Shown: piece after piece, positions 1 to 64,000 of the stretch
Numbering within the stretch: the first letter of the stretch is position 1
How the letters are laid out: every line of letters starts with the position of its first letter
Origin: Hydrolagus colliei
Lineage: Eukaryota
Assembly (NCBI GenBank): GCA_035084275.1
Contig: CM068758.1
Coordinates: 372,001-436,000, forward strand
DNA: 64,000 nucleotides
Direction of reading: 5' to 3'
Notes under the pieces: generated by a model
The model's input: the letters and a program-made list of their open reading frames with translations, nothing else
The model's database searches: none
What the model was told of the DNA's origin: nothing
Position numbers and translations under genes: made by a program

Positions 1-1106
1 GGCGTGTATTGGGGAAAGGAAATAAAATAGGGAATCCTGTCTAGGACTTTCACCCGTTGAGAATTCTGGTAGTGTGTGTTTACCAACCTGCTGTCAGTGT
101 GGGCTGGGCTGGGACCTTGGCTCACTTTGCCTTGCTAGGTCATTGTGTGCGTCCTGGATACTGCAAGGTCATTGTCAAACAATTCTGATGGGGTTTGACG
201 TGGGATAAATATTTTAGCTTCGGGTTTGATGGGCCAGGCGGCTGGGGTTGTTGAGAAACCTTTTTAGGTTGCATTTGTGTCTTGCGTCCCGCTGGGCGCG
301 ACCAGCCTGGTTCCGCAGAGTGCTCCCTAATGGTTCTGATCAGCGGCCGGGAGTGAGGACATCCAGCAAACTGCTGGGGTGAGAATTAATCTAATTTCAG
401 TTCATTTCGAGCTAGTGCAGCATCTGCAACAACTGTTATTTTGTTGGGAACGGCAGGCAGCGCATATCATAGCGTTCAAAGAAAAACCTTCCTCTCTGGG
501 TGGTGGTCGGGGGGGGTGGGAGGGAAATCATTGAAATGGTTCTTTGCTTTGTGCGATACATAGTAATGTAATTATCTCTCTCCCACTTCTTAACCTTGGC
601 AGATCTTTCAAACATTTTTGTTTTGACGCACATTTTTTTTAAAAAAATTACGATTTTAACAAACCTGTCATTTGTAAAACCTCAAGCAATTGAGAATGCG
701 GTGAGCTGGTGGGGGTCTGGCTGTGTAATTGGCTCGGTAAAAGGGGGGGGGGGGGTTCCTGGTGTGGTTTCGTGTGGAAAATTGCTGACTGAGTGGTTCA
801 GCCTGCGTGTGACGATAGTCTCTGGTTGTTGATAAGCACTAGGGGCGTTTGAGATCCCGACGAGGTCTGTGTGTCTCTCTGGCCTGTCTGAATGCCTGGC
901 ATGGCAGTCAGATGACAGCACAACATTCCACTTCAACACATCATCGCTTTGCATGCCCTTCTTTCCCGTCCTGCTTTGCAATTATAGACGGTCAGCTTTG
1001 AAATAATTTTTTTTTGGTGGGTGCGTTGCGTATGTGTGTGTGTGTGTGTGAAAGAGAGAGTGTGTGTGTGTGTCAGGGGATTAAGGAGCCCTCACACACC
1101 CACCAG

Positions 1107-4100
1107 CCTATTTTGGCTCTGAGCACAGCGTGGCGTGGGTATGATGGTGTGAGCTACACTCCGCCAACCGTCACCTGATCATCTGTCGGGGCGAGGCGAG
1201 AGGCGGCTATGGGCAGCGGAAGGCTTCACCTAGATTTGCTGAGCTGATCGGACTGTGCAGCTGTGTCCCACAGAAGCGGAGACTGCTGCACACTGAAGGC
1301 AATCAGGACAAATGGTCCTTTGATCCCTCAACGCGAGCAGATGCTGAACAAAAGAGGCAGCTCCGTGACTGCAAATCCCGTTCATGCTTTGGGCATTAGA
1401 ACAATACCCATGTCTGCCATCTTTCCCCCCAGGAACCGCAGAACACTCCCATCGCGGCTATTTTGGCTCACGGCTCCTGGGAAGTCTGGTGGGTGTCAGA
1501 CTTTCTGCGTTGTTTGCAGTATATAGATATATATAGATATATATATATGTCACAATGTCTTACACCCACTCGCGGTACCAGTTTCCACTTATTTACATTG
1601 TTGGTTGTTATCTGCACCACGAGATCGTACGGTGCTTTGCCATCAAAGGGACAGGTACCAGAGCTGCAACCTGCTGGATTGCACAACGATGAAGAACAAG
1701 AGCAGAGGTGGGACTTCCTGTAGCTCTCCGAGAGATATACAAGGCAGTTTGTGTGGCAGAGACACAGAGAGAGTGTAACCAGACTGTAGGCAAACTGCAG
1801 GAGAAATGATAAGCGATTGTGTAATACTCGATCTTTACTATTCTGAATAAATGAAACCATAATGAGCGAAGCGCACACTGCACCTGGCTAATCTCCAGCT
1901 CTGATTTCTGCTCTGGCTTTGGGGGGGAAGTGGTGGAGATCCTGTCTGGGCCTACAGGAAGCTGACAAGAGGCTATAAACTCACAGCAGTTACCCCCCCC
2001 CCCCCTCCTCCTCCCAAACACACTCTCTGGTGGAGAGAGCTCTTGCCAACCTGCACCAAATAATTTCTGGGAATAGGTGGGTCCTGGAGGAGGGTGTTTA
2101 ACCTTCAAGCGGGTTTCTGTTTCTGAAGTGTTCGAGCAGGTTTATGTTTGTGTCAGAACGCAAGACGTTTAAGGAAAGGGAACGACTGACTCGCGTGGCT
2201 TTCACTCCCAATCGCAGAGTTACCCACTTTATGTGGAAACTGCGCACACAGTGGGGTGGGTGTCCTGGTTGAGGACAAAGGGTAAACCTTAAGGTGTGAC
2301 GACTCCCACAGTCCAAAGTCAATGCCTTTAGGAGAAGAATGGAGGGCAGTCCCATTATTTTCTATTTCCCCCTATGTATATTGCAGCAATTCAGTATTGG
2401 AGATGATGCAGTTGATTTGTTCAGCAATAGCCTGAGCTGCAGGTTCTGTGGAATTTGCCCTGTTTACATTGTGGGTCAAATTCCACTGCGCCGGCAGTTT
2501 AGTGTGAGTGTGTGTGTGTGTGTGTGTGATTTCCTGGGTAATGGATCTACCCAGGACTCTGCGGAAGTTCTATATAAAGCCGGTGAACCGTAGAAATTTT
2601 GCAACATGAAAGCAAGGCCATTCAGCCCATTGTAGAATCACAGAACTGTACAGCACCGAAGGAGGCCATTTGGCCCATCGTGTCTGTGTTGGCTCTTTTA
2701 AAGGAGTTTTCCAAATCAATCGCACTCCCCCACTTCAGTTTACTCCTCTTTAGATATCTGTCTTGTTTCCGTTATATGAATGTAATTGTGTTGTTGTTAT
2801 TGTGGTACAGTACGTTGTTGGTTTTGCGAAGGATAGAAGATGCTTTTTTAAACAATTGGAAGTAAAAGTTGGTGCATCCTGCCTCGTTTGTTTTCAGTTC
2901 CTGTTTGAGGACATTTCATTTCCTTAATTCTTTTCCACATTTTGAAGGGGTTCTCTGTTGTGGAGGAGGCAGAGAGTTTGAACAGCTCAAGTTAAGAGTT
3001 ATTTTGGTGCTCAATGCTTCCTATTCAAGTCTGCCCACTGGTGTGTGTTACTAATGTTCTTACTCCAGTTTAGACTCCCCCAACACCTGATTTCCACCCC
3101 TCCCCCCCCATAACAAGATAACCCTTGTTTGATATGTATATAATATAAGCAGGGAGCAGAGACACTACAGTACAGTACTAACCTATCTCACCTTTGTGTG
3201 GCTCTATGGGAAATGTGGACCTGGGTGCTCGCTGGGCTTCCCAGAACGTGAGTGAAGCTGGCAGGGTACGTTACCTGCCAAATTTGGTTATAATTACTTG
3301 AGCCCTAGAAACATTCCTTTCAGGAGACTAGTTTACTGTCCTTCGGTCGTTGATTCACTGCCTGGTATGATGCCGACACATACACTACACTAGATGATTT
3401 CAGGGTGGGTGATAGTGTTAGTCTAGTGATTATTAGACAAAGGCTTTGAGCCCAAGGACAAAAAATTGGTCAAAATTCCCTTTCCTGAGTCGCTATCCTC
3501 ACCCTGCTCAAAAATGTATGTGTAAGACTTTTCTTTCTTTGTTCTCTAACCCCCCCCCCCCCTCCCCCCATACACACACACACATACACCCCAATCAGCC
3601 TATTGGGGTTCACTTGATGGATGGCCAGTTGGATGAGAATTTCTGACATCCGTGGAACCGTGTGCTAGAAATGATGTGAAACTTTAATGTGAAGTGGGGA
3701 CAAGAAACCGTCTTTTAGAAATGAACAAATTGATGCAAATTAAGTTCGCTCATTCTTCTTACAACCATAACCGGGCACAGCCAGGCTAACCCTGGTTGAT
3801 TGGGTGATTGATTAGCAGATTGCTTAGTACTGTACATACATGTGTAACATTCGGCGGGTTTGAGCCATTTCAGGCTACCCTGGCGGCTGCTATTTATTTT
3901 AAAACTGTTGAAATACAATTGAAATCAGACAAGGAGGTTTAGGTTGAAGGGAGCTGCCGAGGAGACCTGCGCAGTGAAAGGCCTTTCGATTGCAAAACCG
4001 GTCCCTCCCAAACCAAAATGCGGTGGATAATTTCTTCTTCCTTATATGGCCTTAGTGCTGCTTAAAGAGAGCATGGCTGTGATTGTGAAATCCTTTTGGG

Positions 4101-4460
4101 GTGCTGGGTGGGGGGGGGAGGGGGGTAGAGAGAAAGAGGAGTGGCCGATAGCTGTAGATGTGGAGGAAGGGTAGGAGAGGAAGGAAGTGAATGACTCAGC
4201 GCTCTGAGCAGCAAGTAACTGAAGCTGTTATGGCTGTAAGGAACTCTGCCGTGTGAAGAGGAGAACGCAGGCATTTGCAGATTTATCTCAGGATAATAAT
4301 AATAACACAGTGTAACGCAGTGTAACTCCAGATTGACTAATTGATAGAACTGTGAGCGATGCGCGTCCTTATTCCTCGGTTCGCTCCTCGGTGATTCTTA
4401 CAGTTACATTCGTTCAGGGAAAAGAGGGGTTGGGGGTGTGTGGGGGTGGGTTAGCGGAAG
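1107..4460. promoter_or_regulatory. Candidate intronic enhancer region with three CArG boxes
   Basis: CCTATTTTGG (1107-1116), CCAAATTTGG (3278-3287), CCTTATATGG (4040-4049), plus AP-1 TGACTCA (4192-4198) and ETS CGGAAGT (~4455). Motif evidence only. Confidence 0.35.
2600..2790 (-). mobile_element. CR1-type LINE 3' end fragment (related fragment near 14480-14560)
   Basis: Contains tagaatcacagaactgtacagcaccgaaggaggccatttggcccatcgtgtctgtg, resembling reverse-oriented CR1-family 3' tails. A similar motif occurs at 14485-14530. Confidence 0.55.
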
Positions 4461-6319
4461 TCACATCCAGGTAATGGCATGAAACATTAGCTGCAGGGCG
4501 AGTGGGTGTGATGCAGACCGACTGGTTTGACTCGAATGCCCTCTGGTTTGCTCGCAATCACAGTGCAAACTGTCTGTCCCTTCTGCTGGTGCAGGGCTGG
4601 AGTGAGCAGCATACCAAGCAGCTTAGCTTAGCGTTGTGAAACCCGTTCGCTGGGTCATACGTCAACTCCAGAGTTTTCATTCCTGTAAATGGGTAAAACT
4701 AAAGCTTTGAGCAACGCTCTCTCCCTCTCTCTCTCTCTCTCTATAAAACCTTTTCGTTTTCTTCCGTACATAAGAATAATAAGAATAATCCTTGAATTTG
4801 ATATAGAGGCTTTTCACGTCTTCTAGACGGTGTCTCAAAGCGCTTCACAAGACTATACTGTAAAGTGAATTGACTGAATATTTATGGGCGAACATCTAAT
4901 GTGTGTTTTTAAGAAAACATTCGGCAAAAGGAAAATAGAAGTAGGTGTGGTCAACTTGAAGTTGGCTGCTGAACGCTAGCTAATTAACGTCTTTCGTGTA
5001 ATACTGGAATCCAAGGAACCTGTTCTGAGACCCAGTGTTCCTCCTCTGAACAGCCAGTGTAAGAAGGTTGAGTGTTCTCTAATGGGATGGATGCACTTTG
5101 ATTATGAGCTGTCAGGGTGGCGACTACTGTATTTATTACCGGTGAATCCCTGAACCTAATAGTGTAAAGTCACACCGTTCCCCCAGCACAGGAGTGAAAG
5201 TCTAACACTCGGTATTTGGTTTCATGACCGTGCTAGCGGTTATCTCGGAAAACTGATCTCCACAGTAATTAATACTGTTGAGCAACTCAGCATTCGGGGT
5301 AGATAGTAGCGTGAAAAACATCTTTCTATCACAAACGCTTTACATTTATTAGCCTTCGCATCGATGTGCCTTTACCCTGTGATGCTGTTTATCAAAAGTA
5401 TGTGCTTTTGAGAATTAATGTGCTCGATATATTGCTATAGTTACAGAGCTAGATAGAGTACATGAGCTTAATATCCCCTGATGGGGGCAGTGTAGACCCG
5501 TTATCGGAGGGAGGGAGGGAGGAGAGGAGGAGGGTAGTGGGACCTGTGTTTCTCCTCTCATTCCTAGTATGTCACCTGAAGCTGAGTAAGGGGTGTGCGT
5601 CCGCCTGCTCACAGTTCAGACCAAGGAGGGCAAGTGGTGCCTGCCTTGTTTCAACGCACAAAGTGTGTTGGATTCTCTTTGCCTCCCTCCCCAGCGAGGA
5701 GCAGCTGGGGAATGTGGCGGGGCTGACGGCAGCTGGGTTTTCTTTTGTATAGATTAAAAAAAGAGAGAGAAACAAAACACTTTCCAGCTGCGGATCAGAA
5801 TTGCAAAAGTAAAATGGCTGTTTCTGTCTCGTTACCGTAACTAACGAGAGCTTCTCAGTTGATTGGAACTCGTTCACTGGTGGACAAGTGCTTCTGAAAT
5901 AGAGATCAGACACCAGTGATCTATTTCTCCTCAGTACGGTGAACTCACGAGTATTTTTAGCTCAGCGCCTTCACTTACTTACCCGAAGTTCTACATGTCA
6001 AATGTCTGTGGTAAAGGATATAGGTGTGTTAATTGAATCTAAGCATTTCTGTTACTGAAAGCTTGGTTGTCAGAATATCCTGTGTCTTTCTGAAGCAAAG
6101 CAGGGGAATGGTTTAAAGCCGTCTGTGCCTATAAAAAAAAGGTCAGAATAGACGAGACCGCTCGTCTCTAAAGACAGGGTAAATTATTCCCAGGTCCGTA
6201 AACAATATTGTTGTTGTGCTAGCGATGGAAATATACCATCCAGTACGCTACAGTCATTTTCATCAGCAGTGGATGGGTTACTGAAGTTGACATCCTCTTG
6301 CGTTATATATCCAGCAATC

Positions 6320-6465
6320 ATTGCTATGGCAACCCTCGGCGTGTTGGTTAAGAGTTAGTTGTGTCTTGGCTCCGGTAATGAGCAGGAGCTGAGAGCTTTC
6401 ACCTTTCCCCCTTCAGCTGAGGTCCACGTGACTGGGCCACATTAACTGCGCCCAATCAGGAAGCA
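6320..6465. promoter_or_regulatory. Candidate intronic promoter/enhancer motif cluster
   Basis: RFX X-box-like ATTGCTATGGCAAC (6320-6333), CACGTGAC E-box (6425-6432), and CCAATCAGGAAG combining CCAAT and ETS (~6452-6463). Motif evidence only. Confidence 0.3.
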
Positions 6466-9399
6466 GCAGTTGTCACCAGCCGGGTGTACATCTGGCGCTG
6501 AAATCTGATCCGGCAGAAAATGGAAGGCTTTTAACCATTCGAGTTGTGACCTCTCTCCCTCTCTCTCTCTCTCTGTGCACAACACAAAGCAACACACACA
6601 CATACACACACAGCCCCTTTCCTGATTTCAAATGGGTCCCTGGTCATTTCCAGTTCCATTCTATCTGTGCAATTAACAAGCAGGATGAACTGCCGAGCAA
6701 TGCGGATCGGATCCCTCAGACTTCGATTTGTGTTACATTTCAACCATCTACCAGTACAGTATATGTCAACCCACTCTGTGCTGCAAACGGCGACACGGTG
6801 GGGGGTACGTGGGATGGGGGGGGGGGTGGCGGACAGAGAGAGAACTATAGTATTTGTTTAGACTTGACCCACCCAGTCATCACCGGCTCCAAAAAAAAAT
6901 ACATTTTGCTCTGTCTCAATCTGGTTAGGTTGAGCAATGTGATTCCATAAGGCAATTTATATGGTTAATTACTCTATAGGCCTTTAACTTGTGTAAGGAT
7001 TACATTACATTAATCGGGCAGAAATATGTGTTCGGCACTAATTCCCTGCTGTCTTTGAGGCTGTTTTCTTTCAGCCGTGGTTGTGTTTTTTCTGCCCAGA
7101 CCCACGGGCTTCTCAGTTTTCACTTCCTGTGCCCTCTGAGAGAACGGCAAGGTCACACTAGTCTGACCGCTTGTGTGTGTAGACAAGCTGCGCTCGCTCT
7201 TGTGGGAGATGCGTCCGTTTTTACTGTTTTAAGCTGAGCTAAAGCAGTGGAGAGATCCGTCACTGATTTTTGAATGTGAATGTTCTGGTATTTAAACGAT
7301 TAATATCTCTTGTTACCATCCACCGTTTGAAAAGATGCAATCGCACCAGGTTCTGTCTGTTTCCTCCTTCCCTATTTGTACCCAATATGTGATACAGTGC
7401 CTTCTATCAATGTCTCGTACACACTGTGAGTCTCTCTGAAGTTCAGCAACTTGTGTTAGCAGCAAACAGCAGCTGATCTGCACCAGCACATCACACAAAC
7501 AGTAATCAGAAAAAATCATCTCAGTCGCGCTCTATATTGGCTAAACAACTAAATTTTTAACTGTTTTTTAAGAGCTAGGGGTTCCCTATTAAGACTCCGG
7601 ATATGTCATTGTAAACGTGATGTTGGTGGCTTAGGATTAAGTGGATCAAAGACCCTCGTTGTTTCAGTAAACATGAAAACCTGCCTTAGGGACATATCTG
7701 AATAGAAAGAGTTAACAGGAAAGGTGCCCCCACTTTTATAAACTGGCCTAAAACAGTTGGGGTGGAGGTGGGGGGCGGGAGGGAGCTTCAGCAACACAAG
7801 AAAGAAAAAGATAGCTTAGCATAATGATTGCTGGATGAGATTTCTCAAGTTGGGGGCAAAATGTCTGACTTGAAGCACTCTCAGCTCAAACCAGATACAG
7901 CTAGACACAGAATAAAATTCCCATTGCTCAGCCTCAGTGATGGGCATTGTAAACCCCCCAACTTCAGCATCCGTGTGAAAATTTCCCACGCTATTTATTC
8001 ACTCTCACAGGCCCCTTTGAGTGAGATTGCTTATTTGATGTCAGTTTGCACAGCTGATGGGCACTTTTGCGCCTATGGATGTGTGCCCAACTCTACATTC
8101 CTCTCAACCTGACCCATGCAGACGACGGTAGGAAAGGACTCTTGGGTTTGTGCAGTTTGTGGTGCATTCATGATGAAGCTTGAGTAGTGAGAGTGTAGAC
8201 GAGGAGCTTTGTCTCAGGTAGGTTCCACGAGAACTGCAGCAATTGGGGGATTGACAGGCACTGGAAGATGGCCAGTTGGCAGTAACAGTGATGGGGGGTA
8301 TTTTTTTCCCCCCTCCCCTCATGTTTTGATTCTCTGGAGCCTGTCAACAGTTTAAAGTGGCTGGAAACACTACATCATTGTGGTTTTGCAGCTGGTTCGG
8401 TCCAGTTTTATTTGATGTTGCATTTATTGTGGAAATGGGACGTGAACTGACTTTGCAGGTGATTTGCCTGCTGTTTCCCACTATTAGCGGGCGTTAAAAG
8501 ATTGCACGCTTAATTAACGCTGGGCGGCCTGGCACAGTGGCGTATTGACAGAGTTCTGTGATTGCAGACAGCTTGTTTTGGCAGCTCAGCTCGAGCCACG
8601 GCCCAGTGTCACAGCAGCGTCAACAGTGAGTCATTTGAGTTCCCGTCTCAATTGTCTGCAAGGCTGTCTCTAAATCACACTGCCTGGCCTGTATCATTGA
8701 GCCACCTCAGCTCTCGCACCTCCAGCCCCCATCTCATCGTGTGTCATTGTGCATCTATCATTATCTCGTCACCGGTGTTTTCCCACCTCGCCTTCTTCTG
8801 TCGAAGGTCTTTTGTCTCCTCTCCATTGCCATTTGGGAATTACCATTTGACCACCAATCAATGTCCTGTCTAGTCCTGTCCTTGTATTGTACGTACAGGT
8901 GAGCCTCAGGCCCTGGGGTAATGATGGGCGGTGGGGGGGGGGTGTTGTGTACACAGCCAACGGCTTCCCTCACCCAAATCAATGGCCTCTTGCAACACAA
9001 CCTTGAAATGATACTTAATTCTGTATGGCTCATGTACCCAAAGGCTAATGAACTCTACACAGGTGCGTGATGTGGTTAATCGGTTTGTTGTTTTTTTTTG
9101 TAAATTATTGTAATATATTGCGACAATAAATTTTTATCAGGTAATTCATTTTCAGACTTTGCTGCAGTCCCACCCACAACCCGTGGCGATCGCTGTGGGT
9201 GTGGTTAGTGTTGCATCACGCTGGGCTGGTGAGCTATATTTAGCACCTGTATATAAGTTGTACTCCGGTTGTGCCCAGTTACCAGACTAAGACTGAGACT
9301 TGACACGCGCTGCTCACCTTGCCACTTACCACAGCTAATGAGGCTTGTTTAACTGCAAAGAAATTCAGCAACTTTCCTACAGTCGACCTCCCCAACTCC

Positions 9400-9750
9400 T
9401 CCTTTAGTGGGCTGCAGTTCATCCTCTCCGCCACCCCGTCACCCCTCATTCTCGCCAGGCTCCACTGGCTTCCCGTCAATCAGACGATTCAATTCAAGAT
9501 CCCGGTCCTCACCTTGAAAGCCCTCCGTGACCTTGCCCCACTCTAACTCTATGACCTCCTAAGCCCCTACCAACCTGTCCACTCCCTCCAGGGGCTCCGA
9601 CCTGTTCCCATGTCCCCCGAACCACCCATCCCACCATCGGCGGGTGAGCCTTTCACCACTCTGATCCAACCTCCGCAGTTCCATCCCGCATTCCCTCCGC
9701 CTCACCCCCTCCCTAGCCTCCTTCATGTCCCGCCTTCATCAGTCAATCAC
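9400..9750 (+). mobile_element. Degenerate LINE (L2-type) 3' fragment
   Basis: Encodes PLILARLHWLPVNQTIQFKIPVLTLKALRDLAP, the LHWLP...FKI...KAL..LAP signature of the L2-clade ORF2 C-terminus, followed by a stop and C-rich decayed sequence. Confidence 0.75.
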
Positions 9751-12700
9751 CATATGATCGATCAACTGCTTCTGTCCTGCTCCTAGTTACCCCCTGGTAA
9801 CCGCTGTGTGTGTGCATTGGCGAGCCATTGGATGGTTCCTGTCCCAGTACAAGGTCCACACTCATGGATTTCCCAGCAAGGCTTGTTGAATGACTATCAG
9901 CAATTCTGTCTGATTGAGGGCCGCCTCCGCCATTGTAGATATGATCAGTACCTCAGTACCCCAGGCTCACGCTTCGACCTTCCTGGTTACTGCTCAGTGT
10001 CTGGCAATCACTGCACACACACACACACACACAAGGACGGAAAGCCAACTTCAATCTGCTGACGTTTCACACACTTCAACAAAAAAAGGCAACCTTTGTG
10101 TGGGAGTGTTGGGGGGGGGGGGGGGGTCATCAGTTCACTACAGATGTTGTTTCCTCCAGCAGAGAGGAAGTGATCGTTGGAGTGCAGGCACCAGGCAGCC
10201 ATTTTTTTTAAGACCAGAAGACTCAGCTGGTTGTTGGTGCTTGTGAACATTTAAACTATTTGGTAATTCGATGTTTGGGATCCACACCCCCAACTGTACT
10301 CCAAGTGAACTTTCATTACAGTGAAGTGCGTTGTAACTGGACTTTAACTGTTCTGTACAGTATGTAGTTTATACAGTGTACGGTAGGTATATAGTTTAAC
10401 TTTGCTCAGTTAAGGCTAGTTTTTAGGCTAGTGTTAGGAAGTGGCTATAAACAGTTTGCCTGTTCTCTTCCTGACTTGAATGCAGTTGAATCAGAGATGA
10501 ACTGATGATCAGCACAGTGTGAGGGGTTTCTGAGACCTGTGTTTGAGCTCCACTGGTGAAGTTTACCAAAAAAAATGTAAATTCACCCATTTTTTTAATT
10601 TAAAAAAAGCAATAGTTGCTTTGTTACACAAAAGCCTGGATATCAAAAAAAGGTTAATTTTCTGTGCCAACTGACTATGTGATTGAATAAAAATTCGATG
10701 CTTTATTACAGCAAAATATCTTGAAGGTACAATAGCGTTATTTTTACATGTTTTAAAAAATATCAAAATTACTCGAATGCTGTGAGTTTCAGCCGAGAAA
10801 TGTCTGGAAAGCAGTGGTGGGTGTTAATGCTGGAGATTGCTCTGGAAAGCAAGCTGGCTTTCAGTCCTGCGCTGACTCTCTCCTGGGAAGCAGAGCGAAA
10901 GGAGGCATTGTGTGCACACAGAGAGATAAACGCCTTCGGGCAAAACCATCCTCGTCTCCTGACTGAAGGGGGTTGTGGGGGGAGGGGAGGGGCGTTTGAG
11001 GAAAAAGAGCTTTGGTCCATTTTCTATCTGTGTCTGTGTGTCTGTGTGAGCATGCGCTTGTATAGAGGCAGCTTTCTGTTCCTCCCATGACCGCCAGGGT
11101 TTGCTCAGCCCCCACTGAACAGCAGCTGTTTGCTGCAAGGCCATCACTGTGGAGGAGTGAATCCATCGAACACTTGGCGTTTTTTGTTTCGAGGGATTTT
11201 TAACCCAGCGTTTCAAACCTAGTAGTTTCTTTCATTGCTATTCAGGCAAACAGTTAATAGTCGCGAACGCGGGTACCAGAGGCTTGAGTGATCATTAAAT
11301 GTACTGTACCTGTAAACACAATTTCCTTATTCACCCTGCGGTAAAAGCGTACTCCCTCCCTGCAGTGCTGTTGGTGGGGTGGGGGGGAGGAGGGGGAAAG
11401 AGAGAATGAACCAGCATTTTTTTTAAAAGCAGTAAAGAGCCGGCCTATTCAGGCCTATCCCCTGACTTGCTGGTTTTGTAGCTCATACAATGCAGTGAAA
11501 ATGTGTTTGAGTACGTAATAAGTAACTTGATATTTTGGCCGATTAATGGAGGATTCCTGCTCTGCATTCAGAAATTTAAACAGTAGAGTTAAAAAAAAGT
11601 GACTTATACACATCCCTGCTTTCTTCATTCATAAAGACTAAGCGACGCAAGCTGAACAAATCTCTCCTGCGCTGTGGCCTCTCCCTAGGTATTTGTGTTC
11701 TGTGATCACAGACTAGGGATTTAATATCCACACTATGGCGCACAATATAAATCAAAGTAAAATTCACCCTTGTGAATTGCTTTGATTTGCAATGAGTAGT
11801 TAACAATAGAATAGTAGTAGGAGTAGTTAATAATAGAATAACCAGAAGATAATTGATGCCTTCCCACGGAATGTTGTACATCTTCCCTCGTGAGACAGAC
11901 TGTGGCACACACAAAAAAATAGCTCTTTTTACTGTCGACCCCCGCGAGTGGAAGTAGAGGAACGCGTTTGGGGAGCGGTGGGTGGATTATTCGGCTTGTC
12001 ACACAAGCTGTACTGGGTTATACGATTCCCCTTATGAAACAGCTTGAAACCCAAGGCGATCAGAACCTCCGCTCGATCGCTGTGTGGTGGAGAATATTTA
12101 ATGTGAGGGAACAAAAGCTGATGTCCTTTCACTGGTCACGTGATGCCACGTGATTAAATCTCAGGGTTGGTTAAGCTTGAATCTTAGTATCTTGGGGTTT
12201 GTGGGGAGGGCGGGGGGGATATGACAGCTGTGTTGTATCTTTGTTAGTTAGTTAGACTGGAGGGTGTCATACACACATTTTTTAAGCCACATACGAGGCT
12301 CTAGTACTGACAAAATTCATCCCTGCAGCCAAATCTCATAAGGCTTTACCTTCTTAAAAGCATTGCCTCAAGAACACGGCAAAAAAAAAGGTTTCCCACC
12401 TGTGCACAATCTAATACCACAATAGCCTTTCCCCACGGGTCTGTGTTTCACTTAGGAAAGCTTGGCCCCTGCATATGGTGTATGGTATTTTCATTAGCAG
12501 GGAGCCTCGAGGCGAAGCATCTCGTTCCTCAGTGACTGATCAGGGGTGGGCTGCGGCAGATGTTCCTCGAGGCTACGCTCAGTTGGGCCTGAGTCATGGT
12601 GTGGAAGCCATATTGCACTTTCTGCCTTCGTAACCCGCTGGGCTCACCAGATGTAGCCCAAATGCTGGTCATGGTATTCAGATTTAACGCGTATATTAAG

Positions 12701-12899
12701 CAGCATTACCTTGGGCTAACGTTTTGTGTGTTTTTTTTGCCTTTCTTGTGTCTTAAGCTCCCATTCAGCAAATAACACATTTCTTAGGCAGAGCGCTTAA
12801 TGCAGTGTTATGATTTTTTTTCCCAACGCAGCAAACAAGTGTATGGGCAAAACAGCGCGACTGCCACAGGGTGGGGAAATTAGCACTCGCACAAAGTCT

Positions 12900-13170
12900 G
12901 AGTCCTGCAGCTCAGTGGGTTAGAGCACTCATCTCTCAAGCGCAAATCCTGGGTTCAATTCCAGATAGGAAAGTAAATTTCCTTAACTCCACACATCTGA
13001 TGATAATCCCTCCATAAAAAACAATAATAAATTTGTCGCTTCAATCTGCGACTGTTTGTGGGGACGCTGCTGTGCTCAATTGGCTACCGAGTTTCGTCCA
13101 CATATATACAGTCAATTTCAGTTTTCAGTATATTCTGAAAAGCGCTCTGAAGTGTCTTTGAGACCATATT
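12900..13170 (+). mobile_element. tRNA-derived SINE (Pol III A/B-box head followed by body and tail)
   Basis: A-box-like agctcagtgggttagagcac and B-box-like ggttcaattcc, then the tgtttgtggggacgctgctgtg...aattggct core and aaagcgctctga tail shared with other copies in the window. Confidence 0.65.
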
Positions 13171-13601
13171 TTTCCTGCCTAACCCTGATAAACATTCCAT
13201 TTTATTGCTGTTGTTTTATAAACTGCTAAACCAAGTTAGCCCATTCAGGTGCTGTGTGTTTCCTAAAACTAACAACAACATCATATTTGTAGAGCGCCTT
13301 TCACGTCTGGAGGACGTCCCGAGGCGCTGAACAATCGGGGATCGGGACCCAAGCAAGGGGGGAGGGGTCAGGGCAGTAGCGGGAGGTGGGGGTGGGGGGG
13401 GCAGAAGGCACGATCGAAAAGGAGGATTCTCGAGACCGGCCTTGAAGGAGGCGAAACTAAACGCTAGAGGTAACTTTAGTTTGAAATCCACACGCGCTGT
13501 ACTGAGCCAGGATCCACGTAAAATAAAGAGTTTTCTGCTGAGCTGCCTCGGGAGTTTGTGATGAATCCTTGGTTAACGACTTGACTGTTTCCCCCTCTCA
13601 G

Positions 13602-13699
13602 GAAAGCTGCAGGAAATGCAAAGTGCTGTGGAAGCAACACATCGGGTTGTCATGTGAGCAGGTGGTTGAAAAGGATGAAATCAAATTCAGGACCTCGTT
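13602..13699 (+). CDS. RNF216: RNF216 internal coding exon (end of IBR domain)
   Basis: ctctcag|GAA...TCGTT|gtaagt, 98 nt. Encodes [32 protein letters not shown](F), matching human RNF216 [33 protein letters not shown] as I recall it. The phase-2 end matches the next exon. Not in the ORF track. Confidence 0.93.
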
Positions 13700-13739
13700 G
13701 TAAGTAAACCAGTTACAATGGTGAAATCCTGGTGCAAAA

Positions 13740-14085
13740 GATTGGGACTTGAGGTGGGGCTGTGAAAAGCTGAGAAGGGAGGGAGGGAGGGAGGGACCCA
13801 TGTGGGATGGTGAGCCAGGGCAGCTGAGCGAGGGGTGGGGGCGGGAGGTGGGTGGTTTGATTGGTTCACGGAGTTTGGTGTCGGAGAGGATACGAGCGAG
13901 TTCTACGGTAGATACTTTGCCCTTTGTGGAGGGAGAGATGAGAGATCTGGTGAGCGCGGCTTTGGGCTGATTGATTTTCGGTGTGGACGGGGGTCTTAGC
14001 AACAAGAGGGAGGGATCTCTGGGAAAGGCGAGTCATGTAGGGGCGGTGAGGGAAAGCTGAGCCAGTGAGCGGATGTGAGGCTTAC
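13740..14085 (-). mobile_element. Probable degenerate LINE ORF2 fragment
   Basis: C-rich minus strand with a short LINE-like frame (LTRSLISPSTKGKVSTVELARILSDTKLREP). Family not certain. Confidence 0.35.
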
Positions 14086-16774
14086 AGTACAGTTGGGGTC
14101 GAACGACAGTAACTTGAGTGAACATCCATTGCAAGAAAGAAACCAGTGGGGAGAAAGCCTTTATAACGTGAGAGAATCATGTTACAATTAAACAAATCTC
14201 TACAGTCTTCACTGCTAAGGCACAGTTATACTGCATTGTCTGCCAGCACTTCTGCTGCTGAGAGTAATTAATGTTGTTGGCACCGCTGGCAGCGACCCAG
14301 ATTTATTAAAGTGAAGTGAAAGGGTTAAATAATCGGTTGAACGCATGGAAGTAATTCATCACCAGGCTCTCAGAGTTGCCTCGTGGCGGCTACTCTACTC
14401 AAGGTTTCCTGTTTGTGCTTTCATGTTTCGAGTGGCTTAATGATTCCATGGGGTTTTATCTTTCGTGTTTAAATCTCCGTCCTTAGAAACATAGACATTT
14501 TCAGTACAGAAGGCCATTTTGGCCATCCTGCCTTGTGTGTGGCTCTTTTAACGAGCAATCCTTCCAGTTCCGTTCACCTGCCCTTTTTCCCCCACCTCCT
14601 CCTCCCCCCACAAACTACACACAGGCACACACTCCATTCCGCCTCACAGTATATCCTCTGGAACGCTTTGAGACATCTAACAGCGTGATGATTTGTGTGG
14701 ATCATTCTCCTGAAGTGTTTTCATATGAAATTCAGCAAATGTGACGCGCAGATAATAAGCAGTTTCTTAATTCCATCAGATAAAGTTTCTTTCTCAAGAA
14801 CTCTGCACACAAACTTCCTCACTGACATAATTGCTATCATATTCTCGAGGGAGGGTGTGAGGTGGGGGATGGTGGGGGGGAGGGGGGAAGAATGGGGGGG
14901 GATGTAATCGAAGTACATGTCTTCTGTGGAGAAGCTATCACCAGCAATGGCCTGATGGCATTATTTGGTTATCTTGCCAAATGCTTGACTCTCCGTTTGT
15001 TGATACATCCGACAACCACTGTTAACATTGCACCAATGGATAAGATTGGGTTTGGACCAATGGCTGAGCTTAAAGTGAAGGACTGTAGGTCTGTTTCATG
15101 CCACTGGCATGTTGCTGCTTAATGATTGAGCCCAAATGTCAACATTACAAAGTATTTCTGAAACGAATTGTGTACCAGTGAGGCTTCGTTAAGAAATGAG
15201 ACATTCAGGCAAATGCATTCGGTTGGGGAAGGAGGGAGAGATGCAGTATAGGATGAGATCACCATTTTATACTTGTTAAATATGTGTCAGATGGAGTTGG
15301 AAAGGATGGATGGCCTTGAGGGAATGGTGCTAAAGTGGTGGAGAGTAAATCAGAGTAATCCCTCAATGAGATGGTGTAAAATACTCGGCTAATCCTCTGA
15401 AGGTCTTTAGTTGCATATTGGCAACTTGCCTAGGACTGATGCAGTGGCTGCTTGACTGACTTGAACCTTAATCTCGTAGGAATAAATTAAATGGATCCAT
15501 CTTGATGTGTAGGGTTCTAAAAATGTACAATCCAGCCACGTAGGGCTAAAGAATAGAGTACTGTGAGATCTTCAGAGCCGTGCAGTTAATGTTCAGAAGA
15601 TAACTGTGAGCCAACTAGGGGGGTAGGGAGGTTTTTCACGTTTTCTAATTGGGTTTAAGACAATGATAAATGGCCCTCCCGTTTGTAGACATTTGTACAG
15701 TGCGTTTGGAGACTGTAAATGAACACAGGGGATCAGGAAGCCCAGAGATTTCCTTTTTTTAAGCCTAGAATTGTTTGTGATCCTTTAAAAAATGTCTATT
15801 TTCTGGCTGTGCAGATGTGATAGAACTTTAGGAAATGGGGTTATGGTTGTATCTTCCTGAGGACGTTAAAGAACCTAGCTGTGTGTCAAGTGGAGTTTCC
15901 TTTTGCTCTTGTGTCGGCCTCCACTGCATCCTGTTGTATTGGGAGAGGAAGAGCTACAGACTGTAACGGCCGGGAGCAGTGGGGCATGTTCAAACATATG
16001 GGTTCCACCCAAAGGAAATCCCTTGAATATGGCGGTCATCATGTTGACGGCTTTACTTTGGTAACACAGGAATATATATCCGTCAAAAGAAAATCCACCT
16101 GCCCAACAAAATACAGTTCAGTAACACAAGCCTCATGTTTACAAACCCAGAGAAACTTGAGTAGGCTTCATTTCACAGCCACAAAAGAATCTCATTCCGT
16201 TCAGTGCTTGTTTAAGCAGGTTCTGTGTCTGGTGTTGACATCTCGTATCGTATGGTTAACACAAGCTTTCTATGTTCACCGCCTAGTATCTTCCATTCCA
16301 GCCTGTTGGCGAAACGCGACCTTCGGTTCTCGAACCTCTGCAGACGTGTTTGCAGAGTTTTGCATTTATAAAAGGTCCTTCTCGTGCGTTAGCGTCTCTG
16401 AACGCTCAGCAGTAACAGAGCTTGGTGCCAAGCTGGGGGAGAGGAGATACTTGAAGGGTTGAGTCAATTTGGCTCGATTTTCTCAAAATTGTTGTAATCA
16501 TTTTTTACTTGCCAACCAATACTTTATTAGTCTGTATCTTTGGGAGTTATATATGTGACTCCCAATTTTAAGCCAAACTACTTAGCAGTTCTCGGGAATC
16601 TCTCCTGAACTTAGGAGAAGCACAGTGTCAAAAGTAAACATGGGCAAACTTAATTCTAGAAGCCTTTACTGTAACCTGTCCAGCTGAGTTTGTGTTGAGG
16701 GCTGGGGCTCCTCTGCTGGATTGGCTTTGGGTTGGATTGTGTTGTCGCTTACTCTCCGCCCTCTTGTGTTACAG

Positions 16775-16997
16775 CGAGGAGAAGATGACAGCGGCAGCGA
16801 TCAGGAAGTGCCATAAATGTGCAACGGGCCTCATCAAGTCAGAAGGTTGCAACCGGATGTCTTGCCGCTGCGGGTCCCAGATGTGTTACCTCTGCCGGGC
16901 CGCCATCAACGGGTACGATCACTTCTGCCAACACCCTCGCTCACCAGGGGCTCCTTGCCGTCTGTGCAAGAACTGCTCCTTGTGGACAGATCCTAAG
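16775..16997 (+). CDS. RNF216: RNF216 exon encoding the RING2 (Rcat) domain of the RBR E3 ubiquitin ligase
   Basis: ttacag|C GAG GAG AAG ATG...CCT AAG|gtaagc, 223 nt. Encodes [74 protein letters not shown], including the catalytic EGCNRM motif. Confidence 0.97.
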
Positions 16998-19900
16998 GTA
17001 AGCTGTCGAGCCTGAGCCTCCACCCCAACCAAGCCAAGCAGAGAGGCTACATATACCGCACAACCACACACACCACACACACACCTACCTACCTACCTTA
17101 ACATTACTTTTATTTACTCTTTCAAGGAGGGGGCTGCCTGATCATGGGCAGTGGCTGAGTTGGAACAAAGGGTGGAAATAGTTTTTATTTTAGCAGAAAA
17201 TTCCATTGAAATTATTACAGGTTGTGACATGGCTCACACCCTAGCAGCTTCCAGCTTTAAACTGGTCCAGGGCTGTGTTTGCCTTGGTTTAGAGGTGGCT
17301 GTGATGCCCTCCCTGCCTCAAGCTTGTTTGATTGCGTGGCTCGCCTCTCGAATGACTTTTTTTTGTTTTACCTGCAGCACCAGATCAATCAGTTTAGTGC
17401 TTTCCAGCCCGTCCGTTAATCACCGTGAACGGCTCACGGCGTAGACAGGCTGCTTGGTCACATACTACTAACGTTGTATTGTGTGTGTGTCGGGCAATGA
17501 AAGTGGCTGGAGATCGCAGACGAGACGTCTGTGAACACGGCAGCAGTTTTACTGCCCCCCAAACTGTGGACCCTATGTTTACGTTTGCAGCGTCTGCGCT
17601 GAACCCCAAACTGTCTCTTGCCAAACCCTGTTTCCATTCTTCCTCCCGTTGATTGTTGAATTCACGTTGCACGCGGAGTGTCCGCACCCAACAACGAGCG
17701 ACTGGACACATCGCCAGAAACGGGTTGTCAATCAGAAACCTTAAAGCTCTCACAACCCAAGGCGACGGTCTTCCTAATCCTAAAGTCACCAAAGTCAAGC
17801 CTGCGTTCAGGTTTTGCATTTAGTGGGATTACCGTTGCTTCGAGCATTAAATTTGCTGAATATGCATGTTCCTAACGTTCGCTGTAACTAAATCTCCACA
17901 AACCCTGTCTGAATTAGTCAAATCGCAAAAATCCACAAGCAATAAGCAAATAACCCCAGTCAGCCCCGTTGTTAGACCCACTCGCTCGGCCACAGGTAAA
18001 CTCTGACCCATCAAACACCCCCCCCCCCCCCCCACCCCCCCAAAGGGTAGCGCAGGCATCAGTTCTGTTGTCAGCATCTTCTCTGATCAACCCGACATCA
18101 ACATCCATATCCCAAGTGCAGTGAAAACCGCTTCATTTTAGCCGAAAAGGCCAAGAAGCTGTCACACACTGTTTTAATGTTTGTCTGGTCTGCGCCTCTG
18201 TTTGTTGATGTTAACATGTGGGATTAGGTTCAGGGATTCTTCTCCAGACTTATCATAAGAGGCACCAAAACTTCCCACACGAGTCAAACAGAGTCACGTT
18301 ACTTCAAGCAGAGCAGGGGAAGCTGAACAGAGCGTGGACCATATAGCTTTGTTTCTAGATGTTGGCAACTGGATTGGAGCAGAGTGTGGCTCTGGCCAGG
18401 ACCTCATTGCTGACCTGACTCTGGGAGTCGTTAATCTTTATCCACATTCCACTGGAGCCACATGGGGACTGCGTTCTCTCCCATTGGAGGCTGTTCCAAT
18501 TGACTTGACCGTACATAGCAGTCGAGATTAAACCCAACTCTTAAAAGCCAAAACTCACAGACACTATTAGAGAGAGAGATACCAGAAATCAGGACAATGT
18601 TGTAGCTTTACTGGGAGTCAACGGTGCTGATATCCTTGGGACGAGAAGCTTGAGTGGGAATTAATTGGTGACCACACCTCCACAGTGGGTAGCGCTCGCG
18701 GGGGCATTGCCCCCAATGGCAGGTCTACACAATGTATGTGGTGCTCAGTGACCAGAACCTTTGGCAGGATGTCTGGTATCTGCTGAGGTTGACAGTTGTC
18801 ATGTGTTCAGCACCGTTTCATTTTCGGTTTCCTCCTCCTGTCATCGTCTAGTTTGTTCTTTCTTGCTACCCCCCCCAACCCACCCAGACGGGTTGAATGT
18901 GTGTGTGTTTTCTAAAAAAATATATAAGAATAAGAATAATTCGTAGAAGTGAGCTGGCTTGACAGCTGGTTTACATCTAATGTGTGGCTGACGTGCTGGA
19001 GCCAGGGACTGCAAAAGTGGTTGATGCCCAAGGAATTGGGAGTCTGTTCTCCGCTATACCCCGAGTGTGAGTTCAAGGAGAAGGACTGAGAGAAAACGCC
19101 CAAATGTGAATGTGAAAGTTTGCAACCCAGAGATGTAGACACTAGAGGGCATAACCGTACATCTCTGCAAAGTGGTGCTGTCCACTCGTGAGTTTCATGT
19201 ATCTAATGATTAATACAGGCCCGTTTTCACCCCCCCTCCCCCCCCCCCCCCCCGCCCCAGGGTGAGGACGGGTGGATCACTGGACCTTGTGATATACGGA
19301 GGGTGAAAGTCTGGAGTTAGCCCCCCCCCCCTTTCCTTAGCCCACATACACTCAGGCAAACTGTGTTGACCACTTTTGAGATCTTCAAATAAATCAACGC
19401 GGCTTCATTTAAAACTATTAGAGACAAGTTTTTACCAACTCAGTCGGTGACTCGACAATTAATTTTTTTTTCTTTTTTAAGTTGAGACAAAAAAGGCGTG
19501 TTGCGTTGTTCCAACAGAAAAGGGTGTTGCTTTATTGTGGGAAGCTGTCTGGGTTCAGCAAATCCTCCGTCTGAAAGGGAAACTCATGTCAAAAGTATAC
19601 GGTATCTGTTATTAAAGTGTCAGCACATAATCACTGGCCCCAGTGACTGAGACGACAGCTCTGACAATCAGGGTCTGATTACACTCTCCTCTTGTTGACA
19701 AGATCCCTCTCCAGAACATCCTGACCTTCCCCCCCCCCCCACCCCCCCCCCCACACACACACACACACCAGTGACCTGGCGTTGGGAGGGGAGGTTTTAA
19801 CGCTTCCGTCCGCGGTCTGGAAACACGTCTGTTTTGCAGCCTGAAAGATGGCGGGGAGGTTTCCAGGCATTTCTTTTGTTATATTTTTTTCTGTTTCTCC

Positions 19901-21630
19901 TTCTTCTTCTCCTCCTCAGCACAGATGCTGAGCAGCTGCTGAGTGTGGCAGAGATCTCTGTGCTGCAAGTTCTGCTCCGTCAATTCCCAAGAGCAGGGAC
20001 CGTGAACAGGCTCTGCAATCCCCCCCCCCCCCCCCCCACACCCCAGCAGCCCCCCCATGGCCAGCTCTGGCCATGACGGTGGGAGGGAAGGTGGGGAGAG
20101 AATCACTCACAATTTAACATTACAAAAAAAAAGCAAAGAACTTAAACAGGGTAGGGTGGGGGGGGAGGTTATTGACTGCAGTCCACATTTTGAAACGTTG
20201 CTGTATTTACTTTTTTTTATTTCTCCGACATTTCCTTGTCCATCCAGAGCTCACCCACTTCACCCACCTTCGCTTGCACACTCTCTCTCACCCTCACACT
20301 TGTGATCCACTGACTTGTACACACACCCTCTCTGTCCACATATGTGCACTATTAACATTCGCCATCTGGGAGCAAGTCTTGCCCGATGCAGACTCAGGGC
20401 TAATTTGTCGGACTGTTTGAATGATGTTTGAAATGGCTTCTCCTTCAGACAGTACATTAGAGAATGGCAGCCCCTTCCCTCCCCCTTTCCCTCCCCCTCC
20501 CCCTCGCCTTGTGTGCACTGAATGAGATGAACCTTTGATTCAGTCTAGTTCTTTTAGCTCCACAGAGTGCAGCGGCTTATAGCTAACCAGCTGCAATTAA
20601 GCTCTGAGCATCGCTTCAGCCTATTTGAAAGCACATAATTTCAGCACTTATTTCATGCTCTTTGTAGCCACCTGCCTTAAGCGACACCTTTGACTCCGAG
20701 CCAAAAGTAATCATTTATTATATGTCTCACTGTACGTAGACTGTGAGAATTGGAGCTAATGAGTTTCACTGTAATTTAGCCATTAACTACCTCATTAACA
20801 CTAAGCAGCACATCCATCCTACAATGGAGGTGGGTTTCTTTTTTTTAAAAAAAGGGATCTTGGAGTTCTGTGGATGGTCTCAAAAGCCCTTTTGTTTTAT
20901 GCGCTCATCATTAAACAAGCGCGGCTTTGGCTATCGCTCAATTCACTCCACTCCATTCAGGAGAGTTAGAGAGAAACGTATAGTACCAAAGGAGACCGTT
21001 GAGCCCGGTGGGATTCCGCGTGTATACACACGGGCTGAATTGACCACTTGTGCTGAGGTACGAGAGGGTGATGCGCACACAGGGAACTCCCACAGTGAAA
21101 GGCTTAGTGCCTTCAGGAGAGAGATGGAGAGAGAGAGAGAGAGAGGGTGGGGGGGTGGAGTGGTGGAAATTAGAGGGGGAAAAAAGGCACATCTTCCCTA
21201 CTTGAGGGCAAATGTTGGCTGATCTAAACAGGAATTCAGCTAGAAAGTTGCTGTGTTTTTGGAGGAACATCTGACTTACTTGAGTTGTTATAATGCAACC
21301 GTTTGTTTCGGAATACGACTTCCTGCATTCTGGACAACACGCAGCTGTGTGGAGGCTATTTGTCGTGTATTATAAAATATCCTGTTGACGAGGAGAAGTC
21401 TTCGCCGATGAGAAGTTAAACAGCCAAACAAGGAGCGTGACCTTTCTTCCTCTGAACTCAACAGCCCAGATGGCAACCAATTTAAATCATTGATTTCATG
21501 ATACGGTTGACCTCAGATTCATTTTTATATGTTCATAAGTTCCAAAATGGATCATGCTACCTTTACTAATAATACTGGGTCTACGGAGATGAAATGTCTC
21601 AAAAGTGCTTCACCACAAGTTATTGCTGTT

Positions 21631-21804
21631 GGGTGTAGTGACTGTGTCTGTGTGTAGGCAAACACAGCAGCCAAATTGCACAGCGCAGTGTCCCACAAAT
21701 GGCCATTTTCCCTCTAACCCCATTTCCTTGACTGTTTGTGGGGACGCTGCTGTGTGCAATTTGGCTGCTGTGTTTGCCTACACACAGACACAGTCACTAC
21801 ACCC
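21631..21804. repeat. Inverted repeat with 52-bp perfect arms (21631-21682 / 21753-21804)
   Basis: gggtgtagtgactgtgtctgtgtgtaggcaaacacagcagccaaattgcaca is the exact reverse complement of 21753-21804. Imperfect pairing extends about 17 bp further inward. Confidence 0.9.
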
Positions 21805-22169
21805 CCCCCCCCCCCCCCCCCCCCCCGCTCTTGTCCCTACCTGACTGTACAGCGCCCTGGAACGTCCTCTCGATGTGAGAGGCGCCATATAAATGTAAAG
21901 TTTTGACTGATTAGTGAAAGATGAACTGACCTGTAGCGTTGTTGGCCAGGATACCATATGTCTGGCACAATAATAACAGGCCCTGAGACGCCGCCCGACG
22001 TGGAGAGCGCTATATAATCTGACTTGTTGTTTGTTGTGCTTAGCGAGATGAAAAATGGCTTTGACAGTATCATTGTGGTCGGACTCTGGTTGGAAACGAT
22101 GGCACTTCATCTAAAGAGTTTTAACAACGGGTTCCACTCTGATTTGCACGTTTCTCTCTCTCTCACTAG

Positions 22170-22239
22170 GAAGACGACGAGAGACTGATAAAGGAAATTC
22201 AGAATCAAGCTGAAAGTGAACAAAAGAAAAGAATTGGAG
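22170..22239 (+). CDS. RNF216: RNF216 penultimate coding exon (coiled-coil)
   Basis: cactag|GAA GAC GAC...GGA G|gtgagc, 70 nt. Encodes EDDERLIKEIQNQAESEQKKRIG, compared with human [23 protein letters not shown]. Confidence 0.93.
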
Positions 22240-22824
22240 GTGAGCGGCTTTATCCGTGGGGTTGATTTTTGCACTTTCCTGGAACTCTCGGACCCCGGCA
22301 AGGGCTGAGTGTCACAGCTTTCGATCTCGTGTACTTTACCATGTGTGAATGGAACTGAGTCTCACTGAGGGAAAGGCTTGATATTGCTGTCCTGGTGCAG
22401 TGCTGAGCTTGTGAGCTGCTGAAGGGTGTTTAGAGGAGATGACGTACAGACCAGAGGGCGTCTGGTGAGTCACGGCCAGGCTCACTCACTAACCTACAGA
22501 GTGTTGAGTTGGATTGGTGGTGGGTTAGGCTGGGAGCTGCGTGTCTGCTCAGGCAAAGTAGTGCGTATGTTTGTGCCTTGTAATATTAGTCAGGAAGCCA
22601 AATGAGTTTAGGCTCTCGCAAGTGTGACTCATCCACCCAGGTATCCATAAATTATATTCAGCTAGAGGTTCTGCCTGAGATACGGTGTGGAGTCACTGGG
22701 GAGGCAATTCTAACATTGTGCATCAGCTTGGGTTTGGGAGTAAGATCGATTGGTGCAATGTACAGGGTGTAACCTGCGCTATCCCTATATCTAACAGTGC
22801 CCACACCTAGCTGGTCATAGTAGT

Positions 22825-22870
22825 TGATTGATTGATTGATTGAGCGATTGAGCGATTGAGTGATTGATTG
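22825..22870 (+). repeat. (GATT)n microsatellite, imperfect
   Basis: tgattgattgattgattgagcgattgagcgattgagtgattgattg. Confidence 0.8.
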
Positions 22871-23530
22871 GAGCCTGAACTCAAAACTACCCAAACAAAC
22901 GACATGTAGCAATCTTGGAATCGAAAGTGAATCTGGCTTTGCTTTTCAATGCCAAAATGTGTCTCATCGTGCAGAGCTGGTCAGTAACTTTCTCTCAAAG
23001 ACGCGGTGAACAAAAGCGAAGCTGTTTACTGGGTGGTTCAGTTAGAGGAACGTAGACCTCATAGTTGATGTACAACGTGTGCTATTGGGGGGGTCATTGT
23101 TAAACAGTTGCTTGTTACAGGAATTCAGGAAATTTGGCTCATTTCGGGGAGATCCCGCACCAAGGTCCTGGTCCATCTGTACACTGGGTTAGCTCATCCC
23201 TAGTGTTGCTGCTAATGGCTTTGCCTCCTTGGAGAAAGTAACAAGAGTGGTCTTGGCTTTTAATGATTCTCTTTGATTGAGTCCAAATGCACAGAGTCAC
23301 CACAGCTCACAATATATCCAGTGAAGCACTTTGAGAGCTCTGGACGCTGTACTATTATTATTGTTGTTGTTGTTGACCGGCCTCGGAGTGCAGCTGTTGG
23401 GGGTGACCGAGACTCCCAACGTCGGAAGAGACGAGAAAGGGAATTCAGTTTGTCTCAGCCCAGAACAGATCTCCGCCCGCGGTTCCTAAAGTCAGTCCCT
23501 CTTAATGCTTTTTGCTTGAACCCAATGCAG

Positions 23531-23988
23531 AGCAAGCTGTGAAGAGGATTGGCCCTCCGCCCGACGATCCTCCAACCAAGGCCGCGAGGCTGGGAGAAGG
23601 CGGCCAAGCGATCCCTCCCGGAGTCATCTTCAACCGAAACGATCTTCCTCGCCCGGCGCCCGTCATTCCCGATTTCCCTCCGGTTCCCCCTCATTTCCAG
23701 GTGGCTTTCCCTCCGCTGCCCTATTTCCATTTCAACTTCGACCCCCTGCGACACATCAACATCGAGCACGAGTACCCGATGCACTTTGGGCCCCAGCCCT
23801 ACCATCACCACGATCACCATCGGGGCCATCATCATCACCGCGACCACCACCATCATCATCATCAGCACCACCACCGCGATCGTCATGAACATCACCATCC
23901 TCCTCCTCCTCCTCCTCCACCTCCTCCTCTTCCTCCCTACAGGCCTCACGGACATCCCAATGGCCCACCAATCTACCAGCGGCGCTAG
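23531..23988 (+). CDS. RNF216: RNF216 terminal coding exon, Pro-rich, with His/Pro-rich C-terminal extension
   Basis: atgcag|AG CAA GCT GTG AAG AGG ATT GGC CCT. Conserved KRIGPP and EHEYPMHFGPQP motifs (human EHNLPMHFGPQP). TAG at 23986-23988. Phase 1 matches the previous exon. Confidence 0.92.
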
Positions 23989-24116
23989 GAGCCATTTATA
24001 TTGAACCATTACTTTGTACCTAGGCCAGAGCAGCCGTAACCTTCGGTGACCAGGACTGAGCTGTCCACTTTGTTTGAAGCCAAAGAGATCTTTGGTGTTT
24101 GTTTGATGAACATTTA

Positions 24117-24157
24117 AATAAAAGAAGCAGATTTACTGTAAATAATGTTTAAATAAA
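24117..24157 (+). terminator. RNF216 polyadenylation signals (two AATAAA)
   Basis: AATAAA at 24117-24122 and 24152-24157, followed by T-rich sequence, 130-170 nt after the stop codon. Confidence 0.65.
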
Positions 24158-26029
24158 ACCTTACCTTTTTTTTCCACTTGCAAAACGTCAGATTTTGCTT
24201 CGTTTTTTTTTAAAAAAAGAAAGAAAGAAATCTCAATTGTTGATTTACTAGGATATCAACACCATCACCATGGGTGTGTGACTGGGCTGCGGTGCCTGAC
24301 AATCAGATTGCATTACCCCTGAGAGAGGGAGCTTTAAATCATCATCGGAGGAGCCTATTCACAGTAGCACAGAATTCCACTGTAGTCAGACGCTCTGAGA
24401 CGCCGTGCGGCGTGGAGGGCATTGTATAAATCAAAGTTGTTGTAGTCATAGTAATAATAATGATAATAATAATCTTTGCATTTGATTTAGTGCTTTATAT
24501 CCACGAGATGTCTCAAAGTGTTTCCCAGGGGACACACTAAGATGTATTGAGTATATATCGTGGGTGAAGCGCAGCAGCTGCCCCACAAACCATCGCGGAC
24601 TGAATGGCCAAACTATTGTTATTATTATTTGAAGAGATTATTATTACCCAAGGAAAGCGATCGGCCGATCGACTCACAACCGGGTCCCGACTTCCGGCTC
24701 GGGTGTGGGGCGGTGAAGTTGCTCTTGTCTGATTGCTGCCCGGACTGACAACAACAACAGCAACAACAAAATTACATTGTCGGAGCGTCTTTCACGTCGG
24801 GAGGACTTCCCAAAGCGACGTATCAGGTGAGGACAGCTGTGACATCCACCACAACCAGGATATCCTCCGCTAGTTACCCCCTCCTCTCCAAACATCACTT
24901 ATCTCAGTCTGCGATGGTGGGTGGGGGGGGTGGGGGGGGCATTTTGATCACTGTACCTACTATTTTTTTTAATCCCATTGTTTCTGCTGATTCCATATCT
25001 GGTTGCAGTAATGTATCTGGGTGTTGTGTGAATGTGTGTGTGGGGGGGGGTGGAGGGGGGAGAGGCTTTTATATAAGAAGTGATCAGAGCTCGGATGTGG
25101 ATTGTGTGACTGGAGGATAGTTTTTGAGATGAAGACTTGGGTTTCTGAGACAGAAAGCTGCTGGGGACGGGAATCTCTGCCGGCCATTAATGAGACTGAT
25201 TTGCGTCTGTGATTTGCAACAAAACGCTCTTCATCTCCTCTACTGCAGCAAAGGATTGAAAACGTTTCCCTCCCAAGACAAAGCCCATCCCCCCCAAAAA
25301 ACCACGAGTATCTTGTTTTTAACGTGACGTGAATGGACTGTGGGCTGGTCACTCTAGTTATCTCTCTCTAGTTTAACAATTTTAAATGAAACACACTCCC
25401 ATTGTTTCCTGCACTTTCTGATTCAAAGTTGAGACTGCCACCAACTGAGCCAGGCTGACCTGTGGATTTAAACTGTGTGTTTGAAGTGAGCGTCTAGAAT
25501 TTCAAACATGTTCGATCCGAGGGAGAGGAGAGGAGCGACGACGTGCCTGACGATGTCCTCATTGCTTTTTGAAGACTTGATAGTTACTGTACTTTGCGAG
25601 CACACGGACGGCTCAATAATAATATTGGCGATTGGAATCCGGAGCCAGGGCAGAAGGGAGGCCCCTCAATCTCTCCCTGCGCCTCAGTTGAGCGCCCGTA
25701 AATTTCAAGTCTAGTCGTGAGGTTCCTGCGAATATGATACCCTTTGGGACTCTGTGTTAATGGGTGTTACACTGTGTGTGTGTGTGTGAGAGAGAGGCAT
25801 CAAAGTGGTCATAGTTGAAGAGAGGTTACCTCTGTGAGCCTGGAGCTCAGCCAGGGGGGCTCAGAGGAGTGAGTGAGTGAGTGGCATCTGTGACTGTGTC
25901 TTGACTCCCTTTGCGTTGCCTGATTTGGGAATCCCTGGAAAGAACTTTTATATAGAACCCGCGTATGGTCAGTGTCTCAAAATGCTTTACAGTAAATGTG
26001 TGATAACTCTTGTTTATAGGAAATGTACC

Positions 26030-26405
26030 ACAATAATATTTATTAATCCTGGCGTTTGATATGGCGGCTTTTCACATCGATCAACATCTCAAAGCGCTTC
26101 ACAGAACACACTGTAAAATGAATTGACTGTATATTTGTGGGCGAATCGCGGCAGCCAATTGCGTACAGCAGCGTCCGTCCGTCCGTCCGTCCGTCCCGCC
26201 CCCCACAAACAGTCATGGGCTGAAATGACCGAATTTTATTAATGTGGGGTTTTTTTTATGGTGGGGGGAGACGGATTATTATTAGGCATGTGTGTGGAGT
26301 AAGGAATAAGTAAATTTCAACCTGATCTGCCTGGATTCGAACACAGGTCTCAAGCTTGTAAGGCGAGTGAGTGAATGCTCTAACCAGTGAGCTAAAGGAG
26401 ACTCC
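26030..26405 (-). mobile_element. tRNA-derived SINE, reverse orientation
   Basis: Reverse complement has a head agctcactggttagagcattc...tgtgttcgaatccaggcag (26325-26400) plus core and tail (26030-26240) homologous to 12900-13170. Confidence 0.65.
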
Positions 26406-29369
26406 ATGGCTATTGTAGGATTTACCCATTTAATCTGGGATCCATTGTCCACACACGAACAACAACAACAACAACATTACATTTGTGCAGTGAAACCTTT
26501 CACGCACACATTCCCAACAGGTCACTGGCTTTCGCTTGTAACAAAACATCAAAGGATGTGTCTCTCGAGGAGATGAAGGGTAATCTAATCTGTTCAGGTG
26601 TCTGTCCGTTCCCCCACCCCCACAGACAGTTTGGTGAAGCCGGTGAAGTATTACCAGTTACCATCTGTGTGTGTGTGTGTGTGTGTAAAAAAAAATACAC
26701 TATTTTCTGTGTTGTTCAAAAATCAGCAGGAAACGGCCTGAGCTCAGGGCAATGGGACCTTTTTTTCCCCAAAACGAGCCCCCCCCCCCCCCCCACCGGC
26801 TTCACTCACGGGGGGTTCCAAAGGTACGATAACATGACTTTTGAACTTCAGGAACATTTGGAAGAATAAACATTGCGTCCAGAGATCCCTCCCCAGCTAA
26901 TTAAACCCGTGAGTCAGTGTATTCACTACAAAAACACAGGACAGGGAGGACAAAATAGCTCAAGTATCGTTTACAACCAACTCCCACCCACCCCCCCCCC
27001 CCCCACTTGAGAGAGAGAGAGAGAACACATACGTGTCCATCCATCTGTGTCTATCAGCGTTTTGAGCTGTTAACTCCCCTTCCAGAGACAGGCCGTGGAG
27101 TAATGCGCTACTTGGATTTGATGTACAGTACAGGACAGGACAGTACAGCCCATTCTCTCACAGTCATTCAGGCTTCGAAACGCTTCCGAGGTTCTACCGT
27201 AAATTGTAGTCACTCAGTGGAACCCAGCTACTCGCAGAACCCCAACCCCCCCAAGCCCCCCAACCCCCCCCAACAGTACATTTACAGAGCGCCTTTCGAG
27301 TCGTGTGGACGTCCCAAGGCGCTGAACAGTCTTGGGGTCGGCATTGCCGCCGAATGGTGTGAAAACAACATTCAGGGAAGCGGGGCCTGGTCACCGACAT
27401 TAGCCATGCGTAGCCGTGACGTCACATTAGAACTTTGGGTCCCTCCCGATAATTGATGAGTACTGTATGTGCAATCTGATGAGCGAGTTCGAGGGTTAAG
27501 TGGGAGCAGCTGCATCTGGTAATTTACGTCGATGGCAATAATGTGGTTTGTAGCCTCATTACCACTTTGAAAAATCACAAGGAACGTCCTGCAGCGCTGA
27601 TCAGGGTATAACGTAAAAGCCTCTCCGCAGGCCTTGGCTCTCCCTCTCGTATCCCGTCAGCACCACACGCGTGGGTGTATCTCGATCTCTACAAACCTAC
27701 AGCCGATCACCAAACAACCCTGAGTAAGAGTTGTGTTTGTTCAGCAGGGTTATCGATAAAGAAGAAGTCTTTGGTCTCAACGCAAACGGAGCTGCGCGTG
27801 GCTCCTGCTACCATCTCACACCTTCCAATGGATTGTTTGTACCGTCTTTACACAACAAATGTTGCCACATTTTGTCTAAAAAGGCTCCACATTATACATC
27901 ATTATCCTCGATTGTATTCATCCCCAGATGCCCATCCCATCAACCTCATGGCTCTGTTCCAGTGGACAGAGAAGGCAACTTCCCCCACTGTTTGCTGTGG
28001 CACAAACGATCTGGATCTCCTTTCTCCGGATTAACTTGGTTTCTATTCTCTCCCTCCCACACACACCCCCCCACCCCTCCCCACCCTCTCCACTCCCCCC
28101 ACCCTCACCCTCCTCCTCATCCAATATTAACCCCCAAATCTTCAAGTGAATAGTCTATTCGTCCCTCCCTATTCCATTGAAAGACTGAAGGTAAAAAGGC
28201 ATTCGGAATAGAATCTATCTTCCCCACACCCCTGCCCACCCCACCCCCAAACCGCACGGTCACTCACTTTGCGTGTCCCAATTCACCCCGATTTGGGAAA
28301 TCTGGTGATTTTATTGTGAATATCTTACGAGGAGGTGAATCTCACCCGACGAATCTAATGGATGCCTTTTCTTTGTTCTCCCCCCGGAAAACGGACACAA
28401 AAGAAACTTGAGAGTGTAGTTTTCGCTCGGCTGGTCAGGTTGTCTGGACCAGTCAGGCCCGGCTGGTTACCTGCCGGTCAGTAAATCAGGTTTTTTTTAA
28501 ATTTTATTTTATGCAAAAAAAAATACCCAAGAAATCCTCAAACCCAGTAGATCCACAATTGCATTTGGCAATTTCTCTTTGTCTACACAGTAAAAGCCAG
28601 AGCTTCGCTCTCGCACCCCTGACAGGCGAGACTTCAGCCAATCCTACCACCCCCCCACCCCCCACCCCTCTCCCAGGCTTCCTCGTGTTCTCTCCTCTCC
28701 TCCGCACTATCACTCCGCCTTCAAACCTCTGGTGTGTTTTGTGTTTAAGAGGCAGTGGGTTGATTCCTGGCTGTGAATGTTGCTGGGGCCGGCTGTCTCC
28801 AATGCGTTAGGTTTTTGGGGGTATACATATCAAAGAGACAGTTAGATTTGCACATTCTGGTGAGTGGACGCGTTAACTCTTGATGGATTTCCCAGACAGA
28901 GAAGGCAGCCACTTTCTCCCACCCACCCCCTGACTGACAGTGTAATTCTATTCCGTGTTGATCTTGTCTCTGGTCTGCCCCGCGTGGCTGCCCCCCCCTA
29001 CCCCACCTCTCCCTTGCCCCCTCCTCCCCCCCTCCTCCTCCAACACAACACAAAGAGACCAGCCGCTCCAAACTCTGCATTCTTTCCTTCTGCTGTTGTC
29101 AAGGCGACGGCTCCCACTGATGAAAGCCACATCTAACCGGGTGATGTTTGGACAACCAGAGGCCGACCTCCCAAAAGAGTTTGTCTTTTGAGTTTTGCTG
29201 ATCACCTCGTGGCTCATGAAAAACCAATTCATCTGCAACGTCCAAGTGTAAATTGTTGCTGCGGTGAGGGGGGGGGTGGGACAAACCCATTTCTTTGGTA
29301 CCCGGGGGGGGGGGGGGGGGGTTATAGTGAAGGAGTGAGGCAAACCATGCCAATGATTCTAATCTAATC

Positions 29370-29600
29370 ATAATAATAATACAGCAATAATAATCTTTGC
29401 ATTTAGATGCGGCAGCTTTCCACAGCTTCTAGACCGAACGTCTCAAAGCGCTTCGCAGAATATACTGTCAAGTGAATCGACTGTATATATATTTGTGGGA
29501 GAGCGAAACGCAGCAGCCAATCGCACACAGCAGCGTCGCCCCCACCCACACAGTCGTGGATTGAAGTGACCAATTTATGATTGTTTTTTGAGGGATTATT
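29370..29600 (-). mobile_element. SINE core/tail, reverse orientation (further tails at 4775-4890, 13270-13330, 21731-21905, 24380-24620, 24750-24820, 27275-27330)
   Basis: Recurrent motif (AAT/AAC)n...tttcacgtc...gtctcaaagcgcttcac...gaattgactgtatat...gcagccaattgc...ccccacaaacag, typical of SINEs with a conserved core and an L2-derived tail. Confidence 0.65.
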
Positions 29601-30207
29601 ATCAGGCTTATGGTATGGGATGTAATGGGTTTATCAGCGGTCTCTGCTAGGATTCTTCCTTTGATTCATGGGAGTGACAGTCACACGAGGACAGTTGGAA
29701 AGGAAACCAAAGCCCATGACCAATTTGGGTCTGGGCTGACGTACGTACACAAGCTGTGAGGAGGGGGGTTGGATTCGGGAGCGGTTCGAAAAATATTAGG
29801 AAAAAGAGAATGGGATCGATCCCAATCTCCTGGGCGTCGATCCTCCGAATACATCGCTAACAATGGCCTCCAAAAAGGAATGGGCACAGATGGACTACAC
29901 TCTGTTTCTGAGGCAAATTCCCCTCTGTGGGAAGCAACATTTTAGGTTGTGTTTATATGTGTTTGGGTTGAGGGTCGAGGGAGCAGGAGGGGGGGGGGGG
30001 GTGGGGGGGGGAGGGAGGGAGGTGGGGGGAGAGGGTGGTGGGGGAGGGATCATATTCTCGTTTTTCACCCCGATCTTTGTGTGCAGCTGTTCTCCCCAGT
30101 AACAATTCTCTATTGACTGAAGTCGTCAACTCAACTGACCTTTGCTTGACAAGAATGGCGGTGGGAATAAATCCTAATCATATATTATGCAGTGAAGTAC
30201 AGAGAGA

Positions 30208-30238
<31 letters not shown>

Positions 30239-31055
30239 TAAAAAATAATATCTTTGTGGACAGTCATTTTAAGAAAAGACAAAAGGGGCTTTGAGAAACA
30301 GACAGACGGACTCCCAGTCAAACAGACTCTTCCCAACTCAATCTGAATAACTCCCCACATTCCTGCCTTTGTGCTGAGAGTGTAGATTTACAGTATAAAC
30401 ACAAAGAGGAAACCAAAAAAAGCTGGGAGAGGCCTGGCTGTTCTTGTGTTTTGTGTGTGTGTGTGTGTCCCTCACTTCTCTACAGTCAATAGGTACAAAA
30501 CACAAGACAAGGTTTGACAATAATTGAGTCGTATATAAACATGTTCAAAAGTGTAAATGGATACGGTTGGTCGAACGGGATGATTAATTGCGCGGAGTCC
30601 CCTCGGCTAAGTGGAGCGGGCGAAACGCTGGGTGTTTTGGAAACCGCAGGACCTCATCACAAAGGACGTTCAGAGTAACTCCTGCCAAGTGTAGTGACTG
30701 TCTTAATTTGTAGGCCAAGATGTTAGGCAATTTTATCCATTGCCACCAAACACAAAGGGGTCATTTTGTTTTTATACTGTCTCCGGGGAATTCAGGATAC
30801 AGGACACCCATCTCTTTTTGAATAAGAGGTGAGATCCATCAAGATTCACCTGAACCCCAAGGTTTACTCCCTGCCTGGAATTGAAGCCAGGTCTCGTGCC
30901 ATTGACAGTGCCATTGAACAGTAACTTTGGTTACCAATGCACTTGATGGGAATCGTGCAGAGGTATTAAATGGAGAGTTGGCGAGATTCTCCATTGAGAG
31001 ACTAGGAAGGAATTGGGTGTAGTGTTGGGCAAGGTCCCACGAAAGCTGGGAGTCT

Positions 31056-31088
<33 letters not shown>

Positions 31089-31169
31089 GACTCTGGAAGA
31101 GAGAGAGGCCCTAACCAAAGACAAAAAAAAACACCTTTGACAAGCAAAGACACATCAAACCAATCATCG

Positions 31170-33975
31170 CTTCTGGCGATTGCAACAAGTTTTTATTTGA
31201 CATGACATCAAGTTATATAAATGTACATGTACGTAAACCAAAAGTTATAAAGAAATAAAAATCAAAATAAATCCCCAAATGAACAAGCGCGACTTGTACA
31301 AGATACATTTTTTTTGAGTGGAAATAGTTTTACAGCTGCTTTTATTTTTAACTTTCACAAGCGAAACCTTTTATACGCAAACAGAAACACTAGCCTGCAC
31401 CAATTTTCAATGTCCTGATAAGATTACGGTTGACTGGATATCCTTGATCGATCTCGATTAAAACAAACAACGAATCAACCTTCTGGAAATGGAAGGCCTA
31501 GAATCGTATCAACATAATTGGAGGATCCACAAGTTTTCAAGACCCCCCACCTCCCCACCAATTTCTACAGTGTAATAACCAGGGCTTCAAATATTAACTA
31601 CGTTTCCAAACATTAAGGTTTCCACTAATCCGCCCCCCCCCCCACAAAAGCTAGTGTAGATTAATTAAGTGAGACGTCACCACACAATTGACACGTTACA
31701 CATCGCTCCACGTGGCACTTCTCATTCCCTACACGATCTGCTTCTGGGACAATGCTTATTAAAAGGTTCCACATTAAACAGAAGTGTTTGGGGGGGAAAT
31801 TTCTGCCCCCCCCTCCCCCCCTCCCACCCCCCCACCCCCCCCACCCGATCCCCCCCCACATCATAGGACAAGTTACAAGATCACATGCATTCTCCAGAAA
31901 GACGGCGCTGGGGTCAGTGATTGCGATGCTAAATTATCAGATTATTTCCTACCATTGAGACAAAAAAAAAGCTTCTTGGTTCACAAGGCCTGCCCCTCCT
32001 TCACCTGCAGAATCCACGGTCACACGAGATGGGTTTCCAAACAACAATCCTTACACACGTTCATCCCCACTCACTCACTCACACACACACACACACACAC
32101 ATTACTGTAGATATATATATTTAAGTATGTATCGGTCACATTTCTCTCCACTCAAAAGAGACTGACCCACATAGGAACCCAAACCCATTTGCTTTGGATC
32201 TGTCCAGAGACCTTGGTTCTGTCTACACCACCGGTTTCCCCAGCTATGACCCAGACCCACCGACCTTCTCATGGGCAGTGTTGGCACAAGGGAATGTAAC
32301 GAAGAGATGGAGACAAGACTTTCCAGTTCTACGGCGAGAGAGATTCGAGGTTTCAACACCCGTTTCCAGAATTAACCCTATTTTTGAACAACTTCCAGTT
32401 GAGATACATTTCCACTCCTCGCCTCTCAGTCGGCAATTTTGAGGTTTAAAAAAATTAAACGCTCAAAAAAAAAAGTGTGCACTTTCATCTAGTTCCAGTG
32501 ATAAATGAAATGTCTAAACAGATAACAAATTTCCAGATAGAATGGATTAGAGGATTGTACTTATTGGGAGGTTTTTCTTGTTGAAATGTTTCCTCACCGC
32601 TGTGGGTTTACACGTTTCTCAATGGGATGTTTGGCTCTGAGGAATTACATTTCGAGATGACGTCAAAAGAGAGAAAACAGAAGATCACAATCACAAATAA
32701 TGGCATCAACAAAAAGAAAAAGGTTTTGGCATTAACACAGCGACTGCGACATTCACGTGGCTCTGGAGAGAAACAGAATCACTTCTATTCCTCTAAAACA
32801 TGCAGCAAACATCTACCTCTAGTCTAGTGCCACGGCAGACGCATTGGTGAAAAACAAAATAACTTAAAAGACCGAAGAAAAAAAAAAACAGTGAACTTAA
32901 CAGAGAATGGAGAAAGTGGGAGAACGGAAACAGACAACCCAACACAAGACCAGCTCATGTCAATCCAGATGATACAACTTCTAATTTCGGATGATGGAAA
33001 TCTTTTTTTTTAAAGTTCTCTTTAAAAGAAAAACTTAAGTCTACCATCCAGACGTCCTACAATCTAAGCATCAACGGCTTGCACCAGCTAGGAGATCTGA
33101 AGTTAACCTTTTCAGCGATGCCATAGTCAATCGCTTCCGAATGGCAGCTGTGTACAGAGGTTACAAGCACTAGGCTTGAATCTGCCCAACGTGATCTAGG
33201 TTGTCACCTCTTGTCTGAACTGTGCTGTAGAGATTGCAATGTGAGAAGGGGGTTGGTTGGTTGGGGAGGGTGGTGGGGTGGGGGGGTGGGGGATTGCTCA
33301 ATGATGTAAGACTTCAGCTGGAAGATTAAGAGTGGACAGGTACCTGGGAGATTGGTCACCTGTTGCATGAGGAGGTTCTGGATTCAGGGCTTCACTTTGG
33401 GGCACCACATTTTTTCACCATCTTTCCCCCAAAAAAGGCAGCGAACTGGCAGGAAGCAGAGGAGGTCCTGGAAACAGCTAGCCCCCCCCACACACACCCT
33501 CCACCCCCAAAACGAGTCCGCATTATGTGGCCGGCTGGCAGATTCAAAAGCCTCAAAGCGATATTGTTGCTCGAACCTTTGGAGCCTCAAGGCGCGTGAA
33601 GGACCCTTTGCCAGAACACAGCCCCAGTGAGGTTGGCGTGTGTGTTCAGGTCACCCCAACACAAAACAAATGGCTTCTTCTGAGAACGTTACAAAGTTGG
33701 GGGGTTGGGGGGGGGGGGGGGGGTGTTGGAGGGGGGGAGGGGGGAAGGGGGGGTGAAGGGGAATTAAGGTAAGAAGAGATTTGACCTGTACAGAGGACCT
33801 ATAAACAAGTGAGACCACCTCAATAGCAGCTACTGCAGCACCAAAATGATTACAGAGAAAAAAAAACAGGTCTGACCGCAAACATTGGCAAGGATACGCA
33901 GTGAAAGGCAGAGCAGGCAGGGCAGGGCAGGACGGCACAACGATGCTTGGAAAGCCACTTATAGATAAAGTGCGT
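31170..33975 (-). other. FSCN1: FSCN1 3'UTR (about 2.8 kb) with distal poly(A) signal
   Basis: Minus-strand AATAAA at 31192-31197, followed by a GT/T-rich downstream element and preceded by an AT-rich terminal UTR segment. No obvious interspersed repeats between the stop and the signal. Confidence 0.65.
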
Positions 33976-34152
33976 TTAATATTCCCAGAGGGTGGAGGGG
34001 TCGATGGTGTCCGCGGAGGCCTTGAGGACGCCCGCGTGGTCCCCCTTCAGATACTTCCCATCCACCTTGATGGCCACCTTGTTGTAGTCGCAAAACTCCA
34101 TCAGGAAATCCACCGGTTTGTCACTGCTACTGGTGACGGACGAGTCGCTCCA
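33976..34152 (-). CDS. FSCN1: Fascin-1 last coding exon, partial (5' end lost in the gap)
   Basis: Reverse complement reads (W)[57 protein letters not shown], matching the fascin-1 C-terminus (human ...[44 protein letters not shown]). Convergent with RNF216, as at human 7p22. Confidence 0.96.
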
Positions 34153-34352
34153 NNNNNNNNNNNNNNNNNNNNNNNNNNNNNNNNNNNNNNNNNNNNNNNN
34201 NNNNNNNNNNNNNNNNNNNNNNNNNNNNNNNNNNNNNNNNNNNNNNNNNNNNNNNNNNNNNNNNNNNNNNNNNNNNNNNNNNNNNNNNNNNNNNNNNNNN
34301 NNNNNNNNNNNNNNNNNNNNNNNNNNNNNNNNNNNNNNNNNNNNNNNNNNNN
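34153..34352. other. Assembly gap (exactly 200 N, placeholder size)
   Basis: Run of 200 N that interrupts the FSCN1 exon on the left and an intron of the array on the right. Confidence 0.99.
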
Positions 34353-34641
34353 TCTCTTTCCACCGATAGCCAGGCTTCTCTCTCTCTCTCTCTCTCCCTT
34401 TTGCAGTGTAACGTCGGCTTCATTTTAATTCTCTCATTCCTGCTCCCTGCGTTAGGCCGACAAACCGTCAACTCTCTCTCTCCGCTCAACCCCCCCCCCC
34501 CCGCCCCCACCGCCCTCCCCATTTATGTGGACATGTAAAACGAGTTTGGGTCAACTGCTCTTGTCAAATAATATTACCTTCTTATCTACCGTTTGGTTGT
34601 ATTTAATTATTGAATGCTAAAATCTTGCAATTGTTATTTAG

Positions 34642-37600
34642 TGTGAAAACATTGAGTGCTGGATACAATTCTTTCGAACCAGCCAAACAGAAGGAAATCT
34701 ACAATGGCATCAAAACGTACCTCCAAGAAGGTAAACGTTATTGTTATTTTGGTTAAAGTGATCGTAGTTGAGATGACAATTTGACTGTATCCATGTGTAA
34801 GGAAATTAATTTAGTGCAGCTCTGGTTGCTGGTACTTGTAAAGCTAAACCTAAAGCCAGTAAGAGATTTTGGCTGGTGCTGGTGGCGGTGAGGAAGAAAC
34901 TAGGAATCAGAATAATTTTTTAATTTGACTTTTAGATGAAAACATTAAAGACAGAGTCAAAGTGTTTGTGAAGTATTAAACACACGTTCAACATTAATTA
35001 GTAAAGTTGATTCTCAAATGAATTGAAGCCTTTGTGTAATCACACTTTTCATTCCTTTGTACAGCAGGTCCTAAACCCAAATGCTACAACGCCAGTGACG
35101 CAGCTCTGAACTCTACTGCTTGGTTTGTTAACTACCTCGGACTATACCTGAGCCAAGTGACAGAGGCTGATCTTCTGTCTTTCTCTGATAACAAAGCAAA
35201 GGTAATTGTGAAGATAAAGTCAGCAGAAAACTTTTCTAAGTGTTTTATGCAGAAGAATAAGTTTTCAATGGCTCAATTCTCAATGCAATGCTTGACAATT
35301 CTGCTGTTAATCAGATTATTAGCTGTTGTTGTTGGCTGTGTCAAGGAATGTATGTGTAGATCATTATATGGGTCATTCAGTTCTGGGTTGTATTTCAATC
35401 CACCTCAACTTAATGCGATGGAAGTCACCAAATGAGATCAAAATTGTCTCTGTGGGTTGCCAACCATTTTTGAATTCCCCTTTTTCTTATTAGCCAATAT
35501 AAAGGTAACTGCTGTGGCCTGGCCAATATTGCCCCCGATTCCAAAATTCACAAAAAAAACAAAACCCTTTACATCGATTTGACAATTAACATCGCTGATT
35601 ATGAGAAGCTGCTACAAGAAATTGGCTTCCACATTTGCCCGCACACCATCCCATATTGAATATCAGACTATTTCACGAAGTGAATCATCACCGCATCACA
35701 CCTATTGATCACTGTTCTTGGTTGAGTAAACGTTGCTAATTTCATTTCAATGTTTGTGTTTCCAGCTTCAGGAATTCGCAGCTGATCCTGACAATCTGGC
35801 ATTGCTGGGAAACGTGACGTTGCCAATTGAAGTTGCGAAATTCTGCATTGCATTGGTGCTTGAAGGGAATCCGAATGTTAATATAATAAGGTATGGCAAT
35901 ATATTTCCACCCAAAGATATGAAATCCAAGTTTCTGGTCGAAATCACCTGTCGATCATCGTTCAGGAGGTAGATATTCACAAGTAGAAATTGACTTAAGT
36001 TTGCCAATAAGTAGACAATGATGCCAAATGATTGGACGTTCTTAGTTTTTGATCAGTGTTACTCAAGTCACAAGGAGACACTCTAGAGAGCCATTTTGGG
36101 ATGACCTTGTGGAGAGTCTCATTGGGGATCACTTAGTATCAGGGAGACCTGTTGGTCTGTCACTGACGCAGATTGCAAATACTGTTTTCCAGCCTGCCCG
36201 ATTCTCTGATTTGCTTGATTGCTGGTACAAACGCTCTTCGGTCCGCGAATGAGCAGCAAGTCTTGGCTGTAATCCAAAAGAAAAACCAAGTGTGTCGGGT
36301 GAGCCCCAGCAACAATACAGCACGGCCTCAAGCACCTGTGACGGACGAACAACTGAAGGTAAATAGCAAAGAGCGTTTGACCACCTTGCTGCTCCAATGG
36401 GCTGTCCTTCAGCAGCCAGGTTTGATAATGTGGTCAATATGTGTCGCCTGAATAAACCTGGCACCCAATCTGTTGACTCTGAGGCTTTGAGTGAAGACAT
36501 TTGGCGAAAGGCACAGAAGTCCACGGTCATTGTTGGGAATTTTTAAACGTTTTTCAACTTGATGTATGCGTCCAGTGAAGCTTGAGGACTTACTCTGTTC
36601 TTGTTTCTACAGTTCTCCATATATTTAGTGAGCCAAATTACCAACTTCTCTGTGGTTACTCTGAATCAATTGGGGCAATCAGCTGTGGGTCTATCACTGA
36701 AGCAGATTGCAGATACCGATCGAAATAATCTTCAGCAAGCCCTGCCAAGCCTGGGGCAAGTTATGGGTTGGAATTTTGGACAAGTCCACTTGATTGTGAG
36801 GAATGTGTTGAGCAATGGCTACCAGGTAAGACTTGTATTTATATCTGAGTCCACAAAACGCAGCCTGTAATTATTGTGATTGCATGGGTTTTTATGCAAT
36901 ATACGAGGCATGTTGAGTGGTGGTTAGAGCACTCACCTTCCAAGCGTGAGACCTGTGTTTCGAATCCAGGCAGGTCAAGGCAATGGCTTCCCAATGTTAG
37001 ATGTCGTTTAGAGAAACCTTGAGGTGAGCACATCTCTGGGTTAAACAAACTGAATGACAGGCAGAAAGCAACAAGGGAAGCCAAATGGAAACGGTTTGGA
37101 TCAAACGATAAACCTCACGACTCAACTTTTGTTTCCCCCCCCATTACTCCTGAAAACCTTCCATTTGTTTTCTTTGTTGAAATAGATCCGAGATGAACAG
37201 ACGCTGTTGAGTCTTGGAACCGTCATAGCTGGATGTCCAAGCAGACAATTCCAAAGCATTGAGCACAGACTACTCACCAATGTAACCAGAGACCCGGAGT
37301 TTGTGATCAATATTCAACAGGCCCCACAAGTTGTCCAGAGATTGATCGTTCTGAGGGTGAGTGATCATGAAATATCTGTCAGTAAGCGTCAGGAATATAA
37401 ACCCAAGCCACGCCTTGTTTCCTATTGAGGATTGTATTTCTAGATTGGTTCAATCCTGCCTGCAGACAGTCATAATACTAAACAAAAAACTGCTTGCACA
37501 GTGTGTTTTTGGTCAATTCTGTTGTGTTTAATTCCCATTCAGATATTGAATGCATCAAGTGGCAGTGCAGAAACAGTAAAGGACATTCCCCCAGGTCTAG

Positions 37601-40600
37601 CCAAACAGATCCCACTACTGTACCTGACCTCCTTAAACTTAGATCTTGGCCACATCAACAACAAAGAGTGGCTACCGAGTCAGGTGAGTGAATCGGCCTG
37701 TTACTTTTTTCCAAAGTAAAATAGCCGAATACAGTCCGAACGAATATTGTTGTGGTGGGTTAGTAATCCCACGTCTCTTCAATCCAAAGTTGCTCCACTG
37801 AGTTGAGAGAACCTGAAGGATAGTTGACGGCCTGAATTTAAACATTTCCAATGATTTCTCCCACAGGCCGCGGTGTTTTTTGAAAATATTGTCCGGAAGA
37901 ACAAATTTTTTGACACGTAAGTAATATTTATTCAGAATCTACATATAAAAGAGGTTTAAATCTTATGTTTAAGCGCTATGTCAATGCAAGTTGTTGTTGT
38001 TCAATACGTTAAGGTAGCTCCCGAAGTTGTGATGAGCAAGGCTTTCTAAGAGTAAATGGAATGATTTCTGGTGCAGTTTGTTTCTTCCTAGAATGAAGTG
38101 AAGGGTGTGAATTAACACTGATTTGTTTGCGTAGCTTTTCACCTTCTGTGCTGCGAGGCTTCAGCTGTGGGGCAGTCAAGACCCTGAATTCTACTGACTT
38201 CACTCAGCTGATTCAAGTATTGAAGTACAAGCGGGTCAAACTTGATGAAAGTCAGGTAAGACTGTTTGCTGAAATTGTACGAGAGAGAGAAATGTTTCAT
38301 TGCATTTGGGTTCACTTTCCTTTGTTTATTGGTGAGTTTGAGCCAGGAGTAATTGTTATAGACAGTCCTTTGGGAATTATTACTCTGTTGTGTCAACCCC
38401 TCCACAAAAGTACTCCAGGTTCTGCTGGAATTGATGTCCTCGTTCAGGTAGCCTTTAACAATTGGTTTGCTCTCTCACGTTACAGCTCAGTTGCATATTC
38501 TTTCGACTAAAATCGGATGAAATAGAGGTCGAGGTAGACGAGGTCCCGGAGGATGTTCTGCTGTATTTCAAGTAAGTATTTGTCTTTTGTACATACAACC
38601 ATAAAAGGATGAGAAGTGGAAACCAATTCTGCTTCGCTGGAGACTGGTCCTCCCGTCTACTGACAGAAGGAATACTGTTTTTAAAGAATAGGCAACATAT
38701 ATTTTACCCCAAAGCCTCACACCATTTAAGTATTAAAGATATATTTATATCCACTTGTTTTAGCTCTGCAGAATTCAAAACAACTCCAGAGTGCAAGAAA
38801 TTCTTCAAGGCTGTTGGAAAATCGAACATTAATGCCTTACCAAAGGGATTAGGAAGATACCAATTGTTGCAGAACGCTAAAACCTGCTTGGTAAGAACGG
38901 ATCTTATTTGGTCTTCTGCTATGCTTTTGATTACAGAATCTGTTGTTCAATACAAAGATACTTAAATGGATTGAATTTACTGTACAGACATCATGTGGAA
39001 ATGGTCCAGTGACCGTTGTAACTGTTGAATTATTCTCTCATAACCTTAGGGTATTCGTGAAGGAAGTCTGACAGAAGACAATGTAGAAACATTAGGTGCT
39101 TTGGTCTGTGATCTCGATGGGGCCTCTATCAAGACGTCTCATGTTTCCATTTTGGAGCAATTAAAGCATTGCGTTTCATACACTGAAAGTCAAAAGTCAG
39201 TGATTGAAGCTGTACTCAACAACAAGACAACCAGATACGGGTATGTTTGGAGCTGATTTCCTTTAGATTTCTTGGAGAACCAATATCAGCAGGGTTTCGA
39301 TCTAGAGCTTGGAATAGTTCCTCTCAATCCGCTGCCTGCTGCACTTGTCATTTGCACGCATCCTAAATGGGACTCCCATTGTATTTGCTGTTTGACAATA
39401 ACCTTATTTCATTGAGACGTTGAGAGCCTTGACCTGAGTGTTAGTGTATGGCCTGGAATACTGGACAAATGACAGGGATTATTTCCTTGTAGTTTCTCCA
39501 GGAGATGAGATTTAGATTGGAAACCTCTGATTGGAGATGTGTGAATTCTAGTGAGAAACTGCGCTCAAAATACTTATTGGTGAACTTTTTGTTTGAATAC
39601 AGTCTACCTTCATCATGGACCTCATTGTCGTTGACTGACCTTGGAAACCTACCTTTGGCTTTCACCTTCACATGGAGAAGTGTAAACTTGGTGAGTTTCA
39701 ACTGGTAAAGAATTCTTTCAGATGAAGTTAAGGGTAAAAGTAACTTTCTTTTCCAAAGTATTTTGCATGCTGCTTTACACATTGGAATATGTTGTGGTAA
39801 ACAGTGTTACTCTGTAAACTGGATTTGTCTGTAGTTGACGCTTTATTGGGTTAATTAATCTCTTTGAGGTACTGACTATATTCTACCTTGCAGCCTGCCT
39901 TGAAATATGCCCTCCCAAGATTTCTCAAGAGATTGAAAACTACCAACTCACCGAATGCTGTCCTGGGATTCATCAATCAGTTGAAGTTGCACGCAAACGT
40001 TACAGAAAGTATGTCATTTTCTTACAGGATTGGTTAAAGAAATAACATTGTGTGTGTGTGTGTATATATATATACGTGTGTGCAGTGTACAAATGGATGT
40101 TATATGTAACAAACTGTTGTGTTTGCAGCCTGTACAAATCTCAAAGCGGTCGACATTGATGAGCTAACCCCTGTTAAATATGATGCTACCCAGTTACACA
40201 ACTGTTTGAGTGATCGCGTACTGAAGAATAACATATTTGTATTGGGAACTCTGTCCTTTGATACTGCTCAGCTGCACGTTCTGAAAAACAAACTTGTTAA
40301 GGTAAAAATCCGGCTTGAAACCTTCGTAATAATAAATAATTTGAGAACCAAAGTGAGTTTTATGTTTTCCTTTGTTTAAAACTGCTCTTGATGATCCGTG
40401 TGTAAAATTATCGAGCAAATGATGCAAAACGGAGTAAATTATTATTATTCCAGCGATACAGATTGTTTTATCCTTTCCCTTCCATCACAATCGTTTCACA
40501 ATTATGCAAGAATCCTTCACAGTTGATGTAAATTTGAGTTCTAATAACTGAGTAATGCTATGATGAAGACAAATCCACACTCTTACAATAAGTGCTCGCC

Positions 40601-43600
40601 TGTGTGCTGGACAATAAGACCACATGTTGGGATTGAATCTGATTGTTTGGATCTCTGTGATGCAGCTTTACCCCGGTGGGATCCCAGAAGCTGCAATCCT
40701 ACTGCTGGGCAACATATCTACTGTGTTCAACGCATCCCAAATGAGCAGCTGGAATATAACTCAAGTTGACACACTCGAACTAGTGCTGAGGAATCCGTTA
40801 GAGCACTTCCAGGTACTTAAACTGAGAAATGACGAGATGAGTTTGGATGGAAAGGAAAAGCCCTTTGATGCTCTGATCAGCCATGTTTGAGGAGATTGTC
40901 TAAGGGATGGATGGTGCAGCACTGATTGGTGGGGTTGGGTGTGAGGGTGGGTGTGCGTTTGGGGTTGGGGGTGGAGGTGGAGGAGGTGAAACCCAATTGG
41001 GAATCAAAGAAAGAAAAGTTGAAATGGGGCAAATGTTTGCTATTTATCTGGTGTTTCTCTGTGCAATGATAGCTGATCCGTGTTCACCTCTTACAGGTCA
41101 CGACCATCATTGCAAGATTCTTGGCCTTTGATGGAAAACTGAATGGATCTGCATTGAAAGCTGTCGGTGGTGCAAACCTGTGCCTTCTGAATGAAAACCA
41201 ACTGAGGACAATTTCCTCCCTGGAGTAAGTGATGAAATCTTTCTGATCCACAATCAGGCAAGCAATCAGGAACTGGAGCCATGGTTGCTGTTGATGCTGT
41301 TCTTGGTGTTTGGTATTTTGGTGTATTTGGGGTGGAATGTGCAGCCAATGGAAATATTTTCCCTTTTCTCCCACAGAGATGCAGGAGCTCTAGATATTTC
41401 TTTGTGCAGTCAGTCAAAGAAGAACCTGCTTTACCAGAAAGCTGTTGTTGCTTTGAAGGCTCAGAATATTAACCCGATCCCCCAATTTCAACTGTTAAAG
41501 TCGTACATTAGTAAGTCTCGGAATATTTACCTTTCATTCTTGTCCACTTCATCCATTCGGCCTTAGTTGAGTTCACTGAGTCTTTGTCTGTAAAACAAGA
41601 AACTATTTCAATAGTTATATTAAACATTTTTTTCCTACTTTATAAACAATAATAACTTGCCTTTTTGTCAAGCCATGACTTAGGATATAGCGTATGGCGG
41701 AGCTGAAAGCGGAGGTGGTTCATATACTGTGTTAAGCTGATGGCTCTGATTTTTCCCTTCAGGTGGAGCGAGACTGGTTGATCTGCAAACTCTGGCAAAC
41801 CACACAGTCCATATGGATTTTGCAACCTTCAAGACACTGAATCCTGAAGAAGTGACGGTTGGTACATGGACAATATGTTGGCATCACTGTGGTTGGGGGG
41901 GGGGCATTTCTTTAGCTGCTTCCCTTTGTCCTTCTGTTGGTTCCCTTTGGCGACTCTATGAATGACAGAGATTTGTTAAATGTTTCTCTTTTAGAATCTG
42001 ACAGCTGAGAACCTGATTGACTTACTTGGAAGTAACCTGCCTGCACTGATAACTGGATTCAATGAAACTGTTGTGATAGTTTGGGTGAATTCACACTTTG
42101 TATCTGAAGTCAGGAAAGTTGGGCTTACGGGAGGAATTCCAGATCCTCCTCTAGGTATGTTCCTCGTCAACGGCAAATAAATCTGCACATCAATTGCGGC
42201 TTTTGAAACACTGCTCTGAGGAGGATATCCCCCTCTGATAATGTTTGCACTATTTCTGTTAGATTTGCTTTGGATTCTGTTGTGAGTGTTTCCAATAGTC
42301 ATTAAATTCAGATGATTTTCTAATAAGTACATGACACTATTTTTGACAACAGATATATTTTATTAAGGATCAGATAAATGTAGTGCTCTATAGTTTTATG
42401 TATCTTAATACTGTACTTTTCTGTTTGACTTTTCCAACAGAAACTGTTTTATGTGAAGCCAGAAATAGGTAAGTTTCTTCTGTTTCCCGCAGTGCCGTTG
42501 TCCTCACACTCAGTCCAAAGTCACAAAGACTTGGAGAAGTCTCTCTCAACAATATGGCTAGATTGGTGATTAGGCAGTGAAGCACATGGACATTACAGAA
42601 TCCTGCCTCTGTTATCAGTCACAAAACCCACCTGTTTAACCGGTATCCTCTGTTTCCTTACAGTTCAGCGGTGAATGATTTCCTGATGACCCTCAACAGG
42701 ACCCAACTCTGCAATGTTGCCATTATAGACTACGCATGTGCTCGGGTAAGCTGTGTTCCGCTCTAGAATTCCACACAACAGTGTCTTCCTTCACGCGGTT
42801 CATCCACAGGGAACAATGTTGTAGTCCTTCCCAACTTTCTTGGTTCCCTATACAAATGTAGTCAAATTGTTGTATCATCTCCGCCTGTCGAAATAATACC
42901 TCTGATCGATTGTTTTCAGATAACTTAACAGTTTCCATTATTTGTCAACCGATTCCTTGCAGATTGAACTGCTGGCAAATCTATCCAGTTATGACGTGAC
43001 TGCTCTGTTTGACTGCTACACTCGCTCAAAGGCTTTGAGGGTCGCAGATGAAAAACCGCTGACTCTGTTTATTCAAAAGCTTGACAGAACCACACTTAAC
43101 CAGGCGTTGGACATGTTTAATAAAAAGGTAAGCCCTTATTGATTCCATACTGTAGGGGTACTACTGTAAACTATTAAACGCCTCCTTACTGATTCACATT
43201 AAACTTATTGGTGTGTTTCAGACTTTAAATATGTCTTCAATTGGTCTGGAAAGCAAGACAACGTTCTTTAACGCCTTGTGGGAGAATGTGAAGCTCAACG
43301 TGACCAGCCCTGCTCTCCTGGCCAAATGGTTTCAGCAAAGATTCAGACCATTCATTGCAGGCATTCCTCAATCAGTCCTGACTGACCTTCTGGTGAGGAA
43401 TGTCACATGTGATGGATACCAAGCAGTGTAAGTCTATTGTTTTCTCTTACAATCACCTGGTGCTGGGAATTGCAGAACAATCCTGGGTATAAACAGTGAT
43501 GGAAAAGAAGGAAACATGGAACAATAAACTGACTTGTGCTGTCAATTTGTCTTCACTTAGTGTGAAAGGCCTGAGTGATGGATTTGGAGAGATGCCACTG

Positions 43601-46216
43601 CCAACGAGACACACCATACTGCAAGTCTGGATCCTTAGATACCTGAACAGCACAGGTAACCTGGATCCAATCAGTATCTGTAAATCAATCATTTCTTTCA
43701 CATGTCGGCAAACGCCGAGTTTGTAAACGCACAATAGATAACCTTCTTTGCCATTCATCTCCAGGTGCTGGCTGTATCAGCAACACCAATGGCTCTCGAG
43801 ACTGGCTGGTGAAGAATTGGGGAACGTTCAGCAAACTGGCTGATATAAAGCATCTGTCGGACTTGAATTCCAATTTCAGCGCAGTAAGTGACTGACACAT
43901 TTTGTTTTTTTTTGAGATGATAAGCAGCAGGAGATGCTTTGTGTTCTGAAGACATCAGTACCAACAACAACGACAAAATTACATTGATAGAGTGCCTTTC
44001 ATGTCGGGAGGACGTGCCAAGGCGCTGAGATCAAAATGATGACATGAATTAAATGTTGCTTTCATTAATATTATCAAACATACCCCAAATATCTTGCTAA
44101 ACATCAAGTATTGTATTTGTTTCACCGAGTAATCTCTGTCATCATTTGTGGTTACGTCAAAAAATACTTTTTCACACGGAGTCATCTTTTCTGACAGGTT
44201 GAAGCAGGGGGCTTGCTGACTGTATCACAACTTGGAGAATTTGTGGGGAGAAATGGTACCTTGAGAAATGTTTATGACGTACACAAGCTTTTCACCATCA
44301 TCACAAATGTTACCGTGACTGAATTCCTGGACAGCTTTGCCTCGGCTGCCTACAGGGTAGGAGAACTTTGTGTGTTGTTTTTAATATAACCTGTATCCGT
44401 CAAGCACACATTTGGAGTTTAGTATGTGAGCACTGAGAGACAATGGCTCTGCCCTTTTCCATGCTGTGTTTATAGTTGGTTGATGTGCTCTCTGTCTCCT
44501 GGCATTGAAGCAGTTGATTTATTCCTAAATGTTTACAGAACCACGTGAAGCTGTCCCCTAACGTCACAACAGCTTTCCTGAGGGAGGTTCTGAACCGCAC
44601 TCAGTCGATCCTTTCAAACGCAGACTATAATGAGCTCTCCATCTGGTTCAACAATAGACTGGCATTCCTCCTGCCGGGACTCACCGAACAGTTGGTGCCT
44701 TTGGTCCTGGTCACTCAGAGCTGCAAAGGATCCCAATTCATGTAAGTTTGATGCACTTTGTTTATACTCAGTGGATTGGAGTCCCAAAGTGAATTTCATA
44801 TTAAGCGTTTGTAAATTTAGTGGTAGCTTTCTGTTTCATAAATTATGTTGTACGTTGGTGACATAACCCTCTAATGCCTTGAATTTGACCTTTTATAGTG
44901 TATCTGTGCTGAGCTCCATCAAGCCACCGTTGTATTCTGATATTCAAGAAGCCATTTATGCAAAGATACTACACTTTAATAAAGGTAACAACACAGATTT
45001 CATCCATTAGAACCTCGCAATGCAATTTAACCCAACGCAGTTCCCACCATTTGAAGTACTAAATGTTGCTGTTTGTTGGGTATTGTCAATAAGCAGGAAT
45101 GATGCTGTGGGCAACATTACATTGGTCATCGTTTAACCTAATCTCATTTTTGTGGCTATTTGCTTCAGCGCCTCGGGACGTCCTCCCAACATGAAAGCTG
45201 CTAATCCAGCTCAATAGAAACAACAACAACAACAACTTTGATCCACGCCGGACGGCGTCTCAGAGCGTTATTGAGTAAGACATCATTGAATAAGATGGGA
45301 GCTTGAACTGAACGTTTTTTCCACTTTCTTTCCAGAATTCCCCCTTCGGTGCTATGAAAACAACAATTTTGTTGTTTATCTGAACAACACCTTCCGAAAT
45401 TTCTCTAAACATTTGAGTTTGACGGATTTGGTCTCATTGATACCGAAGAACAGAGCAGCTCAGGTAAGAACACCAACAACAAAATGACACTTGTATAGAC
45501 GGCGCCTTTCCCGTCAGCAGGACATCCCAAGGCGCTGGACAGTCACTGTGTCAGTCCCGAGCTGGGGACAGGGTGGGGAGGGAAACGGGGGTATTAGGAG
45601 TTGCCGGTGGGACCATATTTAAGTTCAATCATTTTTTTGTCTGTTTTTCTTCCAGGTTTTGAATGCGACTGAACCCACAGATGTGGCTGATTTGCTGAGC
45701 AGACCTGAATTCATCGATGACAACAGCAATCTGACTCTGTTGTTACTGAGCTACCAATCCATCCAGAAACTAGGAATATTTGTGGACAGATTCAACCAAA
45801 ACAGTCACAATGTAAGTGGCAGATGGTTTAGAACAGAACGCAGCATCTCTTCTGGGTCAGTGGCTTTAGGCCGACGTTAATAATGAGAGGTCGAAATGTT
45901 CTATTGTTCCACACGGTTGACAAACTCAGTCAATCAGGAATGTTGTAGTTGGAATGGGATTTTCTGTTCTGTGTGATTAAGAGAAGTTAAATATTAATGT
46001 TATTCTACGTTTACAGAGTGACCTGAGAGACACCACCCTGGCTGCCATCATGGAGGGTCTGTGGCCACTGTTTGCCAGGAGCTTGTCTGAACTGAGTGAC
46101 GCCCAAGCCAAGGTGTGGCTTGATGCCAGGCTGGAACCGTATCTGCCTTTCATCAGCCAAGACCTGCTGGCTTCTCAAGACACCCTGAGAGTGAAGTGCC
46201 AACCCTACAGAACAAT
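34642..46216 (+). CDS. Mesothelin-family (MSLN/MSLNL/otoancorin/stereocilin superfamily) giant protein, repeat unit 1: 32 exons, 1,428 codons
   Basis: Exons (all AG/GT, phases compatible): 34642-34730, 35065-35201, 35766-35890, 36193-36358, 36613-36825, 37186-37356, 37543-37683, 37867-37916, 38135-38255, 38486-38571, 38764-38890, 39050-39240, 39603-39690, 39894-40008, 40129-40301, 40666-40812, 41097-41224, 41377-41510, 41763-41857, 41995-42154, 42441-42468, 42664-42745, 42963-43127, 43222-43427, 43561-43655, 43765-43883, 44198-44356, 44539-44741, 44899-44984, 45336-45463, 45656-45811, 46017-46216. Sum 4,284 nt, no in-frame stop. Confidence 0.88.
36912..36980 (+). mobile_element. tRNA-derived SINE head in an array intron (copies at +11,901 and +23,802)
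   Basis: gtggttagagcactcaccttccaagcgtgagacctgtgtttcgaatccaggcaggtca, homologous to the heads at 12905-12965 and 26325-26400. Confidence 0.6.
38135..42154 (+). CDS. Mesothelin-homologous region (exons 9-20 of the unit; copies at 50036-54055 and 61937->64000)
   Basis: Collinear similarity to human mesothelin as I recall it: SPSVLRGFSC/SPRQLLGFPC, VKLDESQLSC/VKLSTEQLRC, LGALVCDL/LGGLACDL, RYGLPSSWT/PYGPPSTWS, QLHVLKNKLVKLYPGGIPE/QLDVLKHKLDELYPQGYPE, WNIT/WNVT, VHMDFATFKTL/VSMDLATFMKL, GLTGGIP/GLQGGIP. Confidence 0.92.
43960..44030 (-). mobile_element. SINE/L2 tail fragments in array introns (also 45165-45270, 45475-45540; repeated in unit 2)
   Basis: (AAC)n...gagtgcctttcatgtcgggaggacgtgccaaggcgctg, the same tail as at 13270-13330 and 24750-24820. 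Confidence 0.55.
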
Positions 46217-46542
46217 GTAAATACCGTGCGGGCTTTGTGTGTGGGTGGGTGCCTCTTCCACCGATAGCCAGGCTTCTCTCTCTCTCTCTCTCTCCCTTTT
46301 GCAGTGTAACGTCCGGCTTCATTTTAATTCTCTCATTCCTGCTCCCTGCGTTAGGCCGACAAACCGTCAACTCTCTCTCTCCGCTCAAACCCCCCCCCCC
46401 CCCGCCCCCACCGCCCTCCCCATTTATGTGGACATGTAAAACGAGTTTGGGTCAACTGCTCTTGTCAAATAATATTACCTTCTTATCTACCGTTTGGTTG
46501 TATTTAATTATTGAATGCTAAAATCTTGCAATTGTTATTTAG

Positions 46543-49500
46543 TGTGAAAACATTGAGTGCTGGATACAATTCTTTCGAACCAGCCAAACAGAAGGAAATC
46601 TACAATGGCATCAAAACGTACCTCCAAGAAGGTAAACGTTATTGTTATTTTGGTTAAAGTGATCGTAGTTGAGATGACAATTTGACTGTATCCATGTGTA
46701 AGGAAATTAATTTAGTGCAGCTCTGGTTGCTGGTACTTGTAAAGCTAAACCTAAAGCCAGTAAGAGATTTTGGCTGGTGCTGGTGGCGGTGAGGAAGAAA
46801 CTAGGAATCAGAATAATTTTTTAATTTGACTTTTAGATGAAAACATTAAAGACAGAGTCAAAGTGTTTGTGAAGTATTAAACACACGTTCAACATTAATT
46901 AGTAAAGTTGATTCTCAAATGAATTGAAGCCTTTGTGTAATCACACTTTTCATTCCTTTGTACAGCAGGTCCTAAACCCAAATGCTACAACGCCAGTGAC
47001 GCAGCTCTGAACTCTACTGCTTGGTTTGTTAACTACCTCGGACTATACCTGAGCCAAGTGACAGAGGCTGATCTTCTGTCTTTCTCTGATAACAAAGCAA
47101 AGGTAATTGTGAAGATAAAGTCAGCAGAAAACTTTTCTAAGTGTTTTATGCAGAAGAATAAGTTTTCAATGGCTCAATTCTCAATGCAATGCTTGACAAT
47201 TCTGCTGTTAATCAGATTATTAGCTGTTGTTGTTGGCTGTGTCAAGGAATGTATGTGTAGATCATTATATGGGTCATTCAGTTCTGGGTTGTATTTCAAT
47301 CCACCTCAACTTAATGCGATGGAAGTCACCAAATGAGATCAAAATTGTCTCTGTGGGTTGCCAACCATTTTTGAATTCCCCTTTTTCTTATTAGCCAATA
47401 TAAAGGTAACTGCTGTGGCCTGGCCAATATTGCCCCCGATTCCAAAATTCACAAAAAAAACAAAACCCTTTACATCGATTTGACAATTAACATCGCTGAT
47501 TATGAGAAGCTGCTACAAGAAATTGGCTTCCACATTTGCCCGCACACCATCCCATATTGAATATCAGACTATTTCACGAAGTGAATCATCACCGCATCAC
47601 ACCTATTGATCACTGTTCTTGGTTGAGTAAACGTTGCTAATTTCATTTCAATGTTTGTGTTTCCAGCTTCAGGAATTCGCAGCTGATCCTGACAATCTGG
47701 CATTGCTGGGAAACGTGACGTTGCCAATTGAAGTTGCGAAATTCTGCATTGCATTGGTGCTTGAAGGGAATCCGAATGTTAATATAATAAGGTATGGCAA
47801 TATATTTCCACCCAAAGATATGAAATCCAAGTTTCTGGTCGAAATCACCTGTCGATCATCGTTCAGGAGGTAGATATTCACAAGTAGAAATTGACTTAAG
47901 TTTGCCAATAAGTAGACAATGATGCCAAATGATTGGACGTTCTTAGTTTTTGATCAGTGTTACTCAAGTCACAAGGAGACACTCTAGAGAGCCATTTTGG
48001 GATGACCTTGTGGAGAGTCTCATTGGGGATCACTTAGTATCAGGGAGACCTGTTGGTCTGTCACTGACGCAGATTGCAAATACTGTTTTCCAGCCTGCCC
48101 GATTCTCTGATTTGCTTGATTGCTGGTACAAACGCTCTTCGGTCCGCGAATGAGCAGCAAGTCTTGGCTGTAATCCAAAAGAAAAACCAAGTGTGTCGGG
48201 TGAGCCCCAGCAACAATACAGCACGGCCTCAAGCACCTGTGACGGACGAACAACTGAAGGTAAATAGCAAAGAGCGTTTGACCACCTTGCTGCTCCAATG
48301 GGCTGTCCTTCAGCAGCCAGGTTTGATAATGTGGTCAATATGTGTCGCCTGAATAAACCTGGCACCCAATCTGTTGACTCTGAGGCTTTGAGTGAAGACA
48401 TTTGGCGAAAGGCACAGAAGTCCACGGTCATTGTTGGGAATTTTTAAACGTTTTTCAACTTGATGTATGCGTCCAGTGAAGCTTGAGGACTTACTCTGTT
48501 CTTGTTTCTACAGTTCTCCATATATTTAGTGAGCCAAATTACCAACTTCTCTGTGGTTACTCTGAATCAATTGGGGCAATCAGCTGTGGGTCTATCACTG
48601 AAGCAGATTGCAGATACCGATCGAAATAATCTTCAGCAAGCCCTGCCAAGCCTGGGGCAAGTTATGGGTTGGAATTTTGGACAAGTCCACTTGATTGTGA
48701 GGAATGTGTTGAGCAATGGCTACCAGGTAAGACTTGTATTTATATCTGAGTCCACAAAACGCAGCCTGTAATTATTGTGATTGCATGGGTTTTTATGCAA
48801 TATACGAGGCATGTTGAGTGGTGGTTAGAGCACTCACCTTCCAAGCGTGAGACCTGTGTTTCGAATCCAGGCAGGTCAAGGCAATGGCTTCCCAATGTTA
48901 GATGTCGTTTAGAGAAACCTTGAGGTGAGCACATCTCTGGGTTAAACAAACTGAATGACAGGCAGAAAGCAACAAGGGAAGCCAAATGGAAACGGTTTGG
49001 ATCAAACGATAAACCTCACGACTCAACTTTTGTTTCCCCCCCCATTACTCCTGAAAACCTTCCATTTGTTTTCTTTGTTGAAATAGATCCGAGATGAACA
49101 GACGCTGTTGAGTCTTGGAACCGTCATAGCTGGATGTCCAAGCAGACAATTCCAAAGCATTGAGCACAGACTACTCACCAATGTAACCAGAGACCCGGAG
49201 TTTGTGATCAATATTCAACAGGCCCCACAAGTTGTCCAGAGATTGATCGTTCTGAGGGTGAGTGATCATGAAATATCTGTCAGTAAGCGTCAGGAATATA
49301 AACCCAAGCCACGCCTTGTTTCCTATTGAGGATTGTATTTCTAGATTGGTTCAATCCTGCCTGCAGACAGTCATAATACTAAACAAAAAACTGCTTGCAC
49401 AGTGTGTTTTTGGTCAATTCTGTTGTGTTTAATTCCCATTCAGATATTGAATGCATCAAGTGGCAGTGCAGAAACAGTAAAGGACATTCCCCCAGGTCTA

Positions 49501-52500
49501 GCCAAACAGATCCCACTACTGTACCTGACCTCCTTAAACTTAGATCTTGGCCACATCAACAACAAAGAGTGGCTACCGAGTCAGGTGAGTGAATCGGCCT
49601 GTTACTTTTTTCCAAAGTAAAATAGCCGAATACAGTCCGAACGAATATTGTTGTGGTGGGTTAGTAATCCCACGTCTCTTCAATCCAAAGTTGCTCCACT
49701 GAGTTGAGAGAACCTGAAGGATAGTTGACGGCCTGAATTTAAACATTTCCAATGATTTCTCCCACAGGCCGCGGTGTTTTTTGAAAATATTGTCCGGAAG
49801 AACAAATTTTTTGACACGTAAGTAATATTTATTCAGAATCTACATATAAAAGAGGTTTAAATCTTATGTTTAAGCGCTATGTCAATGCAAGTTGTTGTTG
49901 TTCAATACGTTAAGGTAGCTCCCGAAGTTGTGATGAGCAAGGCTTTCTAAGAGTAAATGGAATGATTTCTGGTGCAGTTTGTTTCTTCCTAGAATGAAGT
50001 GAAGGGTGTGAATTAACACTGATTTGTTTGCGTAGCTTTTCACCTTCTGTGCTGCGAGGCTTCAGCTGTGGGGCAGTCAAGACCCTGAATTCTACTGACT
50101 TCACTCAGCTGATTCAAGTATTGAAGTACAAGCGGGTCAAACTTGATGAAAGTCAGGTAAGACTGTTTGCTGAAATTGTACGAGAGAGAGAAATGTTTCA
50201 TTGCATTTGGGTTCACTTTCCTTTGTTTATTGGTGAGTTTGAGCCAGGAGTAATTGTTATAGACAGTCCTTTGGGAATTATTACTCTGTTGTGTCAACCC
50301 CTCCACAAAAGTACTCCAGGTTCTGCTGGAATTGATGTCCTCGTTCAGGTAGCCTTTAACAATTGGTTTGCTCTCTCACGTTACAGCTCAGTTGCATATT
50401 CTTTCGACTAAAATCGGATGAAATAGAGGTCGAGGTAGACGAGGTCCCGGAGGATGTTCTGCTGTATTTCAAGTAAGTATTTGTCTTTTGTACATACAAC
50501 CATAAAAGGATGAGAAGTGGAAACCAATTCTGCTTCGCTGGAGACTGGTCCTCCCGTCTACTGACAGAAGGAATACTGTTTTTAAAGAATAGGCAACATA
50601 TATTTTACCCCAAAGCCTCACACCATTTAAGTATTAAAGATATATTTATATCCACTTGTTTTAGCTCTGCAGAATTCAAAACAACTCCAGAGTGCAAGAA
50701 ATTCTTCAAGGCTGTTGGAAAATCGAACATTAATGCCTTACCAAAGGGATTAGGAAGATACCAATTGTTGCAGAACGCTAAAACCTGCTTGGTAAGAACG
50801 GATCTTATTTGGTCTTCTGCTATGCTTTTGATTACAGAATCTGTTGTTCAATACAAAGATACTTAAATGGATTGAATTTACTGTACAGACATCATGTGGA
50901 AATGGTCCAGTGACCGTTGTAACTGTTGAATTATTCTCTCATAACCTTAGGGTATTCGTGAAGGAAGTCTGACAGAAGACAATGTAGAAACATTAGGTGC
51001 TTTGGTCTGTGATCTCGATGGGGCCTCTATCAAGACGTCTCATGTTTCCATTTTGGAGCAATTAAAGCATTGCGTTTCATACACTGAAAGTCAAAAGTCA
51101 GTGATTGAAGCTGTACTCAACAACAAGACAACCAGATACGGGTATGTTTGGAGCTGATTTCCTTTAGATTTCTTGGAGAACCAATATCAGCAGGGTTTCG
51201 ATCTAGAGCTTGGAATAGTTCCTCTCAATCCGCTGCCTGCTGCACTTGTCATTTGCACGCATCCTAAATGGGACTCCCATTGTATTTGCTGTTTGACAAT
51301 AACCTTATTTCATTGAGACGTTGAGAGCCTTGACCTGAGTGTTAGTGTATGGCCTGGAATACTGGACAAATGACAGGGATTATTTCCTTGTAGTTTCTCC
51401 AGGAGATGAGATTTAGATTGGAAACCTCTGATTGGAGATGTGTGAATTCTAGTGAGAAACTGCGCTCAAAATACTTATTGGTGAACTTTTTGTTTGAATA
51501 CAGTCTACCTTCATCATGGACCTCATTGTCGTTGACTGACCTTGGAAACCTACCTTTGGCTTTCACCTTCACATGGAGAAGTGTAAACTTGGTGAGTTTC
51601 AACTGGTAAAGAATTCTTTCAGATGAAGTTAAGGGTAAAAGTAACTTTCTTTTCCAAAGTATTTTGCATGCTGCTTTACACATTGGAATATGTTGTGGTA
51701 AACAGTGTTACTCTGTAAACTGGATTTGTCTGTAGTTGACGCTTTATTGGGTTAATTAATCTCTTTGAGGTACTGACTATATTCTACCTTGCAGCCTGCC
51801 TTGAAATATGCCCTCCCAAGATTTCTCAAGAGATTGAAAACTACCAACTCACCGAATGCTGTCCTGGGATTCATCAATCAGTTGAAGTTGCACGCAAACG
51901 TTACAGAAAGTATGTCATTTTCTTACAGGATTGGTTAAAGAAATAACATTGTGTGTGTGTGTGTATATATATATACGTGTGTGCAGTGTACAAATGGATG
52001 TTATATGTAACAAACTGTTGTGTTTGCAGCCTGTACAAATCTCAAAGCGGTCGACATTGATGAGCTAACCCCTGTTAAATATGATGCTACCCAGTTACAC
52101 AACTGTTTGAGTGATCGCGTACTGAAGAATAACATATTTGTATTGGGAACTCTGTCCTTTGATACTGCTCAGCTGCACGTTCTGAAAAACAAACTTGTTA
52201 AGGTAAAAATCCGGCTTGAAACCTTCGTAATAATAAATAATTTGAGAACCAAAGTGAGTTTTATGTTTTCCTTTGTTTAAAACTGCTCTTGATGATCCGT
52301 GTGTAAAATTATCGAGCAAATGATGCAAAACGGAGTAAATTATTATTATTCCAGCGATACAGATTGTTTTATCCTTTCCCTTCCATCACAATCGTTTCAC
52401 AATTATGCAAGAATCCTTCACAGTTGATGTAAATTTGAGTTCTAATAACTGAGTAATGCTATGATGAAGACAAATCCACACTCTTACAATAAGTGCTCGC

Positions 52501-55500
52501 CTGTGTGCTGGACAATAAGACCACATGTTGGGATTGAATCTGATTGTTTGGATCTCTGTGATGCAGCTTTACCCCGGTGGGATCCCAGAAGCTGCAATCC
52601 TACTGCTGGGCAACATATCTACTGTGTTCAACGCATCCCAAATGAGCAGCTGGAATATAACTCAAGTTGACACACTCGAACTAGTGCTGAGGAATCCGTT
52701 AGAGCACTTCCAGGTACTTAAACTGAGAAATGACGAGATGAGTTTGGATGGAAAGGAAAAGCCCTTTGATGCTCTGATCAGCCATGTTTGAGGAGATTGT
52801 CTAAGGGATGGATGGTGCAGCACTGATTGGTGGGGTTGGGTGTGAGGGTGGGTGTGCGTTTGGGGTTGGGGGTGGAGGTGGAGGAGGTGAAACCCAATTG
52901 GGAATCAAAGAAAGAAAAGTTGAAATGGGGCAAATGTTTGCTATTTATCTGGTGTTTCTCTGTGCAATGATAGCTGATCCGTGTTCACCTCTTACAGGTC
53001 ACGACCATCATTGCAAGATTCTTGGCCTTTGATGGAAAACTGAATGGATCTGCATTGAAAGCTGTCGGTGGTGCAAACCTGTGCCTTCTGAATGAAAACC
53101 AACTGAGGACAATTTCCTCCCTGGAGTAAGTGATGAAATCTTTCTGATCCACAATCAGGCAAGCAATCAGGAACTGGAGCCATGGTTGCTGTTGATGCTG
53201 TTCTTGGTGTTTGGTATTTTGGTGTATTTGGGGTGGAATGTGCAGCCAATGGAAATATTTTCCCTTTTCTCCCACAGAGATGCAGGAGCTCTAGATATTT
53301 CTTTGTGCAGTCAGTCAAAGAAGAACCTGCTTTACCAGAAAGCTGTTGTTGCTTTGAAGGCTCAGAATATTAACCCGATCCCCCAATTTCAACTGTTAAA
53401 GTCGTACATTAGTAAGTCTCGGAATATTTACCTTTCATTCTTGTCCACTTCATCCATTCGGCCTTAGTTGAGTTCACTGAGTCTTTGTCTGTAAAACAAG
53501 AAACTATTTCAATAGTTATATTAAACATTTTTTTCCTACTTTATAAACAATAATAACTTGCCTTTTTGTCAAGCCATGACTTAGGATATAGCGTATGGCG
53601 GAGCTGAAAGCGGAGGTGGTTCATATACTGTGTTAAGCTGATGGCTCTGATTTTTCCCTTCAGGTGGAGCGAGACTGGTTGATCTGCAAACTCTGGCAAA
53701 CCACACAGTCCATATGGATTTTGCAACCTTCAAGACACTGAATCCTGAAGAAGTGACGGTTGGTACATGGACAATATGTTGGCATCACTGTGGTTGGGGG
53801 GGGGGCATTTCTTTAGCTGCTTCCCTTTGTCCTTCTGTTGGTTCCCTTTGGTGACTCTATGAATGACAGAGATTTGTTAAATGTTTCTCTTTTAGAATCT
53901 GACAGCTGAGAACCTGATTGACTTACTTGGAAGTAACCTGCCTGCACTGATAACTGGATTCAATGAAACTGTTGTGATAGTTTGGGTGAATTCACACTTT
54001 GTATCTGAAGTCAGGAAAGTTGGGCTTACGGGAGGAATTCCAGATCCTCCTCTAGGTATGTTCCTCGTCAACGGCAAATAAATCTGCACATCAATTGCGG
54101 CTTTTGAAACACTGCTCTGAGGAGGATATCCCCCTCTGATAATGTTTGCACTATTTCTGTTAGATTTGCTTTGGATTCTGTTGTGAGTGTTTCCAATAGT
54201 CATTAAATTCAGATGATTTTCTAATAAGTACATGACACTATTTTTGACAACAGATATATTTTATTAAGGATCAGATAAATGTAGTGCTCTATAGTTTTAT
54301 GTATCTTAATACTGTACTTTTCTGTTTGACTTTTCCAACAGAAACTGTTTTATGTGAAGCCAGAAATAGGTAAGTTTCTTCTGTTTCCCGCAGTGCCGTT
54401 GTCCTCACACTCAGTCCAAAGTCACAAAGACTTGGAGAAGTCTCTCTCAACAATATGGCTAGATTGGTGATTAGGCAGTGAAGCACATGGACATTACAGA
54501 ATCCTGCCTCTGTTATCAGTCACAAAACCCACCTGTTTAACCGGTATCCTCTGTTTCCTTACAGTTCAGCGGTGAATGATTTCCTGATGACCCTCAACAG
54601 GACCCAACTCTGCAATGTTGCCATTATAGACTACGCATGTGCTCGGGTAAGCTGTGTTCCGCTCTAGAATTCCACACAACAGTGTCTTCCTTCACGCGGT
54701 TCATCCACAGGGAACAATGTTGTAGTCCTTCCCAACTTTCTTGGTTCCCTATACAAATGTAGTCAAATTGTTGTATCATCTCCGCCTGTCGAAATAATAC
54801 CTCTGATCGATTGTTTTCAGATAACTTAACAGTTTCCATTATTTGTCAACCGATTCCTTGCAGATTGAACTGCTGGCAAATCTATCCAGTTATGACGTGA
54901 CTGCTCTGTTTGACTGCTACACTCGCTCAAAGGCTTTGAGGGTCGCAGATGAAAAACCGCTGACTCTGTTTATTCAAAAGCTTGACAGAACCACACTTAA
55001 CCAGGCGTTGGACATGTTTAATAAAAAGGTAAGCCCTTATTGATTCCATACTGTAGGGGTACTACTGTAAACTATTAAACGCCTCCTTACTGATTCACAT
55101 TAAACTTATTGGTGTGTTTCAGACTTTAAATATGTCTTCAATTGGTCTGGAAAGCAAGACAACGTTCTTTAACGCCTTGTGGGAGAATGTGAAGCTCAAC
55201 GTGACCAGCCCTGCTCTCCTGGCCAAATGGTTTCAGCAAAGATTCAGACCATTCATTGCAGGCATTCCTCAATCAGTCCTGACTGACCTTCTGGTGAGGA
55301 ATGTCACATGTGATGGATACCAAGCAGTGTAAGTCTATTGTTTTCTCTTACAATCACCTGGTGCTGGGAATTGCAGAACAATCCTGGGTATAAACAGTGA
55401 TGGAAAAGAAGGAAACATGGAACAATAAACTGACTTGTGCTGTCAATTTGTCTTCACTTAGTGTGAAAGGCCTGAGTGATGGATTTGGAGAGATGCCACT

Positions 55501-58117
55501 GCCAACGAGACACACCATACTGCAAGTCTGGATCCTTAGATACCTGAACAGCACAGGTAACCTGGATCCAATCAGTATCTGTAAATCAATCATTTCTTTC
55601 ACATGTCGGCAAACGCCGAGTTTGTAAACGCACAATAGATAACCTTCTTTGCCATTCATCTCCAGGTGCTGGCTGTATCAGCAACACCAATGGCTCTCGA
55701 GACTGGCTGGTGAAGAATTGGGGAACGTTCAGCAAACTGGCTGATATAAAGCATCTGTCGGACTTGAATTCCAATTTCAGCGCAGTAAGTGACTGACACA
55801 TTTTGTTTTTTTTTGAGATGATAAGCAGCAGGAGATGCTTTGTGTTCTGAAGACATCAGTACCAACAACAACGACAAAATTACATTGATAGAGTGCCTTT
55901 CATGTCGGGAGGACGTGCCAAGGCGCTGAGATCAAAATGATGACATGAATTAAATGTTGCTTTCATTAATATTATCAAACATACCCCAAATATCTTGCTA
56001 AACATCAAGTATTGTATTTGTTTCACCGAGTAATCTCTGTCATCATTTGTGGTTACGTCAAAAAATACTTTTTCACACGGAGTCATCTTTTCTGACAGGT
56101 TGAAGCAGGGGGCTTGCTGACTGTATCACAACTTGGAGAATTTGTGGGGAGAAATGGTACCTTGAGAAATGTTTATGACGTACACAAGCTTTTCACCATC
56201 ATCACAAATGTTACCGTGACTGAATTCCTGGACAGCTTTGCCTCGGCTGCCTACAGGGTAGGAGAACTTTGTGTGTTGTTTTTAATATAACCTGTATCCG
56301 TCAAGCACACATTTGGAGTTTAGTATGTGAGCACTGAGAGACAATGGCTCTGCCCTTTTCCATGCTGTGTTTATAGTTGGTTGATGTGCTCTCTGTCTCC
56401 TGGCATTGAAGCAGTTGATTTATTCCTAAATGTTTACAGAACCACGTGAAGCTGTCCCCTAACGTCACAACAGCTTTCCTGAGGGAGGTTCTGAACCGCA
56501 CTCAGTCGATCCTTTCAAACGCAGACTATAATGAGCTCTCCATCTGGTTCAACAATAGACTGGCATTCCTCCTGCCGGGACTCACCGAACAGTTGGTGCC
56601 TTTGGTCCTGGTCACTCAGAGCTGCAAAGGATCCCAATTCATGTAAGTTTGATGCACTTTGTTTATACTCAGTGGATTGGAGTCCCAAAGTGAATTTCAT
56701 ATTAAGCGTTTGTAAATTTAGTGGTAGCTTTCTGTTTCATAAATTATGTTGTACGTTGGTGACATAACCCTCTAATGCCTTGAATTTGACCTTTTATAGT
56801 GTATCTGTGCTGAGCTCCATCAAGCCACCGTTGTATTCTGATATTCAAGAAGCCATTTATGCAAAGATACTACACTTTAATAAAGGTAACAACACAGATT
56901 TCATCCATTAGAACCTCGCAATGCAATTTAACCCAACGCAGTTCCCACCATTTGAAGTACTAAATGTTGCTGTTTGTTGGGTATTGTCAATAAGCAGGAA
57001 TGATGCTGTGGGCAACATTACATTGGTCATCGTTTAACCTAATCTCATTTTTGTGGCTATTTGCTTCAGCGCCTCGGGACGTCCTCCCAACATGAAAGCT
57101 GCTAATCCAGCTCAATAGAAACAACAACAACAACAACTTTGATCCACGCCGGACGGCGTCTCAGAGCGTTATTGAGTAAGACATCATTGAATAAGATGGG
57201 AGCTTGAACTGAACGTTTTTTCCACTTTCTTTCCAGAATTCCCCCTTCGGTGCTATGAAAACAACAATTTTGTTGTTTATCTGAACAACACCTTCCGAAA
57301 TTTCTCTAAACATTTGAGTTTGACGGATTTGGTCTCATTGATACCGAAGAACAGAGCAGCTCAGGTAAGAACACCAACAACAAAATGACACTTGTATAGA
57401 CGGCGCCTTTCCCGTCAGCAGGACATCCCAAGGCGCTGGACAGTCACTGTGTCAGTCCCGAGCTGGGGACAGGGTGGGGAGGGAAACGGGGGTATTAGGA
57501 GTTGCCGGTGGGACCATATTTAAGTTCAATCATTTTTTTGTCTGTTTTTCTTCCAGGTTTTGAATGCGACTGAACCCACAGATGTGGCTGATTTGCTGAG
57601 CAGACCTGAATTCATCGATGACAACAGCAATCTGACTCTGTTGTTACTGAGCTACCAATCCATCCAGAAACTAGGAATATTTGTGGACAGATTCAACCAA
57701 AACAGTCACAATGTAAGTGGCAGATGGTTTAGAACAGAACGCAGCATCTCTTCTGGGTCAGTGGCTTTAGGCCGACGTTAATAATGAGAGGTCGAAATGT
57801 TCTATTGTTCCACACGGTTGACAAACTCAGTCAATCAGGAATGTTGTAGTTGGAATGGGATTTTCTGTTCTGTGTGATTAAGAGAAGTTAAATATTAATG
57901 TTATTCTACGTTTACAGAGTGACCTGAGAGACACCACCCTGGCTGCCATCATGGAGGGTCTGTGGCCACTGTTTGCCAGGAGCTTGTCTGAACTGAGTGA
58001 CGCCCAAGCCAAGGTGTGGCTTGATGCCAGGCTGGAACCGTATCTGCCTTTCATCAGCCAAGACCTGCTGGCTTCTCAAGACACCCTGAGAGTGAAGTGC
58101 CAACCCTACAGAACAAT
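46543..58117 (+). CDS. Mesothelin-family giant protein, repeat unit 2 (32 exons, unit-1 coordinates +11,901)
   Basis: Coding sequence looks identical to unit 1. Exon 46017-46216 ends in phase 2 (ACA AT|gt) and joins 46543 (ag|T GTG AAA) to give ...CQPYRTIVKTLS..., so the frame continues across units. Confidence 0.86.
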
Positions 58118-58443
58118 GTAAATACCGTGCGGGCTTTGTGTGTGGGTGGGTGCCTCTTCCACCGATAGCCAGGCTTCTCTCTCTCTCTCTCTCTCCCTTT
58201 TGCAGTGTAACGTCCGGCTTCATTTTAATTCTCTCATTCCTGCTCCCTGCGTTAGGCCGACAAACCGTCAACTCTCTCTCTCCGCTCAAACCCCCCCCCC
58301 CCCCGCCCCCACCGCCCTCCCCATTTATGTGGACATGTAAAACGAGTTTGGGTCAACTGCTCTTGTCAAATAATATTACCTTCTTATCTACCGTTTGGTT
58401 GTATTTAATTATTGAATGCTAAAATCTTGCAATTGTTATTTAG

Positions 58444-61400
58444 TGTGAAAACATTGAGTGCTGGATACAATTCTTTCGAACCAGCCAAACAGAAGGAAAT
58501 CTACAATGGCATCAAAACGTACCTCCAAGAAGGTAAACGTTATTGTTATTTTGGTTAAAGTGATCGTAGTTGAGATGACAATTTGACTGTATCCATGTGT
58601 AAGGAAATTAATTTAGTGCAGCTCTGGTTGCTGGTACTTGTAAAGCTAAACCTAAAGCCAGTAAGAGATTTTGGCTGGTGCTGGTGGCGGTGAGGAAGAA
58701 ACTAGGAATCAGAATAATTTTTTAATTTGACTTTTAGATGAAAACATTAAAGACAGAGTCAAAGTGTTTGTGAAGTATTAAACACACGTTCAACATTAAT
58801 TAGTAAAGTTGATTCTCAAATGAATTGAAGCCTTTGTGTAATCACACTTTTCATTCCTTTGTACAGCAGGTCCTAAACCCAAATGCTACAACGCCAGTGA
58901 CGCAGCTCTGAACTCTACTGCTTGGTTTGTTAACTACCTCGGACTATACCTGAGCCAAGTGACAGAGGCTGATCTTCTGTCTTTCTCTGATAACAAAGCA
59001 AAGGTAATTGTGAAGATAAAGTCAGCAGAAAACTTTTCTAAGTGTTTTATGCAGAAGAATAAGTTTTCAATGGCTCAATTCTCAATGCAATGCTTGACAA
59101 TTCTGCTGTTAATCAGATTATTAGCTGTTGTTGTTGGCTGTGTCAAGGAATGTATGTGTAGATCATTATATGGGTCATTCAGTTCTGGGTTGTATTTCAA
59201 TCCACCTCAACTTAATGCGATGGAAGTCACCAAATGAGATCAAAATTGTCTCTGTGGGTTGCCAACCATTTTTGAATTCCCCTTTTTCTTATTAGCCAAT
59301 ATAAAGGTAACTGCTGTGGCCTGGCCAATATTGCCCCCGATTCCAAAATTCACAAAAAAAACAAAACCCTTTACATCGATTTGACAATTAACATCGCTGA
59401 TTATGAGAAGCTGCTACAAGAAATTGGCTTCCACATTTGCCCGCACACCATCCCATATTGAATATCAGACTATTTCACGAAGTGAATCATCACCGCATCA
59501 CACCTATTGATCACTGTTCTTGGTTGAGTAAACGTTGCTAATTTCATTTCAATGTTTGTGTTTCCAGCTTCAGGAATTCGCAGCTGATCCTGACAATCTG
59601 GCATTGCTGGGAAACGTGACGTTGCCAATTGAAGTTGCGAAATTCTGCATTGCATTGGTGCTTGAAGGGAATCCGAATGTTAATATAATAAGGTATGGCA
59701 ATATATTTCCACCCAAAGATATGAAATCCAAGTTTCTGGTCGAAATCACCTGTCGATCATCGTTCAGGAGGTAGATATTCACAAGTAGAAATTGACTTAA
59801 GTTTGCCAATAAGTAGACAATGATGCCAAATGATTGGACGTTCTTAGTTTTTGATCAGTGTTACTCAAGTCACAAGGAGACACTCTAGAGAGCCATTTTG
59901 GGATGACCTTGTGGAGAGTCTCATTGGGGATCACTTAGTATCAGGGAGACCTGTTGGTCTGTCACTGACGCAGATTGCAAATACTGTTTTCCAGCCTGCC
60001 CGATTCTCTGATTTGCTTGATTGCTGGTACAAACGCTCTTCGGTCCGCGAATGAGCAGCAAGTCTTGGCTGTAATCCAAAAGAAAAACCAAGTGTGTCGG
60101 GTGAGCCCCAGCAACAATACAGCACGGCCTCAAGCACCTGTGACGGACGAACAACTGAAGGTAAATAGCAAAGAGCGTTTGACCACCTTGCTGCTCCAAT
60201 GGGCTGTCCTTCAGCAGCCAGGTTTGATAATGTGGTCAATATGTGTCGCCTGAATAAACCTGGCACCCAATCTGTTGACTCTGAGGCTTTGAGTGAAGAC
60301 ATTTGGCGAAAGGCACAGAAGTCCACGGTCATTGTTGGGAATTTTTAAACGTTTTTCAACTTGATGTATGCGTCCAGTGAAGCTTGAGGACTTACTCTGT
60401 TCTTGTTTCTACAGTTCTCCATATATTTAGTGAGCCAAATTACCAACTTCTCTGTGGTTACTCTGAATCAATTGGGGCAATCAGCTGTGGGTCTATCACT
60501 GAAGCAGATTGCAGATACCGATCGAAATAATCTTCAGCAAGCCCTGCCAAGCCTGGGGCAAGTTATGGGTTGGAATTTTGGACAAGTCCACTTGATTGTG
60601 AGGAATGTGTTGAGCAATGGCTACCAGGTAAGACTTGTATTTATATCTGAGTCCACAAAACGCAGCCTGTAATTATTGTGATTGCATGGGTTTTTATGCA
60701 ATATACGAGGCATGTTGAGTGGTGGTTAGAGCACTCACCTTCCAAGCGTGAGACCTGTGTTTCGAATCCAGGCAGGTCAAGGCAATGGCTTCCCAATGTT
60801 AGATGTCGTTTAGAGAAACCTTGAGGTGAGCACATCTCTGGGTTAAACAAACTGAATGACAGGCAGAAAGCAACAAGGGAAGCCAAATGGAAACGGTTTG
60901 GATCAAACGATAAACCTCACGACTCAACTTTTGTTTCCCCCCCCATTACTCCTGAAAACCTTCTATTTGTTTTCTTTGTTGAAATAGATCCGAGATGAAC
61001 AGACGCTGTTGAGTCTTGGAACCGTCATAGCTGGATGTCCAAGCAGACAATTCCAAAGCATTGAGCACAGACTACTCACCAATGTAACCAGAGACCCGGA
61101 GTTTGTGATCAATATTCAACAGGCCCCACAAGTTGTCCAGAGATTGATCGTTCTGAGGGTGAGTGATCATGAAATATCTGTCAGTAAGCGTCAGGAATAT
61201 AAACCCAAGCCACGCCTTGTTTCCTATTGAGGATTGTATTTCTAGATTGGTTCAATCCTGCCTGCAGACAGTCATAATACTAAACAAAAAACTGCTTGCA
61301 CAGTGTGTTTTTGGTCAATTCTGTTGTGTTTAATTCCCATTCAGATATTGAATGCATCAAGTGGCAGTGCAGAAACAGTAAAGGACATTCCCCCAGGTCT

Positions 61401-64000
61401 AGCCAAACAGATCCCACTACTGTACCTGACCTCCTTAAACTTAGATCTTGGCCACATCAACAACAAAGAGTGGCTACCGAGTCAGGTGAGTGAATCGGCC
61501 TGTTACTTTTTTCCAAAGTAAAATAGCCGAATACAGTCCGAACGAATATTGTTGTGGTGGGTTAGTAATCCCACGTCTCTTCAATCCAAAGTTGCTCCAC
61601 TGAGTTGAGAGAACCTGAAGGATAGTTGACGGCCTGAATTTAAACATTTCCAATGATTTCTCCCACAGGCCGCGGTGTTTTTTGAAAATATTGTCCGGAA
61701 GAACAAATTTTTTGACACGTAAGTAATATTTATTCAGAATCTACATATAAAAGAGGTTTAAATCTTATGTTTAAGCGCTATGTCAATGCAAGTTGTTGTT
61801 GTTCAATACGTTAAGGTAGCTCCCGAAGTTGTGATGAGCAAGGCTTTCTAAGAGTAAATGGAATGATTTCTGGTGCAGTTTGTTTCTTCCTAGAATGAAG
61901 TGAAGGGTGTGAATTAACACTGATTTGTTTGCGTAGCTTTTCACCTTCTGTGCTGCGAGGCTTCAGCTGTGGGGCAGTCAAGACCCTGAATTCTACTGAC
62001 TTCACTCAGCTGATTCAAGTATTGAAGTACAAGCGGGTCAAACTTGATGAAAGTCAGGTAAGACTGTTTGCTGAAATTGTACGAGAGAGAGAAATGTTTC
62101 ATTGCATTTGGGTTCACTTTCCTTTGTTTATTGGTGAGTTTGAGCCAGGAGTAATTGTTATAGACAGTCCTTTGGGAATTATTACTCTGTTGTGTCAACC
62201 CCTCCACAAAAGTACTCCAGGTTCTGCTGGAATTGATGTCCTCGTTCAGGTAGCCTTTAACAATTGGTTTGCTCTCTCACGTTACAGCTCAGTTGCATAT
62301 TCTTTCGACTAAAATCGGATGAAATAGAGGTCGAGGTAGACGAGGTCCCGGAGGATGTTCTGCTGTATTTCAAGTAAGTATTTGTCTTTTGTACATACAA
62401 CCATAAAAGGATGAGAAGTGGAAACCAATTCTGCTTCGCTGGAGACTGGTCCTCCCGTCTACTGACAGAAGGAATACTGTTTTTAAAGAATAGGCAACAT
62501 ATATTTTACCCCAAAGCCTCACACCATTTAAGTATTAAAGATATATTTATATCCACTTGTTTTAGCTCTGCAGAATTCAAAACAACTCCAGAGTGCAAGA
62601 AATTCTTCAAGGCTGTTGGAAAATCGAACATTAATGCCTTACCAAAGGGATTAGGAAGATACCAATTGTTGCAGAACGCTAAAACCTGCTTGGTAAGAAC
62701 GGATCTTATTTGGTCTTCTGCTATGCTTTTGATTACAGAATCTGTTGTTCAATACAAAGATACTTAAATGGATTGAATTTACTGTACAGACATCATGTGG
62801 AAATGGTCCAGTGACCGTTGTAACTGTTGAATTATTCTCTCATAACCTTAGGGTATTCGTGAAGGAAGTCTGACAGAAGACAATGTAGAAACATTAGGTG
62901 CTTTGGTCTGTGATCTCGATGGGGCCTCTATCAAGACGTCTCATGTTTCCATTTTGGAGCAATTAAAGCATTGCGTTTCATACACTGAAAGTCAAAAGTC
63001 AGTGATTGAAGCTGTACTCAACAACAAGACAACCAGATACGGGTATGTTTGGAGCTGATTTCCTTTAGATTTCTTGGAGAACCAATATCAGCAGGGTTTC
63101 GATCTAGAGCTTGGAATAGTTCCTCTCAATCCGCTGCCTGCTGCACTTGTCATTTGCACGCATCCTAAATGGGACTCCCATTGTATTTGCTGTTTGACAA
63201 TAACCTTATTTCATTGAGACGTTGAGAGCCTTGACCTGAGTGTTAGTGTATGGCCTGGAATACTGGACAAATGACAGGGATTATTTCCTTGTAGTTTCTC
63301 CAGGAGATGAGATTTAGATTGGAAACCTCTGATTGGAGATGTGTGAATTCTAGTGAGAAACTGCGCTCAAAATACTTATTGGTGAACTTTTTGTTTGAAT
63401 ACAGTCTACCTTCATCATGGACCTCATTGTCGTTGACTGACCTTGGAAACCTACCTTTGGCTTTCACCTTCACATGGAGAAGTGTAAACTTGGTGAGTTT
63501 CAACTGGTAAAGAATTCTTTCAGATGAAGTTAAGGGTAAAAGTAACTTTCTTTTCCAAAGTATTTTGCATGCTGCTTTACACATTGGAATATGTTGTGGT
63601 AAACAGTGTTACTCTGTAAACTGGATTTGTCTGTAGTTGACGCTTTATTGGGTTAATTAATCTCTTTGAGGTACTGACTATATTCTACCTTGCAGCCTGC
63701 CTTGAAATATGCCCTCCCAAGATTTCTCAAGAGATTGAAAACTACCAACTCACCGAATGCTGTCCTGGGATTCATCAATCAGTTGAAGTTGCACGCAAAC
63801 GTTACAGAAAGTATGTCATTTTCTTACAGGATTGGTTAAAGAAATAACATTGTGTGTGTGTGTGTATATATATATACGTGTGTGCAGTGTACAAATGGAT
63901 GTTATATGTAACAAACTGTTGTGTTTGCAGCCTGTACAAATCTCAAAGCGGTCGACATTGATGAGCTAACCCCTGTTAAATATGATGCTACCCAGTTACA
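58444..64000 (+). CDS. Mesothelin-family giant protein, repeat unit 3 (exons 1-15, cut by the window end; coordinates +23,802)
   Basis: Same exons as unit 1. The last partial exon starts at 63931 (CTNLKAVDIDELTPVKYDATQL...). Confidence 0.86.

Follow-up and report, generated by a model that had tools for sequence, protein, structure and literature searches.

Introduction

Intragenic arrays under concerted evolution are already known, and the repeats of nebulin and filaggrin serve as comparisons for the array described here. In LPA, the KIV-2 unit measures ~5.6 kb and carries two exons, of 160 and 182 bp, with up to 40 repeats per allele (PMC11201333). Members of the mesothelin, otoancorin and stereocilin family are GPI-anchored solenoids (PMC2628672, PMC10035497), and a catshark relative, scyTo_0003439 (P0176), has been detected in a sperm proteome (PMC11083954 Table 2). 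Among the matches listed for the mesothelin literature, in a library of mostly open-access papers, none described a mesothelin-like gene of giant size or with repeated modules in a fish.

Here we analyse a window of 64,000 nucleotides from Hydrolagus colliei, in which a first-pass annotation had recognised nearly identical 11.9-kb units, proposing either an array like LPA KIV-2 with a much larger coding module or a mis-expanded or collapsed assembly. We argue that the array is probably a real intragenic coding macrosatellite, made up of the homogenised internal modules of a giant holocephalan gene of the mesothelin family.

Results

Self-BLAST of the window gave a single period of 11,901 bp, beginning at the first base past a gap, and 34354-52099 matched 46253-64000 with 99.966% identity. 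TRF listed nothing in the array, the longest TRF period (500) being below the unit length. About 2.5 copies lie inside the window, and the array is bounded by the gap on the left and by the window edge on the right:

34353-46252, + strand: repeat copy A, beginning at the contig edge, with exons 1-32 between 34642 and 46216
46253-58153, + strand: repeat copy B, a complete 11,901-bp unit with 32 exons, 4,281 coding nt and 7,620 intronic nt
58154-64000, + strand: repeat copy C, partial, with exons 1-14, continuing past the window end

The first-pass annotation had reported only two internal substitutions, both intronic C/T changes, and had proposed a full alignment of the units. That alignment confirmed both, with two substitutions and no indels in the 17,599 bases compared from 34500 onward, a copy divergence of 1.1e-4 (Poisson 95% range 1.4e-5 to 4.1e-4), but three indel sites near the gap had been missed:

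41951 (copy A, C) and 53852 (copy B, T), unstranded: copy variant, a CpG transition in intron 19
37162 (copy A, C), equal to 49063 (copy B, C), against 60964 (copy C, T), unstranded: copy variant in intron 5
34357, 34415 and 34490, unstranded: three homopolymer-length indel sites, in copy A only, at most 140 bp from the 200-N gap and contig end
40049-40074, unstranded: (TG)7(TA)6 tract in intron 14, the same in all three copies

The indel sites at 34357-34490 are probably uncorrected read-end errors. Elsewhere the introns, homopolymers and (TG)n(TA)n tract had been described as looking identical between copies, and this held: besides the tract, 7/7 homopolymers of at least seven bases and 6/6 microsatellites of copy B were matched in every comparable copy, copy A being compared beyond its first 150 bp. 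Such matches carry little weight, since assemblers of long reads use overlapping reads to correct one another. Assemblers that do so can confuse tandem or haplotype copies and leave false duplications near contig ends (PMC10462168). Here the first unit opens at the very end of a contig, next to a gap, with indels confined to its first 140 bp and none in the 17.6 kb of the array that includes the microsatellites, as might be seen if a real array of differing copies had been misrepresented, either smoothed by read correction or stitched in tandem from the units of both haplotypes. We regard such misrepresentation as unlikely, and the survival of two substitutions through correction argues against it. 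These two variants, 4.8 kb apart, set three unit types (C-C, C-T and T-?), where two alleles of a single-copy locus would yield at most two. Both are transitions and one lies at a CpG (P = 0.11 and 0.027 under random error); two variants are thin evidence for an array.

The 32 exons of a unit close in frame head to tail, and across copies A-C in the window 78/78 exons have GT-AG borders and 3,459 aa are read without a stop, the protein copies being 100% identical. By this exon model the locus consists of head-to-tail exon-intron units in one reading frame, as a coding macrosatellite does. The default model gives 1,427 aa per unit, and the 1,428-aa module of the first-pass annotation is recovered if exon 2, whose acceptor is a tandem CAGCAG, is spliced at its alternative AG. 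There are 34 N-glycosylation sequons in the unit. The R-X-X-R motif by which a furin site would be recognised is absent from the 1,427 aa, and the unit has no furin site of the kind that lies between MPF and mesothelin in MSLN proper. The natural phase of the protein is offset from that of the DNA unit:

42441-54055, + strand: the sole complete protein module in natural phase, starting with exon 21 in copy A and ending with exon 20 in copy B

This module runs from three ~190-aa helical repeats, which match no Pfam family, into a mesothelin-like half that ends at a GLTGGIP motif, after which a GPI-type tail comes in the terminal modules of relatives. Two candidate exons were set aside. An extra exon at 45169-45274 was superfluous, exon 29 joining the exon at 45336 in frame. 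A hydrophobic in-frame stretch in intron 20, considered as a relic GPI-tail exon, comes after two stops on read-through of exon 20; with a hydrophobicity no higher than 4th among the 96 intron frames, it was treated as chance.

To the left of the array lie two further features:

34153-34352, unstranded: scaffold gap of 200 N, a nominal size
33976-34152, - strand: last coding exon of a fascin gene, truncated (Pfam Fascin, E 3e-10)

Gaps of 200 N are a scaffolding convention (PMC12134992). That this one cuts the last fascin exon had been overlooked, and the upstream fascin exons, expected to the right of the gap, are absent from the window. Because the fascin gene is cut, the array is not contiguous with the left contig, which holds fascin and a neighbour labelled RNF216 in the first-pass annotation; array and RNF216 are on different contigs, and Pfam gave no match for the single exon submitted from this putative RNF216. 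Extreme identity, an adjoining gap and a gene broken by the scaffold join are also what might be left behind if a single-copy 11.9-kb segment had been written several times. We hold such a pure artefact to be highly improbable: a single-copy segment would offer reads no tail-to-head junction, the 32 introns all look ordinary, the junction keeps the reading frame and matches that in the shark proteins, and three unit types are present.

Old, decayed SINE fragments had also been claimed inside the unit. Comparison with the left contig gave 17 matches at 76-96% identity, one of them a mere C-run, all in introns and none in exons (0/17), which bears out decayed dispersed repeats:

36922-36977, unstranded: dispersed-repeat fragment in intron 5, 89.6% identical over 48 nt to 26323-26369 and 77% to 12918-12964
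43962-44028, unstranded: dispersed-repeat fragment in intron 26, 76-96% identical to several places on the left contig, with similar pieces at 45164-45272 and 45466-45545

The fragment at 36922-36977 looks like the head of a tRNA-derived SINE, a label given on appearance; ARAGORN found no genes and Rfam no matches in the unit.

Membership in the mesothelin family was indicated by profile matches to PF06060 in the following region:

38764-42154, + strand: mesothelin domain region, exons 11-20 of copy A, with Pfam PF06060 matches

Exons 11, 12, 16 and 19 match collinearly (profile 131-171, 173-236, 361-402 and 504-533), exon 12 at 28.0 bits against a cut-off of 25.8 and the other three below it; the other 23 of the 27 exons scanned gave no PF06060 match. 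Full-length relatives score far above the cut-off. A PDB sequence search with exon 12 returned chance matches alone (E 0.26 or worse). A relative from Callorhinchus aligns here:

41763-44356, + strand: exons 19-27, including the 28-nt exon 21, gap-free alignment to Callorhinchus milii LOC121850278

This protein (P0001) of 352 aa is 81% identical to the window unit without gaps. Its AlphaFold model is all-helical (pLDDT 85.9), and the confident part is the short-repeat region, outside the mesothelin domain. Fold searches with this model, in place of the window protein, gave no clear match: generic solenoids only (best Z 6.8), and mesothelin chains no better than E 0.09-0.17 (mesothelin 7ued at E 0.086, probability 0.97). 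A second Callorhinchus protein, A0A4W3JVW9 (P0020), comprises one module in natural phase and carries a hydrophobic tail; its identity to the window unit is only 40%, and it clusters with terminal modules. Unlike the window array, both are fragments or single modules.

The sequence search returned 13 giant proteins of 2,585-8,225 aa, 11/13 from nine elasmobranch species, and shark and ray relatives of 2,600-7,400 aa repeat the same module as the window unit. They include Rhincodon LOC109913006, Pristis LOC127573574, Amblyraja LOC116985943 and Scyliorhinus scyTo_0003439, together with giants of Narcine, Heterodontus, Pristiophorus and Heptranchias annotated as 'uncharacterized'. Two joined units align across the module junction over 2,675-2,852 aa at 49-53% identity with 6/7 giants among the matches listed, and with the seventh, Amblyraja, over 2,309 aa. 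These proteins resemble the window in the module itself, in the junction after GLTGGIP, in collinearity over two units and, in 6/11 elasmobranch proteins, in homogenised internal copies, seen as an internal run at at least 90% identity: Narcine at 99.4% over 3,405 aa (period 1,448), Heterodontus at 97.9%, Pristiophorus at 97.3% and Heptranchias at 95.6% (period 1,263), Rhincodon at 92.7% (period 1,261) and Amblyraja at 90.2%. Such a run is absent in 5/11, and in the apparently full-length Pristis protein (6,965 aa) the four modules are just 40-61% alike. By k-mer offsets, 32/131 family proteins of at least 700 aa contain a stretch of 300 aa that recurs elsewhere in the protein at 95% identity or more. 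The period is 1,427 aa in our window against 1,448 in Narcine and ~1,262 in four shark lineages; that these four share one period makes the repeat older than its homogenisation. Window copies are 100% identical in protein, and homogenisation of introns is visible there and invisible in the relatives' protein records.

These giants bear on the assembly in both directions. The internal copies of shark orthologues, 93-98% and not 100% identical, are what misrepresentation of the window array would lead one to expect, whereas Narcine and two further relatives reach 99.2-99.4% over 1,768-3,405 aa, which extends near-identity to other assemblies. The giant proteins are themselves assembly predictions and could share the same bias. 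Of the assembly alternative offered by the first-pass annotation, the pure single-copy form is unlikely given the elasmobranch orthologues, and smoothing or haplotype stitching is a stronger, though still unlikely, rival.

Within one elasmobranch species, the internal modules of these relatives share 96-99.9% identity, against 63-84% between species, and in the window 100% protein identity compares with 81% to Callorhinchus; copies are more alike within than between species, with Pristis the exception. In trees, terminal modules of different species cluster with one another, as do penultimate ones, and the unit from the window is placed with the non-terminal modules (SH-aLRT 100 and 99) as a long branch whose placement among internal module classes has support of 90-92 only. 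The trees were quick searches: the 52-row tree left out matches shorter than 600 aa, the 34-row tree is its subset, and the label suffix 'T' was assigned automatically, which mislabels truncated records, e.g. NarcineB_m2T. Within-species homogeneity and the positional grouping of terminal modules argue for concerted evolution and not for pure artefact, so that we most likely see a genuine repeat of ancient origin whose uniformity is maintained by recombination.

At a mutation rate of 7e-10, borrowed from shark, the copies last shared an ancestor ~8e4 generations ago (range 1e4-2.9e5). The first-pass view of an ancient unit in near-identical copies agrees with the multi-module architecture shared with elasmobranchs and the divergence of 1.1e-4. 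It had further proposed very recent amplification or concerted evolution; the homogenised internal modules of relatives favour the latter, but 'very recent' was overstated, being unneeded because elasmobranchs share the architecture and the divergence corresponds to ~8e4 generations. One recent, lineage-specific amplification of a single module, instead of long-term concerted evolution, would accord with a divergence ~18-fold below the nucleotide diversity of the epaulette shark (0.002, a different species), with Pristis lacking homogenised copies and with a comparison that rests on one holocephalan array. We give it only a slim chance, since homogenised internal modules occur in 6/11 elasmobranch proteins and one period is common to four shark lineages; the Callorhinchus gene, in pieces of internal type (P0001) and terminal type (P0020), would also fit an assembly broken by an array.

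Discussion

The repeat, its exon model, its family and its pattern in relatives were observed directly, and a coding macrosatellite would account for them as follows. Each 11.9-kb unit would supply the 32 exons of one complete ectodomain module, and the donor past the mesothelin domain would be spliced, in phase, to the exon that opens the following module. A run of n units would thus read as a single ORF of n x 1,427 aa. Following the plan of the relatives, the protein would have a signal peptide, a diverged first module, homogenised internal modules, a diverged penultimate and a terminal module and a GPI-type tail; the two ends of the gene would lie beyond the window or in the gap. Within a species, unequal crossing-over and gene conversion may hold the internal units nearly identical down to their introns, and these units would drift between species as the edge modules escape homogenisation. 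We infer this recombination mechanism, as well as expression of the locus, the anchor, the function and copy-number polymorphism.

Most likely the gene encodes an alpha-solenoid of great length on the cell surface, heavily N-glycosylated and GPI-anchored, the anchor and expression being presumed; the N- and C-termini of relatives are hydrophobic, as judged by eye. The protein would most likely act as a spacer, or tether the cell to a mucin-like matrix, and copy number would set its reach. More tentatively, the whole 32-exon ectodomain might be a VNTR unit under concerted evolution since the chimaera/shark split, with alleles stepping by ~1,400 aa and possibly displayed on sperm. If so, the length of a sperm-surface solenoid could be under sexual selection, and assemblies would systematically break or collapse the array, which would hence have been overlooked. 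The repeated module may also explain several shark annotations that start inside a module. The design is apparently common to cartilaginous fishes, whose uniform inner and diverged edge modules form a series on the reach of homogenisation.

Compared with known systems, the locus is like LPA KIV-2 in its tandem exon-and-intron units, in frame within one gene, and the likeness drawn by the first-pass annotation is sound, the module being 11.9 kb against ~5.6 kb. Copy-number polymorphism is proven for LPA and is a prediction for the window array. With 32 exons and 4,281 coding nt, the unit has ~12x the coding length of KIV-2, and a whole multi-domain ectodomain as the repeated unit stands out among intragenic arrays. 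The unit shares mesothelin-domain homology with the mesothelin, otoancorin and stereocilin family, and the all-helical model of its Callorhinchus relative would be in keeping with a solenoid. In human mesothelin a single domain is accompanied by a furin site, whereas the window unit is without R-X-X-R, carries the extra ~190-aa repeats and is repeated whole. The giant design also suggests that, among surface solenoids of this family, human mesothelin is one of the short forms.

Array structure and gene content

A self-alignment shows an array of 11,901-bp units in tandem in the right part of the window, where 34354-52099 matches 46253-64000 at 99.966%. The full list of differences between copies holds only two substitutions, each C/T.

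Differences between array copies, and the gap to their left
34153-34352: gap of 200 N
34357, 34415 and 34490: three homopolymer-length indel sites, all within 140 bp of the gap
41951 versus 53852: C/T variant, intronic, at a CpG
37162 and 49063 versus 60964: C/T variant, intronic

From 34500 onwards, the 17,599 bases compared contained two substitutions and no indels, a divergence of 1.1e-4 (Poisson range 1.4e-5 to 4.1e-4). A (TG)7(TA)6 tract shows no difference among the three copies, and the homopolymers (7/7) and microsatellites (6/6) of copy B are matched in the other copies where comparable. The first-pass annotation was therefore right that introns and microsatellites are near-identical between copies and that both internal substitutions are intronic C/T changes. 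The old SINE relics it described stand as dispersed-repeat fragments common to the array and the left contig (17 matches, 76-96%; 17 in introns, 0 in exons); that these are SINEs we only infer, and ARAGORN and Rfam gave no match on the unit.

Read in three frames, each unit contains 32 exons (4,281 nt, 1,427 aa), one residue short of the 1,428 aa first proposed, although a tandem CAGCAG acceptor at exon 2 can supply the extra residue. Each of the 78 exons in the window is bounded by GT-AG, and exon 32 runs in frame into exon 1 of the next copy, giving 3,459 aa free of stops; the protein of the array copies is identical. Of 27 exons scanned, four match the Pfam Mesothelin family, collinear with the profile, one of them above the curated cut-off. 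A protein search with a profile from three related exons had a sole match, Callorhinchus milii LOC121850278, whose gap-free alignment to unit residues 817-1168 at 81% independently supports exons 19-27 and suggests a holocephalan distinct from C. milii. The 1,427-aa unit includes three repeats of ~190 aa (~20-27% alike) and 34 N-glycosylation sequons, and has no R-X-X-R furin motif.

One-module relatives cover the unit from about residue 886 round to about residue 882, after which they have a hydrophobic tail, so the repeated unit amounts to a whole ectodomain, naturally bounded in intron 20. A GPI-tail-like hydrophobic stretch, in frame after two stops in this intron (42155-42440), was rejected as chance, ranking fourth of 96 intron frames by hydrophobicity.

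Genomic surroundings

Genes on the left contig
13602-23988 (+): four 3' exons of a gene that we take to be RNF216-like, convergent with fascin
33976-34152 (-): last coding exon of the fascin gene at the contig end, cut by the gap

Fascin and RNF216 are presumably also arranged tail to tail in human. The last RNF216-like exon codes for a long His-rich, poly-Pro tail. Because the left contig ends inside the fascin exon, the array adjoins neither gene. The cut exon has no match elsewhere in the window. Since upstream fascin exons were not seen in the window, either the gap is large, concealing the remainder of fascin and the start of the mesothelin-like gene, or the contig with the array is misplaced. 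Gaps of 200 N are described as a scaffolding convention (PMC12134992).

Composition shifts at the gap, with GC of 47.2% (1-34152) versus 41.5% (34353-64000) and 0.59 versus 0.17 G/C runs of at least 10 per kb. Introns measure 94-564 nt in the array; those of the left contig reach several kb, and one of them holds an imperfect inverted repeat (21631-21804, 80% over 179 nt).

Relatives and probable concerted evolution

A search with the Callorhinchus fragment returned 293 representatives. Among the 150 matches listed, 131 have at least 700 aa, and 32 of these have a 300-aa stretch that recurs elsewhere in the same protein at 95% identity or more. Near-identical internal repeats are thus a common feature of this family. 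A search for long relatives gave 13 proteins (11 from nine elasmobranch species, one from axolotl, one other); these giants are annotated as uncharacterised or mesothelin-like, and two joined window units align to them across the module junction at ~50%. A near-identical internal run is present in six of the 11 elasmobranch proteins and absent from five, including that of Pristis, which is apparently complete with four modules 40-61% alike.

Near-identical internal runs in elasmobranch proteins
Narcine: 99.4% over 3,405 aa, period 1,448
Heterodontus: 97.9%, period 1,263
Pristiophorus: 97.3%, period 1,263
Heptranchias: 95.6%, period 1,263
Rhincodon: 92.7%, period 1,261
Amblyraja: 90.2%

In module trees from quick searches (52 and 34 modules), terminal modules, including that of Callorhinchus P0020 (A0A4W3JVW9), and penultimate modules cluster by position across species, while amplified internal modules cluster by species. 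The window unit sits on a long branch within the non-terminal modules (SH-aLRT 100 and 99). A period common to four shark lineages, with sequence particular to each species, fits the expectation from concerted evolution, which the first-pass annotation had suggested; the amplified internal modules of elasmobranchs are 96-99.9% identical within and 63-84% between species.

Among other relatives, P0003, P0004, P0008, P0018, P0050 and others carry homogenised repeats with periods of 89, ~195, 350, 410 and 600 aa; the sub-blocks amplified seem to differ between lineages of the family. Whole-module repeats, 97-99% identical, occur in P0006 (Ambystoma), P0027 and P0139 (periods 1,627, 1,403 and 1,010 aa), which fall outside the chondrichthyan clade of the module tree and are possibly of independent origin. 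Two annotated Narcine proteins, P0170 and P0177, have a near-identical internal module in common and may be halves of a single gene split at the array.

Reliability and age of the array

Copy number and unit order are provisional, taken as assembled. Long-read assembly software corrects bases by means of overlapping reads and can mix up tandem and haplotype copies close to contig ends (PMC10462168), so homopolymer identity is weak evidence. A pure assembly artefact is nevertheless highly improbable: the array junction is an ordinary in-phase intron and matches the junction in the shark proteins, a single-copy segment would give no tail-to-head junction, and the two variants make three unit types, which two alleles at one locus cannot supply. 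Both variants are transitions and one involves a CpG; random error would yield these with probabilities of 0.11 and 0.027, a suggestive pattern that rests on two sites. We conclude that the array is a real feature, and probably a genuinely homogenised one.

At 7e-10 mutations per base per generation, the rate given for another species, the epaulette shark (PMC10587355), the copy divergence of 1.1e-4 amounts to ~81,000 generations (range 10,000-293,000). It is also ~18-fold below that species' nucleotide diversity (0.002; PMC10587355). Unit turnover looks fast relative to allelic divergence, but this does not require a very recent date in years, and the very recent amplification first proposed is too strong a reading.

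Likely function and comparison with known systems

Published descriptions make mesothelin, otoancorin and stereocilin helical solenoids with a GPI anchor, mesothelin binding MUC16 and the ear proteins probably attaching to acellular gels (PMC2628672, PMC10035497). The Callorhinchus fragment, modelled from 28 aligned sequences, is all-helical (pLDDT 85.9). Fold searches with the model returned nothing beyond generic solenoids (best Z 6.8, rmsd 5.3, 208 aligned) and sub-threshold mesothelin rows. We infer that the array encodes a glycosylated tether or spacer of great length on the cell surface, with a reach that would scale with unit number. The catshark relative scyTo_0003439 appears in a published table of sperm proteins (PMC11083954, Table 2), and a mesothelin-like protein of quail is reported from seminal foam (PMC12853081); these give no more than a lead towards a role on sperm.

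No paper on giant repeated mesothelin-like genes was found among the papers listed in searches of the mesothelin literature, incomplete in coverage. Copy-number polymorphism is the defining property of a VNTR, for which the array is a candidate. LPA KIV-2, as described in PMC11201333, has a ~5.6 kb unit with two exons in up to 40 repeats. The array works like KIV-2, as seen here in the unit organisation of one assembly. With 32 exons and a coding length ~12 times that of KIV-2, its unit is indeed the larger coding module that the first-pass annotation had set beside KIV-2.

Follow-up and report, generated by a model that had tools for sequence, protein, structure and literature searches.

The window, meaning the whole 64,000-nt stretch of Hydrolagus colliei DNA analysed here, ends in tandem copies of a long unit encoding mesothelin-like sequence. 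An initial annotation had proposed that these units are modules of one very long extracellular protein and not tandem paralogues. We wanted to know whether the units indeed belong to one gene, where that gene begins and ends, and what its product might be.

One reading frame through the array

Self-BLAST gave a repeat unit of 11,901 bp, with positions 34354-52099 and 46253-64000 being 99.97% identical; past the ragged contig start, the copies in the window differ by only two substitutions (41951/53852 and 49063/60964). Our exon model places 32 exons in each unit (Table 1), and both the unit length and the exon number agree with the initial annotation. The exonic total does not: it is 4,281 nt, or 1,427 codons, per unit instead of 4,284 nt, the difference lying in a tandem AG at exon 2 (35065 in the annotation, 35068 in our model). 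The proposed splice junctions 42154/42441, 42468/42664 and 46216/46543 were all reproduced by the model. A further candidate exon (45169-45274) was dropped because it contains an in-frame stop.

All 78 complete exons of the window are bounded by AG and GT. The spliced frame runs without a stop for 3,459 codons, or 3,482 when the partial last exon is included, and the alternative frames of the same model contain 200 and 278 stops. The probability that 32 intron-like stretches of matching lengths are all stop-free by chance is about 10^-39, a control that does not cover the picking of the exons by eye.

As described before, no array unit contains a start, a signal exon or a stop in the exon model, nor is there a hydrophobic tail inside the unit (best 19-residue hydropathy, 1.69). 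BLASTP of the unit against itself did not reveal an internal repeat. In its present form, the array is entered at about 44517 and left at about 43911. Both ends of the frame had been called open; this holds for the right side, where the frame continues past the window, but the left end is the 200-N gap at 34153-34352, which interrupts a fascin exon on the opposite strand.

Table 1. Features of the window and of its array unit.
Feature	Position	Strand	Remark
Assembly gap, 200 N	34153..34352	.	Contig right of the gap begins inside the array
Array copy 1, ~11.9 kb from contig start	34353..46252	+	Exons 1-32 at 34642-46216
Array copy 2, 11,901 bp	46253..58153	+	Self-BLAST, exon model
Array copy 3, partial in the window	58154..64000	+	Array runs on to G000:C25:463,512
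Exons 1-4	34642..36358	+	End of the module's helical N-type repeat region
Exons 5-8	36613..37916	+	Helical stretch linking the repeats to the Pfam mesothelin domain; in all modules
Exons 9-20	38135..42154	+	Complete mesothelin-precursor-like domain: MPF-like half and mature-mesothelin-like half
Exon 14	39894..40008	+	Furin-site position; N-V-T sequon and no R-x-x-R in array units
Exon 20	41995..42154	+	Mesothelin C-end, phase-1 donor
Micro-exon 21, 28 nt	42441..42468	+	Phase 1 to 2; opens the next module
Exons 22-23	42664..43127	+	Cys-containing module head
Exons 24-32	43222..46216	+	Helical repeats of the fish/amphibian msln N-terminal type

Relationship to mesothelin

Scanning stretches of the window with the Pfam Mesothelin profile gave matches in 6 of 29; these are collinear, lie in exons 9-19 and cover profile positions 58-534, and exon 12 alone exceeds the curated cut-off (31.5 versus 25.8 bits). 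Orthologues score 217-1,119 bits against this profile. For the model of a sawshark orthologue (P0008), the top seven Foldseek hits are mesothelin, with human crystal structures as the best, and phmmer relates the protein to mesothelin with an E value of 1e-31. Pfam Stereocilin reached only 12.8 bits (cut-off 26.6; E 0.064) in one of the 29 stretches, a PDB search with exon 15 retrieved mesothelin at E 1, too weak to use, and a fold search with the repeat region returned generic HEAT solenoids only (TM ~0.15-0.2).

Human mesothelin has 622 residues and one domain, and binds CA125 via W321 (Zhan et al. 2023, PMC10035497; PF06060). The two proteins share the homologous precursor domain, the ARM/HEAT-like solenoid, a Cys pair at the start of the mature domain and a C-terminal GPI-like signal. 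In modules A and B of the chimaera gene (see below), a putative furin site, recognised by its motif, precedes the mature domain as it does in the human protein. In the register of the P0008-7ued alignment, both cysteines matching human C302/C326 lie in exon 15. The chimaera gene differs in having seven domains, with ~900 residues of additional helical repeats ahead of each, and five of the seven lack the furin site. W321 is not kept either: alignment puts Ala at this position in P0008 and, by transfer, Thr in the array unit, so that the mucin binding that had been suggested for the protein is not supported.

The locus beyond the window

The signal and terminal exons had been expected outside the window, and candidates for them were found on contigs C295 and C25, respectively. 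On C25, about five near-identical units are followed in frame by module A, terminal module B and a GPI-like tail. The C25 model comprises 213 exons and 9,800 codons with seven mesothelin domains, six of them internal, and a single stop after the hydrophobic tail; all 212 internal exons are canonical, with one GC donor. The terminal exon (G000:C25:505,973-506,070) is Ser-rich and then hydrophobic, GPI-like by its sequence character, and nearly identical in C. milii. A hydropathy scan identified a hydrophobic ATG exon with a phase-1 GTAAGT donor as a candidate signal peptide on the unplaced contig C295 (C295:9875-9941). It is followed by a 28-nt homologue of micro-exon 21, another of which follows module A. 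The join between C295 and C25 is a repeat overlap, the terminal 3.5 kb of C295 being 99.7-99.8% identical to the array. C295 does not close the gap, since no fascin exon is present in C295:1-10,000.

Module A is 53% and terminal module B 41% identical to the array unit. Among modules that are 53%, 42% and 41% identical, exon order and phases are kept while the introns do not align, a pattern that assembly error cannot produce. The exact exons of the linker in module A are uncertain; a short donor would preserve the frame too, and one more small exon probably lies near G000:C25:483,463. With one signal exon and one GPI-like exon outside the window and diverged modules in the same frame, the units are best described as modules of one gene, as first proposed.

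Copy number of the array

The architecture may be real while the five near-identical copies are a product of the assembly, the true number being lower or higher. The contig starts inside the array at the gap, the copies are 99.93-99.99% identical to each other, and base 37162, which tells copies 1 and 2 apart, reads differently in all contigs examined from both same-species runs. Against this, contigs of the unit reach depths of 204-255 in run X4, which comes from a different sample and study, and of 141-177 in run X1, compared with ~50-66 and 37-50 for single unrelated contigs, a ratio of ~4-5 that is not itself a copy number. Near-identical arrays are also present in Rhinoraja and Hypanus models. 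We regard an artefactual copy number as unlikely, though it deserves real weight.

Related genes in cartilaginous fishes

Mesothelin chaining was found in automated models of 11 shark, ray and chimaera species, so that more than one in-frame mesothelin domain per gene, for which a search of other cartilaginous genomes had been advised, is predicted there too. Of 156 proteins retrieved, 70 of which have a mesothelin domain, 17 contain an internal mesothelin C-end followed by a module head. The junction/repeat query was matched by 293 proteins. The C. milii model P0001 has the same module junction and was the only short protein spanning it among 132 candidates. Single-module proteins such as P0005 can be aligned with every module over its full length. 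The models XP_059510198.1, XP_060696376.1, XP_032896963.1, XP_048465576.1, XP_059834805.1 and XP_007904336.1, from sharks, rays and C. milii, show orthologous chaining, share the division into upstream, penultimate and terminal modules, and repeat the furin pattern. They contain two to five domains, are partial and carry no functional annotation, whereas the H. colliei gene model has seven, a near-identical array and candidate exons for both ends. These public models are predictions, several of which split the locus (for example, into four Leucoraja loci). As judged from them, the chained layout is not peculiar to H. colliei and sits unrecognised in public automated models.

In a quick tree, one clade (SH-aLRT 100) unites the terminal modules of chimaeras, sharks and rays, and a second (100) the internal modules; with FastTree, the internal nodes concerning the chimaera array unit stayed unresolved. 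The short junction of this unit resembles that of the first module of sharks and skates.

Two skate Logan ORFs, each 3,067 aa long and found in contigs of 10,469 and 10,496 nt, begin with a signal peptide and cross the junction; being intron-free, they would imply spliced RNA of this gene. When contigs of four runs were aligned to the region, the joints among the matches listed all involved repeat elements and none was a splice joint. Each of the skate ORFs seems to terminate by reading into an intron of module 2, short of the GPI exon, and two public models end in the same way just past the mesothelin C-end. Most transcripts of the one gene might thus end early, by intronic polyadenylation or intron retention (for example, in intron 20), giving a ladder of shorter secreted proteins in which the full chain is rare. 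Read-through of exon 20 in the window would fit, as it meets a stop after eight codons, 22 nt into intron 20, which overlaps an AATAAA (42176). However, six AATAAA are present on the coding strand of each unit, so that one near a donor is weak evidence, and retained introns are common in RNA assemblies. Moreover, the penultimate and terminal modules and the GPI exon are conserved across cartilaginous fishes, and these modules have no signal exon of their own. We therefore consider predominant early ends quite improbable.

Integrity of the gene

At least four exons in C295:14,000-19,000 have frameshifts or lack acceptors, and the gene might have been inactivated by such 5' frameshifts, leaving the array as a relic. 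This is very improbable: no damage is seen in the exons modelled from C295:20,227 on or in any of the 213 on C25, and the array unit is 80-83% identical to C. milii and contains no stop. The lesions are clustered in one stretch of a small unplaced contig and may resemble low-coverage consensus errors. A genome-wide DNA search with C295:10,001-20,000 returned repeats only, which neither shows nor rules out a second copy of the 5' region. Ten of 13 listed exonic differences to related species change the residue, and this small, non-random subset thus gives no sign of strong constraint; a synonymous/non-synonymous count over 31 listed differences was uninformative.

That each unit is a tandem paralogous gene in its own right, complete with start and end, is hardly credible even though RefSeq divides some skate and ray loci into neighbouring genes, because no unit has a signal exon, stop or hydrophobic tail, the skate ORFs cross the junction, and the locus has one signal and one GPI exon.

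Furin-type sites in the last two modules

An R-x-K/R-R site is present in the penultimate module of 10/10 species. Among upstream module rows, R-x-x-R was found in 0/22 and a glycosylation sequon at that position in 22/22; these rows come from 9 sources and are not independent, owing to near-identical copies and shared descent. Three Rhinoraja rows were left out because the models start mid-domain, and Stegostoma module 1 had no residue at this column. For the terminal modules of 11 species, five have a full site, four a minimal one and two only a dibasic one. The exon-14 position of H. colliei reads RSRR in module A and RVSR, a minimal site, in module B; R-x-K/R-R occurs once in all 9,800 residues, and the 1,427-residue unit has no R-x-x-R. 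Bony vertebrates are mixed: catfish and killifish repeats lack the site, one internal Hoplias module keeps it, and axolotl retains basic sites in all three modules.

The long extracellular rod of the initial annotation fits the orthologue models in so far as these are all-helical (pLDDT 73.6 and 86.7), in line with a solenoid. A model of the junction (pTM 0.40, with low confidence at the linker) does not establish a rigid continuous rod. Permanent anchoring is improbable: with furin-type sites confined to the two final modules, a giant rod that is otherwise uncut would probably be released close to its C-terminus and would not serve as a lasting tether.

Discussion

The array in the window is probably the middle of one msln gene, and we extend this judgement to the whole model, processing included. 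The predicted precursor of ~11,500 residues would consist of a signal peptide, a head, ~7 helical four-exon repeats (contig C295), ~5 near-identical modules, module A, a Thr/Pro/Ala-rich linker, terminal module B and a GPI signal. A module comprises the full gene body that lies between the signal and GPI exons. As phase-1 introns flank this body on both sides, tandem duplication keeps the frame. According to the tree, the first duplication would predate the chimaera-shark split, and the array was probably multiplied or homogenised recently, most likely by unequal crossing-over. Furin would cut before the mature domain, as in human mesothelin, in modules A and B only. This would yield a released, uncut N-glycosylated alpha-solenoid of ~9,400 residues, a middle piece of ~1,700 residues with a mucin-like linker, and an ordinary GPI-anchored mesothelin of ~290 residues left on the cell.

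Models of fish and amphibian msln, mslna and mslnb (for example, Xenopus msln.L, 1,675 aa; sea bass mslnb, 4,675 aa) contain a signal peptide, head, variable helical repeats, mesothelin domain and GPI tail, which equals one module plus the ends. Those genes lengthen by small repeats before one terminal domain, whereas the chimaera gene duplicates the whole body. In profilaggrin and progranulin, whole units are repeated in one frame, copy number varies and the chain is cut between units. The chimaera gene differs from them in that most of its units lack a recognisable cutting site. Otoancorin and stereocilin, of the same superfamily, are long GPI-anchored helical proteins proposed to attach cells to acellular gels (Sathyanarayana et al. 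2009, PMC2628672), and have not been reported as chains of whole-body modules. By analogy, the released or loosely held rod could be structural, serving as a long multivalent scaffold or spacer within an extracellular gel or the surface coat of an epithelium; we hold this about evenly balanced. In the literature covered, chiefly openly accessible main texts, we found no description of a chained-mesothelin architecture.

Mesothelin is under intense study as a target in cancer, and what it normally does is unclear (PMC10035497). Public annotations break up its gene in sharks, rays and chimaeras alike. The conservation of a giant form with many domains among cartilaginous fishes points towards a structural function. 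More tentatively, and with somewhat more doubt than confidence, the protein might be one of the longest extracellular alpha-solenoids known, a chain of modules in which internal furin sites gave way to sequons and one cut near the membrane frees a fibre of variable length, a giant ancestral counterpart of human MPF. Several bony fishes and axolotl would have reinvented such a chain independently, and human mesothelin would be what remained once a structural tether or gel scaffold had been trimmed to a stump. Duplication of the entire body between two introns of phase 1, combined with retention of the furin site solely close to the membrane, offers a testable evolutionary model that predicts three processing products, copy-number variation and the tissue of expression.

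A Tandem Array of Mesothelin Modules in One Reading Frame

The right half of the window is a tandem array whose 11,901-bp unit is repeated in copies that are 99.97% identical. A hand-built exon model bore out the repeated unit of 32 exons proposed in the initial annotation; its coding length is 4,281 nt instead of the 4,284 nt given there, the difference being a tandem acceptor at exon 2. In this model, AG and GT bound all 78 complete exons in the window, and a single frame without a stop runs through 3,459 codons (3,482 counting the partial last exon). The Pfam Mesothelin profile, suggested as a check, matches collinearly over exons 9–19 (6 of the 29 stretches scanned). The best hit is C. milii (84%), which is also the sister in the trees, as would fit a holocephalan. 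Each unit contains 34 N-glycosylation sequons and no R-x-x-R.

The array begins at a 200-N gap that interrupts a fascin exon. The remainder of the fascin gene was found neither beside this exon nor on C295, an unplaced contig that probably carries the 5′ part of the mesothelin gene, and the scaffold join may therefore miss sequence or be misplaced. A second mesothelin-like locus sits right of another 200-N gap. The names RNF216, MARF1 and MYH11 in the table are putative and follow the look of the translations.

Features in and around the mesothelin array (plain coordinates are window positions)
Feature	Position	Strand	Remarks
Fascin gene, last coding exon	33976-34152	-	Pfam Fascin; cut by assembly gap
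RNF216-like gene, 3′ exons, His/Pro-rich C-terminus	~16,600-24,100	+	translation
Second mesothelin-like locus (L041-L043)	G000:C25:192,701-211,337	+	two tandem mature-mesothelin-like domains ~13.4 kb apart, which may belong to one chain or to two genes
Downstream neighbours, MARF1-like and myosin heavy chain (MYH11-like)	G000:C25 ~540,700 and 586,000-595,000	-	translations
Mucin-like linker continuing module A last exon	G000:C25:481,820-482,742		~300 codons of Thr/Pro/Ala tandem repeats
T-rich stretches resembling this linker	C25:130,400 and 183,300		same end motif
Repeat exons with apparent defects (L012)	C295:14,000-19,000		apparent frameshifts or missing acceptor in at least 4 exons

The Gene Beyond the Window

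The window corresponds to G000:C25:372,001-436,000, and the near-identical array reaches C25:463,512 (~4.8 units), with intact splice sites in all 154 mapped exons and only one coding change, present in two copies. It is followed, in order, by module A (a diverged but whole penultimate module), whose last exon is prolonged by 353 codons rich in Thr, Pro and Ala (159 for Thr), a second 28-nt micro-exon, further repeats, the terminal module B and a GPI-like exon; the C. milii model lacks the mucin-like linker. Candidate exons for both ends of the gene, expected outside the window, were located. The terminal exon, after module B, encodes a Ser-rich, hydrophobic GPI-like tail and a stop, and the putative signal-peptide exon, which has a phase-1 donor, lies on C295 ahead of a 28-nt micro-exon, a module head and about seven four-exon repeats. 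C295 ends in 3.5 kb of array sequence and contributes ~1,460 codons, plus five exons overlapping the array; the apparent defects in its repeat exons reflect either consensus errors or true lesions. The joined gene model comprises 9,800 codons in 213 exons, with one stop and seven full mesothelin domains; compared between the array unit, module A and module B, these domains are 41–53% identical. If five units are correct, the whole precursor would have roughly 11,500 residues.

The ends of the signal exon and of exon 20 (the mesothelin C-end) and the start of the GPI exon are all in phase 1, so that the gene body between signal and GPI exons can be duplicated in frame. Today's array boundaries do not coincide with these points: they fall behind exon 26 and ahead of exon 28, positions that would fit later unequal crossing-over among existing modules.

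In two same-species read-assembly runs, contig depths for the unit are ~4–5 times those of unrelated contigs, which is in line with the assembled copy count, contig depth being no strict copy number. Depths are far lower (16 and 6) at a diverged exon present in single copy, and one base that sets copies 1–2 apart is absent from both runs. Over window positions 34500-46252, depth climbs in array order (~204–216, 227, 239 and 255 in run X4), and X1 behaves likewise; partial copies or bias may lie behind this rise.

Chained Mesothelin Domains in Other Species

The mesothelin-to-head junction also occurs in the C. milii model P0001. Of 156 proteins, 70 contain a mesothelin domain. In 17 of them such a domain stands inside the chain, with the Cys-containing head of a module after it; 3 further proteins have several mesothelin domains but fall outside this rule. 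The initial annotation had proposed looking in other shark, skate and chimaera genes for more than one in-frame domain, and, cluster look-ups included, chained models exist in 11 cartilaginous species (C. milii, Rhincodon, Stegostoma, Hemiscyllium, Chiloscyllium, Pristiophorus, Amblyraja, Leucoraja, Rhinoraja, Mobula and Hypanus), with at most five mesothelin domains in 6,700–7,900 residues. The chained form also appears in axolotl, Tachysurus, Nothobranchius, Hoplias, Salminus, Gymnothorax and Serrasalmus; a single domain, at the terminus, is found in the models of Xenopus, Mantella, Pelobates, sea bass and loach. All these cross-species chained models are automated predictions, not transcripts. 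What comes closest to RNA evidence is a pair of Logan ORFs in the skate cluster, each 3,067 aa long, lying on a contig of 10.5 kb and opening with a signal peptide; as they have no introns, they are probably RNA-derived. Both span the mesothelin-to-head junction, where the RefSeq mslna model stops, and terminate in module 2 by apparent intron read-through. Four near-identical 1,224-aa module models of the skate Rhinoraja (P0009, P0188, P0189 and P0191; 1–4 differences), on small unplaced scaffolds, suggest a recent array of its own.

A quick tree unites the terminal modules of all cartilaginous fishes in one clade (100) and the internal modules in a second (100), which makes chaining older than the separation of chimaeras and sharks. 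The modules of axolotl, killifish and catfish cluster by species, a grouping that would fit independent expansion or homogenization. Searches of literature listings, which took in few subscription journals and no supplements, turned up no account of mesothelin domains chained in this way.

Asymmetric Furin-Type Sites

Furin cleavage of human mesothelin yields MPF and the mature domain, whose first residue, E296, precedes C302 by six residues, as described in PMC10035497. We read the matching position in 49 domain rows taken from 22 proteins of cartilaginous fishes, leaving out three Rhinoraja rows whose models begin mid-domain. Penultimate modules carry R-x-K/R-R in all 10 species with a model reaching the GPI tail, and in 2 extra rows. 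Terminal modules of 11 species (12 rows) have five full, four minimal and two dibasic-only sites. Upstream modules have R-x-x-R in none of 22 rows and an N-glycosylation sequon within the last ten residues in all 22, the rows not being independent; some retain a bare RR. The only R-x-K/R-R in the 9,800-residue model is in module A. Among bony vertebrates, the pattern is mixed: catfish and killifish repeats lack a furin-type site, an internal Hoplias module retains one, and all three axolotl modules have basic sites.

Predicted Structure

Structures were modelled for two orthologues, not for the spliced H. colliei protein: sawshark P0008 across the junction (pLDDT 73.6, pTM 0.40) and P0006 over the repeat region (pLDDT 86.7, pTM 0.57). 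Both are all-helical; the best fold matches of P0008 are human mesothelin crystals, and those of P0006 generic HEAT solenoids only. Model confidence is low at the linker, which makes a jointed chain and a stiff rod equally likely. Mucin binding had been considered, but human-type binding is unsupported: W321, which binds CA125 in human mesothelin (PMC10035497), corresponds to Thr in the array unit by transfer through the orthologue alignment.

Proposed Processing and Role

The gene model has one frame, one start and one end, its chaining is conserved and its furin motifs are asymmetric. We infer that the ~11,500-residue precursor would be cut at module A, and probably also at B. Two pieces would then be released, a glycosylated solenoid of ~9,400 residues and a middle piece of 1,700 residues, and a GPI-anchored mesothelin of normal size would stay on the cell. 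Read-through of exon 20 (window 42155-42181) ends after 8 codons at AATAAA, and a second AATAAA lies shortly past the matching donor of module A; a switch to a secreted isoform is a faint possibility. The one hint of expression is a table row for a catshark semen proteome, naming a mesothelin-like protein that may be the product of this gene (PMC11083954).

The chaining of mesothelin domains in one reading frame is real. Otoancorin and stereocilin are proposed to act in tectorial-membrane attachment (PMC2628672); on that analogy our best guess, about as likely as not, is that the chain would serve as a scaffold or spacer in a surface coat or gel.
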